Translations under genes and position numbers: made by a program
The notes under the pieces: model-generated
Seen by the model: the letters and a program-made list of their open reading frames with translations, nothing else
Told to the model about the DNA's origin: nothing
Databases searched by the model: none
Assembly (NCBI GenBank): GCA_905235485.1
Contig: CAJOLY010000001.1
Span: forward strand, 1 to 44,261
Source of the DNA: an uncultured Clostridia bacterium
Lineage (GTDB): Bacteria; Bacillota; Clostridia; Christensenellales; UBA1242
Reading direction: 5' to 3'
Length of the DNA: 44,261 nucleotides
In this document: one piece after another, positions 1 through 44,261 of the stretch
How positions within the stretch are numbered: the first letter of the stretch is position 1
Layout of the letters: every line of letters begins with the position of its first letter

Positions 1-174
1 GAAATTAAGATATCCATAATTTCTCTACATATATTTTACACGCTTTGTCAGATTTTAGCAAACAATTTTGTGTAGGTTGTAAAAAAATGTCAAATTTTTA
101 ATTTGCGTATGATATTTAGAATGAAAATTGATAATTTTTTGATTTCTACACACAATATTAGTGTGGAGGTTATT

Positions 175-309
175 ATGTGTGACAATTTAATTTTAGGAAT
201 GGCTATTGGTTTTATGGCCGGAGCAATTGTTGTTCACAACAATCAAAAGGCATCAGAGTTTATAGAAGATGGCAAAGAAAAACTTAAAGAGACAATAGAC
301 AAAATTTAA
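175..309 (+). CDS. Small membrane protein, YtxH-like (44 aa)
   Basis: GGAGG RBS before ATG 175 (better than the ORF-track start at 103); hydrophobic LILGMAIGFMAGAIVV followed by a charged tail. Confidence 0.6.
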   Translation: MCDNLILGMAIGFMAGAIVVHNNQKASEFIEDGKEKLKETIDKI

Positions 310-313
310 TTTT

Positions 314-336
314 GGGCTAAAATATAGCCCTTTTTT
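314..336 (+). terminator. Intrinsic terminator
   Basis: GGGCTA-aaata-TAGCCC followed by T6. Confidence 0.7.
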
Positions 337-339
337 GTT

Positions 340-367
340 TTGACAATTTGTTTATATATGGTAAAAT
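340..367 (+). promoter_or_regulatory. SigA-type promoter for ruvX
   Basis: TTGACA 340-345 and extended -10 TGgTAAAAT 359-367. Confidence 0.6.
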
Positions 368-382
368 TAAATTGAGGTTGAA

Positions 383-796
383 GTGAATAGGCTTGGACTT
401 GATATTGGTAAAGCTCGAATTGGTGTTGCAATAAGTTATTCAATTCTTGCAACAAATTTAGAGACAATTCAGTGTAAAACGTGGACTAAAGATACAAATC
501 ACATAGCAGAAATCGTAGAAAAAGAAAATATTGATGAGGTCATAGTTGGACTTCCGCTCAATATGGATGGAACTGAGAGCGAAATGTGTGAGTATGCAAA
601 AAATTTTTGTAAAATGCTTCAAAGCAAAATCAACTCAAAAATTATTTTTGTGGATGAAAGGCTTTCAAGCATATCAGCAGAGCATATTATGCACTCTTCA
701 CAAGTCAAAACATCAAAAAAGAAAGGCCTAATTGACCAAATCGCAGCGACTATTATACTTCAAAGTTATTTGGATAGTCGAAAGGAGAGTTTATGA
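383..796 (+). CDS. ruvX: Holliday junction resolvase-like / pre-16S rRNA nuclease YqgF
   Basis: LGLDIGKARIGVA, VGLPLNMDG, VDERLSS and IDQIAATIILQSYL motifs. Confidence 0.95.
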   Translation: MNRLGLDIGKARIGVAISYSILATNLETIQCKTWTKDTNHIAEIVEKENIDEVIVGLPLNMDGTESEMCEYAKNFCKMLQSKINSKIIFVDERLSSISAEHIMHSSQVKTSKKKGLIDQIAATIILQSYLDSRKESL

Positions 797-1122
797 AAAA
801 AGAAGAAAAAGAATTAAATATGGAAAATGCAATTGATGCTTTGTTTGATGAAAACAACACAGAAAATATCAAATTGTATAACGAAAAAGATGAAGAAGTT
901 GAATTTGAGCAAATAGCACTTATTCCACTAGATGATATTGTTTATGTAATTTTAAAGCCAGCAATGAAAATTGAAGGCATTGCTGATGATGAAGCATTTG
1001 TTTTTGAAATTGTTGAAGACGAAGAAAATGGTGAATTGTTAAGACTTGTTGAAGATGATAAAATCATCGATGCAGTATTTGAAGATTATAACAAATTGCT
1101 TGATGAAGAGAACAACAAGTAA
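793..1122 (+). CDS. DUF1292-family acidic protein
   Basis: Very acidic 109 aa protein in the usual position downstream of ruvX in Firmicutes. Confidence 0.75.
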   Translation: MKKEEKELNMENAIDALFDENNTENIKLYNEKDEEVEFEQIALIPLDDIVYVILKPAMKIEGIADDEAFVFEIVEDEENGELLRLVEDDKIIDAVFEDYNKLLDEENNK

Positions 1123-1142
1123 TAGAATTTAATTTTAAACTG

Positions 1143-1171
1143 AAAGCTATGGTATTTATCATAGCTTTTTT
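1143..1171 (+). terminator. Intrinsic terminator
   Basis: AAAGCTATG...CATAGCTTT plus T-tract. Confidence 0.7.
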
Positions 1172-1276
1172 AAATTAAAAAAATGTTATGCTTTATTTTT
1201 ATAACAAAATAGTTCATAAAATTTCAAAAAAAATCATATAAATCTAATATGTGACAAATGCCACTAAAGGGGATAT

Positions 1277-1978
1277 ATGATATTAGATTCGTTTATAAAT
1301 TTTCTAGGAAAAATTATGTGTTTTTCAAGTTTTGTTGGAAATGCCACAGGTTTTCCTAAACCATTGACAGCACAGGAAGAAAAAAATCTTGTTGCAAAAA
1401 TGGAAGCTGGAGATAAAAAAGCGAGAAAGAGGCTTATTGAGCACAATTTGAGACTTGTTGCTCATATCGTAAAAAAATATTCTAACGCAGGTGATGCAGA
1501 TGACTTTATCAGTGCAGGTACAATTGGACTAATAAAAGGAATTGATACATTCAAAAGTGAAAAAGGAAGTCAACTTTCAACATATTGTGCAAGATGCATT
1601 GAAAATGAAATTTTGATGCTTATTAGAATAAACAAAAAGCATAACCAAGTGTATAGTTTGGAAGATACATTGGGAGAGGATAAGGACGGAAACGAAATCA
1701 CACTTGAAGATACAATTGGCAGTGAAACTGACGAACTTGCTTCTCAAACTGAAAACAATATTTTAGCTGAAACAATAGATAACCTTTTAAAGGATAAATT
1801 ATCAACAAGAGAATATCAAATTTTGTGTATGCGATATGGATTAAAAAACACGCCAGCACTCACACAAAGAGAAGTTGCAAAAAAATTAGGTATTTCTCGT
1901 TCATATATCTCAAGACTTGAAAGTAAAGCACTATCCACAATAAAAAATAACATAAAAGATAGAAATCTATTTGAATGA
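1277..1978 (+). CDS. sigK: Sporulation sigma factor pro-sigmaK (uninterrupted)
   Basis: Hydrophobic pro-sequence then FPKPL; LIEHNLRLVAHIVKKY, TYCARCIENEILM, TQREVAKKLGISRSYISRLE. Confidence 0.92.
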   Translation: MILDSFINFLGKIMCFSSFVGNATGFPKPLTAQEEKNLVAKMEAGDKKARKRLIEHNLRLVAHIVKKYSNAGDADDFISAGTIGLIKGIDTFKSEKGSQLSTYCARCIENEILMLIRINKKHNQVYSLEDTLGEDKDGNEITLEDTIGSETDELASQTENNILAETIDNLLKDKLSTREYQILCMRYGLKNTPALTQREVAKKLGISRSYISRLESKALSTIKNNIKDRNLFE

Positions 1979-2258
1979 TTCAAATTTAATCTTTTATAAT
2001 AAGTAAAAAATTGGAAGCAACTATCACAGTATTTGACATTTAATCTAAAAAATAAAATTTTTTGTTCGTTTATTTCATTTCTAATTAAATTGCAGCATTT
2101 TTTGATTTATCTCACAATATATTACTTTGAGATAAATCTTTTTATATATAGATATCAAAAAAATTAAATTTTTTTTAACAAAATCTAAAAAAGTATTTCA
2201 CTTTATTTTATTTTTAGTTTATACTAGATGAGGTATAAATAAAAAGGAAGGAAAAAAA

Positions 2259-4355
2259 ATGGAAATAGGAAAGATTTTCCACACAACAATCGGTGGGCGA
2301 GATGTTACCATCGAAACAGGGAAGTATTGTGGACAAGCCAATGGACATTGTATTATATCTTGTGGTGAAACAAGTGTTATGGTCAATGTTACTATGGCAA
2401 AACAACCAAGACCGGGAATGGACTTTTTCCCACTTGGCGTTGATTATGAAGAAAAAATGTATGCAGTTGGAAGAATTCCAGGTGGGTATAAAAGAAGAGA
2501 AGGTAGACCTTCAGACAAAGCTATCATAACAAGTAGACTTATTGATAGACCAATAAGACCGCTTTTTGAAAAAGGTTTTTACAATGATGTTGCTGTTGTT
2601 GCAACACCACTTTCAGTTGAAGAAGATATTTCACCAGAAATTCTTGCAATGCTTGGAAGTTCAATTGCTCTCTCAATAAGCGATATACCATTTGCAGGGC
2701 CAACAGGAAGTGTTCAGGTTGCACTTATTGATGACAAATATATCATCAATCCAAATAAAGATGAAAGAGAAAAAAGTTTGATTAACCTTACAGTTTCTGG
2801 AACTGAAGAAGCAATTTTGATGGTTGAAGCTGGAGCAAAAGAAGTTAGTGAAGAACAAATGCTTCAAGGAATTTTGTTTGCTCACGAGGCAATCAAAGAA
2901 CAATGCAAGTTCATCAAAAAAATGCAAAAAGAAGTTGGCAAGAAAAAACAAAATATTGAAGTCTATCACGTTGATGCAAAAATAGATAAAGATGTTAGAA
3001 AATTTGCCGACAAATTGATGGATAAAGTTCTTGATGAATTTGATAGACACAAAAGAGATGCAAAAGAAGAAGAAATGAATGAAAAAGTATTCAATCATTT
3101 TGCAGATATATTAGAAGAACATCAAAAAGACATTGCAAATTCACTTTATAATCTCAAAAAAGAAAAAGTTAGAGCAAAAATCACTGAAAAAGGCGTTCGT
3201 CCAGATGGTAGAAGCACTCACGAAGTTAGACCAATATGGTGTGAAACAGGGCTTCTTCCAAGAGTTCACGGAAGTGCTGTTTTCACTCGTGGTGAAACAC
3301 AAGTTCTCACAACTTGTACGCTTGGCACTGTTGGTGATATGCAGGAAATTGAAGGCTTGCACGAAACTGATGAAGTTAAAAGATATATGCATCAATACAA
3401 TATGCCACCATATACAACAGGTGAGGCAAGGCCTTTAAAATCACCTGGAAGAAGGGAAATTGGCCATGGAACTCTTGCAGAAAGAGCGCTTGAACCAGTT
3501 CTTCCAAGTTTTGAACAATTCCCATATTGCATAAGAACAGTTAGCGATGTGCTATCTAGCAACGGCTCAACAAGCCAAGCAAGTGTTTGTGGAAGCACTC
3601 TTTCACTTATGGATGCAGGTGTTCCAATTTCCGCACCAGTTGCAGGTGTTGCTATGGGACTTATAAAAGAAGGTAAAAAAGTAACAGTACTCACTGATAT
3701 TCAAGGTCTTGAAGATTTCCTTGGCGATATGGACTTTAAAGTTGCTGGAACTGAAAAAGGTATCACAGCAATCCAAATGGATATAAAAATCAAGGGAATT
3801 GATGAGGATATACTTCGAACTGCTCTTGAACAAGCAAGACTTGGAAGACTTCACATTTTGGGCAAAATGCTTGAATGCCTTGATCACGTTCGTCCTGAGC
3901 TTTCAAAATATGCTCCAAAGATTTTGAGTTTGACTATTGACCCGGAAAAAATTGGTGATGTTATTGGGAAAAATGGAAGTGTCATTAACAAAATCATAGA
4001 AGAAACAGGTGTCAAGATTGACATTGAAGATGATGGACAAGTTTCAATTGCATCAAAAGATGAAGCAATGAATCAAAGAGCAAAAGAAATCATCTTGGGA
4101 ATCGTTGAAGATTTAGAAGTCACAAAAGAATATCTTGGTACAGTCACAAAGATTATGCAATTTGGTGCATTTGTTGAAATAGCTCCAACAAAAGAAGGAA
4201 TGATCCATATCAGCAAGCTTTCAAAAGATAGAATTGAAAAAGTTGAGGATGCGGTTAGTGTTGGTGATAAAGTTAAAGTGACTGTTATTAAAATTGACGA
4301 TAAGGGTAGAGTTGATTTAAAACTCATTGAAAATCTTTCAAAAAAAGCTGAATAG
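2259..4355 (+). CDS. pnp: Polyribonucleotide nucleotidyltransferase
   Basis: Two RNase PH domains (RLIDRPIRP, RREIGHG, DMDFKVAG) plus KH and S1 domains. Confidence 0.98.
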   Translation: MEIGKIFHTTIGGRDVTIETGKYCGQANGHCIISCGETSVMVNVTMAKQPRPGMDFFPLGVDYEEKMYAVGRIPGGYKRREGRPSDKAIITSRLIDRPIRPLFEKGFYNDVAVVATPLSVEEDISPEILAMLGSSIALSISDIPFAGPTGSVQVALIDDKYIINPNKDEREKSLINLTVSGTEEAILMVEAGAKEVSEEQMLQGILFAHEAIKEQCKFIKKMQKEVGKKKQNIEVYHVDAKIDKDVRKFADKLMDKVLDEFDRHKRDAKEEEMNEKVFNHFADILEEHQKDIANSLYNLKKEKVRAKITEKGVRPDGRSTHEVRPIWCETGLLPRVHGSAVFTRGETQVLTTCTLGTVGDMQEIEGLHETDEVKRYMHQYNMPPYTTGEARPLKSPGRREIGHGTLAERALEPVLPSFEQFPYCIRTVSDVLSSNGSTSQASVCGSTLSLMDAGVPISAPVAGVAMGLIKEGKKVTVLTDIQGLEDFLGDMDFKVAGTEKGITAIQMDIKIKGIDEDILRTALEQARLGRLHILGKMLECLDHVRPELSKYAPKILSLTIDPEKIGDVIGKNGSVINKIIEETGVKIDIEDDGQVSIASKDEAMNQRAKEIILGIVEDLEVTKEYLGTVTKIMQFGAFVEIAPTKEGMIHISKLSKDRIEKVEDAVSVGDKVKVTVIKIDDKGRVDLKLIENLSKKAE

Positions 4356-4370
4356 ATTTTAAAAAAAATT

Positions 4371-4437
4371 AAAAGTTTTGCATAGTACTTATATTTGCTA
4401 GTAAATACTAACAAATTTAGGTATTATGCAAACTTTT
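4371..4437. repeat. Palindromic intergenic element, copy 1 (probably also the pnp terminator)
   Basis: TTTGCATAGTAC...GTATTATGCAAA inverted arms; same arms as 14154-14200. Confidence 0.6.
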
Positions 4438-4527
4438 TTTTAAATTTTTATTTAAAATTTAATGTTGTTTAAAAAGAGTAAAAATAATTTAAAACATATA
4501 TGAAAAATAAATTGAATAAATTATTAT

Positions 4528-5247
4528 ATGAAAAAATTTTGTATTAAAAAGAGTTGGATTAGAACTTTTGTTATAAATTTAACAATTCTGGTTTGTATTG
4601 CATCTGTTTTTGGAGTTTGCTTTTGGACTGATAGCAGCGTTATTGCAAGTTCAAGTGGATACAAGGCAATTTATAGAGGAAATGAAAATAACAAAAATGT
4701 ATCACTTTGCATAAACATCTATTGGGGCACTGAATATGTTTTAAATATGCTTGATATTTTGGATGAAAATGATGCCAAGGCAACATTTTTTGTGGGTGGA
4801 ACGTGGGCAAGTCAAAATGTTGATGTTTTAAAAGAAATATATTCAAGAGGACATGAAATTGCAAATCATGGATATTATCACAAAGACCACAAACAAATTG
4901 ATTTATCAAGAAATATTCAAGAAATAAATTACACTCACAAGTTAATCAAAGAATTGATTGACGTTGAAATGAACTTATTTATGCCTCCAAGTGGTTCATA
5001 TGGTGCTCAAACACTAGAAGCAGCTGAAAGCCTTGGATATACAACAATTATGTGGAGCAAAGATACAATAGACTGGCGTGACCATGACACAAATTTGATA
5101 TGTTCACGTGCAACTAAAAATATGCAAAATGGCGACATTATTTTAATGCACCCAACTGAACACACAAAAGATGCATTGTCAAATATTATCGAATCATATA
5201 AAAATGCTGGATTTTCTGTTGTTACTGTGAGTGAAAACATTGCATAA
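4528..5247 (+). CDS. Polysaccharide deacetylase (NodB/CE4; YlxY/PdaB-like)
   Basis: N-terminal TM; KATFFVGG, HEIANHGYYH, FMPPSG, WSKDTIDW, GDIILMH; lies downstream of pnp. Confidence 0.9.
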   Translation: MKKFCIKKSWIRTFVINLTILVCIASVFGVCFWTDSSVIASSSGYKAIYRGNENNKNVSLCINIYWGTEYVLNMLDILDENDAKATFFVGGTWASQNVDVLKEIYSRGHEIANHGYYHKDHKQIDLSRNIQEINYTHKLIKELIDVEMNLFMPPSGSYGAQTLEAAESLGYTTIMWSKDTIDWRDHDTNLICSRATKNMQNGDIILMHPTEHTKDALSNIIESYKNAGFSVVTVSENIA

Positions 5248-5287
5248 AAAATTTGATTTTTATTTGTAAATATAATAAAATATAAAT

Positions 5288-6238
5288 ATGAAAAGGTTAA
5301 CTAAATTGATAGTATCATTTTGTTTAATATTTTTAGCCTTGTTTTTTGCGGGGTGTCGTAATAATGAAACACCAACAACTAAAACGATTAGGGTTGTGGG
5401 TTTTGGCGACAGCATTTCTGCTGGATTTGCTCCACAAAACACTGATTTATATTCGTACTATAACGACTATATCTCAGGAAAAACAAAGATAAATGCTAAA
5501 TGTTATACAAATATCTTAGCAAATTCTTTAAAAACTGAAAATAACAAAATAAATGCAATTAGCTATGCAGAAAGTGGTGACACAACCGATGATTTAGTAA
5601 ATAAGCTTAATGATATAAAAACATATCCTGATCTTTTAAATGATTCAAAAAAAGCAGACATTATCACTTTAAGCATTGGAGCCAACAATGTTTTAGGCCC
5701 AGTACTTGACAATATGCTTGATTATCTTGCAGGTAACATGTCAAAAGAAGAAATGACGCAAGTTTTGCAAAATGGATATGAGAATTTTAGGGATGACTAT
5801 ACTAACACAATTATACCAATTTTGACAAGAGGAAATGGTGTAGTACTAGTTATGACAATTTATGATCCATACAAATATTTTGATTTAACCGAATCCAATA
5901 TTAGTGGTATTATGGCTGATTTAATAGATGCGATAAATGACAAATTTGTTGAGCTAAAGGAATTAGCTATTGAATATATAAACAAAATCAATGATTATAT
6001 TAGGGCTCAAAAATTTGATAATGTTTTTGTTGTTGATGTTAATAATTCATTTGAAAACCTGTCAAAAGAAGACTATGTGAAATATCTTAATGTAAATTCA
6101 GAAGAATTGACTATTCAAGATATGTCAAATATACAAAATAGTGTTAATGTTGACCCCCATCCAACACTTGAAGGCCAAGAATATATCGGAAGTCTGTTTA
6201 GAGAAGAAATAAAAAAAATTTCAAATCAAAATGCTTAA
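5288..6238 (+). CDS. SGNH/GDSL hydrolase lipoprotein
   Basis: Lipobox FFAGC; GDSIS, ESG, IGANN and DPHP catalytic blocks. Confidence 0.85.
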   Translation: MKRLTKLIVSFCLIFLALFFAGCRNNETPTTKTIRVVGFGDSISAGFAPQNTDLYSYYNDYISGKTKINAKCYTNILANSLKTENNKINAISYAESGDTTDDLVNKLNDIKTYPDLLNDSKKADIITLSIGANNVLGPVLDNMLDYLAGNMSKEEMTQVLQNGYENFRDDYTNTIIPILTRGNGVVLVMTIYDPYKYFDLTESNISGIMADLIDAINDKFVELKELAIEYINKINDYIRAQKFDNVFVVDVNNSFENLSKEDYVKYLNVNSEELTIQDMSNIQNSVNVDPHPTLEGQEYIGSLFREEIKKISNQNA

Positions 6239-6286
6239 TATATATACAAATTTAAATTTGTCAATAATTTAAAACAAAGGATTAAA

Positions 6287-7552
6287 ATGATTAACACAAA
6301 GATTTTTAAAAATGGACTCAAACTTGTCGTTGAAGAAATGAAAGGTTTTGAGTCTGTGGCATTTAATATGTTTGTTGGTACCGGGAGCATAAATGAAACT
6401 CCCGATATTTTTGGCATTTCACATTTTATTGAACATATGCTTTTTAAAGGCACAAAAACAAGAAATGCATTTGAAATATCCAAAACTTTTGATATGCTTG
6501 GAGCAAATGTAAATGCTTACACAAACTATGAAGAAACTGATTTTTACACAAAAAGTGCAAGTGAAAATTTGGAAAAATGTGTTGAAATTATGAGCGATAT
6601 GCTTTTTAATTCAATTTTTGATAAAAAAGAAATTGAAAGAGAAAAACAAGTGGTTATTGAAGAAATCAAAATGTATGCTGATGACCCTGAAAGCAAGGCA
6701 ATCAGTCTTTTGAACAAAAATTTCTATGTCGGCACACCTTTTGAAAGAGACATTGCAGGAACCGTAAGCACTGTTAAAAATTTAACTCAAAACAAAATGT
6801 TTGCCTACAAAAACAGATATTATGTTCCTCAAAATATAACCCTTTCTTTTGCTGGAAATATTGATTTTGAAACTGCTCAAAAATTAGTTGAAAAATATTT
6901 TTTACCAAATTTCAAATTTAATGGTGAAAAGGTTGATAAAATTTTCAAAAAAACAAAAGCAATAACATACTCCAAAGCATATAAAGATAATTCGCAATCA
7001 CAAGTTTTGATTGCATTCCCAGGACTATATTTTGATGATAAAAATTTAGATCTAGGTAGGATTTTTAATGTTGCATTTGGAAGTGGCATGAGTAGTATTC
7101 TTTTTCAAAGTATAAGAGAAAAGTTAGGGCTAGTCTACTCGATATCAAGTTCTATTTTTACAAATTGTGCGGGTGGAGATATCACAATTGAACTGGCCAC
7201 CAGCACAAAAAATGTCGGGACAGCGCTTCTTGCAGTAAAAAACGAGATATTAAATATTTTAAACAATGGAATCACAAAAGAACAATTTGAAAATGCTAGA
7301 TCAAACCTCATGAGTAGCATAAGGCTTAGTTTTGAAAATACGTCTACAGTGAGTTTATTTAATGCAAAAAAGTTTGCAAAATTAGGCAAAGTTATTTCGA
7401 AGGAAGAATATATAAATTCAGTTAAAAATGCAAGATATGAAAATTTAAATAATTATTTAAAAAATCATTTTCAAACAGATAATTTTTCAGTGTCTGTTGT
7501 TGGAAGTAATATGAAAATTGATTTGAAGAAATATTTTAACTTTAATAATTAA
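6287..7552 (+). CDS. M16 (pitrilysin-family) zinc peptidase
   Basis: HFIEH inverted zinc motif, NAYT, IREKLGLVY. Confidence 0.93.
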   Translation: MINTKIFKNGLKLVVEEMKGFESVAFNMFVGTGSINETPDIFGISHFIEHMLFKGTKTRNAFEISKTFDMLGANVNAYTNYEETDFYTKSASENLEKCVEIMSDMLFNSIFDKKEIEREKQVVIEEIKMYADDPESKAISLLNKNFYVGTPFERDIAGTVSTVKNLTQNKMFAYKNRYYVPQNITLSFAGNIDFETAQKLVEKYFLPNFKFNGEKVDKIFKKTKAITYSKAYKDNSQSQVLIAFPGLYFDDKNLDLGRIFNVAFGSGMSSILFQSIREKLGLVYSISSSIFTNCAGGDITIELATSTKNVGTALLAVKNEILNILNNGITKEQFENARSNLMSSIRLSFENTSTVSLFNAKKFAKLGKVISKEEYINSVKNARYENLNNYLKNHFQTDNFSVSVVGSNMKIDLKKYFNFNN

Positions 7553-7764
7553 ATGTATTTTAAAAATTTTAAATTTTGTCAAAAATTAAAGCAATAAATT
7601 ATCTTAAATAATTGAAATTGCTTTTTTTTTATGATATTATATAATTATATTATATATAATGCTACTTTGTTTTTATAATTAAGTTAACAAAAGCTTGGCA
7701 TTGCAAAGAGTTGATTAAATTTTGTTAAAAATTTAAACAGCCATAAAATTTGTGGAGATGAATT

Positions 7765-10695
7765 GTGACATATTTTTCTAATCTTGAAAAGAAGATGAAT
7801 AATAGTGAAAAAAGACCTAAGTTGGGGAAGTCAAAAATAATTGCTATAGTTTTGACTATTGTTGCAACAATAGGTTATTTTTCATTATTTACAAATCTTA
7901 TTGGGTTTCTAAAACACTTCTTACTTGGAACATTTGGTATTTTTGCCTATGCACTTTTCACAAGTTTGTATCTTATCAGTGGAATGCTACTTAGAGGCAA
8001 AAGGTACAATATATCAAAAAGATACTTGATTGCACTTATTTTTTCACTTTTTAGCATTTTGGCAATATTCCATATGGCTTTTGGTGGAGGAATTAACCTT
8101 GATAGTTTTGGCCAATACCTAAGTGATATTTATAATATGCAAGCTTCTGTTGGTGGACTTTTGATGGGACTTGTTGTTTATCCTCTTCAAAAGTTTTTAA
8201 ATTTTGGAGCTTATATCCTCTTTGCTATTGTCTTGGTCATTTGTGTAACTATCATTTACAACGGAATTGCTGACGCAAAATCAATGTCAAAAATTGATTT
8301 CAAGTGGCTTAAAAAGAAAGATAAATATAAAACAAATGCACCAATTCAAAGCAAAAAAGCTGAGCCAGTTATTCAAAAAACACAGACAATAACAATTAAC
8401 ACAACACCAAATGAACTTCAACAAAACAAATCTGAAAGTGTTGGGCTAAATGCTGAAATTGAGAATGAATTAACAAGTAGAGAAATTGCAAGACGTAAGC
8501 TTGGGCTTGATAGAACTAATGAAAGGGAAGTTCGTTTTGAAAATAATTCAAATCAACTTGATACTTTTAACAAAAACTATATGAACGCTGGTGGAAGTGT
8601 TTTTTCTAGCAAAAACTACACTCAAAATTTGAGTGGGACTTTTGGATATAGCAGCATTGCCGAACCTCAACAAAAAAAATCGCAATCTGATGAAAATACT
8701 TATAGTGAATATAGAAAATTTATGGGGCTTGATACAATAAAGTCTTATGATGAAGAAAGCACGCAAAATGTATTTTCTTCAGCTTACACAGACTCATCAT
8801 ATAATCATGAAAATACTGAAACAAACGATGAAAAACTTTTTGGTGCTCCAAAACCAGAGCATGTCGCAACAAATATAAAATTCACTTATAGTTCACCAAG
8901 TGAAAAATCTGATTATTTGGACAAAATTTCAAATAGCCAAAACGATGAAGTTAAGCTTGATGTTGACATTGAAGAACAAAATGAAAGCAATTTAGATGAG
9001 ATTTTTGACAATAATCTACCAAAGAAAGATATTGAGCTTCCAAAGAGTTTTCAATCAGACAAATATAATTTTTCAAAAAAGTTTGACATTTCAGGTAAAA
9101 ATCCTATTGAAAGTGAAATTTCAAAAATTCAAGATTTCAAAAAACCTGTTGAGCCACATGTAGAGCAACCAAAACAAAAGATTCCTCAATATCATTACAC
9201 AAAACCAATTTTAGATTTGCTTTCAACCACCTCAACAGATCCAAGTCTTTATGGAGGAAATATTGAAGAAACAGGCCATAAAATTGAGGAAGTGCTTGAT
9301 GAATTCAAAATTCCAGCAAAAATTATTGGCATAACTCGTGGGCCAGCTGTGACAAGATATGAACTTGAAATGCCTGTTGGAATCAGCGTAAACAAAATTC
9401 CTGCACTTGAAAGTGATATATCAATGAGAATTGCAACAACAAAAAAGATTATGATTCAAGCTCCAATTCCAGGGATGAGTGCATTTGGAATTGAAGTTCC
9501 AAATGATAAAGTTGCAACCGTTTCACTTAAAGATGTTTTGTCTAGTGAAGCCTTTATACAAAGCAAATCACCATGCTCATTTGGTCTTGGAAAAGAAATC
9601 AATGGAGTGACTGATATTTGCGCTGTGAACAAAATGCCACACGTTTTGATTGCAGGAAGCACTGGCAGTGGTAAATCCGTTTGCTTAAATTCCTTGATTT
9701 TGAGTATTTTATATAAATCAAGTCCAGAGGATGTAAAATTTATTTTAATTGACCCAAAAAGAGTCGAATTTTCGATTTATGCAGGGCTCCCACATTTGGT
9801 TGTTCCTGATATTATTAGTGAACCTAAAAAGGCCGATAATGCTCTTGGATGGGCAATCAAAGAAATGGAAAAAAGATATATCTTGCTAGAACAATATAGG
9901 GTAAGAAATATTGATGAATTCAACCAACTTCAAGAAGTAAAAGATAGATATCTTCCAAAAATGCCATATATTATCATAATTATGGATGAGTTTGCTGACA
10001 TAATGCAAAGTGACTGTAAAGATATTGAAAACAAAGTTATAAAGCTAGCTGCAAAAGCAAGAGCTGCAGGAATTCATCTTGTACTTGCCACTCAAAGGCC
10101 AAGTGTAGATGTTTTGAGTGGAACAGCAAAAAATAACTTTCCTGCAAGAATCGCATTTTTCCTAACTTCCCAAACTGACAGCCGAACAATTCTTGGTTAC
10201 GGTGGAGCAGAAAACTTGCTTGGAAAAGGTGATATGCTTTACGTTGCACCAGGAAGCAATGAAGGAGCAAAACGACTCCAAGGCTGCTATGTTTCAGATG
10301 CTGAAGTTAAAGCAGTTGTTGACTATGTTATAACTCACAATGAGCCAATTTTTGATGAAAACATTGCAACAGAATTCAACAAAACCAAAGAAGCAGATAG
10401 CGTAAATCCAGATGGAACTTTTGATAGCTTCAATGATGGCGATGATGAATCTGAAATGCAAGAATATGCCCGAAATGTTATGAAAGAGTTTATAAGAGTT
10501 GGAAGAGCTAGTGCAAGCTATATTCAGCGAACTCAGAGGGTTGGATTTGTTAAAGCTGGAAGAATTATGGATTATCTTGAAAAGAAAAAATATATTGCAC
10601 AAGGTGACGGAACCGCAAAAGCTAGAGCTGTTTATATGACAAAAGAGCAATATATTGAAATTTTTGGAGATACAGATTTTGATAATCATGATTGA
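7765..10695 (+). CDS. ftsK: DNA translocase FtsK/SpoIIIE
   Basis: N-terminal TM bundle, long linker, IAGSTGSGKS, DEFAD, LATQRPS, C-terminal gamma domain. Confidence 0.96.
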   Translation: MTYFSNLEKKMNNSEKRPKLGKSKIIAIVLTIVATIGYFSLFTNLIGFLKHFLLGTFGIFAYALFTSLYLISGMLLRGKRYNISKRYLIALIFSLFSILAIFHMAFGGGINLDSFGQYLSDIYNMQASVGGLLMGLVVYPLQKFLNFGAYILFAIVLVICVTIIYNGIADAKSMSKIDFKWLKKKDKYKTNAPIQSKKAEPVIQKTQTITINTTPNELQQNKSESVGLNAEIENELTSREIARRKLGLDRTNEREVRFENNSNQLDTFNKNYMNAGGSVFSSKNYTQNLSGTFGYSSIAEPQQKKSQSDENTYSEYRKFMGLDTIKSYDEESTQNVFSSAYTDSSYNHENTETNDEKLFGAPKPEHVATNIKFTYSSPSEKSDYLDKISNSQNDEVKLDVDIEEQNESNLDEIFDNNLPKKDIELPKSFQSDKYNFSKKFDISGKNPIESEISKIQDFKKPVEPHVEQPKQKIPQYHYTKPILDLLSTTSTDPSLYGGNIEETGHKIEEVLDEFKIPAKIIGITRGPAVTRYELEMPVGISVNKIPALESDISMRIATTKKIMIQAPIPGMSAFGIEVPNDKVATVSLKDVLSSEAFIQSKSPCSFGLGKEINGVTDICAVNKMPHVLIAGSTGSGKSVCLNSLILSILYKSSPEDVKFILIDPKRVEFSIYAGLPHLVVPDIISEPKKADNALGWAIKEMEKRYILLEQYRVRNIDEFNQLQEVKDRYLPKMPYIIIIMDEFADIMQSDCKDIENKVIKLAAKARAAGIHLVLATQRPSVDVLSGTAKNNFPARIAFFLTSQTDSRTILGYGGAENLLGKGDMLYVAPGSNEGAKRLQGCYVSDAEVKAVVDYVITHNEPIFDENIATEFNKTKEADSVNPDGTFDSFNDGDDESEMQEYARNVMKEFIRVGRASASYIQRTQRVGFVKAGRIMDYLEKKKYIAQGDGTAKARAVYMTKEQYIEIFGDTDFDNHD

Positions 10696-10772
10696 TTATT
10701 TTATAAAATTTTAAGAAAATCACTAAAAAAATTGTGAAAAAAATGTAATTTAAGTTTAAAAGGAGTAAATTT

Positions 10773-12104
10773 TTGACAAAAGAAGAACTAACTCAAAAAA
10801 AGTTTTATTTGTTGAATCTCGGCTGTGACAAAAATAGAGTAGATGGCGAAAAGATGGCATATTTACTTCAGAACTATGGCATAGCTCAAACTGAAAATAT
10901 TTCAGAAGCGCAAATTGTTATTGTGAACACTTGCGCCTTTATTCGTTCAGCAAAAGAAGAAAGCATTGAATATATTTGCGATGCAATGGCAAAGAAAAAT
11001 GAAAGTTGTGAAAAGCTGATTGTAACAGGTTGCCTTGCTCAACGTTATTATGACGAAGTAAAAAAAGGTTTTCCTGAAGTTGACGCTGTTTTAAGACTTA
11101 AAAATAATGAACAAATTGTTAATGTTATAAAAGGTTTGTATGGGCTTGACACAACAAAAAATGATTGTGGAAAAGTAAGCGTTCTTCAAAGGTCACTTTC
11201 AACGCCGAGTTATTATGCATATCTCAAAATTGCTGACGGTTGTAACAATTGTTGTTCATATTGCACAATCCCAAAAATTAGGGGGAGATTTCAATCAGTT
11301 CCAGTTGAACAAATTTTGAAAGAAGCAAAAGCACTTGTAAAAAATGGAGTTAGAGAACTTATTTTAGTCGCCCAAGATGTCACGAATTATGGACACGATT
11401 TGTATGGCGAGCCAAAACTTGTGGAACTAATTAAAGTGCTTTCAAAAATAAGAAAACTTAAGTGGATAAGACTTCATTACTGTTATCCGAACTTGATAAC
11501 TGATGAACTTTTGGAAGAAATATCAAGCAATAAAAAGGTTTGCAAATATCTTGATATTCCAATGCAACACGCTAGTGACAATATTTTAAAAAATATGAAC
11601 AGACGAGATACTCTCGAAGCATATAACACATTACTTCAAAAAATACATAATCAAAAACATTTTATTGCTGTTAGAAGTACATTTATTGTTGGATTTCCAG
11701 GAGAAACAAAGGAAGATTTTAACATTTTGAAAGACTTTTTAGAAAGACAAAAAATGCAATATGTTGGGTTTTTTAAATATTCACGAGAAGAGTACACTGC
11801 AGCTTTTGATATGCCTCAACAAATAAAGGAAAAAGTGAAAGACGATAGACTTGCTGAAATTCAGGAATTGCAAGAAAATATTATGCTTGAAAGTCAAAAA
11901 ATGTTTGTTGGAACAACCACTTTGAGTGTTGCTGAAAAAATTTATGAAGATGGAACAGTTGCACTTAGAAATCAATATAATTCACCTGGAGTTGATAGTT
12001 TGATTTTTGCAAATGCAAAAGGAAAAAGAATAAAGGTTGGTGAATTTTACAAAGTAAAAATCACAGGACTTGAAGGGATTGATTTAGTGGGGAAAATTCT
12101 ATGA
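10773..12104 (+). CDS. rimO: Ribosomal protein S12 methylthiotransferase
   Basis: LGCDKNRVD, NTCAFI, KIADGCNNCCSYCTIP radical-SAM motif; adjacent to pgsA. Confidence 0.93.
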   Translation: MTKEELTQKKFYLLNLGCDKNRVDGEKMAYLLQNYGIAQTENISEAQIVIVNTCAFIRSAKEESIEYICDAMAKKNESCEKLIVTGCLAQRYYDEVKKGFPEVDAVLRLKNNEQIVNVIKGLYGLDTTKNDCGKVSVLQRSLSTPSYYAYLKIADGCNNCCSYCTIPKIRGRFQSVPVEQILKEAKALVKNGVRELILVAQDVTNYGHDLYGEPKLVELIKVLSKIRKLKWIRLHYCYPNLITDELLEEISSNKKVCKYLDIPMQHASDNILKNMNRRDTLEAYNTLLQKIHNQKHFIAVRSTFIVGFPGETKEDFNILKDFLERQKMQYVGFFKYSREEYTAAFDMPQQIKEKVKDDRLAEIQELQENIMLESQKMFVGTTTLSVAEKIYEDGTVALRNQYNSPGVDSLIFANAKGKRIKVGEFYKVKITGLEGIDLVGKIL

Positions 12105-12694
12105 ATACACCAAACAAATTGAGTTTAACTAGGCTTTTAATAACGCCAATAATGATGTTTTTCTATTTGGCAACATTTGTGCCATATGGCAAATTTATTG
12201 CTTGCTTTTTGTTTGTTATAGGAGCAATAACAGACTTTTTGGACGGTTATATTGCAAGAAAATTTAACTTAGTCACTGATATGGGCAAATTTTTAGATCC
12301 AATTGCAGATAAATTGCTTATTACAAGTGCTTTAATTTTAGTCGCTTGTGATGGAACAATAATTTCACCATTTGGTGTAATTGCACTTGTTATTGTTGTT
12401 GCTAGAGATTTAACTGTAGATATGCTTCGAATGGTTGCAGGGAGCAAAGGAATTATTATTGCTGCAAACAAGTTTGGAAAATACAAAACATTTAGTCAAG
12501 ATATTGCACTTCCAATATTAATTGTTTATGCAGCACTTTTGCAAATCACAGCAAATGAAACACTTCTTGCAGTATTTAAATGGTCAGGTTACGCATTTTT
12601 GGCAATTTCAATTGTTTTAACTTTGCTTTCTATGATTGTTTATATTGCAAAAAACACAGTGGTTTTTGTTGATAAAAAAAATAAAAAGGAATAA
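12101..12694 (+). CDS. pgsA: CDP-diacylglycerol--glycerol-3-phosphate 3-phosphatidyltransferase
   Basis: TDFLDGYIARK...GKFLDPIADK motif. Confidence 0.95.
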   Translation: MNTPNKLSLTRLLITPIMMFFYLATFVPYGKFIACFLFVIGAITDFLDGYIARKFNLVTDMGKFLDPIADKLLITSALILVACDGTIISPFGVIALVIVVARDLTVDMLRMVAGSKGIIIAANKFGKYKTFSQDIALPILIVYAALLQITANETLLAVFKWSGYAFLAISIVLTLLSMIVYIAKNTVVFVDKKNKKE

Positions 12695-12699
12695 TAAGA

Positions 12700-13038
12700 A
12701 TGCAAAATATAGAATATATTGGAAAAATTGTTAATGTCAAAATGGATAGGCCACTTGGGACAAAACATCCAAAACATGGATTTTTGTATGAAGTGAATTA
12801 TGGATATATTCCAAACACGATTTCAGGAGATGGTGAAGAACTTGATGCCTATGTGCTTGGAGTTGACAAACCACTTGATGAATTTGAGGGCAGAGTGATT
12901 GCCGTAATTCATCGAACAAATGACGATGATGACAAATTGATTGTTGTACCTGACGGAATGAATTTTGATGATATAGAAATTAGAAAACTCACAAATTTTC
13001 AAGAGCAGTGGTTTGAATCAAAAATTGTTAGAAAATAA
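12700..13038 (+). CDS. Small family I inorganic pyrophosphatase-like protein
   Basis: NYGYIPNT, DGEELDAY and DDDDK motifs. Confidence 0.85.
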   Translation: MQNIEYIGKIVNVKMDRPLGTKHPKHGFLYEVNYGYIPNTISGDGEELDAYVLGVDKPLDEFEGRVIAVIHRTNDDDDKLIVVPDGMNFDDIEIRKLTNFQEQWFESKIVRK

Positions 13039-13060
13039 TATATAAATTTGCACAAATCAA

Positions 13061-13089
13061 TGGACACTCTCAAACATTTGTGCTATAAT
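13061..13089 (+). promoter_or_regulatory. recA promoter with a possible degenerate LexA (Cheo) box
   Basis: TGGACA-17-TATAAT with extended TG; AAACatttGTGC in the spacer resembles GAAC-N4-GTTC. Confidence 0.55.
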
Positions 13090-13107
13090 TTAACAGTAGG
13101 AGAAAAT

Positions 13108-14097
13108 ATGGAAGATAACAAGAAAAAGGCGTTGGATCTTGCAATTGCAGCAATAGAAAAGCAATTTGGCAAAGGTGCTATTATGAAGATGAACGACATT
13201 GCAGTTCAAAATGTTGAGGTTATTCCAACAGGTTGTTTGACACTTGACTCTGCACTTGGAATTGGTGGAATGCCAAGAGGAAGAATTATTGAGATTTATG
13301 GACCTGAAAGTTCAGGAAAAACAACAGTTGCACTTCACGTTGTTGCTGAGGCTCAAAAACTTGGTGGAACAGCTGCATTTATTGATGCTGAACATGCACT
13401 TGACCCAGTGTATGCAAGTAGTATAGGTGTGAATATGGACGAACTTTACATATCTCAGCCAGACACTGGAGAGCAAGCGCTAGACATTTGTGAAAGTTTG
13501 GTTAAAAGCTCAGCAGTTGACATTATTGTTGTTGACTCAGTTGCCGCACTTACTCCAAAGGCAGAAATTGATGGAGAAATGGGTGATAGTTTCATAGGGC
13601 TTCAAGCAAGACTTATGAGCCAAGCTCTCAGAAAGCTTACTGCTATTGTTAACAAAACAAAAACTTGTGTGATTTTCATCAATCAACTTCGTGAAAAGGT
13701 TGGAGTTATGTTTGGTTCACCAGAAACGACACCTGGCGGAAAGGCACTCAAATTCTATTCAAGCATTCGATTGGATGTAAGAAAAGTTGACACACTCAAA
13801 GATGGAGACAAATTTATTGGAAACAGAACAAGAGTTAAAGTTGTAAAGAACAAACTTGCAAGTCCATTTAAAACTGCAGAATTTGATCTTATGTATGGCA
13901 AAGGTATCAGTAAAATTGGCTGTCTCTTGGATGTTGCCATTGAAAATAATATAATTGAAAAAAGCGGTTCTTGGTTCAGTTATGGCGAGCAAAAGATTGG
14001 TCAAGGCAAAGAAAATGTTAAGGCATACTTAGAGCAAAACGAAGAACTTAGAGTAGAAGTTGAAAACAAAGTTAAAGAAATATTATTTGCAGAATAA
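13108..14097 (+). CDS. recA: Recombinase A
   Basis: [23 protein letters not shown]; GGAG RBS supports ATG 13108. Confidence 0.99.
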
Positions 14098-14103
14098 AAA
14101 TTC

Positions 14104-14130
14104 AAGTGGCGAATATTAAGCCACTTTTTT
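14104..14130 (+). terminator. recA terminator
   Basis: AAGTGGC-N9-GCCACTT plus T-tract. Confidence 0.7.
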
Positions 14131-14153
14131 ATATTAGATATTATATAAAAATT

Positions 14154-14200
14154 TTTGCATAGTACTAAAAATTGTCAGTAATTTCGGGGTACTATGCAAA
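14154..14200. repeat. Palindromic intergenic element, copy 2
   Basis: TTTGCATAGTAC...GTACTATGCAAA perfect 12-bp arms. Confidence 0.6.
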
Positions 14201-14236
14201 TTTTATATGTTAAGATAATTTTTTTTAGTATAATAA

Positions 14237-16519
14237 TCACCAAAAATTTAAAATTCTTTTTAGACTATTTTGTTTTGGAGTTATGATAATTTTTATGCTG
14301 TTGCTTTTTATTGGTTTTTCGTCATCTTGCAAAACTTCAATATAATAAGTGTAGTAAATATCTTCTTCAACAGTTTTGTCTGAATAAGTTTGATTGCCTA
14401 TGACATTTTCAAATGTTTTCAATAGTTTTGTTGTGTCTTCTTCAATTCGATATAGTTTATATTTTGCATTTTTTATCGCATCAAAACTAAAAAGTGGTTT
14501 TTCATTTTTAATTTCATATGTCAAGTTGCATAAATTTTCTTTTGCATATTTTTCTGCGAGCAAACTTGGAGCAAATTTTTTGTTAAAAAGTGCAGTTTTG
14601 GTGTATCTTTCAGGAGTTTCAGGATTTGCAAGCATCAAAACGTGCTCTTTTTCAAGTTTGTTGTTGTCCAAAATGCACTCAACAATTCCATTTGGTTTTG
14701 AAAATTTTGCATTTTTATCTATATCCAAATTTTTAAATGTATCTCTAACAATATTTGTACAAAATGTTCCACCATTGTTGTTTCCTTCAAGTAAAAATTC
14801 TTTTTCGCCTGTGCTGTCTCCAAGCCAAACGCCAACCGTTTTTTGTGGAGTATATGCAACTGACCAAACATCACTATTCAAGTTTGTGCCTTTGATTCCA
14901 ACAGTTCCGGTTTTTCCGGCAATTTCAAAAGGCAAAACATTAAGCCTTGAACTTGTGCCTTTTTTTACACTTGAAATTAACATTTGAGTCATTAAATATG
15001 CAGTTTCTTCGCTCATTGCATTGTTTTTTTTCTCAGAATTTTCATACACAATTTGACCTTTTGAATTGCAAATTTTTCGTATGAATTTTGCTTCAATAAA
15101 ATCACCACCATTTGCAAATGGAATGTATGAGTTTACAAGTTCAACAACTGTTGTTCCGTTTGTAAGCCCACCAAGGGCAATAGCAAGATTTTTATCTTCA
15201 TTATCAAATTTTAGTCCACACTTTTCAGCAAACTTCTTTGAATTTTCAACTCCATTAGCCTGTAAAATTTTTATAGCAGGAATGTTTAAACTCTTTTCAA
15301 CAGAATTTGTTACATCAATCCATCCATAATATTTTGCTCCAACGTTTTGTGGAGTATAAGTGCCAAAACTTCTCTTTTCGTCAAAAATTGGAGTTGATGG
15401 ACTTATAATCCCGTTTTCTAGTGCTGGAGCATAAACAAGCGCAGGCTTGATTGCACTGCCGGGACTGCGTTTCATATGGATAATATCATATACGCTTTTG
15501 CCTGAGAATGCAGTTATGCCACCAGTTTTGTTGTCAATCACAACACCAGCGCCATCAGGAATATTTCCAAAACTATTTTTTGAATAGTAATCATCGTTTC
15601 TTATGGTGTTTTCAAGGGCTTTTTGGTCAGTATTATTTTGATATGTAAAGATTTTATATCCACCAAGAGCAATTTGATTTTCAGTCATATTAAGTATTTT
15701 TTCAGCTTCCAATAGCGTTGCTTCTTCATAATAATTTTTTGAAAATAGTTTTGTATCTTTTTTGATTATGATTGCTTCATTTATAGCTTTATTGTAATTT
15801 TCTTCAGTTATAACCTTATCTTTTTTCATTTCATTCAAAACAAGATTTCTTCTCTTTATTGCAGCATCATGGTGACTTATCGGAGAATATTTGTTTGGTG
15901 ATTTTATCATACCAGCAAGAAGTGCGCTTTCTGCAATTGAAAGTTCACTTGCAGTTTTTCCAAAATAGGTTTGACTTGCATTTTCAAGTCCATATGCACC
16001 ATTTCCAAAGTATATAACATTCAAATATGTTTCCATAATTTCATCTTTTGAAAAGTTTTTTTCAAGTTCTTTTGCAAGTGCCATTTCATTTATTTTTCTT
16101 GCGATGGTTTTTTCATTTGAAAGATGTGTGTTTTTTATTAGTTGTTGACTTATTGTACTTGCACCTTCTTTGAAAGAACGAGATTTTAAGTTATTCAAAA
16201 AGGCTTTTGCAATTCGTTTGTAGTTTAAACCATGATGCTTATAAAAATCTTTATCTTCAATTGAAACAAAAGATGCTGGGACATAATAAGGCAGTTGTTC
16301 ATAGCTCACAAGTGCTTTTTTGCCTGATTTGCTATTTATTTTGTTGTTTTCCATATCATAGATATCTATGCTTGTATTTCTAGCTTGAAGCATTTCTCTG
16401 TCAAACACAACATTACTTTTTGCAGTGTTTATATAAACAAATAATGCACCAACAATGAGTGCCAAAACAATTGCGAAAGTTATTCCAAGCGTTATTACAA
16501 TTTTGCCAAACTTTTTCAT
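14237..16519 (-). CDS. Class A penicillin-binding protein (PBP1A family)
   Basis: Start MKKFGK plus TM; transglycosylase EDKDF, GASTISQQLIKN, YLNVIYFG; transpeptidase SAIK, SLN, KTG. Confidence 0.93.
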   Translation of the reverse strand: MKKFGKIVITLGITFAIVLALIVGALFVYINTAKSNVVFDREMLQARNTSIDIYDMENNKINSKSGKKALVSYEQLPYYVPASFVSIEDKDFYKHHGLNYKRIAKAFLNNLKSRSFKEGASTISQQLIKNTHLSNEKTIARKINEMALAKELEKNFSKDEIMETYLNVIYFGNGAYGLENASQTYFGKTASELSIAESALLAGMIKSPNKYSPISHHDAAIKRRNLVLNEMKKDKVITEENYNKAINEAIIIKKDTKLFSKNYYEEATLLEAEKILNMTENQIALGGYKIFTYQNNTDQKALENTIRNDDYYSKNSFGNIPDGAGVVIDNKTGGITAFSGKSVYDIIHMKRSPGSAIKPALVYAPALENGIISPSTPIFDEKRSFGTYTPQNVGAKYYGWIDVTNSVEKSLNIPAIKILQANGVENSKKFAEKCGLKFDNEDKNLAIALGGLTNGTTVVELVNSYIPFANGGDFIEAKFIRKICNSKGQIVYENSEKKNNAMSEETAYLMTQMLISSVKKGTSSRLNVLPFEIAGKTGTVGIKGTNLNSDVWSVAYTPQKTVGVWLGDSTGEKEFLLEGNNNGGTFCTNIVRDTFKNLDIDKNAKFSKPNGIVECILDNNKLEKEHVLMLANPETPERYTKTALFNKKFAPSLLAEKYAKENLCNLTYEIKNEKPLFSFDAIKNAKYKLYRIEEDTTKLLKTFENVIGNQTYSDKTVEEDIYYTYYIEVLQDDEKPIKSNSIKIIITPKQNSLKRILNFW

Positions 16520-16670
16520 ATAAAATAGTTTGCTATCAAAAAGCAAAAATATTCTCAAAACTGTGTTTTGAAATGTGTTAATAAAATTAAATATATTATA
16601 ATTTATTATATTTATAATTTTTGCTAGCAAAAAGTAAAAAATCATAGTATAATCTTTGTTGGAGTTACAT

Positions 16671-17990
16671 ATGCAAAAATATTATAAAATTGTGACTTTT
16701 GGTTGCCAAATGAATGTACACGAAAGTGAAAAAATTGCTGGCACACTTGAAAGTCTTGGGTATAGAGAAACAAAAGATGAAAAAGATGCTGACGTTGTAG
16801 TTTTTAACACTTGTTGTGTTAGAGGTTCAGCTGAACAGAAAGCTCTTGGAAATATTGGCGCATTAAAGCCAATAAAAAAGCAAAAAAAAGATATGATCAT
16901 TGCTGTTTGTGGCTGTATGACGCAAGAAGCAAAAATGGCAGAATATGTTTACAAAACATTTCCGTTTGTGAATATAGTTTTCGGTACGCATAATAGCTAC
17001 AGATTTAAAGAATATTTGCTAGAAGTTTTAGAAAAGAAAAAACGAGTTTTCAAAGTGGTGGATGACGAGCAAAAGTTGCCTATTGAAGTTGAAAGTTTTA
17101 GAACAAGTGGACATAATGCTTGGGTTAACATCATGTATGGTTGCAACAATTTTTGTACATATTGCATTGTGCCTTTTGTTCGTGGTAGAGAAAAATCAAG
17201 ACCTATGGAAGAGATTGTTGCGGAATGCAAAAAGCTTGTTGAAGAAGGGTACAAAGAAATCACACTTCTTGGTCAAAATGTTAATTCCTATGGCAACACT
17301 TTTAAAAATGGAAAAAATAATTTTGCAGAACTTTTGAAAGAAATTGACAACCTTGAAGGTGAGTTTGTCCTTAAGTTCTTGACTTCTCATCCAAAAGATT
17401 TGAGTGAAGAAGTTGTGAAGGTGATTGCAGAAAGCAAGCACATAAGCCATATGATTCATTTGCCTGTTCAATGTGGTAGTGACAAGATTCTAAAACTTAT
17501 GAATAGGAACTACACTGTTGAACATTATCTTAAAACTATTGATATGATAAAATCTTATATTCCGGATGTTAACTTATCAACTGATATTATTGTTGGTTTT
17601 CCTGGAGAGACAGAAGAAGATTTTGAAAGTACACTAGAACTAATTAAAAAAGTTAGATATAACACACTATTTGGTTTTATTTATTCAAAGCGAACTGGTA
17701 CACCTGCTGAAAAAATGGAGAATCAAGTTCCAATGACAATAAAGAAAGAAAGAGTTAACAAACTTTTGGCACTTCAAAGAGAAATTGAAAAAGAAAAATT
17801 TCAAGAATTTTTGGGCAAAACCATAAAAGTTTTGATGATTGATAGAAAGCATGATAAAGTTTTTGGAAAAACTGATTGTGGAATAAATGTCATCATAAAT
17901 GGAGTAGAAGAGTTCAAGGTTGATTTTGTAAATGTTAAGATAAATGATATTAAAAATACAAAACTAATTGGAGAAATTGTTGATGAGTAA
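16671..17990 (+). CDS. miaB: tRNA-2-methylthio-N6-dimethylallyladenosine synthase
   Basis: TFGCQMNVHESE, GCNNFCTYCIVP, LGQNVNSY; GGAG RBS before ATG 16671. Confidence 0.96.
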   Translation: MQKYYKIVTFGCQMNVHESEKIAGTLESLGYRETKDEKDADVVVFNTCCVRGSAEQKALGNIGALKPIKKQKKDMIIAVCGCMTQEAKMAEYVYKTFPFVNIVFGTHNSYRFKEYLLEVLEKKKRVFKVVDDEQKLPIEVESFRTSGHNAWVNIMYGCNNFCTYCIVPFVRGREKSRPMEEIVAECKKLVEEGYKEITLLGQNVNSYGNTFKNGKNNFAELLKEIDNLEGEFVLKFLTSHPKDLSEEVVKVIAESKHISHMIHLPVQCGSDKILKLMNRNYTVEHYLKTIDMIKSYIPDVNLSTDIIVGFPGETEEDFESTLELIKKVRYNTLFGFIYSKRTGTPAEKMENQVPMTIKKERVNKLLALQREIEKEKFQEFLGKTIKVLMIDRKHDKVFGKTDCGINVIINGVEEFKVDFVNVKINDIKNTKLIGEIVDE

Positions 17991-20613
17991 TTTAGTTAAC
18001 ACAGCAAAAAAAAGTGGTCTTTCACCAATGATGGAGCACTACATAAATGTTAAAGCACAATATGATGATTGTGTTGTGTTTTATAGGCTTGGTGATTTTT
18101 ATGAGCTTTTTTATGATGATGCACTTGAAATGAGCAGAGTTTTGGATTTAACTTTGACTAGCAAAAGCTGTGGACTTGATGAAAAAGCACCAATGTGTGG
18201 AGTACCTGCAAAAGCATTGGATGTTTATGTTCAAAAAGCACTTGAAAAAGGATACAAACTTGCAATTTGTGAACAACTAACTGATGCAAAAGATGGCCCT
18301 GTGGAAAGAGATGTGATAAGAGTTATAACTCCAGGAACAGTTATGGAAGAATCCATTCTGGACGAAAAGAAAAATAACTTTATTATGTCGATTTACGCTT
18401 CAGACAAAGGCAGCAGTTTATGTTGGTGTGATATTTCAACTGGTGAGTTTTATGTGACAGATATTGAAAAAAATGCTGATATAAATAAAATAAATGACAT
18501 TATCACAATGATTTCACCTTCTGAAATTATTTCAAATATTGAAGCAAAAAATTTGGAATTTGACATTTTAAAATTAGAGAATAAAAGCATTCCAAAATTT
18601 AATCCATATGAAGAAAGTGCATATAATCTTAAAAAATGTATTGATACATTAAACAAACAATTCAAAACTATTTCACTAAAAAGCTTTGATTTAGAAGATA
18701 AACCTAATTCGATCAAATCTAGTGGAGCATTGCTTCAATATCTTTTTGAAACTCAAAAAAGAAGTTTAGTTCACATTGATAATTTGAAACTTGTTAGATA
18801 TTCAAACCATATGCATATTGATTATCAAAGCAGAAAAAATTTGGAAATCGTCTCAAATGCTCGTGATGGTGGAAAATTTGGAACTATTCTTTGGTATCTT
18901 GACAAAACGAATACTAGTATGGGTTCAAGACTTCTCAGAAAATTCTTGAATGAACCACTTCAATCAAAAGCTGAAATTGAAATAAGGCAAAATGGTGTTG
19001 AAGAACTATATAAAAATATCATAAAAAGAGAAGAAATATCTGATGCTTTAAAACAAATAAATGATTTAGAAAGGCTTTGCGGAAGAGTTAGTTATAATTC
19101 ACTCACTCCAAGAGACTGTGTTACACTGAAATATAGCCTTAGGCAACTTCCTTTACTAAAATCTAAACTTGTCGATTTCAAAAGCAAAGCATTAAAAATG
19201 ATTTGTCAAAATATATGTGAACATCAAGATGTTGCTGATCTTTTAGAAAAGGCAATTATAGATGAAAAAAATATTGATACACCTTCAAACACAAAAGATG
19301 GTGGATTTATAAAAAATGGTTATTCAAATGAACTTGATAATTTAAGAAATTTTGCTAGTAATGGAAGAGAAATGATAAATGAAATGGCTATTTGTGAGCA
19401 AGAAGAAACTGGCATAAAAAATTTGAAAATTGGATTTAATCGAGTTTTTGGATATTTTATTGAAGTTACAAATAGTCAAAAAGAACTTGTTCCAATTAGG
19501 TATATTAGAAAGCAAACACTTTCAAACTGTGAAAGATATGTAACAGAAGAGCTAACTGAACTAGAAGAAAAAATTTTGGGAAGTGACGAAAAAGCACTCA
19601 AACTTGAGCAACAGTTATTTGTGGAACTTAGAGAAAAACTGCTTGAAAAACTTAGCGAAATCAAGGAAACATCAAGATATATTGGATATTTGGATGCTCT
19701 TTGTAGCCTTGCATCAGTTGCAGTAAAAAATAACCTTGTTAAGCCTGAAATTATGGATAGCGACAGTCCACTTCAGATAATAGGTGGCAGACATCCTATT
19801 GTTGAGACAGTAAACAAAGAAGGCTTTGTGCCAAATGATACATTGCTTGATAAAAATAACAACAAAATAATGATAATCACTGGCCCAAATATGGCTGGAA
19901 AGTCGACGTATATGAGACAAGTTGCCGTCATAACATTACTTGCTCACATAGGAAGTTTTGTTCCTGCCAAGTCGGCTCAAATTCCAATCACTGACAGAAT
20001 ATTCACACGTATTGGTGCAACTGATGATCTTGCTTTCGGGCAAAGCACATTTATGGTTGAAATGTCAGAAGTGGCAAATATTCTCAGAAATGCAACTTCA
20101 AATAGCTTAATACTTCTTGATGAAATAGGCAGAGGAACAAGCACCTTTGATGGACTTTCAATAGCCTGGGCAGTTATGGAATATATAAGTCAAAATTTAG
20201 TTAGCAAAACTTTATTTTCAACTCATTATCATGAGCTAACTGAACTTGAGGGAAATTTGGCTGGCGTTAAAAATTATAGCATTAGCGTTAAAGAGTTAAA
20301 TGGCTCAATAGTTTTTTTGAGAAAGATTGTTCGTGGAGGAACAAACAAAAGCTTTGGAATTGAAGTAGCAAGCCTTGCTGGACTTCCACAAAATGTGATA
20401 GCAAGAGCAAAAGAAATTTTGAAATCACTTGAAAAGGCTGACATAAACAACCAGATTGCTTTAGAAGCGGAAAAGCAAACTGAAAATGTAGTTTTGAAAA
20501 GAAATGAAAAAGAAGTTGTTGCAATTTTAAGAGATACAAAAATTGAAACATTAACACCTTTTGAAGCAATAAGCCTTGTTAATGATTTGAAAGAAAAATT
20601 GAAAGAAAACTGA
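17983..20613 (+). CDS. mutS: DNA mismatch repair protein MutS
   Basis: GDFYELF, TGPNMAGKSTYMRQ, STFMVEM, DEIGRGTST. Confidence 0.98.
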   Translation: MSNLVNTAKKSGLSPMMEHYINVKAQYDDCVVFYRLGDFYELFYDDALEMSRVLDLTLTSKSCGLDEKAPMCGVPAKALDVYVQKALEKGYKLAICEQLTDAKDGPVERDVIRVITPGTVMEESILDEKKNNFIMSIYASDKGSSLCWCDISTGEFYVTDIEKNADINKINDIITMISPSEIISNIEAKNLEFDILKLENKSIPKFNPYEESAYNLKKCIDTLNKQFKTISLKSFDLEDKPNSIKSSGALLQYLFETQKRSLVHIDNLKLVRYSNHMHIDYQSRKNLEIVSNARDGGKFGTILWYLDKTNTSMGSRLLRKFLNEPLQSKAEIEIRQNGVEELYKNIIKREEISDALKQINDLERLCGRVSYNSLTPRDCVTLKYSLRQLPLLKSKLVDFKSKALKMICQNICEHQDVADLLEKAIIDEKNIDTPSNTKDGGFIKNGYSNELDNLRNFASNGREMINEMAICEQEETGIKNLKIGFNRVFGYFIEVTNSQKELVPIRYIRKQTLSNCERYVTEELTELEEKILGSDEKALKLEQQLFVELREKLLEKLSEIKETSRYIGYLDALCSLASVAVKNNLVKPEIMDSDSPLQIIGGRHPIVETVNKEGFVPNDTLLDKNNNKIMIITGPNMAGKSTYMRQVAVITLLAHIGSFVPAKSAQIPITDRIFTRIGATDDLAFGQSTFMVEMSEVANILRNATSNSLILLDEIGRGTSTFDGLSIAWAVMEYISQNLVSKTLFSTHYHELTELEGNLAGVKNYSISVKELNGSIVFLRKIVRGGTNKSFGIEVASLAGLPQNVIARAKEILKSLEKADINNQIALEAEKQTENVVLKRNEKEVVAILRDTKIETLTPFEAISLVNDLKEKLKEN

Positions 20614-20720
20614 TAAATAATAAAATAATATTAAAAATACAATAAATTTATGAATTTTTGAACAAAATTAAGAGAAATTTTATAAATTTTTGAATTAGAT
20701 AAAAATAAAGGATATTTAGA

Positions 20721-22730
20721 ATGTCAAAAATAAACATATTGGATGAAAGCGTTTTTAATAAAATTGCTGCGGGAGAAGTTGTTGAAAGGCCGGCTAGCGT
20801 TGTTAAGGAACTCCTTGACAATAGCATTGATGCTGGTGCAAAAAATATTTCTATTTACATTGAAGATGGTGGAATTAAAAACATAACGATAACGGATGAT
20901 GGATCAGGAATTGAGCCTGATGATTTTGATAAAGTTTTTATTAGTCACGCAACAAGCAAAATCAAAACAGAAGAAGATCTTGCAAAAATTGGAACACTAG
21001 GTTTTAGGGGAGAAGCTCTTGCCAGCATTGCTAGCATCTCAAAAGTCAAACTCACAAGTAAAATCCAAAGTGAAACTTTTGCAAGATTCACTGAAGTTGT
21101 TGGAGGAAAACAAAGTCAAACAATTGAACTTGGTGGAGATAATGGCACAAATATAAGTGTTAGTGACATATTTTTCAATATTCCCGCAAGAGCTAAGTTT
21201 TTAAAAAAGCCAAAAAGTGAGGCCAGTGAAATAACAAACCTTGTTGAAAGATATATTTTAAGTAATCCTGACATTAGTTTTAAGTACACAAATGATGGAA
21301 AAGAAGTTTATCACAGCACAGGAACAAATCTTTTTGATGCAATTTATGTTGTTTATGGAAAATCAGCGACTGATGGAATAATCAAAGTTGATGAATTTAA
21401 TGCAAATAGTGGAATTAGAGTTTCAGGATATATTGGACTTCCAACATTTTCAAAGCCAAATCGAACATATCAAACACTTGCCATAAATGGGAGATATGTT
21501 TCATCTCAACTTATTTCAACTTGTGTTTATAATGCATATGAACATTATCTTATGAAAGGACAATTTCCTTTTTATGTTTTAAATTTAGAAATCCCATTAG
21601 ACAAACTTGATGTAAATGTTCATCCATCAAAAATGGAAGTAAGATTTAACAACTCAAATGAAATTTATGGAAATGTGTATAACGCAGTGAGTTCTGCACT
21701 ATATAAATGTGACAAAATAACTTCGCCAGTTGATTTCATTACAACTTACAAAGAAAAAAAAGATGGTTTTAGTTTTTCTTTGAATAATGTTAATGAAACT
21801 GACGAAAATAGCATAATGCAAACAAAAATTGTTGAGATAAATATCCCAAATGATAATGTTTTTCAATCAAATAGCAATATTCAAAATCAAAATTCTAATG
21901 AACCATCTAACAATTATCAAAACAATAGAAATTTGAGTGATTTCTTTGGTAATCGAATCAACAAAAGTGATATGACTTTTAATGAAAGCTCAAGCCCAAT
22001 TTTAGATAGAATATTAAAAAGCAGAAATTTAAATGCTCAAAATTCTGAAAATGGCTTTAAGGAAAAACAAAATTCTTTATTGCAAAATATTCAAACTATG
22101 ATTGATGAGTCAGGTGCTTTGGAGAAAACCAAAACTCAAGAATTTTTTGAAACAAGTGATGTGAAATTTGTTGGTCAAATATTTAATTTATATTTGATTG
22201 TTGAAAAGCAAAACAAGGTGTATATAATCGATGAACACGCAGGTCACGAAAGATTACTTTTTGATAGATTTGTTAAAGAAGTTGATAGTCGTGATGTAAC
22301 AAAACAAAATTTGCTGATGCCAATAACGGTTGATGTAAATAATCAAGAATTTGAATTTATTGATGAAAATTTGGACAAATTACAATCACTTGGATTTGAT
22401 ATTGAGCAATTTGGAAATAAAACTTTTTCAGTTAGAAGTATTCCGGCAGTTTTAACTGATATAGACATTAAAAAATTCTTTGATGAGATATTGAAAGATT
22501 TATCAAATATGAAGGCACTTAAGCAAAGTGATCTAATACTTACAAGACTTATGCAACATAGTTGCAAATGTGCTGTGCGAGCTGGAAAAATTCTTTCAAG
22601 TGGCGAAGTTAATACACTTATTGAACAAATGAAAAAAGAAAATATGCAACTTCAATGTCCACACGGCAGACCTGTTGTTGTTGAATTAACAAAAACGGAT
22701 GTGGAAAAGTGGTTTAAAAGAATAGTTTAG
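20721..22730 (+). CDS. mutL: DNA mismatch repair endonuclease MutL
   Basis: KIAAGEVVERP, GFRGEALASI, DEHAGHER, CPHGRP. Confidence 0.98.
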   Translation: MSKINILDESVFNKIAAGEVVERPASVVKELLDNSIDAGAKNISIYIEDGGIKNITITDDGSGIEPDDFDKVFISHATSKIKTEEDLAKIGTLGFRGEALASIASISKVKLTSKIQSETFARFTEVVGGKQSQTIELGGDNGTNISVSDIFFNIPARAKFLKKPKSEASEITNLVERYILSNPDISFKYTNDGKEVYHSTGTNLFDAIYVVYGKSATDGIIKVDEFNANSGIRVSGYIGLPTFSKPNRTYQTLAINGRYVSSQLISTCVYNAYEHYLMKGQFPFYVLNLEIPLDKLDVNVHPSKMEVRFNNSNEIYGNVYNAVSSALYKCDKITSPVDFITTYKEKKDGFSFSLNNVNETDENSIMQTKIVEINIPNDNVFQSNSNIQNQNSNEPSNNYQNNRNLSDFFGNRINKSDMTFNESSSPILDRILKSRNLNAQNSENGFKEKQNSLLQNIQTMIDESGALEKTKTQEFFETSDVKFVGQIFNLYLIVEKQNKVYIIDEHAGHERLLFDRFVKEVDSRDVTKQNLLMPITVDVNNQEFEFIDENLDKLQSLGFDIEQFGNKTFSVRSIPAVLTDIDIKKFFDEILKDLSNMKALKQSDLILTRLMQHSCKCAVRAGKILSSGEVNTLIEQMKKENMQLQCPHGRPVVVELTKTDVEKWFKRIV

Positions 22731-22752
22731 TTAAGGTGAATTTAAAAAAAAT

Positions 22753-23679
22753 ATGGAGCAAATTAGAAAGCCAAAAATTATTTGTATTGGTGGACCAACA
22801 GGTGTTGGAAAAACTGCACTTGCAATTAAATTTGCAAAAATTTTTAATGGCGAAATAATTTCTTGTGACAGTATTGCAATATATAAGCATCTTGACATTG
22901 GCTCTGCAAAACCTACAAAAGTTGAACAATCACTTGCCGAGCACTATATGATTGACATCAGAGAACCTAATCAAGAGTTTTCTATGGCCGAATATAGAGT
23001 TGAGGCAAGAAAAATCATCAATGACATTCTCAGTCGTGGCAAGGTTCCTATTGTTGTTGGAGGAACAGGGCTATATATGAAAGGCTTGCTTTTTCCAATG
23101 GAACTAGGCAAAAGTGATAAATCGGCTGAAATAAGAGAGAGATATAAAAAACTTGCAGAGGAAAATGGTGGGCAATTTGTTCTTGATTATCTAGTGAAAA
23201 TTGATCCTGAAAGTGCTTTAAAACTTCACGTAAAAGATGTAAATAGAATAATAAGAGCAATTGAAATATATGAACTTACTGGCAGAACAAAATCATCTTA
23301 CAAAACTAAACTTGAAAGCGAATATGATTATATGCTCATATTTTTGAATGATGACAGGGAAAAAATATATGAAAAAATAAATCATAGAGTTGAAAAAATG
23401 CTTGATCTTGGACTTGAAAATGAAGTTAAATGCTTAATAAAAAACTTTAAATTAACAAAAGATAATCAAAGTATGCAAGGAATAGGATATAAAGAATTTT
23501 TTGATTACTTTGAAAATAAAATATCTTTAGATGAACTTGTTGAAAATATAAAAAAAGATAGTAGACATTATGCAAAAAGGCAAATCACTTGGTTTAAGGC
23601 AATGCCAAATGTTAAAGAATATCAGTGCACAAAAGTTGATGAAATTATTGGTGATGCAAAATCGTTTTTGACAAAATAA
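22753..23679 (+). CDS. miaA: tRNA dimethylallyltransferase
   Basis: GPTGVGKT, DIGSAKP, VGGTGLY, YAKRQITWF. Confidence 0.97.
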   Translation: MEQIRKPKIICIGGPTGVGKTALAIKFAKIFNGEIISCDSIAIYKHLDIGSAKPTKVEQSLAEHYMIDIREPNQEFSMAEYRVEARKIINDILSRGKVPIVVGGTGLYMKGLLFPMELGKSDKSAEIRERYKKLAEENGGQFVLDYLVKIDPESALKLHVKDVNRIIRAIEIYELTGRTKSSYKTKLESEYDYMLIFLNDDREKIYEKINHRVEKMLDLGLENEVKCLIKNFKLTKDNQSMQGIGYKEFFDYFENKISLDELVENIKKDSRHYAKRQITWFKAMPNVKEYQCTKVDEIIGDAKSFLTK

Positions 23680-23726
23680 TTCTTGCAAAAAGATTTATTA
23701 TATTGTACTATATATTAGGAGAGAAA

Positions 23727-24398
23727 ATGAACAAAAAAATTGTTATTGCAATAGACGGACCAGCGGGTGCGGGAAAAACAACGGTTGCAAAAGAACTTGC
23801 AAAAAAAATGGATATTCCATATTTTAGCACAGGCTCTATGTATAGGGCACTTGCACTTAAATGCATCCAACTTGGACTTGATGCAACAAATGAAAAAGAT
23901 GCAAATCTTATTGCCAACAATACAACCGTTGGCATCAAATATGAAAATGGAAAGCAATATGTTTTGCTTGATGGCGAAAATGTAACTGAACTTCTTTACA
24001 CTGATCAAATAAGTGCAGGGGCCAGTCAGATTTCAGTGCATAAAATAATAAGAGAAAAAATGGTTGAAATTCAAAGGCATGTTGCACAAAATCAGAGTGT
24101 TATCATGGATGGGCGAGATATTGGTTCAGTTGTGCTTCCAATGGCGGACTTCAAGTTTTATTTAGATGCGGATGTTAAAGTTCGTGCAAAAAGGCGTTTT
24201 GATGAGTTAAAAAGCAAAGGAAATAATATTTCTTTTGAAGAAGTGCTTAAAGATATGAAAGAGCGTGATATTAGAGACAAAAGCCGTGAAATTTCACCGC
24301 TTGTGATTTGTGACGATGCAATTGTTATTGACAGCACAAATTTAAGTATAGATGGTGTTTTGAATGAATTTTTTAAACATATAGGTGAAAAGAAATGA
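23727..24398 (+). CDS. cmk: Cytidylate kinase
   Basis: IAIDGPAGAGKTT, TGSMYRA, DGRDIG; AGGAG RBS before ATG 23727. Confidence 0.96.
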   Translation: MNKKIVIAIDGPAGAGKTTVAKELAKKMDIPYFSTGSMYRALALKCIQLGLDATNEKDANLIANNTTVGIKYENGKQYVLLDGENVTELLYTDQISAGASQISVHKIIREKMVEIQRHVAQNQSVIMDGRDIGSVVLPMADFKFYLDADVKVRAKRRFDELKSKGNNISFEEVLKDMKERDIRDKSREISPLVICDDAIVIDSTNLSIDGVLNEFFKHIGEKK

Positions 24399-25024
24399 TG
24401 TATTGGATAAGTATGTTTTTGTTTTGGATATATGTCACCTTATTTTATCCAACAAAAATTATAAACAAAAAAAATCTTGTTACAAAAAAAGCGATTTGGG
24501 CATCAAATCACACAAGCAATCTTGACGTATTAGTTCTTGGGACAAGGGTTTTCAAAAGGTTTTATGCACTCGCAAAAGCAGAATTATTCAAAAATAAACT
24601 TTTTGGGGGATACTTAAAAAGTATTGGAGCAATCAAAGTTCAAAGAGGAACAAGCGATATAAATGCTGTTAAAACTTGCTTGAGGGTTTTGAAGGAAAAA
24701 GATAAGCCTATTTTAATTTTTCCAACAGGAACACGAAATTCAAGTCCTGAAGAAGTGCAAGACTTAAAAAATGGCGTTGCAATGTTTGCTCTCAAAGCAA
24801 ATGCACCAATTGTGCCAATAGTGCTTGTTAGAAAGCCAAAACTATGGAGAAGAAATAGAGTGGTTATCGGCGAGCCAATTGACGTTTCAAAATACCAAGG
24901 TCAAAAGTTAACAAAAGAAATTTTTGATGAAATAAACGATCAAATCACTGCAAGTATGGAAGCGATGATTAACAAATATGGTTACAAAAATAAAACAAAA
25001 AAGAGAAAAAAGGCGGAAGCATAA
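24395..25024 (+). CDS. plsC: 1-acyl-sn-glycerol-3-phosphate acyltransferase
   Basis: NHTSNLD and FPTGTR motifs; follows cmk. Confidence 0.88.
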   Translation: MMYWISMFLFWIYVTLFYPTKIINKKNLVTKKAIWASNHTSNLDVLVLGTRVFKRFYALAKAELFKNKLFGGYLKSIGAIKVQRGTSDINAVKTCLRVLKEKDKPILIFPTGTRNSSPEEVQDLKNGVAMFALKANAPIVPIVLVRKPKLWRRNRVVIGEPIDVSKYQGQKLTKEIFDEINDQITASMEAMINKYGYKNKTKKRKKAEA

Positions 25025-25807
25025 ATGTTTGTGATATTATCCGGAAGTTCTGGAGTAGGAAAAAATACTGTTATAAAAGAAATGCAAAAGACAAATGAAA
25101 ATATTGTTATGATGCCAACTTTCACAACTCGAGAAAAGCGTGAAGGTGAAATTGATGGAAAACCTTATTTTTACATAACAAAAGATGATTTTCAAAACAA
25201 AATAAAAAACGAAGAATTTATTGAACATGAATTTATCCACAACAATTATTATGGCTCTTCATATATTGTTTTTGACGAATATATAAATAGAGGGAATATT
25301 CTCATAAAAGATATAGGAGTTGAAGGTGCTCAGAATTTAACACTCAAACTTTCAGATAGAACACCAATAATCAAAATATTTTTGACAGTTCATCAAAAAA
25401 AAGAATTGGTTAAAAGGCTTAAAGGTCGTGGCGAAAAACAAATCAAACTACGTCTTAGTCGATTTGGTTATGAACAAAAACAAATGAATAAATTTGATTA
25501 TATCATATATAATTCAAGTTTAGAAGAAACTAGTGATATCGTTAACAATCTCACAAAATTGACAGATGAAGATTTTTTAAGTGACAAGGATTTAACAAAA
25601 CTTAATCCTTACAAAGTGAAATATTATATAAATAAACTGAATGCCGGAAAAATACTATCACCAATAAAAATAGTTGTCAAAAATGGGAAGGCATATGTTC
25701 TTAAGGGTGCAGAAAAGCTTGTTGCAAGTTTTGTTTCAAACAAACCTGTTGCAAAAGTTGTTGTGAATAAGAATATCAAAACTGAAAAGTTTGTGCATAA
25801 TTTTTAA
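25025..25807 (+). CDS. gmk: Guanylate kinase-like protein with C-terminal extension
   Basis: LSGSSGVGKNT, TTREKREGEIDGKPYFY, NYYG; about 75 extra C-terminal residues. Confidence 0.8.
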   Translation: MFVILSGSSGVGKNTVIKEMQKTNENIVMMPTFTTREKREGEIDGKPYFYITKDDFQNKIKNEEFIEHEFIHNNYYGSSYIVFDEYINRGNILIKDIGVEGAQNLTLKLSDRTPIIKIFLTVHQKKELVKRLKGRGEKQIKLRLSRFGYEQKQMNKFDYIIYNSSLEETSDIVNNLTKLTDEDFLSDKDLTKLNPYKVKYYINKLNAGKILSPIKIVVKNGKAYVLKGAEKLVASFVSNKPVAKVVVNKNIKTEKFVHNF

Positions 25808-25862
25808 TAAAAAATCTAAGTCCATAATTTTAAAAAAAAATTTAGAAATATCAAAAAAAGTG

Positions 25863-25891
25863 TTGACAAAAAAATGCTTTTATAATATTAT
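25863..25891 (+). promoter_or_regulatory. SigA promoter of the tRNA operon
   Basis: TTGACA-17 bp-TATTAT. Confidence 0.8.
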
Positions 25892-25919
25892 AAATAAGTC
25901 AGCAAAATTATGGTCGCTT

Positions 25920-25995
25920 CGGGGTGTGGCGTAGTTGGTAGCGCACGTGGTTTGGGACCATGGGGCCGGGAGTTCAAGTCTCTCCACCCCGACCA
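25920..25995 (+). tRNA. tRNA-Pro(TGG)
   Basis: Cloverleaf, anticodon loop TT-TGG-GA, GTTCAAG T-loop, encoded CCA. Confidence 0.95.
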
Positions 25996-26017
25996 GAATT
26001 GTGCCTTTGGCACAGAT

Positions 26018-26094
26018 GGACCTTTAGCTCAGTTGGTTAGAGCAACCGGCTCATAACCGGTCGGTCCGCGGTTCAAGTCCGTGAAGGTCCACCA
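26018..26094 (+). tRNA. tRNA-Ile2 (CAT, lysidine type)
   Basis: CAT anticodon with the GGACCTT acceptor stem and body typical of Firmicute Ile2 rather than Met. Confidence 0.85.
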
Positions 26095-26104
26095 ATTTTG
26101 TTTT

Positions 26105-26181
26105 GGCTCTGTAGCTCAGTTGGTTAGAGCGCTGCCCTGTCACGGCAGAGGTCGTGGGTTCAAATCCCTTCAGAGTCGCCA
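26105..26181 (+). tRNA. tRNA-Asp(GTC)
   Basis: Cloverleaf, CT-GTC-AC loop, CCA end. Confidence 0.95.
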
Positions 26182-26233
26182 CTTTTGCACTACGGTGCAA
26201 ATTTTTAAGATTAGACATTTTTTTGTCTAACTT

Positions 26234-26309
<76 letters not shown>

Positions 26310-26334
26310 AGTTAAGTGTTATGCTTAACTTTAT

Positions 26335-26410
26335 GCTGGTGTGGCTCAATTGGCAGAGCAGCTGATTTGTAATCAGCAGGTTGTAGGTTCGATTCCTATC
26401 ACCAGCTCCA
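26335..26410 (+). tRNA. tRNA-Thr(TGT)
   Basis: Cloverleaf, TT-TGT-AA loop, CCA end. Confidence 0.95.
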
Positions 26411-26414
26411 ATAT

Positions 26415-26499
26415 GGGTAGATGCCTGAGCGGCCAAAAGGAGCAGACTGTAAATCTGTCGGCGATGCCTACGGTGGTTCGAATCCATCTCTACCCACCA
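26415..26499 (+). tRNA. tRNA-Tyr(GTA), integration target
   Basis: 85 nt with long variable arm, CT-GTA-AA loop, CCA end. Confidence 0.95.
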
Positions 26500-26537
26500 A
26501 GTGTTGAAGTGAATTTTCACATCAGCACTTTTTTATT
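26482..26537 (+). repeat. attL, 56-bp direct repeat (tRNA-Tyr 3' end plus operon terminator)
   Basis: ATCCATCTCTACCCACCAAGTGTTGAAGTGAATTTTCACATCAGCACTTTTTTATT, identical at 43367-43422. Confidence 0.95.
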
Positions 26538-26653
26538 GATTTTGTAAAATATTTTATAAAAATTCTCAGTAAATACTTATTTTATTTGTTATATATTTAT
26601 AATTTTTATCCTGGTATAATTTTTAAGTTGATTTCATTAAAAAATGACTTTCT

Positions 26654-26697
26654 AGCAGATTTTCAGCAGATTTTAAGTACACAAATGAGTACACAAA
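26654..26697. repeat. Candidate integrase arm-type sites (left)
   Basis: AGCAGATTTT x2 then AGTACACAAA x2 at 11-12 bp spacing; related motifs at 43274-43306. Confidence 0.65.
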
Positions 26698-26698
26698 A

Positions 26699-27883
26699 CT
26701 ATTTTTTGATATTATTTATAATATCAACAAACTTATTATTTGTTTCTTTATTTAAATGAGTATAAATTTTTGTTGTGATAACACTTCCTTTTTCGTGGCC
26801 AACCCAACTTTGAACAACATATAGTGGGATATTGTTTTCTTGGCATCTTGTTATAAAAGTATGTCTTAAGTTATGTGTAGTAATTTTTCTTATGTTGCTT
26901 TCCTGAATAATTGTTTTGAGTTGCCTATCAACAGTGTTAATTCCAATATCAAATATATAATCATTATTTTTTTTGTTTTTGATCGATTCTTTTAAAACTT
27001 TTATTGATTTTTCAAACAGTGGCATTATTCTATTGCTTTGTGAATTTTTTGTGTCAGTTCTTTCTGTGTGAGGATTTAAACTTTCATCTACAGTTAAAGT
27101 TTTATTTTCAAAATCAATGTCTTTAACTTGTAAAGCTCTGCATTCTCCTTTTCGTAGTCCTTGATATAAGCAGATTAAGAAGAAGTTTCCATATTTGTTG
27201 TTTTTGCAAACTTCAATAAATTGTTGTTCTTCATAATTTGTCAATGCAATATTTTCTTTTGCTTTGTAAATTGGTTTTTCAACAAGTTTCATTATGTTTG
27301 TGTCAACAAGTTTGTTTAATAGTGCTTTTTCATACAGTGCATTGAGCAGAGTATAAGTCCTTAATCTTGAACTGTTTCCTGAAATATTATTTATAAGGTG
27401 TTGAACTTCAAATTGATTGATTTTTTTGATTGGTTTATTATAAAGTGATTGAGCATTTTTAAAATCAATATTCGTTGCTCTTATAGTTGTATCTTTAACA
27501 TTTTTTGATTTATACAAAGTTATAAACTTGTCAAACCATTCTTTGAGTGTTATATCACTTGATATTGAGTTGATATCTTCATTTTTAATTTTTTTGTATT
27601 TTTGAATAACATCTTTTTGTGTTTTTCCGTAAACTGTAATTTGTCGGCCATTTTTATAAAATCTAATTTGCCAACAATTTCTGTTTGGTGTTTTTGTAAT
27701 TTGTTTTCCATCGTATGTCAAAATTTCAATCTCCTTTGGTTTTAGATTTTCATTTTGACTTTGTGTATTATTTGAATTAAATTCTTTTTCGAATGTTTGA
27801 TTTGGTTGACCTTCCATAAGTCCTGCTAGAAATAGTGCTTCAATTTCAGCAAGCTGACATATTTCTTTTCCAAGTTCAAACAA
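26699..27883 (-). CDS. int: Tyrosine integrase (true start possibly ATG 27942 via a -1 frameshift)
   Basis: GLRKGE, HNLRHTF, VGH, TTKIYTH catalytic motifs; arm-binding-like N-terminus; adjacent to attL. Confidence 0.93.
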   Translation of the reverse strand: MFELGKEICQLAEIEALFLAGLMEGQPNQTFEKEFNSNNTQSQNENLKPKEIEILTYDGKQITKTPNRNCWQIRFYKNGRQITVYGKTQKDVIQKYKKIKNEDINSISSDITLKEWFDKFITLYKSKNVKDTTIRATNIDFKNAQSLYNKPIKKINQFEVQHLINNISGNSSRLRTYTLLNALYEKALLNKLVDTNIMKLVEKPIYKAKENIALTNYEEQQFIEVCKNNKYGNFFLICLYQGLRKGECRALQVKDIDFENKTLTVDESLNPHTERTDTKNSQSNRIMPLFEKSIKVLKESIKNKKNNDYIFDIGINTVDRQLKTIIQESNIRKITTHNLRHTFITRCQENNIPLYVVQSWVGHEKGSVITTKIYTHLNKETNNKFVDIINNIKK

Positions 27884-27949
27884 TTTTCTATGATTTTCAA
27901 TATGTTTTTGAATTATAGCTTTTTTTCATCAGTCATATTCATATTAAAA

Positions 27950-28756
27950 TTATTTTCTCCTTTTAATAAATTGACCTAATTTTCTTGGCATAATATCATT
28001 TATTCTTTTTATATCGTCCATTGTTAAATCAATTCTATTGTATTTGTTTTCATCATATAATTTAATTTTTGTCTCTTTTCTGTTATTATATTTTTCATTA
28101 TCTTCAATTCCCCAAAATTCAATATAAACATCTCCTTCTGGTAAATAAAAATCTGATAGTACAACAGCATTTGGTTCTGTGTCCATATAAACTGATTTTT
28201 CGTATGCATGAACATAATTGTTTCTGTATAGCCAATCATCGATTATTTTTTCTGCTTCAGATCTAACATAGTGTCCATCATCACATTGATGTTCTCTTGG
28301 CCATTTATTTCTAAAATCTTCATCATTAAATTTTTGACTTGTTTCAATATTTTTACTATTTTTCATTATTTCTAAAATATCTTTATTTGCGATTTTTGTT
28401 AAGTAGTCATCATCATAGATATTTTGGAATTCTTCAGATAAAGCAAACATAATGGAAATGTTATCTTTAATTTCTTCTAAATTGTTAGATTTCTTTGTAA
28501 GTTGTTTTAATTCAAAATAATGGTCTCTAATATTGTTTTCATTTCTATTGTGGTCAAAATTTTGTCTAATTGGTTTTATTTTATTTCTATAACAATCTAA
28601 ACAAAATAAATAATTATTATCTGTTTCTTCTTCACAAAGAATACACTTTTCATTTTTTATTTCGTTAGCATTATCATCTTTATTCTCATTTTCTATTTCT
28701 GTATTTTTATTGTTGTTATAATAATTTTTTTTATATCTATAATTCCAATATCCCAT
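27950..28756 (-). CDS. Zn-finger plus PD-(D/E)xK-like nuclease-fold protein
   Basis: CILC...CLDC; VRSEAEKIIDDWL...YEK...SDFYLP...YIEFWG; AAGGAG RBS. Confidence 0.6.
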   Translation of the reverse strand: MGYWNYRYKKNYYNNNKNTEIENENKDDNANEIKNEKCILCEEETDNNYLFCLDCYRNKIKPIRQNFDHNRNENNIRDHYFELKQLTKKSNNLEEIKDNISIMFALSEEFQNIYDDDYLTKIANKDILEIMKNSKNIETSQKFNDEDFRNKWPREHQCDDGHYVRSEAEKIIDDWLYRNNYVHAYEKSVYMDTEPNAVVLSDFYLPEGDVYIEFWGIEDNEKYNNRKETKIKLYDENKYNRIDLTMDDIKRINDIMPRKLGQFIKRRK

Positions 28757-28769
28757 ATATATTTCTCCT

Positions 28770-29084
28770 TTATTGTGCTAGAAGTAGTCCATCGCAGACA
28801 CTATCTAATTTGATTAAATTGCTATTGTTTAACAATGGCAATTTTTTTATTAGTTCTTTTGCAATAGATGAATAATAACTTATATCAATTTCATTTCTTT
28901 GATGATTGCATAAATAATCTAGCGATACATTATAGTAATCAGCAATTTGGCATAGAGTTTTAATATCTGGTTCACTTAATTTTTGTTCGTATGATGCATA
29001 AGTTGTTCTAGCAATATTTAAATATTTTGCTATTTCATTTTGCGTTGTTTTATTCTGTTTTCTCAGTTCAATTAGTTTTTCCAT
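28770..29084 (-). CDS. XRE/cI-like HTH repressor
   Basis: LIELRKQ..TQNEIAKYLNIARTTYASYE...IADYYNVSLDYL. Confidence 0.9.
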   Translation of the reverse strand: MEKLIELRKQNKTTQNEIAKYLNIARTTYASYEQKLSEPDIKTLCQIADYYNVSLDYLCNHQRNEIDISYYSSIAKELIKKLPLLNNSNLIKLDSVCDGLLLAQ

Positions 29085-29105
29085 AATTATTTTCTCCTTA
29101 AATTG

Positions 29106-29207
29106 ATATTATAATTATTTTTAAAAAATGTCAAAATTTTCGTAAAAATTGTTTGACAATGATTAAATATTAGTATATAATGCAAATATAAGACGAAAAT
29201 ATCGTCA
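29106..29207. promoter_or_regulatory. Divergent promoter/operator switch
   Basis: Plus strand TTGACA(29153)-17-TATAAT(29176); minus strand TTGACA(29134)-17-TAATAT; related operator-like sites GACGAAAATATCGTCA and (rc) TACGAAAATTTTGACA. Confidence 0.75.
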
Positions 29208-29344
29208 AAATAGATTATAAAAAAAGGAGAATAAAAAATGTTATCCTCGTAGGATAACATCAAACTAAATTATGTTAAATTGGAATGCATCAATTCATAT
29301 TTTGAGAATTGAAAATAATGTTATTAAATTTTATACAATACCAC

Positions 29345-29635
29345 TTACATTGCTAGAATTGCGTAAGGGTTAATAGTAACTTTTGGATTATATAAAAAAT
29401 AACTGTCTCTATGAATAGGATCTAAACTATGTAAATTTATTGGTTCTGGTGCATCTTTTAAATTTATAAATGATAATCCTATTGAATTAAAGTATAACCA
29501 AGTTAATTTATAGTCAAAATCTATGTCGTATAATTTATAGTTATTGATTATGTTTTGTTTTAAAAATATAATCCCTGAGTTAAAATCATTTTCAAATTCA
29601 GCAAATATTATTTTTGTTATTTCGTCGTATGACAT
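29345..29635 (-). CDS. Hypothetical protein (antisense-oriented cargo)
   Basis: 96 aa ORF with AAGGAG RBS. Confidence 0.6.
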   Translation of the reverse strand: MSYDEITKIIFAEFENDFNSGIIFLKQNIINNYKLYDIDFDYKLTWLYFNSIGLSFINLKDAPEPINLHSLDPIHRDSYFLYNPKVTINPYAILAM

Positions 29636-29755
29636 ACTAAATCTCCTTGTGTGGATTTTATACAGTTAATCGACTAACTGTCCTCCTTTAAAATTTAGTA
29701 TATCACAAAAGTAATAAAAAGTAAATTAAAGAAAATTAAAAAAGGGTGGTGCCTT

Positions 29756-29968
29756 ATGACTCAACAAAAAGAAACAAAGACAATTTGTTATTGTGTAACA
29801 ATATTTGATTATATGTTTCTTGCTGTAACAGAAAAGATGATGTTTTACACAATAGCAGAAGCTGAACAATGTTTTAAGGAACTTAAGTTTAAAAATTTAA
29901 GTGTCAGATTATCAGCTTTGGAAGTAACAAGCACAACAACAGTATCAGAGAAGATATTGAGTATGTAA
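29756..29968 (+). CDS. Hypothetical protein
   Basis: 70 aa; GGGTGG RBS-like sequence; in an operon with the next ORF. Confidence 0.55.
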   Translation: MTQQKETKTICYCVTIFDYMFLAVTEKMMFYTIAEAEQCFKELKFKNLSVRLSALEVTSTTTVSEKILSM

Positions 29969-29978
29969 TGGAGAGATT

Positions 29979-30227
29979 ATGTATAAAAGAAGTGATAAAT
30001 TATCCAAAAATCAAATGAATAGAAATTTTATTGATTTTTTAGGATTTAAGGATGTTCCTATAACTAAATTTAGAAAAAAGATTACTGAGAATGTTCCTTA
30101 TACGATTGAGTCAAGAGGAAGTCAATATTATAAAGGACATCAAAAGCGAACAAAAGTTTATGAAGTAGGAAAAATATATGATTATTTAGTTAGTGAAATT
30201 GAGAGAATTAAAAAAAACAAAGGTTAG
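29979..30227 (+). CDS. Small basic protein, possible excisionase/DNA-binding protein
   Basis: GGAG RBS; basic 82 aa ending KVYEVGKIYDYL, Xis-like by pattern only. Confidence 0.5.
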   Translation: MYKRSDKLSKNQMNRNFIDFLGFKDVPITKFRKKITENVPYTIESRGSQYYKGHQKRTKVYEVGKIYDYLVSEIERIKKNKG

Positions 30228-30502
30228 TCAATTCCTTTGTCCTCATCTTTTGAATCAAAAAAAATAAATTTATTGGTTTCATTAAGATATGACTCTCTTG
30301 CTTGTTTTGTTTTACATAGTTTAAGAGCCTCTTGAGAAGTCATAAAATTTAATCCAAGCTTAGCGCATTTTTCTTTGATTTTATCATAGTCAAGACCTTC
30401 ATATTCTGAAATATCTCCGATTAGATTGATAAAATCATCATCTCTTTTCATTTCTTCATCATAATTTTTTCTTAAAAATTTTGCGAATTCAATTTCATTC
30501 AT
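30224..30502 (-). CDS. Hypothetical protein (moron-like, own promoter)
   Basis: GAGGTG RBS before ATG 30502; minus-strand TTGACA(30550)-18-TAAAAT. Confidence 0.65.
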   Translation of the reverse strand: MNEIEFAKFLRKNYDEEMKRDDDFINLIGDISEYEGLDYDKIKEKCAKLGLNFMTSQEALKLCKTKQARESYLNETNKFIFFDSKDEDKGID

Positions 30503-30577
30503 TTTATTCACCTCAATAGTATTTTATATTTTTTGACTATTGAGTGTCAAGCAAAAAAAATATAAAGGAAAAACAAT

Positions 30578-31756
30578 ATGAACAAAGCATTAAAAATTAG
30601 TTTGATAACAATTATATCAATACTTATGGTTTTCAGTTTGCTTTCAATGGGATTATATTATTATCTCCCAGCTGTTGAGAGAAATGAAACATTTGCATTA
30701 TCAACTGACACAAATGGAAATCCATACATTGATGTCGAATATTGGTCAAACAAAGAAAATAACGGTGTTGAACTGTTAGACATTAGATTACATGGTTATG
30801 CAACAGCAGAAGATTTTGAAAAAGATGAACCAGTTACATATTATAAAGGTATTCAATTTGTTGGAGATAAACATGGTTCAATTGTTTTTGACTTTGACAC
30901 AGTATGGTCAATTAGTAATCCCTTTGGAGTAATATTTTCATCTTCGAATTATAAAACAGCTGCATATAAATCAAATGTAAAGGCATATTACTATGACTCA
31001 CAAAACAATATCAATTTTAAATCATTCAATGAATTAACAGATGAATATCGTTTTAAAGTTTCTGTTGAAAGTGGAGAAAATACAGGTTTGTATTTCTTAA
31101 AACTGTTGGGACAAAAAGTTGATTCAAGTGATACTTTTCTTTGGCATACTGATTATTATTGCACAAATTTTGATTTGATGTATTTATCAAACAAAATACT
31201 TGAAACAGCAAGAGCAAACAGTGAAGGAAATGATTACACAGGAACACTTTCTATTGATGTAGGCACAATGTTTGATTATATGAAATATTCAGAACATGCT
31301 AGTGAACAAAAATGGGCCTCAACAATAAACAAAGAAACAGGAAAGGTTGAAACTTTCTTGCAAGAGTTTGCACTTGTTAATTTCACAGTTCATAGTGATG
31401 GTGCAAAATTTGCTAGTGATAGTATGTTTGGAATTATTGCTGATAGTTCAGATTTTGAATATGTTAATCCAGATATTAAAAACACATATCTTTTGGGAAA
31501 ACAAGTTGTTGAACTTACTGAAAAGAATTTCACAATAGCTGAAACAAAACTTGACTTTACAAACAGAACTAAAACATTTTTAGATAATAACAATTTGAAT
31601 ATATCAATCTTGATTGATTTAGACAGTTTGAATATGCAAGACATTGAATATAACGGATTTTCTGAAACTGTTAAGACATATTCAAAAAGAATAACATCAA
31701 TCACATTAAAGCAAACAGTGAATGGCACAACAATATATAGTGAGGTGGAACTATGA
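30578..31756 (+). CDS. N-terminally anchored membrane protein (candidate structural protein)
   Basis: Basic N-terminus plus one TM helix, then a beta-rich-looking ectodomain; AAGGA RBS. Confidence 0.75.
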   Translation: MNKALKISLITIISILMVFSLLSMGLYYYLPAVERNETFALSTDTNGNPYIDVEYWSNKENNGVELLDIRLHGYATAEDFEKDEPVTYYKGIQFVGDKHGSIVFDFDTVWSISNPFGVIFSSSNYKTAAYKSNVKAYYYDSQNNINFKSFNELTDEYRFKVSVESGENTGLYFLKLLGQKVDSSDTFLWHTDYYCTNFDLMYLSNKILETARANSEGNDYTGTLSIDVGTMFDYMKYSEHASEQKWASTINKETGKVETFLQEFALVNFTVHSDGAKFASDSMFGIIADSSDFEYVNPDIKNTYLLGKQVVELTEKNFTIAETKLDFTNRTKTFLDNNNLNISILIDLDSLNMQDIEYNGFSETVKTYSKRITSITLKQTVNGTTIYSEVEL

Positions 31757-32412
31757 CAGAACTTTTAGGAATATTTGGAGATACAGTTTCAACACTTAAA
31801 ACAATAATAGCTTTGATGGTTGTTATTGGAATAATATTTCTTTTGATATATATCAAAGAAATGCGACCTGTTATATTGGTCATTCTAGGTGTTGTTATTC
31901 TTGCAGGTGGAATTGGTGCAACAGTGCAAAATGTGAAGTATTTCAATGCTAGCAACAAAACAATTGGAGAAGTTTTGAACAGTACACTTCACACAACACA
32001 TTTTGTTAAGCAAAATGAAAATGTTTTTGAACTTAACACATTAGGATTTAAACAAGTTGATGAAAACACATACATCACAGAATATCAAATTGCACAAGTT
32101 ACAAATCTTGATCTGAAAAATCAAAAATATACATTAAAAGTCAATGATTATAGATGTTTTTCAAATGTGCAAGACGGACAAAACAATTCAATGGAATCAA
32201 AGTTTACATACACATTCTATGACAATGACAAAGAAGAAATTTTGACAGATACATTAAGTATAACATTTGTGTTCAATGAAAAATCAACAACAATACTTCT
32301 TCAAACAAAAGGTGGAGAACAAGCAAAGGAATTATGGAAAGCATTTGAAAGAAAGAATGGAATGAATATCACATTTGATAACTCAACAATAGATGAAATA
32401 TATTTAGGATAA
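31753..32412 (+). CDS. Two-TM membrane protein (candidate structural/matrix protein)
   Basis: Two N-terminal hydrophobic helices; ATGA overlap with the upstream gene; GAGGTG RBS. Confidence 0.75.
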   Translation: MTELLGIFGDTVSTLKTIIALMVVIGIIFLLIYIKEMRPVILVILGVVILAGGIGATVQNVKYFNASNKTIGEVLNSTLHTTHFVKQNENVFELNTLGFKQVDENTYITEYQIAQVTNLDLKNQKYTLKVNDYRCFSNVQDGQNNSMESKFTYTFYDNDKEEILTDTLSITFVFNEKSTTILLQTKGGEQAKELWKAFERKNGMNITFDNSTIDEIYLG

Positions 32413-32414
32413 AA

Positions 32415-32552
32415 ATGAAAAAGGAATGGTTAATGTTTATGGATATAGAATTTATCAGATATGTTAGATGGTGTAGAACTTATAATTTAAAACCAAATGA
32501 TTTAAGCAATTTAAATTATTATGCAAAATTTATTGGAGGTAAACATGAATAA
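32415..32552 (+). CDS. Small protein not in the ORF track (45 aa, MKKEWLMFMDIEFIRYVRWCRTYNLKP...)
   Basis: Fills the gap, starting 2 nt after the upstream stop and overlapping the downstream start. Confidence 0.6.
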   Translation: MKKEWLMFMDIEFIRYVRWCRTYNLKPNDLSNLNYYAKFIGGKHE

Positions 32553-32766
32553 TAATCTTCCAGAAGTTTTGAAAATTGTGTTGTTTTCAAAAGATTATAA
32601 CTTATTGACAAAAGATGAAAAACTTGAGGCAATAAAGCTTGCACTAGGTTCAAATAAAGAGGAAATGTATATTGCAAAATTTGATCATAATTATGGAGCT
32701 ATACAAAAGATAAAAAGAGAAAATGAAATTTTAAATAAACTTGCTATGGAGATAAGAAATGAATAA
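32545..32766 (+). CDS. Hypothetical protein (73 aa)
   Basis: GGAGGT RBS before ATG 32545. Confidence 0.65.
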   Translation: MNNNLPEVLKIVLFSKDYNLLTKDEKLEAIKLALGSNKEEMYIAKFDHNYGAIQKIKRENEILNKLAMEIRNE

Positions 32767-32974
32767 TGTAAAGAATAATTGCTTAGATCTTCAAAACAAG
32801 CAATTTAATTTATATAAGAAATTATTAAAAGAATGTGATAGTTCAATGATAACTTATTCAAAAGATTTAGGCTTGTATATATTAGTTTTTTATAAGAATA
32901 GTGCTCCAAAATTTAAATTTTGTTTTAAAACTAAGCAAGTTGCTGAAGTTTTTAGAGATAAAATATTCTCATAA
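32759..32974 (+). CDS. Hypothetical protein
   Basis: GGAG RBS; overlaps the upstream stop. Confidence 0.6.
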   Translation: MNNVKNNCLDLQNKQFNLYKKLLKECDSSMITYSKDLGLYILVFYKNSAPKFKFCFKTKQVAEVFRDKIFS

Positions 32975-32981
32975 AAATTTT

Positions 32982-33040
32982 AATAAAAGTATGGAAATTT
33001 TGCGAACTTGGAATTTTGATTCCCGTTCCATACTTTTATT
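32982..33040. other. Long stem-loop (terminator or structured RNA/ssDNA)
   Basis: 15-bp perfect arms AATAAAAGTATGGAA / TTCCATACTTTTATT with an inner GGAAT/ATTCC hairpin. Confidence 0.6.
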
Positions 33041-33160
33041 CCTTATTGATTTAAAGTGACATTTTTAGGTTTTTCATATTTATTTGCCTCCTTTATATAA
33101 TATATGAAATTTTGAGGGAGCTCACAGCTTCAAGTTCGCACCAATATAAGAGGAAACATT

Positions 33161-33325
33161 ATGGATGATATAAAAAGATATATGAGAGAACAGGAAAAGA
33201 TATATAAACAAAAGATTGCATTAGAAAAATCAATAATTGAATATAACAACAAGCGAAAATCTTTATTTAATGTAGCTTTAATTGAATTATTACATAAACC
33301 AAAACAAAAAGGAGAAAAAATATGA
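33161..33325 (+). CDS. Small basic helical protein not in the ORF track (54 aa)
   Basis: AAGAGGA RBS; MDDIKRYMREQEKIYKQKIALEKS... Confidence 0.55.
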   Translation: MDDIKRYMREQEKIYKQKIALEKSIIEYNNKRKSLFNVALIELLHKPKQKGEKI

Positions 33326-33435
33326 GAAAAATCGAATATTTTAGTGGTTTTCTTTAGAAAAAATAAAAAATAAAGAAAACAAGGGGAATAAGGAATAAAA
33401 GAAAAAAATAGGGGGAATAGGTATGAGGAGATAAA

Positions 33436-36249
33436 ATGGTAGTATTTAGAGCAATTTATAAAACGCTTGTGGCCTTAATTATAGTGGCAGTAATAGCTGC
33501 TGGAACTATCTTGGCTGTGCCACAATGGAGAGATCCAGCAATAGATTGGGTCGCAGAGCATTCAAAGTTATATCAAACAACAGTTGATAGTAACGATGAA
33601 TTAACAGAAGAAACTATAGCTCAATCAGAAGAGATTGAGATATTAACAGGAGAAAAAGCTGATTTAATAGCACAGTTAATTTTAGCAAATGATGACAAAG
33701 AATATATACAAGCATTGTATGATTTGCTAGCTAGTGAAAGAGCAGCAAAGGCACAACTTCAAGCAAGGCTTGAGGCTGAGATTGCTGAAAAAGAAAGTTT
33801 GCAAGAACAATTAGATTCAGCAAACACAAATATCGAAGTTGCAAGAGCTGTGCTTGATGAAAAAAATGCAAGTATTTCATTATTGCAATCAGAAATTGCG
33901 GAAAAGAATGCAACAATAGAAAGTTTAAATTCTAGTCTTGCAAGTAAAACTGCAGAGGCAGAGGAATATAAACAACAAGTTATTGCATTAGGTGGCGAAC
34001 TTGAAACATTGCAATCATTTAAATATGGTAAGTATGTTTGGAGTGAGGAAGTGCCAGATGGCACATTTGAAGATGTGTTTGTTGAAGTACAGAACAACGG
34101 AAAAGTTAAATTTTATTTCGATAGTGAAAATTTTGCGTTGTTTGATTATGTACAAAATGAAAACAGAATTACAGTAAATTTTGTTGAAGATAACGAAGTA
34201 CATCCAATTGAATTTGTATTGACAAGTAATGCAAGCTTTGAGAGTACTGACGAAGATACCCCAATGTCATTTGTATATTGTGATGAAACACTTGAAAGTG
34301 TACTTGAATCAAGACAAATATTGCAAGAAGAATTAAGAGGTGTTGAAAGTGATAAATCAGTTCTTGAATTAGAAGTTGAAAGTTTAAATTCTCAAGTTAC
34401 ATCACTTAATAGTCAATTAAGTGAAATTACTACTCAAAGAGATTCTTTGCAATCTGAATTAGCAACTGCAAATTCAAATATTTCAAGTCTTAATCAAGAA
34501 TTGTCTGTTGCAAATTCTAGCATTCAGACATTAACACAACAAGTTAATACTTTAAATACTGACAAAATTGCATTAACAAATTTAATTAGCACTTTAGAAG
34601 GCGAAAAATTAGGGCTAGAAACAAGGATATCAGAACTTGAATCTGAACTTGAAACGTTTGAACAATACACGTTAAGTATTGACCAAACAAACCCTGTTGA
34701 AACAATTATTATTACTGATAGCAAACTTAACACAGTTGCTTCTGTACAAGATGTGTCAATATCTCAAATTACATTGTATACTTGGCAAACTATTATTGTT
34801 AAGTATGCTAGCCAAAATAACAAAAACATTGTTGCAATGTTAAATGGAGTTAGTACTGGTTCTAACACTGTAACAATAAGTGGCGAAGGTAAACATACTT
34901 ATAGTATTACAAGTTTTGACGAGTATTTAAGTGATTTTAAATCAGATATTTCAAACGCTGGTGAAATTACGTTAACACACAATGTTGTGTTAGATACTGA
35001 AATTGAAATTACTGAAGATACAACTATTGATTTGAATGGTCACGCAATATACGGTGCAAATATCAATGGTGCAGTATTCAAAGTTATGCCGGGTGTAACA
35101 TTAACACTTTATGGTGATGGTAGTGTTGTTGGCGGTAGTGGTGCAGATTGTAGAGCTGTAGAAGTACAAGGTACACTTAATGTTTATGATGGTAATTATT
35201 TTGTAGGACCGGATGCTGACGGTTATGGTAATTCAACAATATATGCTTCAGCAAATAATGCAGTTGTAAATATTTATGGCGGACATTTTGAGTCCGCGGC
35301 TGCTTGGAATAACTTTTATTATGTACTTAATGTTAAAAATTCAGTTAATGCAACAGTTAATGTTTATGGTGGTGAGTTTGTAAATTACGACCCATCAGTT
35401 GGCGATGATAATCTAGGTGGTAATTTTGTTGCTGAAGGTTATGAAGTTATCCAAGATGGTGACTGTTATATTGTTGAAGAAATATATACAGAAATACAAA
35501 CAGTGTTAGAAGATGGAATATATCATATAAAAAATATTCCACAGGGTTCAGCAGATTTAAAAGATATAGTTTTTACAATCGAAAATGGCGAAATTAGTGA
35601 ATACAAATATGAGCTTGGAATATGGTTATCTGACAGTTCAATAGAAACTTTTACTCAGACAAGGGATGAAAACCTTATTGAGGTAACGTACACTGGTCAT
35701 GGTATTTTAAAAGGTAATTTTCACGTTGATATAATTGATGAAACTACATTTAATGCCTTTGGCTTTACATTTGCTTTAGATGGAACAGAAAAAGCAACAT
35801 CAATACTAGCATATTCATTTGGTAATGGATGGGTAGATTTATTTGAGGACGGAACGGGTGTTATTAGTTTTTCTGAAACAAACCTTTTTGGCTCATTTAA
35901 ATACACAATAGATGAAAATAACAGAATTGATGCTGTTTCTATTGATGGAAGTGAATTTACGTGCGTTTTGGATGCAGATTATGAATATGCTTCGTTTCTT
36001 GGTGTAAGATTCGGCAGAATATCGGAAAGTGCAATAGCAAGCCCAAGTGAACGAGCAGGTTTATATGTAAATAGCCAAGGAAACGGTGGTTTAGTTATCT
36101 ATTTAGATGGTAGTATTGGTATGTATGGTATGAGAAAATTTACAGCTGAAGAGATACCATATATTCAATGGGTGAACTATTTAACATTTGAATTTGATGG
36201 AAATTATTTTGTTAAATACAATGTATTTACACAACAAGTGTACCAATAA
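33436..36249 (+). CDS. Large membrane-anchored coiled-coil protein with beta-helix-like and beta-rich head domains (spike/adhesin candidate)
   Basis: N-terminal TM; two heptad coiled coils; TIDLNGH..VNIYGGHF..VNVYGGEF repeats; GAGGAG RBS. Confidence 0.8.
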   Translation: MVVFRAIYKTLVALIIVAVIAAGTILAVPQWRDPAIDWVAEHSKLYQTTVDSNDELTEETIAQSEEIEILTGEKADLIAQLILANDDKEYIQALYDLLASERAAKAQLQARLEAEIAEKESLQEQLDSANTNIEVARAVLDEKNASISLLQSEIAEKNATIESLNSSLASKTAEAEEYKQQVIALGGELETLQSFKYGKYVWSEEVPDGTFEDVFVEVQNNGKVKFYFDSENFALFDYVQNENRITVNFVEDNEVHPIEFVLTSNASFESTDEDTPMSFVYCDETLESVLESRQILQEELRGVESDKSVLELEVESLNSQVTSLNSQLSEITTQRDSLQSELATANSNISSLNQELSVANSSIQTLTQQVNTLNTDKIALTNLISTLEGEKLGLETRISELESELETFEQYTLSIDQTNPVETIIITDSKLNTVASVQDVSISQITLYTWQTIIVKYASQNNKNIVAMLNGVSTGSNTVTISGEGKHTYSITSFDEYLSDFKSDISNAGEITLTHNVVLDTEIEITEDTTIDLNGHAIYGANINGAVFKVMPGVTLTLYGDGSVVGGSGADCRAVEVQGTLNVYDGNYFVGPDADGYGNSTIYASANNAVVNIYGGHFESAAAWNNFYYVLNVKNSVNATVNVYGGEFVNYDPSVGDDNLGGNFVAEGYEVIQDGDCYIVEEIYTEIQTVLEDGIYHIKNIPQGSADLKDIVFTIENGEISEYKYELGIWLSDSSIETFTQTRDENLIEVTYTGHGILKGNFHVDIIDETTFNAFGFTFALDGTEKATSILAYSFGNGWVDLFEDGTGVISFSETNLFGSFKYTIDENNRIDAVSIDGSEFTCVLDADYEYASFLGVRFGRISESAIASPSERAGLYVNSQGNGGLVIYLDGSIGMYGMRKFTAEEIPYIQWVNYLTFEFDGNYFVKYNVFTQQVYQ

Positions 36250-36277
36250 AAAAAGGCAGTACATTCTGCTGCCTTTT
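36250..36277 (+). terminator. Intrinsic terminator
   Basis: AAAAGGCAGT-acattct-GCTGCCTTTT. Confidence 0.65.
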
Positions 36278-36318
36278 ACCTTTTGGGGTTTTGAAATAAA
36301 AAATTAAGAGGTAAGATT

Positions 36319-38235
36319 ATGTCAAAATGGTTAAAAATTACAATTGCAATAATATTAACAGTTGCAATTTTAGGAATGTCAATTTGGTTCATTTTCTTCA
36401 GTGGAATTTTAGATAAAACAAAGAAGTATTCATATCAAGATATTCAAGATATGTATGATGCAGGTTTTGTTGATGGTTCAAAAAGGGTAACGGATTTGCA
36501 ATTGCAAATTGATGAGTTAAATGGTCAAATTGAATTAAATTACAATAGAATTACTGAGTTGCAAGATTTAGCAAGATCCTTATCAAGTGAAAATTCTAGA
36601 ATTCCAGGTCTTGAAACTGAAATTGAAAATTTGAGAGTTGAAAAAGCTGAGTTATTAGATCTTGTTAATAGATTACAAGCTGAGTTGGAAATATATTGTA
36701 ATGATTTACCAAATAGAGTTATTGTAACATTTTATAAAGATAATAATGTATATAAAGAGTTATCAATAAGAGAAAATGGCAGTGTTTTAGTTGAAGTTCC
36801 TACTCCAATAAAAGATGGATATCTGTTTAATGGTTGGTCCTTAAATAATGAAATAATTGATATTACAACATATTCTTTTACTCAAGATGAAAGACTTGAT
36901 GCTGTTTTTGTTATAGATGATACATTATCAAATATTTTATCTAATTTAAATCATGAAAATTATTTGCATTTTAAATTGTTAGATAATAGTATTGAAAGTT
37001 ATTTTTACTTTACAAATGATAATTTAGGGTTTTATTGTAACGGATATTTCTTTGATAATATAATATTCTTAAATAATAATAGTTTTATTGGAAATTGTGT
37101 GATAAATAATGATATTTTCGAATGTCATGGCAATTACAATAGAGAGAATAAGCAATTGCAAATTACACTTAATGATATAGATTATAATTACTATTATATT
37201 GGTATTGTTGAAGATATGCATGATGATTATTTAAGATATTTAACTGTTGAGCCATCGAGTTATTTAAGCAATATGATATTGCTTTCATATGATAATAATA
37301 ATTATTTCGGATATGAATATAAACCTTTTATAAGTTATTCTTTTGAAGATATTGATGTAAACGAAGTTAAAAAAATAATATTTACTCAAGGTGTTAAGTA
37401 TGTTTCAGTTGATTTTCTTGATAATTTTGTAAATTTGACAGAGATTGATTTTTATGGAACAGCAATGCAGTGGTTTGGTCAGCATACTTTAACGGGTAGA
37501 GAATTGATTGATAATTTTAAAATCAATAAGGACACATCATACATTGTGAATTGCATCGATGGATTATATGAAATAAACAATGAAAATAAAGTTATATTAA
37601 AATTTTATGCACCAGGTAAATTGGAAGGTTACAGTAATATAACATTTGAAAATTTACTATATTATGTTGGAATAATTGATAAGAATAATTTGTATTTAGA
37701 TGAAGTTAATGCTCCAAATAAACAAGGATATAATTTTGTTGGATGGAGTGATGGCCAGAATATTATTGATTTTTACACATATAGTTTTGATTCAAGTACA
37801 AATTTATATGCAGAATATGAACAAATACCAATGCCTGATGGAAAATATAGAATTAGTTGTGAAGAAGTTATAGAATATGGTGAAAATTCTTCAAGACTAA
37901 CAGGAAATGTAACTTTTATCGTTGAAAATGGCCAATATTCAATTGATAGTAGTGCAAATAATTATGTTGTAGTTGAAACTTTGTCAGGTAGAGGAATTTA
38001 TGTTGAGGGTACATATTCAAATTGTCGTTTTCAAATAAATTCAATAAATCAAGTTTCAAATTCATTAAGTATTAGTGCATCAGAAGTTGGTTTTAGCATT
38101 CAATTTTGTTATTGCACAGATGAAAGTACATTAAATACACGATATTTTAATGTTTCAAATAAAATTACAGACAATTGGTATTATACAAACATTTCTCATT
38201 CAAATGTAAATTTGGAAGTAATTGATTTGTATTAA
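36319..38235 (+). CDS. Membrane-anchored coiled-coil protein with two InlB-B (Flg_new) repeats (spike/adhesin candidate)
   Basis: N-terminal TM; coiled coil; PTPIKDGYLFNGWS and APNKQGYNFVGWS repeats. Confidence 0.8.
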   Translation: MSKWLKITIAIILTVAILGMSIWFIFFSGILDKTKKYSYQDIQDMYDAGFVDGSKRVTDLQLQIDELNGQIELNYNRITELQDLARSLSSENSRIPGLETEIENLRVEKAELLDLVNRLQAELEIYCNDLPNRVIVTFYKDNNVYKELSIRENGSVLVEVPTPIKDGYLFNGWSLNNEIIDITTYSFTQDERLDAVFVIDDTLSNILSNLNHENYLHFKLLDNSIESYFYFTNDNLGFYCNGYFFDNIIFLNNNSFIGNCVINNDIFECHGNYNRENKQLQITLNDIDYNYYYIGIVEDMHDDYLRYLTVEPSSYLSNMILLSYDNNNYFGYEYKPFISYSFEDIDVNEVKKIIFTQGVKYVSVDFLDNFVNLTEIDFYGTAMQWFGQHTLTGRELIDNFKINKDTSYIVNCIDGLYEINNENKVILKFYAPGKLEGYSNITFENLLYYVGIIDKNNLYLDEVNAPNKQGYNFVGWSDGQNIIDFYTYSFDSSTNLYAEYEQIPMPDGKYRISCEEVIEYGENSSRLTGNVTFIVENGQYSIDSSANNYVVVETLSGRGIYVEGTYSNCRFQINSINQVSNSLSISASEVGFSIQFCYCTDESTLNTRYFNVSNKITDNWYYTNISHSNVNLEVIDLY

Positions 38236-38350
38236 ATTTTCCCGTAGCTTTAGTAAAAGTTACGGACTAGTAGTGTAGCTATAGATACACTATGTAAATA
38301 TTGATAAGTTGCAAATTATCAATATGAAGTAAAACAAGGAGAAAAATGAA

Positions 38351-38650
38351 ATGGCAAAGAAGAATACTTGGGGAACAAAGGTAACAACACAAAAAGGTAA
38401 AAAAATTACACTTTTAAATCCACAAGAGAAAAGACAAAAATTTTTTCAGGAAAGATTGACAAATACTCATTTGACAAATGATATGATTTGCAAAACAGAC
38501 AAAGCAGGTAATTGTAAACCATTGACTGATACTGAAGCTGCATATAGAAGTGGATATGAAAGAGCAATTAAAGATCAAAACAGATTATATAGAGCAAAGC
38601 ATCCAAAATATGTATCAAAGTATCCTGAAAATATCAAAGCAAAAAACTAA
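38351..38650 (+). CDS. Basic hypothetical protein
   Basis: AAGGAG RBS; Lys/Arg-rich 99 aa. Confidence 0.75.
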   Translation: MAKKNTWGTKVTTQKGKKITLLNPQEKRQKFFQERLTNTHLTNDMICKTDKAGNCKPLTDTEAAYRSGYERAIKDQNRLYRAKHPKYVSKYPENIKAKN

Positions 38651-38835
38651 TACAAGTGATAAAAATATGGTAGACGAAATTTAGATCGGGTTAAGAAAAT
38701 AAAAAAAGGAAGTTGAAAAACTTCCACTAAAATGTATTACCATTTTTTATCGATTTACAAGTAAATTACTTGTATATAAATATTATATTTATAAAAACAA
38801 AAAAGTCAACAAAAATATTCAATTCGGAGAAAAAT

Positions 38836-39057
38836 ATGTGTTGTATAAGTAAAAAAGTAAAAGAAAAGGCTTTAAAAACTAGTCAAAAGCAATTAAAAGA
38901 AGAATATATGGCCAGTGAAGAAAAGCTGAAGTTTTATCATTTTACTGCACAAAAGAAATTATTGAATGATGAATTAAAAAAACATAGAGTGCTTGAAAAA
39001 GCAATGATGTATCAGCATACAAAAAGATATGCAAAAAAGATTAAGGGAGCGACATAA
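38836..39057 (+). CDS. Basic hypothetical protein (73 aa)
   Basis: GGAG RBS before ATG 38836. Confidence 0.6.
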   Translation: MCCISKKVKEKALKTSQKQLKEEYMASEEKLKFYHFTAQKKLLNDELKKHRVLEKAMMYQHTKRYAKKIKGAT

Positions 39058-39287
39058 TGGCTTATAAACCTTATTCAAGAGAACAGAAACAAGAATATGC
39101 AAAGAAATTTAGTGATATAGAGCGAAAAGCATATCTTGCCGGGAAAAGACAAGGATTTTTAGAGGGAGTTCATAAACCACCTTTAAAAAAGAAATCAGAG
39201 TTTATATCACATGATTATTTAGGTATAGACTTAAATAAAGAACTTTTTGATGATATAGACAAAGTCGATATTTTTAAAAGAAGATAA
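39057..39287 (+). CDS. Basic hypothetical protein
   Basis: GGGAG RBS; TAATG overlap; AYLAGKRQGF motif. Confidence 0.7.
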   Translation: MAYKPYSREQKQEYAKKFSDIERKAYLAGKRQGFLEGVHKPPLKKKSEFISHDYLGIDLNKELFDDIDKVDIFKRR

Positions 39288-39436
39288 TTTATTACAATTA
39301 AATAATAGTATAAGTCTAGGCAAAGTGACCTAGCACGCAATGTCTTACTTTAAGAGATAAACAAAAAAGGTTGCGACATCGCAACCATAATTAAAAAATA
39401 ATAAAAAATTTAAAAAGGAAAATAAGGAGAAAAAAG

Positions 39437-39820
39437 ATGGAAAATAAGGATAAAGTAGAAGTAAAAGAAGTTAAAGAAAATAAAGAAGCTGTAGTAAAAA
39501 AAGAAATTGTTATAAGTGAAAGAGAAAAAGAACTTGGAAGTCATATAACAAAAGTTAGATTTTTGGGTGCTCAAGTTGTACCGAACACATTTAATAGATA
39601 TTATCGAGTATTTGTTATTCAACTCACACAATATAGAGATACACATAATAGTGGATTTTCAATGCTTGAACATCAAATTCCAAAGGATGCAGTGCCAGAT
39701 GTATTTATTCCATTTGGAAGTGAAGTTGACGCAGTATATTTGAATGTGCCAGAGGGTCAAAAACCGGTATTTTTAAGATTTGAGGGGTTAGAAAAGTTCA
39801 GAAAATTGGAAGATAAATAA
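39437..39820 (+). CDS. Putative single-stranded DNA-binding protein (OB-fold, pV-like)
   Basis: Size, beta-strand pattern, ..PFGSEVDAVY.. and position upstream of ATPase/Rep; assignment is inference. Confidence 0.5.
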   Translation: MENKDKVEVKEVKENKEAVVKKEIVISEREKELGSHITKVRFLGAQVVPNTFNRYYRVFVIQLTQYRDTHNSGFSMLEHQIPKDAVPDVFIPFGSEVDAVYLNVPEGQKPVFLRFEGLEKFRKLEDK

Positions 39821-39902
39821 TATAATCAATTTGCTGAATAGTAACAAAAGGGTTGTTGGCTATTTAGCTGACTTCCTTTTTTGATACGTATAGGAGAGAA
39901 AA

Positions 39903-40760
39903 ATGGCAACATCACATATATTTTTTGGAGAACAGAGAAGTGGAAAGACATTATATTTAGCATATCTTGCAAATATACAAGCATATGATCCTGTTAAACT
40001 TTCGGCTTGCTATAATAAAATAGATATGCTTAATTCAATGGGATACAACTTGTCAAAACCAAAACATATAACATTTACTGATTTTGATTTAGAAATACAT
40101 TCATATAGAAAAGCTGTTGAAATGAATTATTGGATAGATGGATTTTATTTAGGATTGCCGCATTATGTTGTAAAGAATAAAAAACTTACATATAGAACAA
40201 TGTTTTTGCCTCCAAATATAAACATTTATTTAGATGAAGGCAACAAATATTTTGATAGTAGAAATCGAGATATTATGCCAGATTATCGTAAAAGATGGAA
40301 TGAACTTCTGGGCCAGTGGGGAACAGAACTGTATATGGTATGTCATAGACCAATGCTTGTAGACTCTTGCATAAGAGATTTATCGGACTTCAGAGAGTTT
40401 TTAAAAACTGACTTAGATTATGACTATTTTGGCAATATTAGCAAAGCAATAATTCATACAAGGTATTATCCTACAAGTAAAGATGCAATGGCTTATATAG
40501 ACAATGGAATAATCACTGAAAATGTAACTGAGGAAGATATAGTTATTGATTGTACAAGGCCATTTCTTAATGTTCCCAAGTATTATGATACACATTTTTA
40601 TGATAAAGCCTTTTTGCGTTTTGCAGAAGATCGAGATTTTGATCTTATACAAAAAAAGCACATTTGTAACTCAGTTGAAGATGTACAAGCATTTAATAAA
40701 AGATTTCATTATACAGTACCTCAAGGGTTATACGAAAAAGGAGTTGAAGATGACAGATAA
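39903..40760 (+). CDS. Zot/pI-like (FtsK-HerA clade) ATPase without TM segment
   Basis: Walker A GEQRSGKT at the extreme N-terminus, Walker B IYLDEG, MVCHRP, VDSCIR. Confidence 0.8.
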   Translation: MATSHIFFGEQRSGKTLYLAYLANIQAYDPVKLSACYNKIDMLNSMGYNLSKPKHITFTDFDLEIHSYRKAVEMNYWIDGFYLGLPHYVVKNKKLTYRTMFLPPNINIYLDEGNKYFDSRNRDIMPDYRKRWNELLGQWGTELYMVCHRPMLVDSCIRDLSDFREFLKTDLDYDYFGNISKAIIHTRYYPTSKDAMAYIDNGIITENVTEEDIVIDCTRPFLNVPKYYDTHFYDKAFLRFAEDRDFDLIQKKHICNSVEDVQAFNKRFHYTVPQGLYEKGVEDDR

Positions 40761-41214
40761 AACAGATAATAAAGAGTTAGTAGCAGTAGGTGATTTATTA
40801 CCAGCAATTGCTAATCAATCAAAACAAATAGAACAAATAAAAGAGATACTAAACAATTTGCAAAAAGATAATAAAAATACATATATGGAATCAATGGATA
40901 TAATGCCACTAGATTTTCGAAAGTTGGATGGTTTTTTTGCATTACAACAAGCATATTATAACATTTTTGCAAAGAATCAAGCATCTCTTGAACTTGTTCC
41001 GTTTGAGATAATACAAAAAGCTGATAACTGGGCCACAAAAATGTTTAAGAAAGATTTGGATAAACAAATAAACAAAGGATATAAGAAACTTATAAAAAAG
41101 GAAAAAAAGGAGAAACGTCAAATGAAATTCAAAGAATTTATAAAAAAGCTATTTAAACCATTTAAGAGAAAAGCAAAAAAAGACACAAACTTACAACCGA
41201 GGCAGGCAGATTAA
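40750..41214 (+). CDS. Hypothetical coiled-coil protein with Lys-rich C-terminus (154 aa)
   Basis: AAGGAG RBS before ATG 40750, overlapping the ATPase stop. Confidence 0.7.
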   Translation: MTDKTDNKELVAVGDLLPAIANQSKQIEQIKEILNNLQKDNKNTYMESMDIMPLDFRKLDGFFALQQAYYNIFAKNQASLELVPFEIIQKADNWATKMFKKDLDKQINKGYKKLIKKEKKEKRQMKFKEFIKKLFKPFKRKAKKDTNLQPRQAD

Positions 41215-41446
41215 GCGAAGGCGCTGCCTGCCGTGATGAGATAATAAATAAACTTATACTACCACAAAAGCTAAAAAGAGACGTGCAGTAGGTCATCAAT
41301 AAGGCGCACAAAATTTGTACTATCTCTAATGTCCATTTTAAAAAAAACTTGTACTATCTCAATGTATATTTTGTGTAGTATGTAACTTTAAAATAGATAC
41401 AAAAGAAAGGGCCTTGAAAAGGCAATTTCTTCTGTATCTATACTAA
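41201..41446. other. Candidate rolling-circle origin region
   Basis: GC hairpin 41201-41232, direct repeat TTGTACTATCTC (41315, 41349), long hairpin 41394-41440 directly upstream of rep. Confidence 0.55.
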
Positions 41447-41491
41447 CGGAATATTTGACAGTAAAAAAATTTTAAAAAAAGGAGAAATAAA

Positions 41492-42532
41492 ATGTCTTGG
41501 ATCGGTATAAAACAACGTAATCCACAAAGAAAATTTGTAGCTATGAAGTTAAGAACAGCTATGGATGATTTATTGAACCAAGATATTAAAGGTTTAGATA
41601 GAATTGATAAAATTTATCACAAAGTTGATGGTTGTATGAGTTATGTTAATATGCAGAAATGTATCCAGTGTGGTATGTTACATTTTAATAAATCAAATTA
41701 TTGTGAAAGTAAACTTTGTCCTATATGTGCTTATTTAAGAGCTAGAAAATATTTATCAGTTCTAGTACCAAGATTTAGAAATATGCTTGAAAGAGGATAT
41801 AAAATAAACTTTTTAACTTTGACAATAAAAGATACAGCAGTTTTGAAATATGGATTGGACATTGTTAAAAAAGCCTGGAGATACATGACAAATAGAGATC
41901 CATTTTCAAAATATATTTTCAAAAATATGTTTATTGGTGGAATCTATGCTATAGAAATTAAAAAAGGAAAGAATTCAAAACTCTGGCATCCACATGTTCA
42001 TTTGTTAGTAGTCAAAGACCATTTTTCAAAAGATTTTGATGTTATCAAAGGATTATGGGAAATGGCATGTCAAAAAGTTGCAAACACAACAGAAAAGATA
42101 TCATCAGTAGATATTCGAGGTGTTCATGACAAAAATGGCAAATTAACAAAGAATATAAACAGTGAAGATACAATAACAAGTGCAGTAGTTGAATGTGTTA
42201 AGTATGTAACAAAATTTTCATTTGATGATTATTCATCAATGGATTTGCTTGAATTATGTAATTGCTTATATAACAATAGATTATTTTCAACATTTGGATG
42301 TATGAGAAACAGTGAAGATGAAGATCTTGATGAAGATTACAAAGACGTAGTAGAGGAATTAGTTTGTACAAAATGTGGCAGTAGAGATTTTGAAGATGAA
42401 GTTACATCAATAGATAAAGCAATGAATATGAACGTAGTCGATTTTGGAAAAAGACATTATGTTTCAAAGAAAGAACAAATTGCAGGATTAACAGCAATTA
42501 TGGAAGTAATGCTTAGGAGAGAATATGAATAA
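41492..42532 (+). CDS. rep: HUH rolling-circle replication initiator (Rep_1/pC194-like)
   Basis: Motif I FLTLT, motif II WHPHVHLLV, motif III ECVKYVTK, N-terminal Cys cluster ..CESKLCPIC. Confidence 0.93.
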   Translation: MSWIGIKQRNPQRKFVAMKLRTAMDDLLNQDIKGLDRIDKIYHKVDGCMSYVNMQKCIQCGMLHFNKSNYCESKLCPICAYLRARKYLSVLVPRFRNMLERGYKINFLTLTIKDTAVLKYGLDIVKKAWRYMTNRDPFSKYIFKNMFIGGIYAIEIKKGKNSKLWHPHVHLLVVKDHFSKDFDVIKGLWEMACQKVANTTEKISSVDIRGVHDKNGKLTKNINSEDTITSAVVECVKYVTKFSFDDYSSMDLLELCNCLYNNRLFSTFGCMRNSEDEDLDEDYKDVVEELVCTKCGSRDFEDEVTSIDKAMNMNVVDFGKRHYVSKKEQIAGLTAIMEVMLRREYE

Positions 42533-43208
42533 CGAGAGTAAAAGTAAATTAAGATACATATTTGAAGATAATAAAATAACATATTTAGTTGAAAAGACAA
42601 ATTTATCATTTGAACAGCACGAAAAATATTTTTTAGATTTCTATTATGATTTATGGAAACTGAAAAAACAGTGTGAAACTCTTACAATTGACAATGATAA
42701 CGCAATATTTGAATATTTAGCAGAAAATGATAAGGGTGAAGTAGTTGAAAGAAAAAAGAAATTTTCATTTAATACAATGATAAAGCATTTATTCAATGTA
42801 GACAAAACTCAACTTTCAAGGGGATTTAATGTTCTTAAAAGATTTAGTGATTTTTCTGAAAGTGATATTCAAAAGCAAACTGTAACAATAAAGCCAGAAT
42901 ATGAAAACTTTAGTTATTCAAAACTTATGGAACTTCTTCCCTATAAAGAAGAATATGTTGTGAAAATGATAGATGATGGAAAAATACTGGCGGAGCAGTC
43001 AGTTAGAGATCTGAGAAAAGTATTACAAGATAAGCCTGAGACAATTCCATATATTCCTGAACCTTTTGAACTTGACAGAAACAAAGAATATCAAATGCAA
43101 GATTTTAGGAATTATGGCCGTAATGACCTGATATCAATATCTTATCAATGTTATCAAAGTTATTTAAGATTAAAAAAACAATTATTATTAAATAAAGTTA
43201 ATAAATAA
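42525..43208 (+). CDS. Hypothetical protein (possible DNA-binding)
   Basis: AGGAG RBS; coupled to rep; FSYSKLMELL...SVRDLRK helical motif. Confidence 0.7.
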   Translation: MNNESKSKLRYIFEDNKITYLVEKTNLSFEQHEKYFLDFYYDLWKLKKQCETLTIDNDNAIFEYLAENDKGEVVERKKKFSFNTMIKHLFNVDKTQLSRGFNVLKRFSDFSESDIQKQTVTIKPEYENFSYSKLMELLPYKEEYVVKMIDDGKILAEQSVRDLRKVLQDKPETIPYIPEPFELDRNKEYQMQDFRNYGRNDLISISYQCYQSYLRLKKQLLLNKVNK

Positions 43209-43225
43209 TAAAGTTATATATTTGC

Positions 43226-43257
43226 AAAAAAAATAGCGAGTAAATCGCTATTTTTTT
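43226..43257. terminator. Bidirectional intrinsic terminator
   Basis: A8-TAGCGA-gtaaa-TCGCTA-T7. Confidence 0.8.
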
Positions 43258-43273
43258 ATATGAGTTAATTTTG

Positions 43274-43306
43274 AGCAGAATTTGAGTATCAAAATAAGTA
43301 CACAAA
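43274..43306. repeat. Candidate integrase arm-type sites (right)
   Basis: AGCAGAATTT, AGTATCAAAA, AGTACACAAA matching the left-end motifs. Confidence 0.6.
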
Positions 43307-43366
43307 AAGTCAAAATGAATGATTTTTGTCAGTAATTACTGACTTTTTTAAAATTTCCTTTTGGGC

Positions 43367-43422
43367 ATCCATCTCTACCCACCAAGTGTTGAAGTGAATT
43401 TTCACATCAGCACTTTTTTATT
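43367..43422 (+). repeat. attR, 56-bp direct repeat
   Basis: Identical to 26482-26537. Confidence 0.95.
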
Positions 43423-43493
43423 TGTTTACTAAATATTAAAAAAATGATGTCAGTAAAAGCTGACATTTTTTTGTTATATTTTTATATATTTAA

Positions 43494-43706
43494 CTAATAT
43501 TCTTTTCTGCCTGCTAAATAGTCAAGAGAGACATCAAAAAAATCAGCAAGCAAAATTGCATTTGATAATACCGGTTCACTTTTTCCTGTTTCCCAATCAC
43601 TAATAGATGCCTTACCTACTTTTACTAAATCAGCTAATTGTCTTTGATTTAAATTTTTTTCAAGCCTTAATTCTTTTAATTTTTCACCAAATATGTTTTT
43701 TCGCAT
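43494..43706 (-). CDS. XRE-family HTH regulator (70 aa)
   Basis: MRKNIFGEKLKELRLEK..LADFFDVSLDYLAG. Confidence 0.85.
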   Translation of the reverse strand: MRKNIFGEKLKELRLEKNLNQRQLADLVKVGKASISDWETGKSEPVLSNAILLADFFDVSLDYLAGRKEY

Positions 43707-43707
43707 A

Positions 43708-43920
43708 TCAATAATCCTTAAGTCCTGCAAGGTAATCAATGCTTACATCAAAAAATTTTGCTATGGCAACTAAGCTAGGTAAAGTAGGTTGATATATTCC
43801 CGTTTCCCAACCACTTATGATTGATTTTCCATAACCAATACTATCTGCCAATTGTTTTTGAGATAATCCATTTTCTAATCTTAATTCTTTTAATCTTTTT
43901 CCAAATATGTTTTTTGTCAT
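43708..43920 (-). CDS. XRE-family HTH regulator (70 aa), paralogue of the adjacent gene
   Basis: MTKNIFGKRLKELRLEN..IAKFFDVSIDYLAG. Confidence 0.85.
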   Translation of the reverse strand: MTKNIFGKRLKELRLENGLSQKQLADSIGYGKSIISGWETGIYQPTLPSLVAIAKFFDVSIDYLAGLKDY

Positions 43921-43930
43921 ACTTTTATTA

Positions 43931-43982
43931 TCCCATTATACTGGGAAAAATATTTGACAGTTCAGTAGACTGGGCGTATAAT
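43931..43982 (+). promoter_or_regulatory. SigA promoter with operator-like palindromes
   Basis: TTGACA(43954)-17-TATAAT(43977); TCCCAttatacTGGGA and related TTCAGTagACTGGG. Confidence 0.7.
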
Positions 43983-44002
43983 ATATAATAAGGAGCTAAT
44001 CT

Positions 44003-44261
44003 ATGTCCAAAAATATTGAATTAAAATATGAAGAAAAAGATGACTCAAATCCTGATTATGAATTGCCAGAATATTTTGAATATAATGAAAATATTATATA
44101 TTCAAAATTTATAGTTGACTATATATTTTGTGAATACACCTTTAAAAAAGAAGATTATTTGTTAAAGCAAAATTTAAAAATTCCATATTTTGCAATAGAT
44201 GAAATAATCGACAAAGGAAATCATATTGAGATAAAATTATATGATAATATATCTCAATATA
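44003..44261 (+). CDS. Hypothetical protein, truncated by the window end
   Basis: AAGGAG RBS; frame MSKNIELKYEEK... open to the end of the window. Confidence 0.65.
   Translation, partial: MSKNIELKYEEKDDSNPDYELPEYFEYNENIIYSKFIVDYIFCEYTFKKEDYLLKQNLKIPYFAIDEIIDKGNHIEIKLYDNISQY

Follow-up and report, generated by a model that had tools for sequence, protein, structure and literature searches.

What kind of virus or plasmid is the 16.9-kb mobile element found in a gut Clostridia bacterium with a small genome, where it lies inside a tRNA gene? An earlier note on the 44,261-nt window (the whole stretch of DNA analysed here) had described a temperate rolling-circle element with no recognisable capsid and had proposed a candidate new virus group, either with membrane-based particles or as a highly divergent, oversized inovirus relative.

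The element is integrated at the 3′ end of tRNA-Tyr between 56-bp att repeats and carries its own integrase and XRE-type repressor (Table 1). ARAGORN placed tRNA-Tyr last in a six-tRNA array (Pro-Met-Asp-Phe-Thr-Tyr), and the repeat search revealed a direct repeat of 67 nt at 94% identity (26482-26548 and 43367-43433, spacing 16,885 bp), exact over its first 56 nt, as the earlier note had claimed. The attL copy comprises the final 18 nt of tRNA-Tyr followed by the hairpin of the tRNA operon, as read from the sequence, and a T-run. No second repeat comparable to the att pair was detected in the 19-kb stretch searched, where the runner-up families were one of 79 nt at 78% (two flanking HTH genes) and others of at most 38 nt at 72-83%. 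In the congener G328, where this tRNA array is conserved (72% identity across 2 kb), no element DNA was present within 1.5 kb past tRNA-Tyr, and the genome (97% complete) gave no ATPase match. The element has a GC content of 28%, and its sequence was found in only one run, as contigs, this run being probably the source. Since its genome contains genes for penicillin-binding proteins, transpeptidase and Mur ligases, the host is walled.

Table 1. Features of the integrated element and its target, in window positions.
Feature	Position	Strand	Evidence
tRNA-Tyr (GTA), integration target	26415..26499	+	ARAGORN
attL, 56-bp exact repeat (similarity on to 26548)	26482..26537		Repeat search
Tyrosine integrase, 394 aa	26699..27883	-	Pfam PF00589 3e-26; phrog_1 8.3e-61; HxLRH and Tyr
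CxxC and PD-(D/E)xK-type protein, 268 aa, candidate defence cargo	27950..28756	-	PADLOC PDC-S69 1.5e-37, HEAT_CxxC_PD-DEXK 2.7e-11
HTH_3 (XRE/cI-type) repressor, 104 aa	28770..29084	-	Pfam 4e-15; phrog_8 6.1e-19
96-aa ORF, lysogeny-side operon, no family	29345..29635	-	ORF call; Pfam/PHROGs scans
Two small ORFs, 70 and 82 aa, divergent from repressor, no family	29756..30227	+	Pfam/PHROGs
95-aa ORF, no family	30224..30511	-	PADLOC scan: weak pAgo row only, E 0.00024
392-aa protein, N-terminal membrane anchor, beta-rich ectodomain	30578..31756	+	Hydropathy, homologues, model
219-aa protein, N-terminal two-helix hairpin; start overlaps stop of 392-aa gene	31753..32412	+	Hydropathy, homologues
Three small soluble ORFs, 81, 71 and 54 aa	32521..33325	+	No family, no homologue in relatives
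937-aa surface protein: N-terminal anchor, coiled coil ~280-430, then beta-helix-like region	33436..36249	+	Scans, hydropathy
638-aa surface protein: N-terminal anchor, coiled coil, Listeria-Bacteroides (Flg_new) repeats	36319..38235	+	Pfam PF09479 1.2e-10
99-aa basic protein, 23 K+R	38351..38650	+	Family in 5 related loci (6 with window)
Small basic protein, ORF 95 aa	38770..39057	+	Family in 5 related loci (6 with window)
76-aa charged protein	39057..39287	+	Conserved in L003 and L004
127-aa protein, predicted five-stranded barrel, candidate ssDNA-binding (gpV-like)	39437..39820	+	Model pLDDT 76.9
Stand-alone Zot/pI-family P-loop ATPase, 285 aa, without membrane segment	39903..40760	+	Family profile, hydropathy
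Lysine-rich protein, 154 aa, overlaps ATPase stop	40750..41214	+	Related loci
Rep_1-family HUH rolling-circle initiator, 346 aa, N-terminal zinc ribbon	41492..42532	+	Pfam 2.7e-24; motifs
227-aa protein, no family; downstream of Rep throughout its subfamily	42525..43208	+	Sequence scans; related loci
attR, second 56-bp copy (similarity on to 43433)	43367..43422		Repeat search

The tyrosine integrase, cI-like repressor and HUH Rep that had been noted were all confirmed by family matches. The integrase scored 92.7 bits against Pfam Phage_integrase (cut-off 27.1) and shows what is expected of a tyrosine recombinase, namely the motif HNLRH at 337, a Tyr near the C-terminus and att repeats at a tRNA gene. 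The repressor gene is divergent from the small plus-strand ORFs, of which those of 70 and 82 aa may occupy the position of early or cro-like genes, and the nuclease-like protein next to it has a homologue in the related locus L004. Rep scored 86.5 bits against Rep_1 (PF01446; cut-off 33.2) and displays the motifs of that family, HPHVH at 166-170, Y238 in YVTK and two CxxC pairs; Rep_1 proteins have only a distant kinship with some relaxases. All eight phage records matched by Rep are inoviruses or so labelled, comprising six 'Inovirus sp.' records, which are porcine, PMBT54 and Clostridium phage CAK1, whose Rep was matched at 1.3e-8 (phmmer).

The ATPase carries the Walker A motif GEQRSGKT and the Walker B motif LDEGNK. 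Taken alone, it gave no Pfam match, including none to Zot (PF05707) at E<=0.1, and it shares only 21-31% identity with the 21 more distant members of its family. At E<=0.1, Pfam Zot was matched by 20 of the 24 family members (best 1.3e-9), and the family profile matched PDB 2r2a at 8.4e-12 and the 256-aa pI of CAK1 at 3.2e-7. By sequence, the ATPase thus belongs at the profile level to the Zot/pI family, as had been claimed, and the sole universal inovirus marker in the sense of Roux et al. (2019), a pI-like ATPase, is present through the family profile and the relatives. The window ATPase also matched the 'Zonula occludens toxin' gene of PQ006185.1 (8e-10, 24% identity). The same gene is 45.8% identical to the family member L032, which in addition matches Ralstonia and Pseudomonas filamentous phages (42 records altogether). 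Both Rep and the ATPase of the element therefore have relatives in deposited filamentous-phage genomes. The lysine-rich 154-aa protein is weakly alignable to a 78-133-aa protein that follows the ATPase in nine related loci.

Structure models were made for two element proteins, those of 127 and 392 aa, and neither gave a Foldseek match at E<=1e-3. Against VIA, the 127-aa model reached a best Z of 7.3, with SSB/PriB in 18 of the 50 rows, all below Z 8, and the Atlas leads for this protein were Putative_G5P (0.80) and CTX_RstB (0.78); for this ORF, noted earlier as SSB-like, the predicted fold is no more than consistent with an OB fold. The true start of the 95-aa basic ORF upstream is probably internal, because its relatives are about 70 aa long.

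Hydropathy confirmed N-terminal hydrophobic anchors in the four proteins of 392, 219, 937 and 638 aa that had been proposed as membrane-anchored. Among them, the 392-aa protein is a conserved core membrane protein (homologue clusters n=9; homologues in L004, L034 and L035); its model (pLDDT 64) reached a best VIA Z of only 3.7. In L004 and L034 the homologues of the 219-aa protein are longer, at 418 and 494 aa. The 937-aa protein, for which the Atlas gave Pectate_lyase_5/Beta_helix at a score of 0.85 as a lead only, is accessory and variable. The N-terminal anchoring of these membrane proteins differs from that of pIII-type proteins, which counts against an inovirus reading.

The earlier statement that no capsid, tail, lysis or conjugation gene is recognisable holds. 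Scans of 20 ORFs against Pfam and PHROGs (E<=0.01) returned no HK97, terminase, portal, tail, jelly-roll, holin, lysin, VirB4 or relaxase family; of the two ORFs outside this set, 30224-30511(-) was scanned against PADLOC only and 33161-33325(+) within a set of 33 small ORFs. No lysis gene appeared in the Pfam/PHROGs scans of the element ORFs, the 33 small ones included, and no coat family was matched among the 33 small plus-strand ORFs (PHROGs/Pfam, E<=0.05). According to Roux et al. (2019; PMC6813254), the structural genes of inoviruses are characterised as short ORFs (30-90 aa) that contain one or two membrane segments. By this standard too, no coat protein was found in the element: a crude Kyte-Doolittle scan detected no non-overlapping ORF below 200 aa with a hydrophobic 19-mer above 1.6, save one dubious ORF (58 aa) of the lysogeny operon, and this ORF aside, hydrophobic segments in non-overlapping ORFs were confined to the N-termini of the four large proteins. 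A small transmembrane ORF was also absent in the complete 8.1-kb relative L044, and no small membrane ORF was present among the annotated genes of PQ006185.1. The relatives L034 and L035 do share a small conserved membrane ORF of 52 aa.

Of 300 other genomes sampled within the order, 26 carried relatives of the ATPase, mostly in tRNA-integrated elements of 8-13 kb. The related loci examined contained an integrase, an HTH protein, a G2P-type Rep (PF23343) and an SSB (PF00436), and five relatives have att repeats at tRNA genes, 8,131-12,921 bp apart. With 16.9 kb against 8.1-14.9 kb, the element is about twice as large as its compact relatives, and genes lying between the core membrane pair and the replication/export block account for most of the surplus. 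In L003 and L004 the gene block that begins with the 99-aa protein and ends with the 227-aa protein recurs in the same order (47-71% protein identity), and in L004 the 392-aa/219-aa pair lies directly upstream of it. In IMG/VR a single related contig of 5.4 kb was found, and several other searches gave none.

The closest published counterparts are gut inoviruses. In PMC8530359 a stand-alone Zot domain is reported to be typical of Firmicutes-targeted members; the 'Clade-1' genomes Ino-01 to Ino-06 measure 5.6-9.4 kb and were chosen for a recognisable inovirus major coat protein, and one of them, Ino-06, encodes a tyrosine recombinase and can be aligned to a tRNA locus. These Clostridiales/Firmicutes phages and CAK1 (OX639564.1), whose Rep is homologous, share with the element a stand-alone pI/Zot ATPase (roughly 260-285 aa) with a small or medium protein behind it, a GC-poor genome and a host among the gut Clostridia. 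Unlike the element, which is 16.9 kb long, has no small membrane ORF and anchors only large proteins, all at the N-terminus, CAK1 encodes a coat protein of 88 aa, small membrane proteins resembling pVI and pVII, and a putative receptor-binding protein of 456 aa whose annotation rests on remote homology to f1 G3P. Bajarodino virus 12 (PQ006185.1), a circular genome of 9.8 kb from faeces that was deposited as Inoviridae, has an ATPase of the same family, a module of integrase and repressor, and a 344-aa protein anchored at its N-terminus; it differs in encoding, immediately before the ATPase, a large 'c3' protein (signal peptide, multi-span region at the C-terminus) that the element lacks, in having no annotated Rep, and in a GC content of 45%. 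Classical Inoviridae (Ff, Pf, RSS1, CTX-type) share the core of rolling-circle Rep, ssDNA-binding protein (a candidate here) and pI ATPase, as well as integration in temperate members and, as predicted here, non-lytic release, whereas their pI has a membrane segment and a C-terminal domain, their major and minor coat proteins are 30-90 aa long, and their hosts are diderm, with a secretin being used. Their genomes are mostly below 10 kb.

Plasmavirus L2 and the alphapleolipovirus HRPV-1 offer an analogy of layout only (integrase in L2, Rep and NTPase in HRPV-1, membrane proteins, no icosahedral capsid gene). Both have hosts without a murein wall, whereas the host of the element has murein genes, and the L2 annotation gives DnaA-box origins and no Rep. 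At the sequence level, phmmer with the 14 L2 proteins matched only integrases of the relatives and no window ORF at E<=0.1, and with the nine proteins of HRPV-1 the only match, outside the element, was at the level of chance (E 0.025); the ATPase family profile matched neither the L2 proteins nor HRPV-1 VP8. By these comparisons, the element appears to belong neither to Plasmaviridae (no L2 envelope or structural homologue; walled host) nor to Pleolipoviridae (no homologue of VP3, VP4 or the VP8 NTPase).

Given the Zot/pI ATPase, the relatives that include a deposited Inoviridae genome, and the Rep match to CAK1, the best reading is a divergent, enlarged, temperate member of the inovirus-like (Tubulavirales-like) radiation in gut Clostridia, which we consider probable, though with modest assurance. 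Points against it are the missing short coat ORFs, the N-terminal anchors, the lack of a Pfam match for the window ATPase and its low identity to most of its family, the OB-fold Z values below 8, and the large size. The evidence favours the 'highly divergent inovirus relative' of the earlier note, to which the OB-like protein and the smaller relatives also lend support, whereas nothing was gained for membrane-based particles like those of plasmaviruses or pleolipoviruses. 'Candidate new virus group' was overstated, since stand-alone-Zot gut Clostridiales inoviruses are already described (PMC8530359) and PQ006185.1 is already deposited as Inoviridae. Because filamentous-phage replication and export genes occur here with no recognisable coat, we regard it as an unusual, oversized relative within reach of a known phage group rather than as an entirely new kind of virus. 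Upon loss of repression, the integrase would excise a 16.9-kb circle, which Rep would nick to yield single strands by rolling-circle synthesis. The OB-like 127-aa protein, perhaps with the small basic proteins, would coat these strands, and the soluble ATPase may dock at the membrane by way of the two anchored proteins of 392 and 219 aa and the neighbouring 154-aa protein, powering non-lytic export and particle assembly. The 937-aa and 638-aa proteins, with their anchor, coiled-coil stalk and beta-helix or Flg_new head, may be accessory, exchangeable surface or receptor-binding modules, and the 268-aa nuclease-like gene may be defence cargo. By default, we assume the particle to be a filament with a so far unrecognised coat protein.

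The missing coat gene also suits an element that is not autonomous, that is, an integrative rolling-circle plasmid or mobilisable island with an inovirus-type ATPase, or a remnant, defective or in need of a helper, whose coat genes have been lost. Rep_1 counts among the classic Rep families of plasmids, the nuclease and the adhesin-like proteins resemble cargo, and IMG/VR is almost empty of relatives. We nevertheless hold this to be rather unlikely: the genes are all intact and the conservation of the block in two loci argues for selection on the whole set, while PLSDB (72,556 plasmids) contained no ATPase match and no near-identical DNA. Moreover, no relaxase, coupling protein, VirB4 or FtsK-type translocase family was matched (Pfam E<=0.01, 20 ORFs), so the element does not qualify as an ICE or IME, and bajarodino virus 12, a complete circular genome deposited as a virus, likewise lacks a small coat ORF.

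It is less likely still that an inovirus-derived ATPase and Rep serve a non-filamentous virus, whose pleomorphic, membrane-derived particle, analogous to plasmaviruses and pleolipoviruses, would consist of large anchored and small basic DNA-binding proteins. Such a particle would fit the lack of a small membrane-spanning coat candidate in the element, in L044 and among the annotated genes of PQ006185.1, the four anchored proteins, two of them with a stalk-and-head architecture, and three to four very basic conserved small proteins. However, budding would have to cross the host wall, no similarity to L2 (bar the integrases of relatives) or HRPV-1 was found, and the recognisable genes all point to inoviruses; coat proteins are short and fast-evolving and hence easily overlooked, and two relatives do have the 52-aa membrane ORF. 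That the 16.9 kb are a composite of two elements, one inserted in the other, and hence no single functional unit, is very improbable: the L004 homologues of the 937-aa protein and the nuclease lie elsewhere, and three small ORFs and two large surface genes stand between the core membrane pair and the block for export and replication, but there is a single integrase, a single Rep and a single pair of long repeats, no internal att-like repeat exceeds 38 nt, L003 keeps the order 937-like, 638-like, 99-aa protein, and the modules are similar in GC (0.23-0.33).

Beyond the preferred reading of a divergent, enlarged inovirus-like element, we see a slim chance that, among the gut Clostridia elements with a Zot ATPase and a rolling-circle Rep, this element, L003 and L004, perhaps with a wider 'c3' group that includes bajarodino virus 12, form a lineage which has dispensed with the small helical coat protein and exports or packages its DNA with large membrane-anchored and small basic DNA-binding proteins. 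If so, a non-filamentous, membrane-associated particle, or capsid-less export through the Gram-positive wall, would represent a new inovirus-derived virion architecture.

Two copies of a 67-nt direct repeat, 94% identical, bound the window element, the insertion at 26482-43422; no other high-identity repeat in the 19 kb examined comes near this length. As the earlier note had reported, the first 56 nt of the two copies are identical and 16,885 bp apart; the repeat is placed at tRNA-Tyr. The left copy starts 18 nt ahead of the tRNA-Tyr end and runs on through an imperfect hairpin and then a T-run, which were read as the putative terminator of the tRNA operon. A repeat spanning the 3′ end of a tRNA is the usual mark of tyrosine recombinase integration, in which the tRNA 3′ end is rebuilt. 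The 22 called ORFs cover 88% of the interval, and its GC content is 0.276, compared with 0.31 in the left flank. The window element is real and complete-looking; near-identical DNA was found in neither phage nor plasmid records.

Coordinates of the window features and att spacing of the related elements
Feature	Position	Strand	Att spacing	Remarks
tRNA-Tyr	26415-26499			terminal gene of Pro-Met-Asp-Phe-Thr-Tyr array
Left repeat copy	26482-26548
Tyrosine integrase	26699-27883	−		PF00589, 92.7 bits (cut-off 27.1)
268-aa gene	27950-28756	−		adjoins integrase
XRE/cI-type HTH protein	28770-29084	−		HTH_3, E 4e-15; divergent from small plus-strand ORFs
99-aa basic protein	38351-38650			cluster c6
P-loop ATPase, 285 aa	39903-40760	+		Walker A GEQRSGKT, Walker B LDEGNK
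Rep_1 rolling-circle initiator	41492-42532	+		86.5 bits (cut-off 33.2)
Right repeat copy	43367-43433
Two adjoining paralogous HTH genes, 81 and 70 aa	43494-43920	−		just beyond attR
L044			8,131 bp	tRNA-Leu
L045			8,662 bp	tRNA-Tyr, same six-tRNA array as window
L038			11,383 bp	tRNA-Met
L041			12,756 bp	tRNA-Pro
L036			12,921 bp	tRNA-Glu
L004			14,910 bp	26-nt exact repeat; no tRNA

An empty insertion site was sought in related genomes. In the congener genome G328 (97% complete), the tRNA array is syntenic and a hairpin of its own follows tRNA-Tyr; element-derived DNA was not found within 1.5 kb after that tRNA, nor did any part of the genome match the ATPase. G328 was rejected as a clean empty attB because its right flank differs from that of the window. 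The 828-bp right flank used as a query matched only short pieces of the HTH genes beyond attR, which recur in 31 of the 60 other family genomes sampled. The two paralogues have a 79-nt stretch in common (78% identity), and the contig ends 340 bp beyond them. Among sequencing runs, the sequence was located in one DNA run, as contigs, which is probably its source, and in no RNA run.

The 285-aa ATPase alone matched no family. By tblastn it found one phage record, the ‘Zonula occludens toxin’ gene of bajarodino virus 12 (24% identity, E 8e-10), whose circular 9.8-kb genome (PQ006185.1) was deposited under Inoviridae. Among 5.8 billion proteins, a word-indexed search returned 14 clusters with 46-100% identity, and a profile search gave matches in 26 of 300 other genomes sampled from the host’s order (about 9%), including 5 of the 13 from its own family. 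In alignment A2, which holds 24 members of the ATPase family, 21 distant members have 21-31% identity to the window ATPase; Pfam Zot was matched by 20 of the 24 at E<=0.1 (best 1.3e-9), the window ATPase itself being unmatched. The family profile matched the PDB chain 2r2a (E 8.4e-12), listed as ‘Uncharacterized protein’, which we take to be the N-terminal domain of a Neisseria Zot-like protein, as well as the pI protein of the Clostridium filamentous phage CAK1 (3.2e-7). The ATPase of the related locus L032 is 45.8% identical to the Zot of bajarodino virus 12 and matched 42 phage records, including Ralstonia RSS-type and Pseudomonas filamentous phages. Judged from the family profile, the window ATPase belongs to the Zot/pI family.

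Rep likewise points toward inoviruses. It carries HPHVH at residues 166-170, Tyr238 within YVTK and two CxxC pairs, and all eight phage records that it matched are inoviruses or labelled so (six porcine ‘Inovirus sp.’, CAK1 and Pseudomonas phage PMBT54). When the CAK1 Rep was compared with the ORFs of the studied loci by phmmer, the window Rep was recovered at 1.3e-8. In the Pfam and PHROGs scans, the two largest proteins (937 and 638 aa) had coiled-coil and Flg_new (Listeria-Bacteroides repeat) matches, the scanned ORFs other than these, the integrase, the HTH protein and Rep had no family at E<=0.01, and NCBIfam gave coiled-coil noise only. No capsid, terminase, portal, tail, lysis, relaxase or T4SS family was found in the 20 ORFs scanned. 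The earlier note had listed the gene families present and absent correctly, since both the family scans and the hydropathy analysis agree with it. Measured against the candidate new virus group of that note, the window element falls well short. The 268-aa gene, which matched PADLOC PDC-S69 (E 1.5e-37) as well as HEAT_CxxC_PD-DEXK, is candidate anti-phage cargo in the lysogeny module and has a homologue in the metagenome locus L004.

The ORFs of the relatives were clustered from up to 20 kb around the ATPase at 20 places in related genomes, together with L003 (an 8.9-kb contig of an uncultured Clostridia bacterium) and L004. Their usual layout comprises an integrase with an HTH repressor, membrane proteins, the c3 protein, the ATPase, a lysine-rich protein, a basic protein and Rep. 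One or two proteins have an N-terminal anchor, or a signal peptide and a C-terminal anchor, often with Flg_new repeats; c3 (450-650 aa, 13 loci) has a signal peptide and 1-3 C-terminal membrane segments; the lysine-rich protein of 78-133 aa follows the ATPase in 9 loci; and a 70-aa basic protein is often present (5 related loci and the window). Rep is of the inovirus G2P type in L043 and L044 (PF23343, 3.4e-11 and 2.2e-12), and L045 encodes a canonical SSB (PF00436, 7.8e-31). In bajarodino virus 12, the gene immediately preceding Zot is a homologue of the L044 c3 protein (E 1e-64); therefore, that deposited ‘inovirus’ belongs to the same group. Its record names a 344-aa N-terminally anchored protein (6991-8025) ‘major tail protein’, apparently in error, and annotates no Rep; the 1.5 kb at 1979-3532 hold no long ORF. 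L045 (8.7 kb), found in a different family of the order, is a distant relative in the tRNA-Tyr of a Pro-Met-Asp-Phe-Thr-Tyr array, and its repeats (4655-4801 and 13317-13461; 96 and 55 nt) duplicate the entire tRNA-Tyr and part of tRNA-Thr. On contig G225:C4 of a related genome, three ATPase-family matches lie inside about 25 kb (151537-175789; L026 and L043), which looks like an array of inovirus-like prophages; L026 consists of two tandem elements, each with an integrase, HTH, Rep, adhesin-like protein and ATPase.

Seven elements were measured, and none of the other six reaches the 16,885 bp of the window element. L003 and L004 keep, in the same order, the 99-, 95-, 76- and 127-aa proteins, the ATPase, a 154-aa protein, Rep and a 227-aa protein, at 41-74% identity to the window over this block. 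In L004, homologues of the 392- and 219-aa proteins lie immediately upstream of the block, and a 937-like protein (with a DUF285 head) and the 268-aa nuclease homologue follow the 227-aa gene; in the window, the membrane pair is separated from the block by three small ORFs together with the 937- and 638-aa genes. We infer a core of about 8-9 kb with exchangeable surface-protein and defence cargo; the large size of the window element would result from cargo added to this core. L004, the closest integrated relative, has an insertion site that is not at a tRNA and encodes, in place of the tyrosine integrase, an rve-type DDE integrase (17009-17998, + strand; PF00665, E 6e-17); the integration module has been swapped within this subfamily. 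The 99-aa family (motif TLLNP.EK ... LT..E.AYR.GY; 6 loci including the window) matched nothing in phage records or any family library. In IMG/VR, no close relatives were found with the ATPase, the 937-aa protein or alignment A1 as query, and A2 found one contig of 5.4 kb. Searches of genome contigs gave one related locus (L003), and those of metagenome contigs two (L004 and L005). Among the literature titles listed on Christensenellales, inoviruses and filamentous phages, none concerned this group, and no paper was found for ‘bajarodino’; the subfamily may already be catalogued in the tables of PMC6813254 or the genome deposit of PMC8530359.

By the definition of Roux et al. (PMC6813254), an inovirus structural protein is 30-90 aa long and has one or two membrane segments. 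In CAK1, the coat protein measures 88 aa, and there are small membrane proteins resembling pVI and pVII. A hydropathy scan revealed no small membrane coat-type ORF in the window element, whose intergenic gaps are too short for a concealed one, and none of 33 small plus-strand ORFs, overlapping ones included, matched a coat family (PHROGs, Pfam, E<=0.05). Such an ORF was likewise absent from the complete 8.1-kb L044 element and the annotated genes of bajarodino virus 12. A 52-aa membrane ORF lies upstream of the membrane-protein block in two related loci (L034, 6825-6983, − strand; L035, 5247-5405, + strand; 56% identical) and weakly resembles the membrane region at the C-terminus of c3; in some members of the family it may serve as a small structural protein, but no homologue was found in the window. 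We do not class the window element as a member of Inoviridae, because the coat feature was the one defining inovirus trait that was looked for and not found; it is a relative with the inovirus replication and export core in common. We lean towards regarding it as a divergent, cargo-enlarged, temperate inovirus-like element, which would use non-lytic export. A plasmid-like or helper-dependent element, in favour of which stands the missing coat and against which stands the lack of any ATPase match in plasmids, seems rather unlikely.

In PMC8530359, a human-gut inovirus clade with predicted Clostridiales hosts has genomes of 5.6-9.4 kb and 27-41% GC, chosen for a recognisable major coat protein; a stand-alone Zot domain occurs in every Firmicutes-targeted representative, and one genome encodes a tyrosine recombinase and aligned to a tRNA locus. 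The window element has host range, stand-alone ATPase and integration mode in common with this clade, but differs in its larger size (16,885 bp att spacing), in having Rep_1 (the G2P type being that of relatives L043 and L044), in the N-terminal anchoring of every membrane protein and in lacking any coat candidate.

By Kyte-Doolittle analysis, hydrophobic segments in real, non-overlapping ORFs occur only at the N-termini of the 392-, 219- (two helices), 937- and 638-aa proteins. The 392-aa protein has 9 homologue clusters, one labelled ‘Christensenellales bacterium’ by its source, and no match in phage records. Its model (pLDDT 64) returned nothing from PDB or BFVD with Foldseek at E<=1e-3 and a best Z of 3.7 in the VIA wide search; it matches no solved or viral predicted structure, so a capsid or spike fold is neither supported nor excluded. 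In profile-profile comparison with c3, c11 and c13 of the relatives, the window membrane proteins had only common Flg_new repeats and a weak 63-column match (E 0.0017). A non-filamentous particle architecture derived from inoviruses is quite improbable.

The 127-aa protein, called ‘SSB-like’ in the earlier note, is rare, with 5 matches at E<=1e-3 among 1.84 billion representatives. Its model from a 10-sequence alignment (pLDDT 76.9) is a five-stranded barrel, and SSB or PriB made up 18 of the 50 VIA-align rows listed; however, the best Z was 7.3, and values below 8, as in every row here, may reflect a common arrangement only. Foldseek gave nothing at E<=1e-3, the top rows being the RecO OB domain and PriB. 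Weak Atlas leads were Putative_G5P (0.80) and CTX_RstB (0.78). The modelled fold makes it plausible that this is an OB-fold, candidate ssDNA-binding protein; sequence and profile comparison found no link to the 115-aa candidate gpV of the relatives.

Three matches to transpeptidase domains and four to Mur ligases were found in the host genome (981 kb, 96.7% complete); therefore, the host makes a murein wall. At the sequence level, 14 proteins of plasmavirus L2 matched the integrases of relatives and nothing else by phmmer, 9 proteins of the alphapleolipovirus HRPV-1 gave one chance-level row and nothing else, and the ATPase profile matched neither virus. Neither these sequence comparisons nor the walled host lend support to the membrane-based particles that the earlier note had offered as one alternative.

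To our knowledge, there has been hardly any study of filamentous phages in Gram-positive gut anaerobes, and how a filament would be assembled and would cross a thick wall, given a soluble pI ATPase and no secretin, is a puzzle. In the window element and its relatives, the ATPase is always flanked by large membrane proteins with an anchor and by small basic proteins, and no classical coat gene was found; from this defined gene set, concrete candidates can be named for the assembly and coat functions that are missing. The window element merits a bench test because it supplies candidates for Zot-type export in walled Gram-positive gut anaerobes, and it can serve to test whether all Zot-encoding elements make filaments. 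Moreover, its variable stalk-and-head surface proteins and defence-type nuclease show that elements of this kind can bring lysogenic-conversion cargo to small-genome gut bacteria.

Follow-up and report, generated by a model that had tools for sequence, protein, structure and literature searches.

Among the prokaryotic DNA viruses that bud as enveloped particles, the hosts named in the literature cited here are either wall-less Acholeplasma or archaea. One of these, plasmavirus L2 (Acholeplasma virus L2), is a temperate element of about 12 kb that integrates at tRNA genes and has no capsid, its virion being enveloped and formed by budding (PMC12662186). For the Pleolipoviridae (Pleomoviria), published accounts describe a block of membrane proteins plus an ATPase, with replication genes that are freely swapped (PMC10599561, PMC13595969). 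On the filamentous side stand the Tubulavirales/Efunaviria, i.e., the Inoviridae and Plectroviridae: a hydrophobic helical major coat protein is given as a realm hallmark (PMC13595969), and a pI ATPase, small transmembrane (TM) genes and gene order are features used in inovirus detection (PMC6813254).

The locus described here lies in a window, the whole stretch of 44,261 nt that was analyzed, from an uncultured Clostridia bacterium of the Christensenellales, and centers on two adjacent genes, A and B, carried on an integrated element; in sister elements, their slot may be taken by either of two other proteins, F and G. As in the Plasmaviridae, these elements insert at tRNA genes by means of an integrase and are of similar size (median 13 kb against about 12 kb). 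The membrane proteins of L2 (L13696) include an Ig-repeat envelope protein, and L2 ORF3 (L105:2278-3216), annotated as unknown, has Walker A/B motifs that align in register with the Zot-like ATPase family found here. Unlike L2, whose host Acholeplasma is wall-less, the element here resides in a host with peptidoglycan genes, many of its relatives have rolling-circle (RCR) Reps, and A, B and F are without detectable homology to the L2 membrane proteins (hhalign at most 1.6%, a profile being compared with one or two sequences). A block of membrane proteins with an ATPase and freely swapped replication genes is likewise shared with the Pleolipoviridae; in contrast to those viruses of archaea, the homologous records here are named Christensenellales or Clostridia, A is N-anchored, and A, B, F and the ATPase show no homology to HRPV-1 VP3, VP4, ORF6, ORF7 and VP8 (hhalign at most 1.9%). 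With the Tubulavirales, the elements have in common a pI/Zot-type ATPase, mosaic Reps and integrases, tandem integrated copies and, in some relatives, a similar gene order; they differ in that a helical major coat protein was found neither in the window copy nor universally in the relatives, and in the anchoring of the ATPase described below. By gene logic, the element would work in the manner of L2 or a pleolipovirus.

The closest ATPase in GenBank is that of bajarodino virus 12 (PQ006185), a circular 9.8-kb record filed as Inovirus, under whose name no literature was found. It shares with the window element the ATPase family (profile E 6e-62), an integrase, a repressor and an N-anchored Ig-domain protein, but has F in place of A+B, and it may be misfiled as Inovirus. 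No description of the A/B element family was found in the literature searched, chiefly the main texts of openly available papers; some members may figure in the Roux 2019 inovirus catalogue.

Genes A and B and the element that carries them

A and B lie on the forward strand and overlap by 4 nt (ATGA). The sequence-only reading had described them as a 392-aa one-TM and a 219-aa two-TM protein so joined, and the ORF coordinates, hydropathy and AlphaFold2 models all bear this out: hydropathy places one TM segment at about residues 4-22 of A and a pair at about 16-34 and 40-58 of B, in agreement with modeled helices at 3-33 of A and at 11-33 and 35-65 of B. Neither protein has a meaningful family match in Pfam, PHROGs or NCBIfam; sequence-profile searches of the PDB with A, B and F gave nothing significant, the ESM Atlas gave no usable match for the queried proteins, tblastn of A against phage records returned only noise (E~6), and no match was confirmed when IMG/VR and the JGI metagenomes were scanned with patterns of A or B. 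With the conservation described below, A and B are a real, conserved and previously unannotated protein family, A being a candidate membrane-inserting or fusion protein and B its candidate partner.

The two genes sit in a 16.9-kb att-bounded element inserted at tRNA-Tyr (Table 1). Between its integrase and repressor (27950-28756) lies a 268-aa protein with an N-terminal Cys cluster, common to three other elements and without a family match. Just beyond attR (43494-43920) are two tandem XRE HTH genes containing a 79-nt repeat that is 78% identical between them, possibly the remains of another element. A search of sequencing runs found one with a full match, which may be the sample of origin, and two with small shares, with no RNA run among the matches listed.

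Table 1. Features of the integrated element (window positions)
Feature	Position	Strand	Description
attL	26482..26537	+	56-nt exact repeat overlapping 3' end of tRNA-Tyr (26415-26499)
Tyrosine integrase	26699..27883	-	PF00589 E 3e-26, phrog_1
XRE/HTH_3 repressor	28770..29084	-	Domain match
Protein A	30578..31756	+	392 aa; beta-rich ectodomain on an N-terminal TM anchor; two hairpins with aromatic tips (residues about 104-132, 178-198)
Protein B	31753..32412	+	219 aa; two N-terminal TM helices, ~130-aa alpha/beta domain
S1	33436..36249	+	937 aa; N-terminal TM, long coiled coil, variable C-terminal domains; candidate receptor-binding spike
S2	36319..38235	+	638 aa; N-terminal TM, coiled coil, Listeria-Bacteroides (InlB B-type) repeats; PF09479 E 1e-10
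c8-family basic protein	38351..38650	+	99 aa; conserved; family net charge +9 to +19; candidate nucleoprotein
Zot/pI-type ATPase	39903..40760	+	No TM; family profile vs PDB 2r2a, SpV1 ORF2
Rolling-circle Rep (Rep_1)	41492..42532	+	PF01446 E 3e-24
attR	43367..43422	+	16,885 nt from attL

The 0.98-Mb host genome has four Mur-ligase matches, PBPs, FtsW and MraY, and Mur-ligase matches occur in 120 of 121 genomes of the host family. Thus, the host is walled, and a wall-less host, which had been considered, is ruled out. One genome of the family (G056), listed as 100% complete, has no Mur-ligase match and may be wall-less.

The ATPase family profile matches PDB 2r2a, the Neisseria Zot domain, at E 4e-12, and plectrovirus SpV1 ORF2 at hhalign 96% over 216 columns; its relatives match PF05707 near the cut-off. 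Against plasmavirus L2 ORF3, the same comparison gives 19-33% (not significant), and against the HRPV-1 ATPase 1-2%. Among 63 loci, the ATPase is TM-less in 44 and mostly has an N-terminal TM in 16, the other 3 being cut by contig or region ends; the two forms are homologous (hhalign 97%). The Reps of relatives are of the Rep_1, Viral_Rep plus helicase, or REP_ORF2-G2P types, and 13 of 28 complete A+B elements lack any of four rolling-circle Rep clusters, the window being scored from its own Pfam Rep_1 match. Some of these carry HTH_36, DUF6291, Lin1244_N or DnaC-like proteins instead, presumably theta-type dsDNA initiators, which, if so, would fit poorly with extrusion of ssDNA.

Conservation, mobility and exchange of the A+B slot

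Within the host family, 88 of 401 genomes match the B profile. The A profile gathers 350 clusters at 50% identity; across the order, it matches 7 of 301 genomes, two of these marginally, and among 351 genomes across the phylum only the window's own. A set of 63 B-selected loci was assembled from 20-kb regions for 60 B matches (long contigs being preferred), two for genome G048 and the window, with two pairs representing the same element. A lies directly upstream of B in all 63; 55 of the 61 distinct A genes overlap B and 5 are at a distance of 1 nt, a coupling that is not due to chance, the remaining gene being without a detected B. Both genes are under purifying selection in the three close pairs from which selection was read (dN/dS of 0.015/0.27, 0.031/0.57 and 0.10/1.66 for A, and 0.017/0.59, 0.002/0.44 and 0.078/1.63 for B), two distant pairs being saturated. 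C-terminal extensions, some with adhesin domains, occur in 30 of 60 distinct B homologues, the named domains among 77 scanned B and S proteins being InlB B-repeats, BspA LRRs, DUF285 and DUF6273.

The 28 complete att-bounded A+B elements span 8.6-18.5 kb, and lie mostly at tRNA genes; integrases are of the Tyr or Ser type. Over its whole length, contig L082 is a circular permutation, joined across att, of a 94-96% identical integrated element, and two loci show head-to-tail copies of whole elements (L004/L005 on G048:C2 and L047/L048 on G375:C7, with periods of 8,562 and 16,589 nt), which may be assemblies of circles; together, these indicate that relatives excise. Some elements also bear cargo, e.g., an ADP-ribosyltransferase-domain protein or DUF4417 (L091:1589-2107, L078:1180-1839).

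A second set was selected by the ATPase, namely the 80 best of 183 genome matches and two viral ones, minus one without a called ATPase (n=81). A+B fill the slot in 32 of these loci, B is seen at a contig end in 1, F is present in 21, and 27 have neither; 12 of the 27 have less than 6 kb upstream and 10 carry G. Of the 33 loci with A or B, 32 hold both, the exception (B) stopping at the contig end, and none of the 81 has two slot types—A+B, F and G are mutually exclusive. The sequence-only reading implied that the pair should be present in related Rep/ATPase elements, and this holds in part: A+B are missing from 48 of the 81 ATPase-selected loci, often with F or G there instead.

A FastTree of 104 ATPases requires at least 16 switches of slot type, compared with a minimum of 2 and a mean of 34 after shuffling; there are supported mixed clades, one of which (0.91) unites the window and an F element. 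The tree shows mosaicism, in which either part may have moved. The one-for-one replacement of A+B by F or G suggests a single essential function, and we infer that at least three modules for fusion or entry, A+B among them, can stand in for one another.

F combines a signal/TM and an ectodomain with a C-terminal TM and an amphipathic tail; a single query detected it in 13 of 201 genomes of the family, and its homologues number at least 1,796. It occupies the A+B slot of sister elements (L104:8035-9660, L116-L127, L142, L203), including those of bajarodino virus 12 and of the cultured strains Pumilibacter muris CLA-AA-M08 and P. intestinalis CLA-AA-M10 (L142, L203). G, of about 690 aa, has two N-terminal TM segments and a conserved W/F-rich loop and no NCBIfam match; it occurs at L136:6011-8089 and in L139, L140, L151, L168, L185, L194 and L207, and the copies in L135 and L200 are split or partial. 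At L179:431-2539 and L192:5775-8867, the same ATPase is adjoined by other large proteins with a C-terminal anchor, possibly additional entry modules. No mutual homology of A, F and G is detectable: A-F homology is doubtful (hhalign 7-12%), G as an A-B fusion was rejected since only its TM part resembles B, and F as a homologue of L2 ORF1, plausible by eye, is unsupported (blastp E 0.027; hhalign 0.6-1.6%).

Predicted structures and the proposed entry role

The AlphaFold2 model of A (mean pLDDT 89, pTM 0.69) comprises a TM helix and a body rich in beta structure, with a small alpha/beta domain at the C-terminus, and that of B (pLDDT 82, pTM 0.59) a helical hairpin and a small alpha/beta domain. 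A fold search with the whole-chain models gave best Z scores of 4.4 for A and 5.5 for B, weak matches that prove neither a different nor a new fold; Foldseek returned no match at E of 0.001 or below for A in the PDB, nor for A and B in BFVD. Pleolipovirus VP3/VP4, the archaea-specific VP4/VP5 fusion and matrix proteins, known fusogens and VirB8 were not among the matches listed in fold and sequence comparisons, which a remote likeness could escape.

The two hairpins of A are highly variable in length, with tips rich in Trp, Phe, Leu and Gly. The most interface-seeking 6-mer of the ectodomain on the Wimley-White scale falls within them in 42 of 69 A homologues (11.3 expected) and in 107 of 142 (27.6 expected), the regions having been picked after a first alignment was viewed and the homologues being related; a control loop was best in 1 of 142. 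Trp makes up 3.2% of the hairpins and 0.3% of the remainder. A strong tip is borne by either one of the hairpins in 44 of 69 homologues and by both in 9, i.e., usually by one of the two. These hairpins appear to resemble fusion loops. Prediction of an A-B complex scored 0.38 against 0.00 for the best control. Of the reference pairs, 116 of 157 solved ones and 2 of 215 mismatched ones attain this mark, but only 18 of the solved pairs, and both mismatches, do so at 0.60 or below (contacts shared between runs, 30% or more; partner pLDDT, 65 or higher). The prediction weakly supports binding.

The adhesin domains fused to the C-terminus of B would place that terminus outside the cell. Of the envelope/matrix, fusion or extrusion-pore roles that had been proposed for the pair, envelope and fusion gain from its conserved, entry- or envelope-like membrane core and the fusion-loop-like hairpins; the matrix role is unsupported, as basic N-tails and the adhesin domains on B lead one to predict the bulk of both proteins outside.

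The coat-protein question and the form of the particle

The sequence-only reading had found no pVIII-type coat protein, and for this copy that observation holds. None of the 220 ORFs of at least 20 aa in the att-bounded element is a credible 30-90-aa one-TM coat gene; its short hydrophobic ORFs are antisense or inside larger genes, and its only sense-strand TM proteins preceded by a ribosome site are A, B and the 937-aa and 638-aa proteins. Under stricter filters, which admitted sense-strand ORFs of 28-100 aa with an SD-like site and a KD of at least 1.9 outside large genes, the count for the window was 0, and profiles of the relatives' small TM families gave no credible match there, the best (E 0.004) lying in an alternative frame inside the integrase. 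Beyond the window, the absence extends only to a universal family: 22 of the 28 complete A+B elements have a small one-TM ORF, as do 6 of the 9 complete F elements, and its usual place is often immediately before A. Nine of 37 (6 of 28 and 3 of 9, including the window) have none, two of them bearing 103- and 130-aa one-TM ORFs just above the size limit. A conserved hydrophobic protein of 52-86 aa, s57, occurs in 18 of 63 loci; s66 (10 of 63) and s67 (5 of 63) are mutually homologous (hhalign 92%), and the other small TM ORFs are singletons. In s57 (e.g., L053:11842-12003), a TM is joined to a Trp-rich amphipathic helix that looks by eye like the amphipathic tail of F (hhalign 6%); s57 may thus far be taken either for a coat protein or for a part resembling a matrix.

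We give about even chances to the proposal that the virus is enveloped and plasmavirus-like, that it uses a filamentous-phage ATPase and that A+B are its entry (fusion) module. The element would be a temperate, non-lytic virus of small-genome Christensenellales that excises as a circle, as seen in a relative, with the pI-type ATPase probably powering genome export at the membrane and the basic c8 protein perhaps coating the DNA. The translationally coupled, N-anchored A and B, for which coupling and co-inheritance are observed and a complex is weakly predicted, would make up the entry module: A would put its two aromatic hairpin tips into the target membrane, and B would partner A, often displaying an adhesin, as the S proteins reach for a receptor. 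With no universal coat gene, the particle would most likely be a lipid-enveloped vesicle comparable to those of plasmavirus L2 and the pleolipoviruses. Several observations weaken this proposal. The host is walled and no wall hydrolase was detected in the window proteins or in 176 (99+77) scanned proteins of relatives—99 of 106 cluster representatives, the remaining 7 being covered in the 77-protein B/S set—leaving passage of a vesicle through the wall without an explanation; the ATPase is nearer to plectrovirus pI than to its L2 or HRPV-1 counterparts; the small one-TM ORFs of the 22 relatives often stand in an inovirus-like order; and A is anchored N-terminally, unlike the known fusogens.

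The main rival explanation, which we hold to be unlikely if well short of negligible, is a divergent filamentous or rod-shaped phage of the Tubulavirales. A and B would then be minor, pIII/pVI-like tip proteins serving entry and release. The major coat, a small protein with one TM such as s57 or s66/s67, would either have been lost from this copy, leaving it defective or helper-dependent, or have been missed by the filters. The pI-type ATPase is present, extrusion accounts for exit through the wall, and s57, s66 and s67 recur at the frequencies given above. Many relatives are ordered small gene, small TM, small TM, A, B, S, ATPase, Rep, which resembles the inovirus order V-VII-IX-VIII-III-VI-I; F has the signal, ectodomain and C-terminal TM layout of pIII, and an F-type relative is filed in GenBank as Inovirus. 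However, the small TM proteins form no universal family, and the complete elements without any under the filters keep A and B intact; in addition, the 13 of 28 without known RCR Rep clusters, and the 8.6-18.5-kb size with several large N-anchored coiled-coil proteins, argue against a filament.

Decidedly less probable would be a contact-dependent mobile element without free virions, in which A+B and the S stalks bridge or fuse neighboring cells as the ATPase pumps the excised DNA. The long adhesin-tipped stalks, the fusion-loop-like hairpins, the walled host, the very free exchange of Rep genes and the failure to see A or B in the IMG/VR pattern scans are in keeping with it, but the ATPase is of a virus-morphogenesis type, F-type relatives are small circular records in virus collections, and no relaxase, VirB4, VirB6 or coupling-protein match was found with Pfam and NCBIfam in the window proteins and scanned relatives, from which remote homologues could escape. 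That A and B are accessory surface proteins for lysogenic conversion or superinfection exclusion, unrelated to transmission, is very improbable: the adhesin domains of B and S do resemble host surface proteins, but A and B keep one position, are strictly coupled and are replaced one for one by F or G, all of which points to a function that is essential. Under the enveloped, filament and contact-transfer explanations alike, A+B would be an entry module.

The broadest form of the enveloped-virus proposal—that widespread, undescribed enveloped viruses of walled gut Firmicutes combine a filamentous-phage extrusion ATPase and a lipid envelope with three unrelated, swapped entry machines, A+B being a two-subunit N-anchored fusogen of new fold—is advanced more tentatively, at somewhat less than even chances. 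Since cultured Pumilibacter strains carry F-type sister elements, the shape of the particle is directly testable. Were it to prove a filament, the family would still yield new entry proteins with natural module swaps. If the enveloped proposal is true, a new fusogen fold would be gained, and a Zot/pI gene alone would not make an inovirus, which matters as such genomes have been filed as Inoviridae on that marker; moreover, with about one in five genomes of a walled gut family carrying such a virus, the question would arise of how vesicles cross peptidoglycan.
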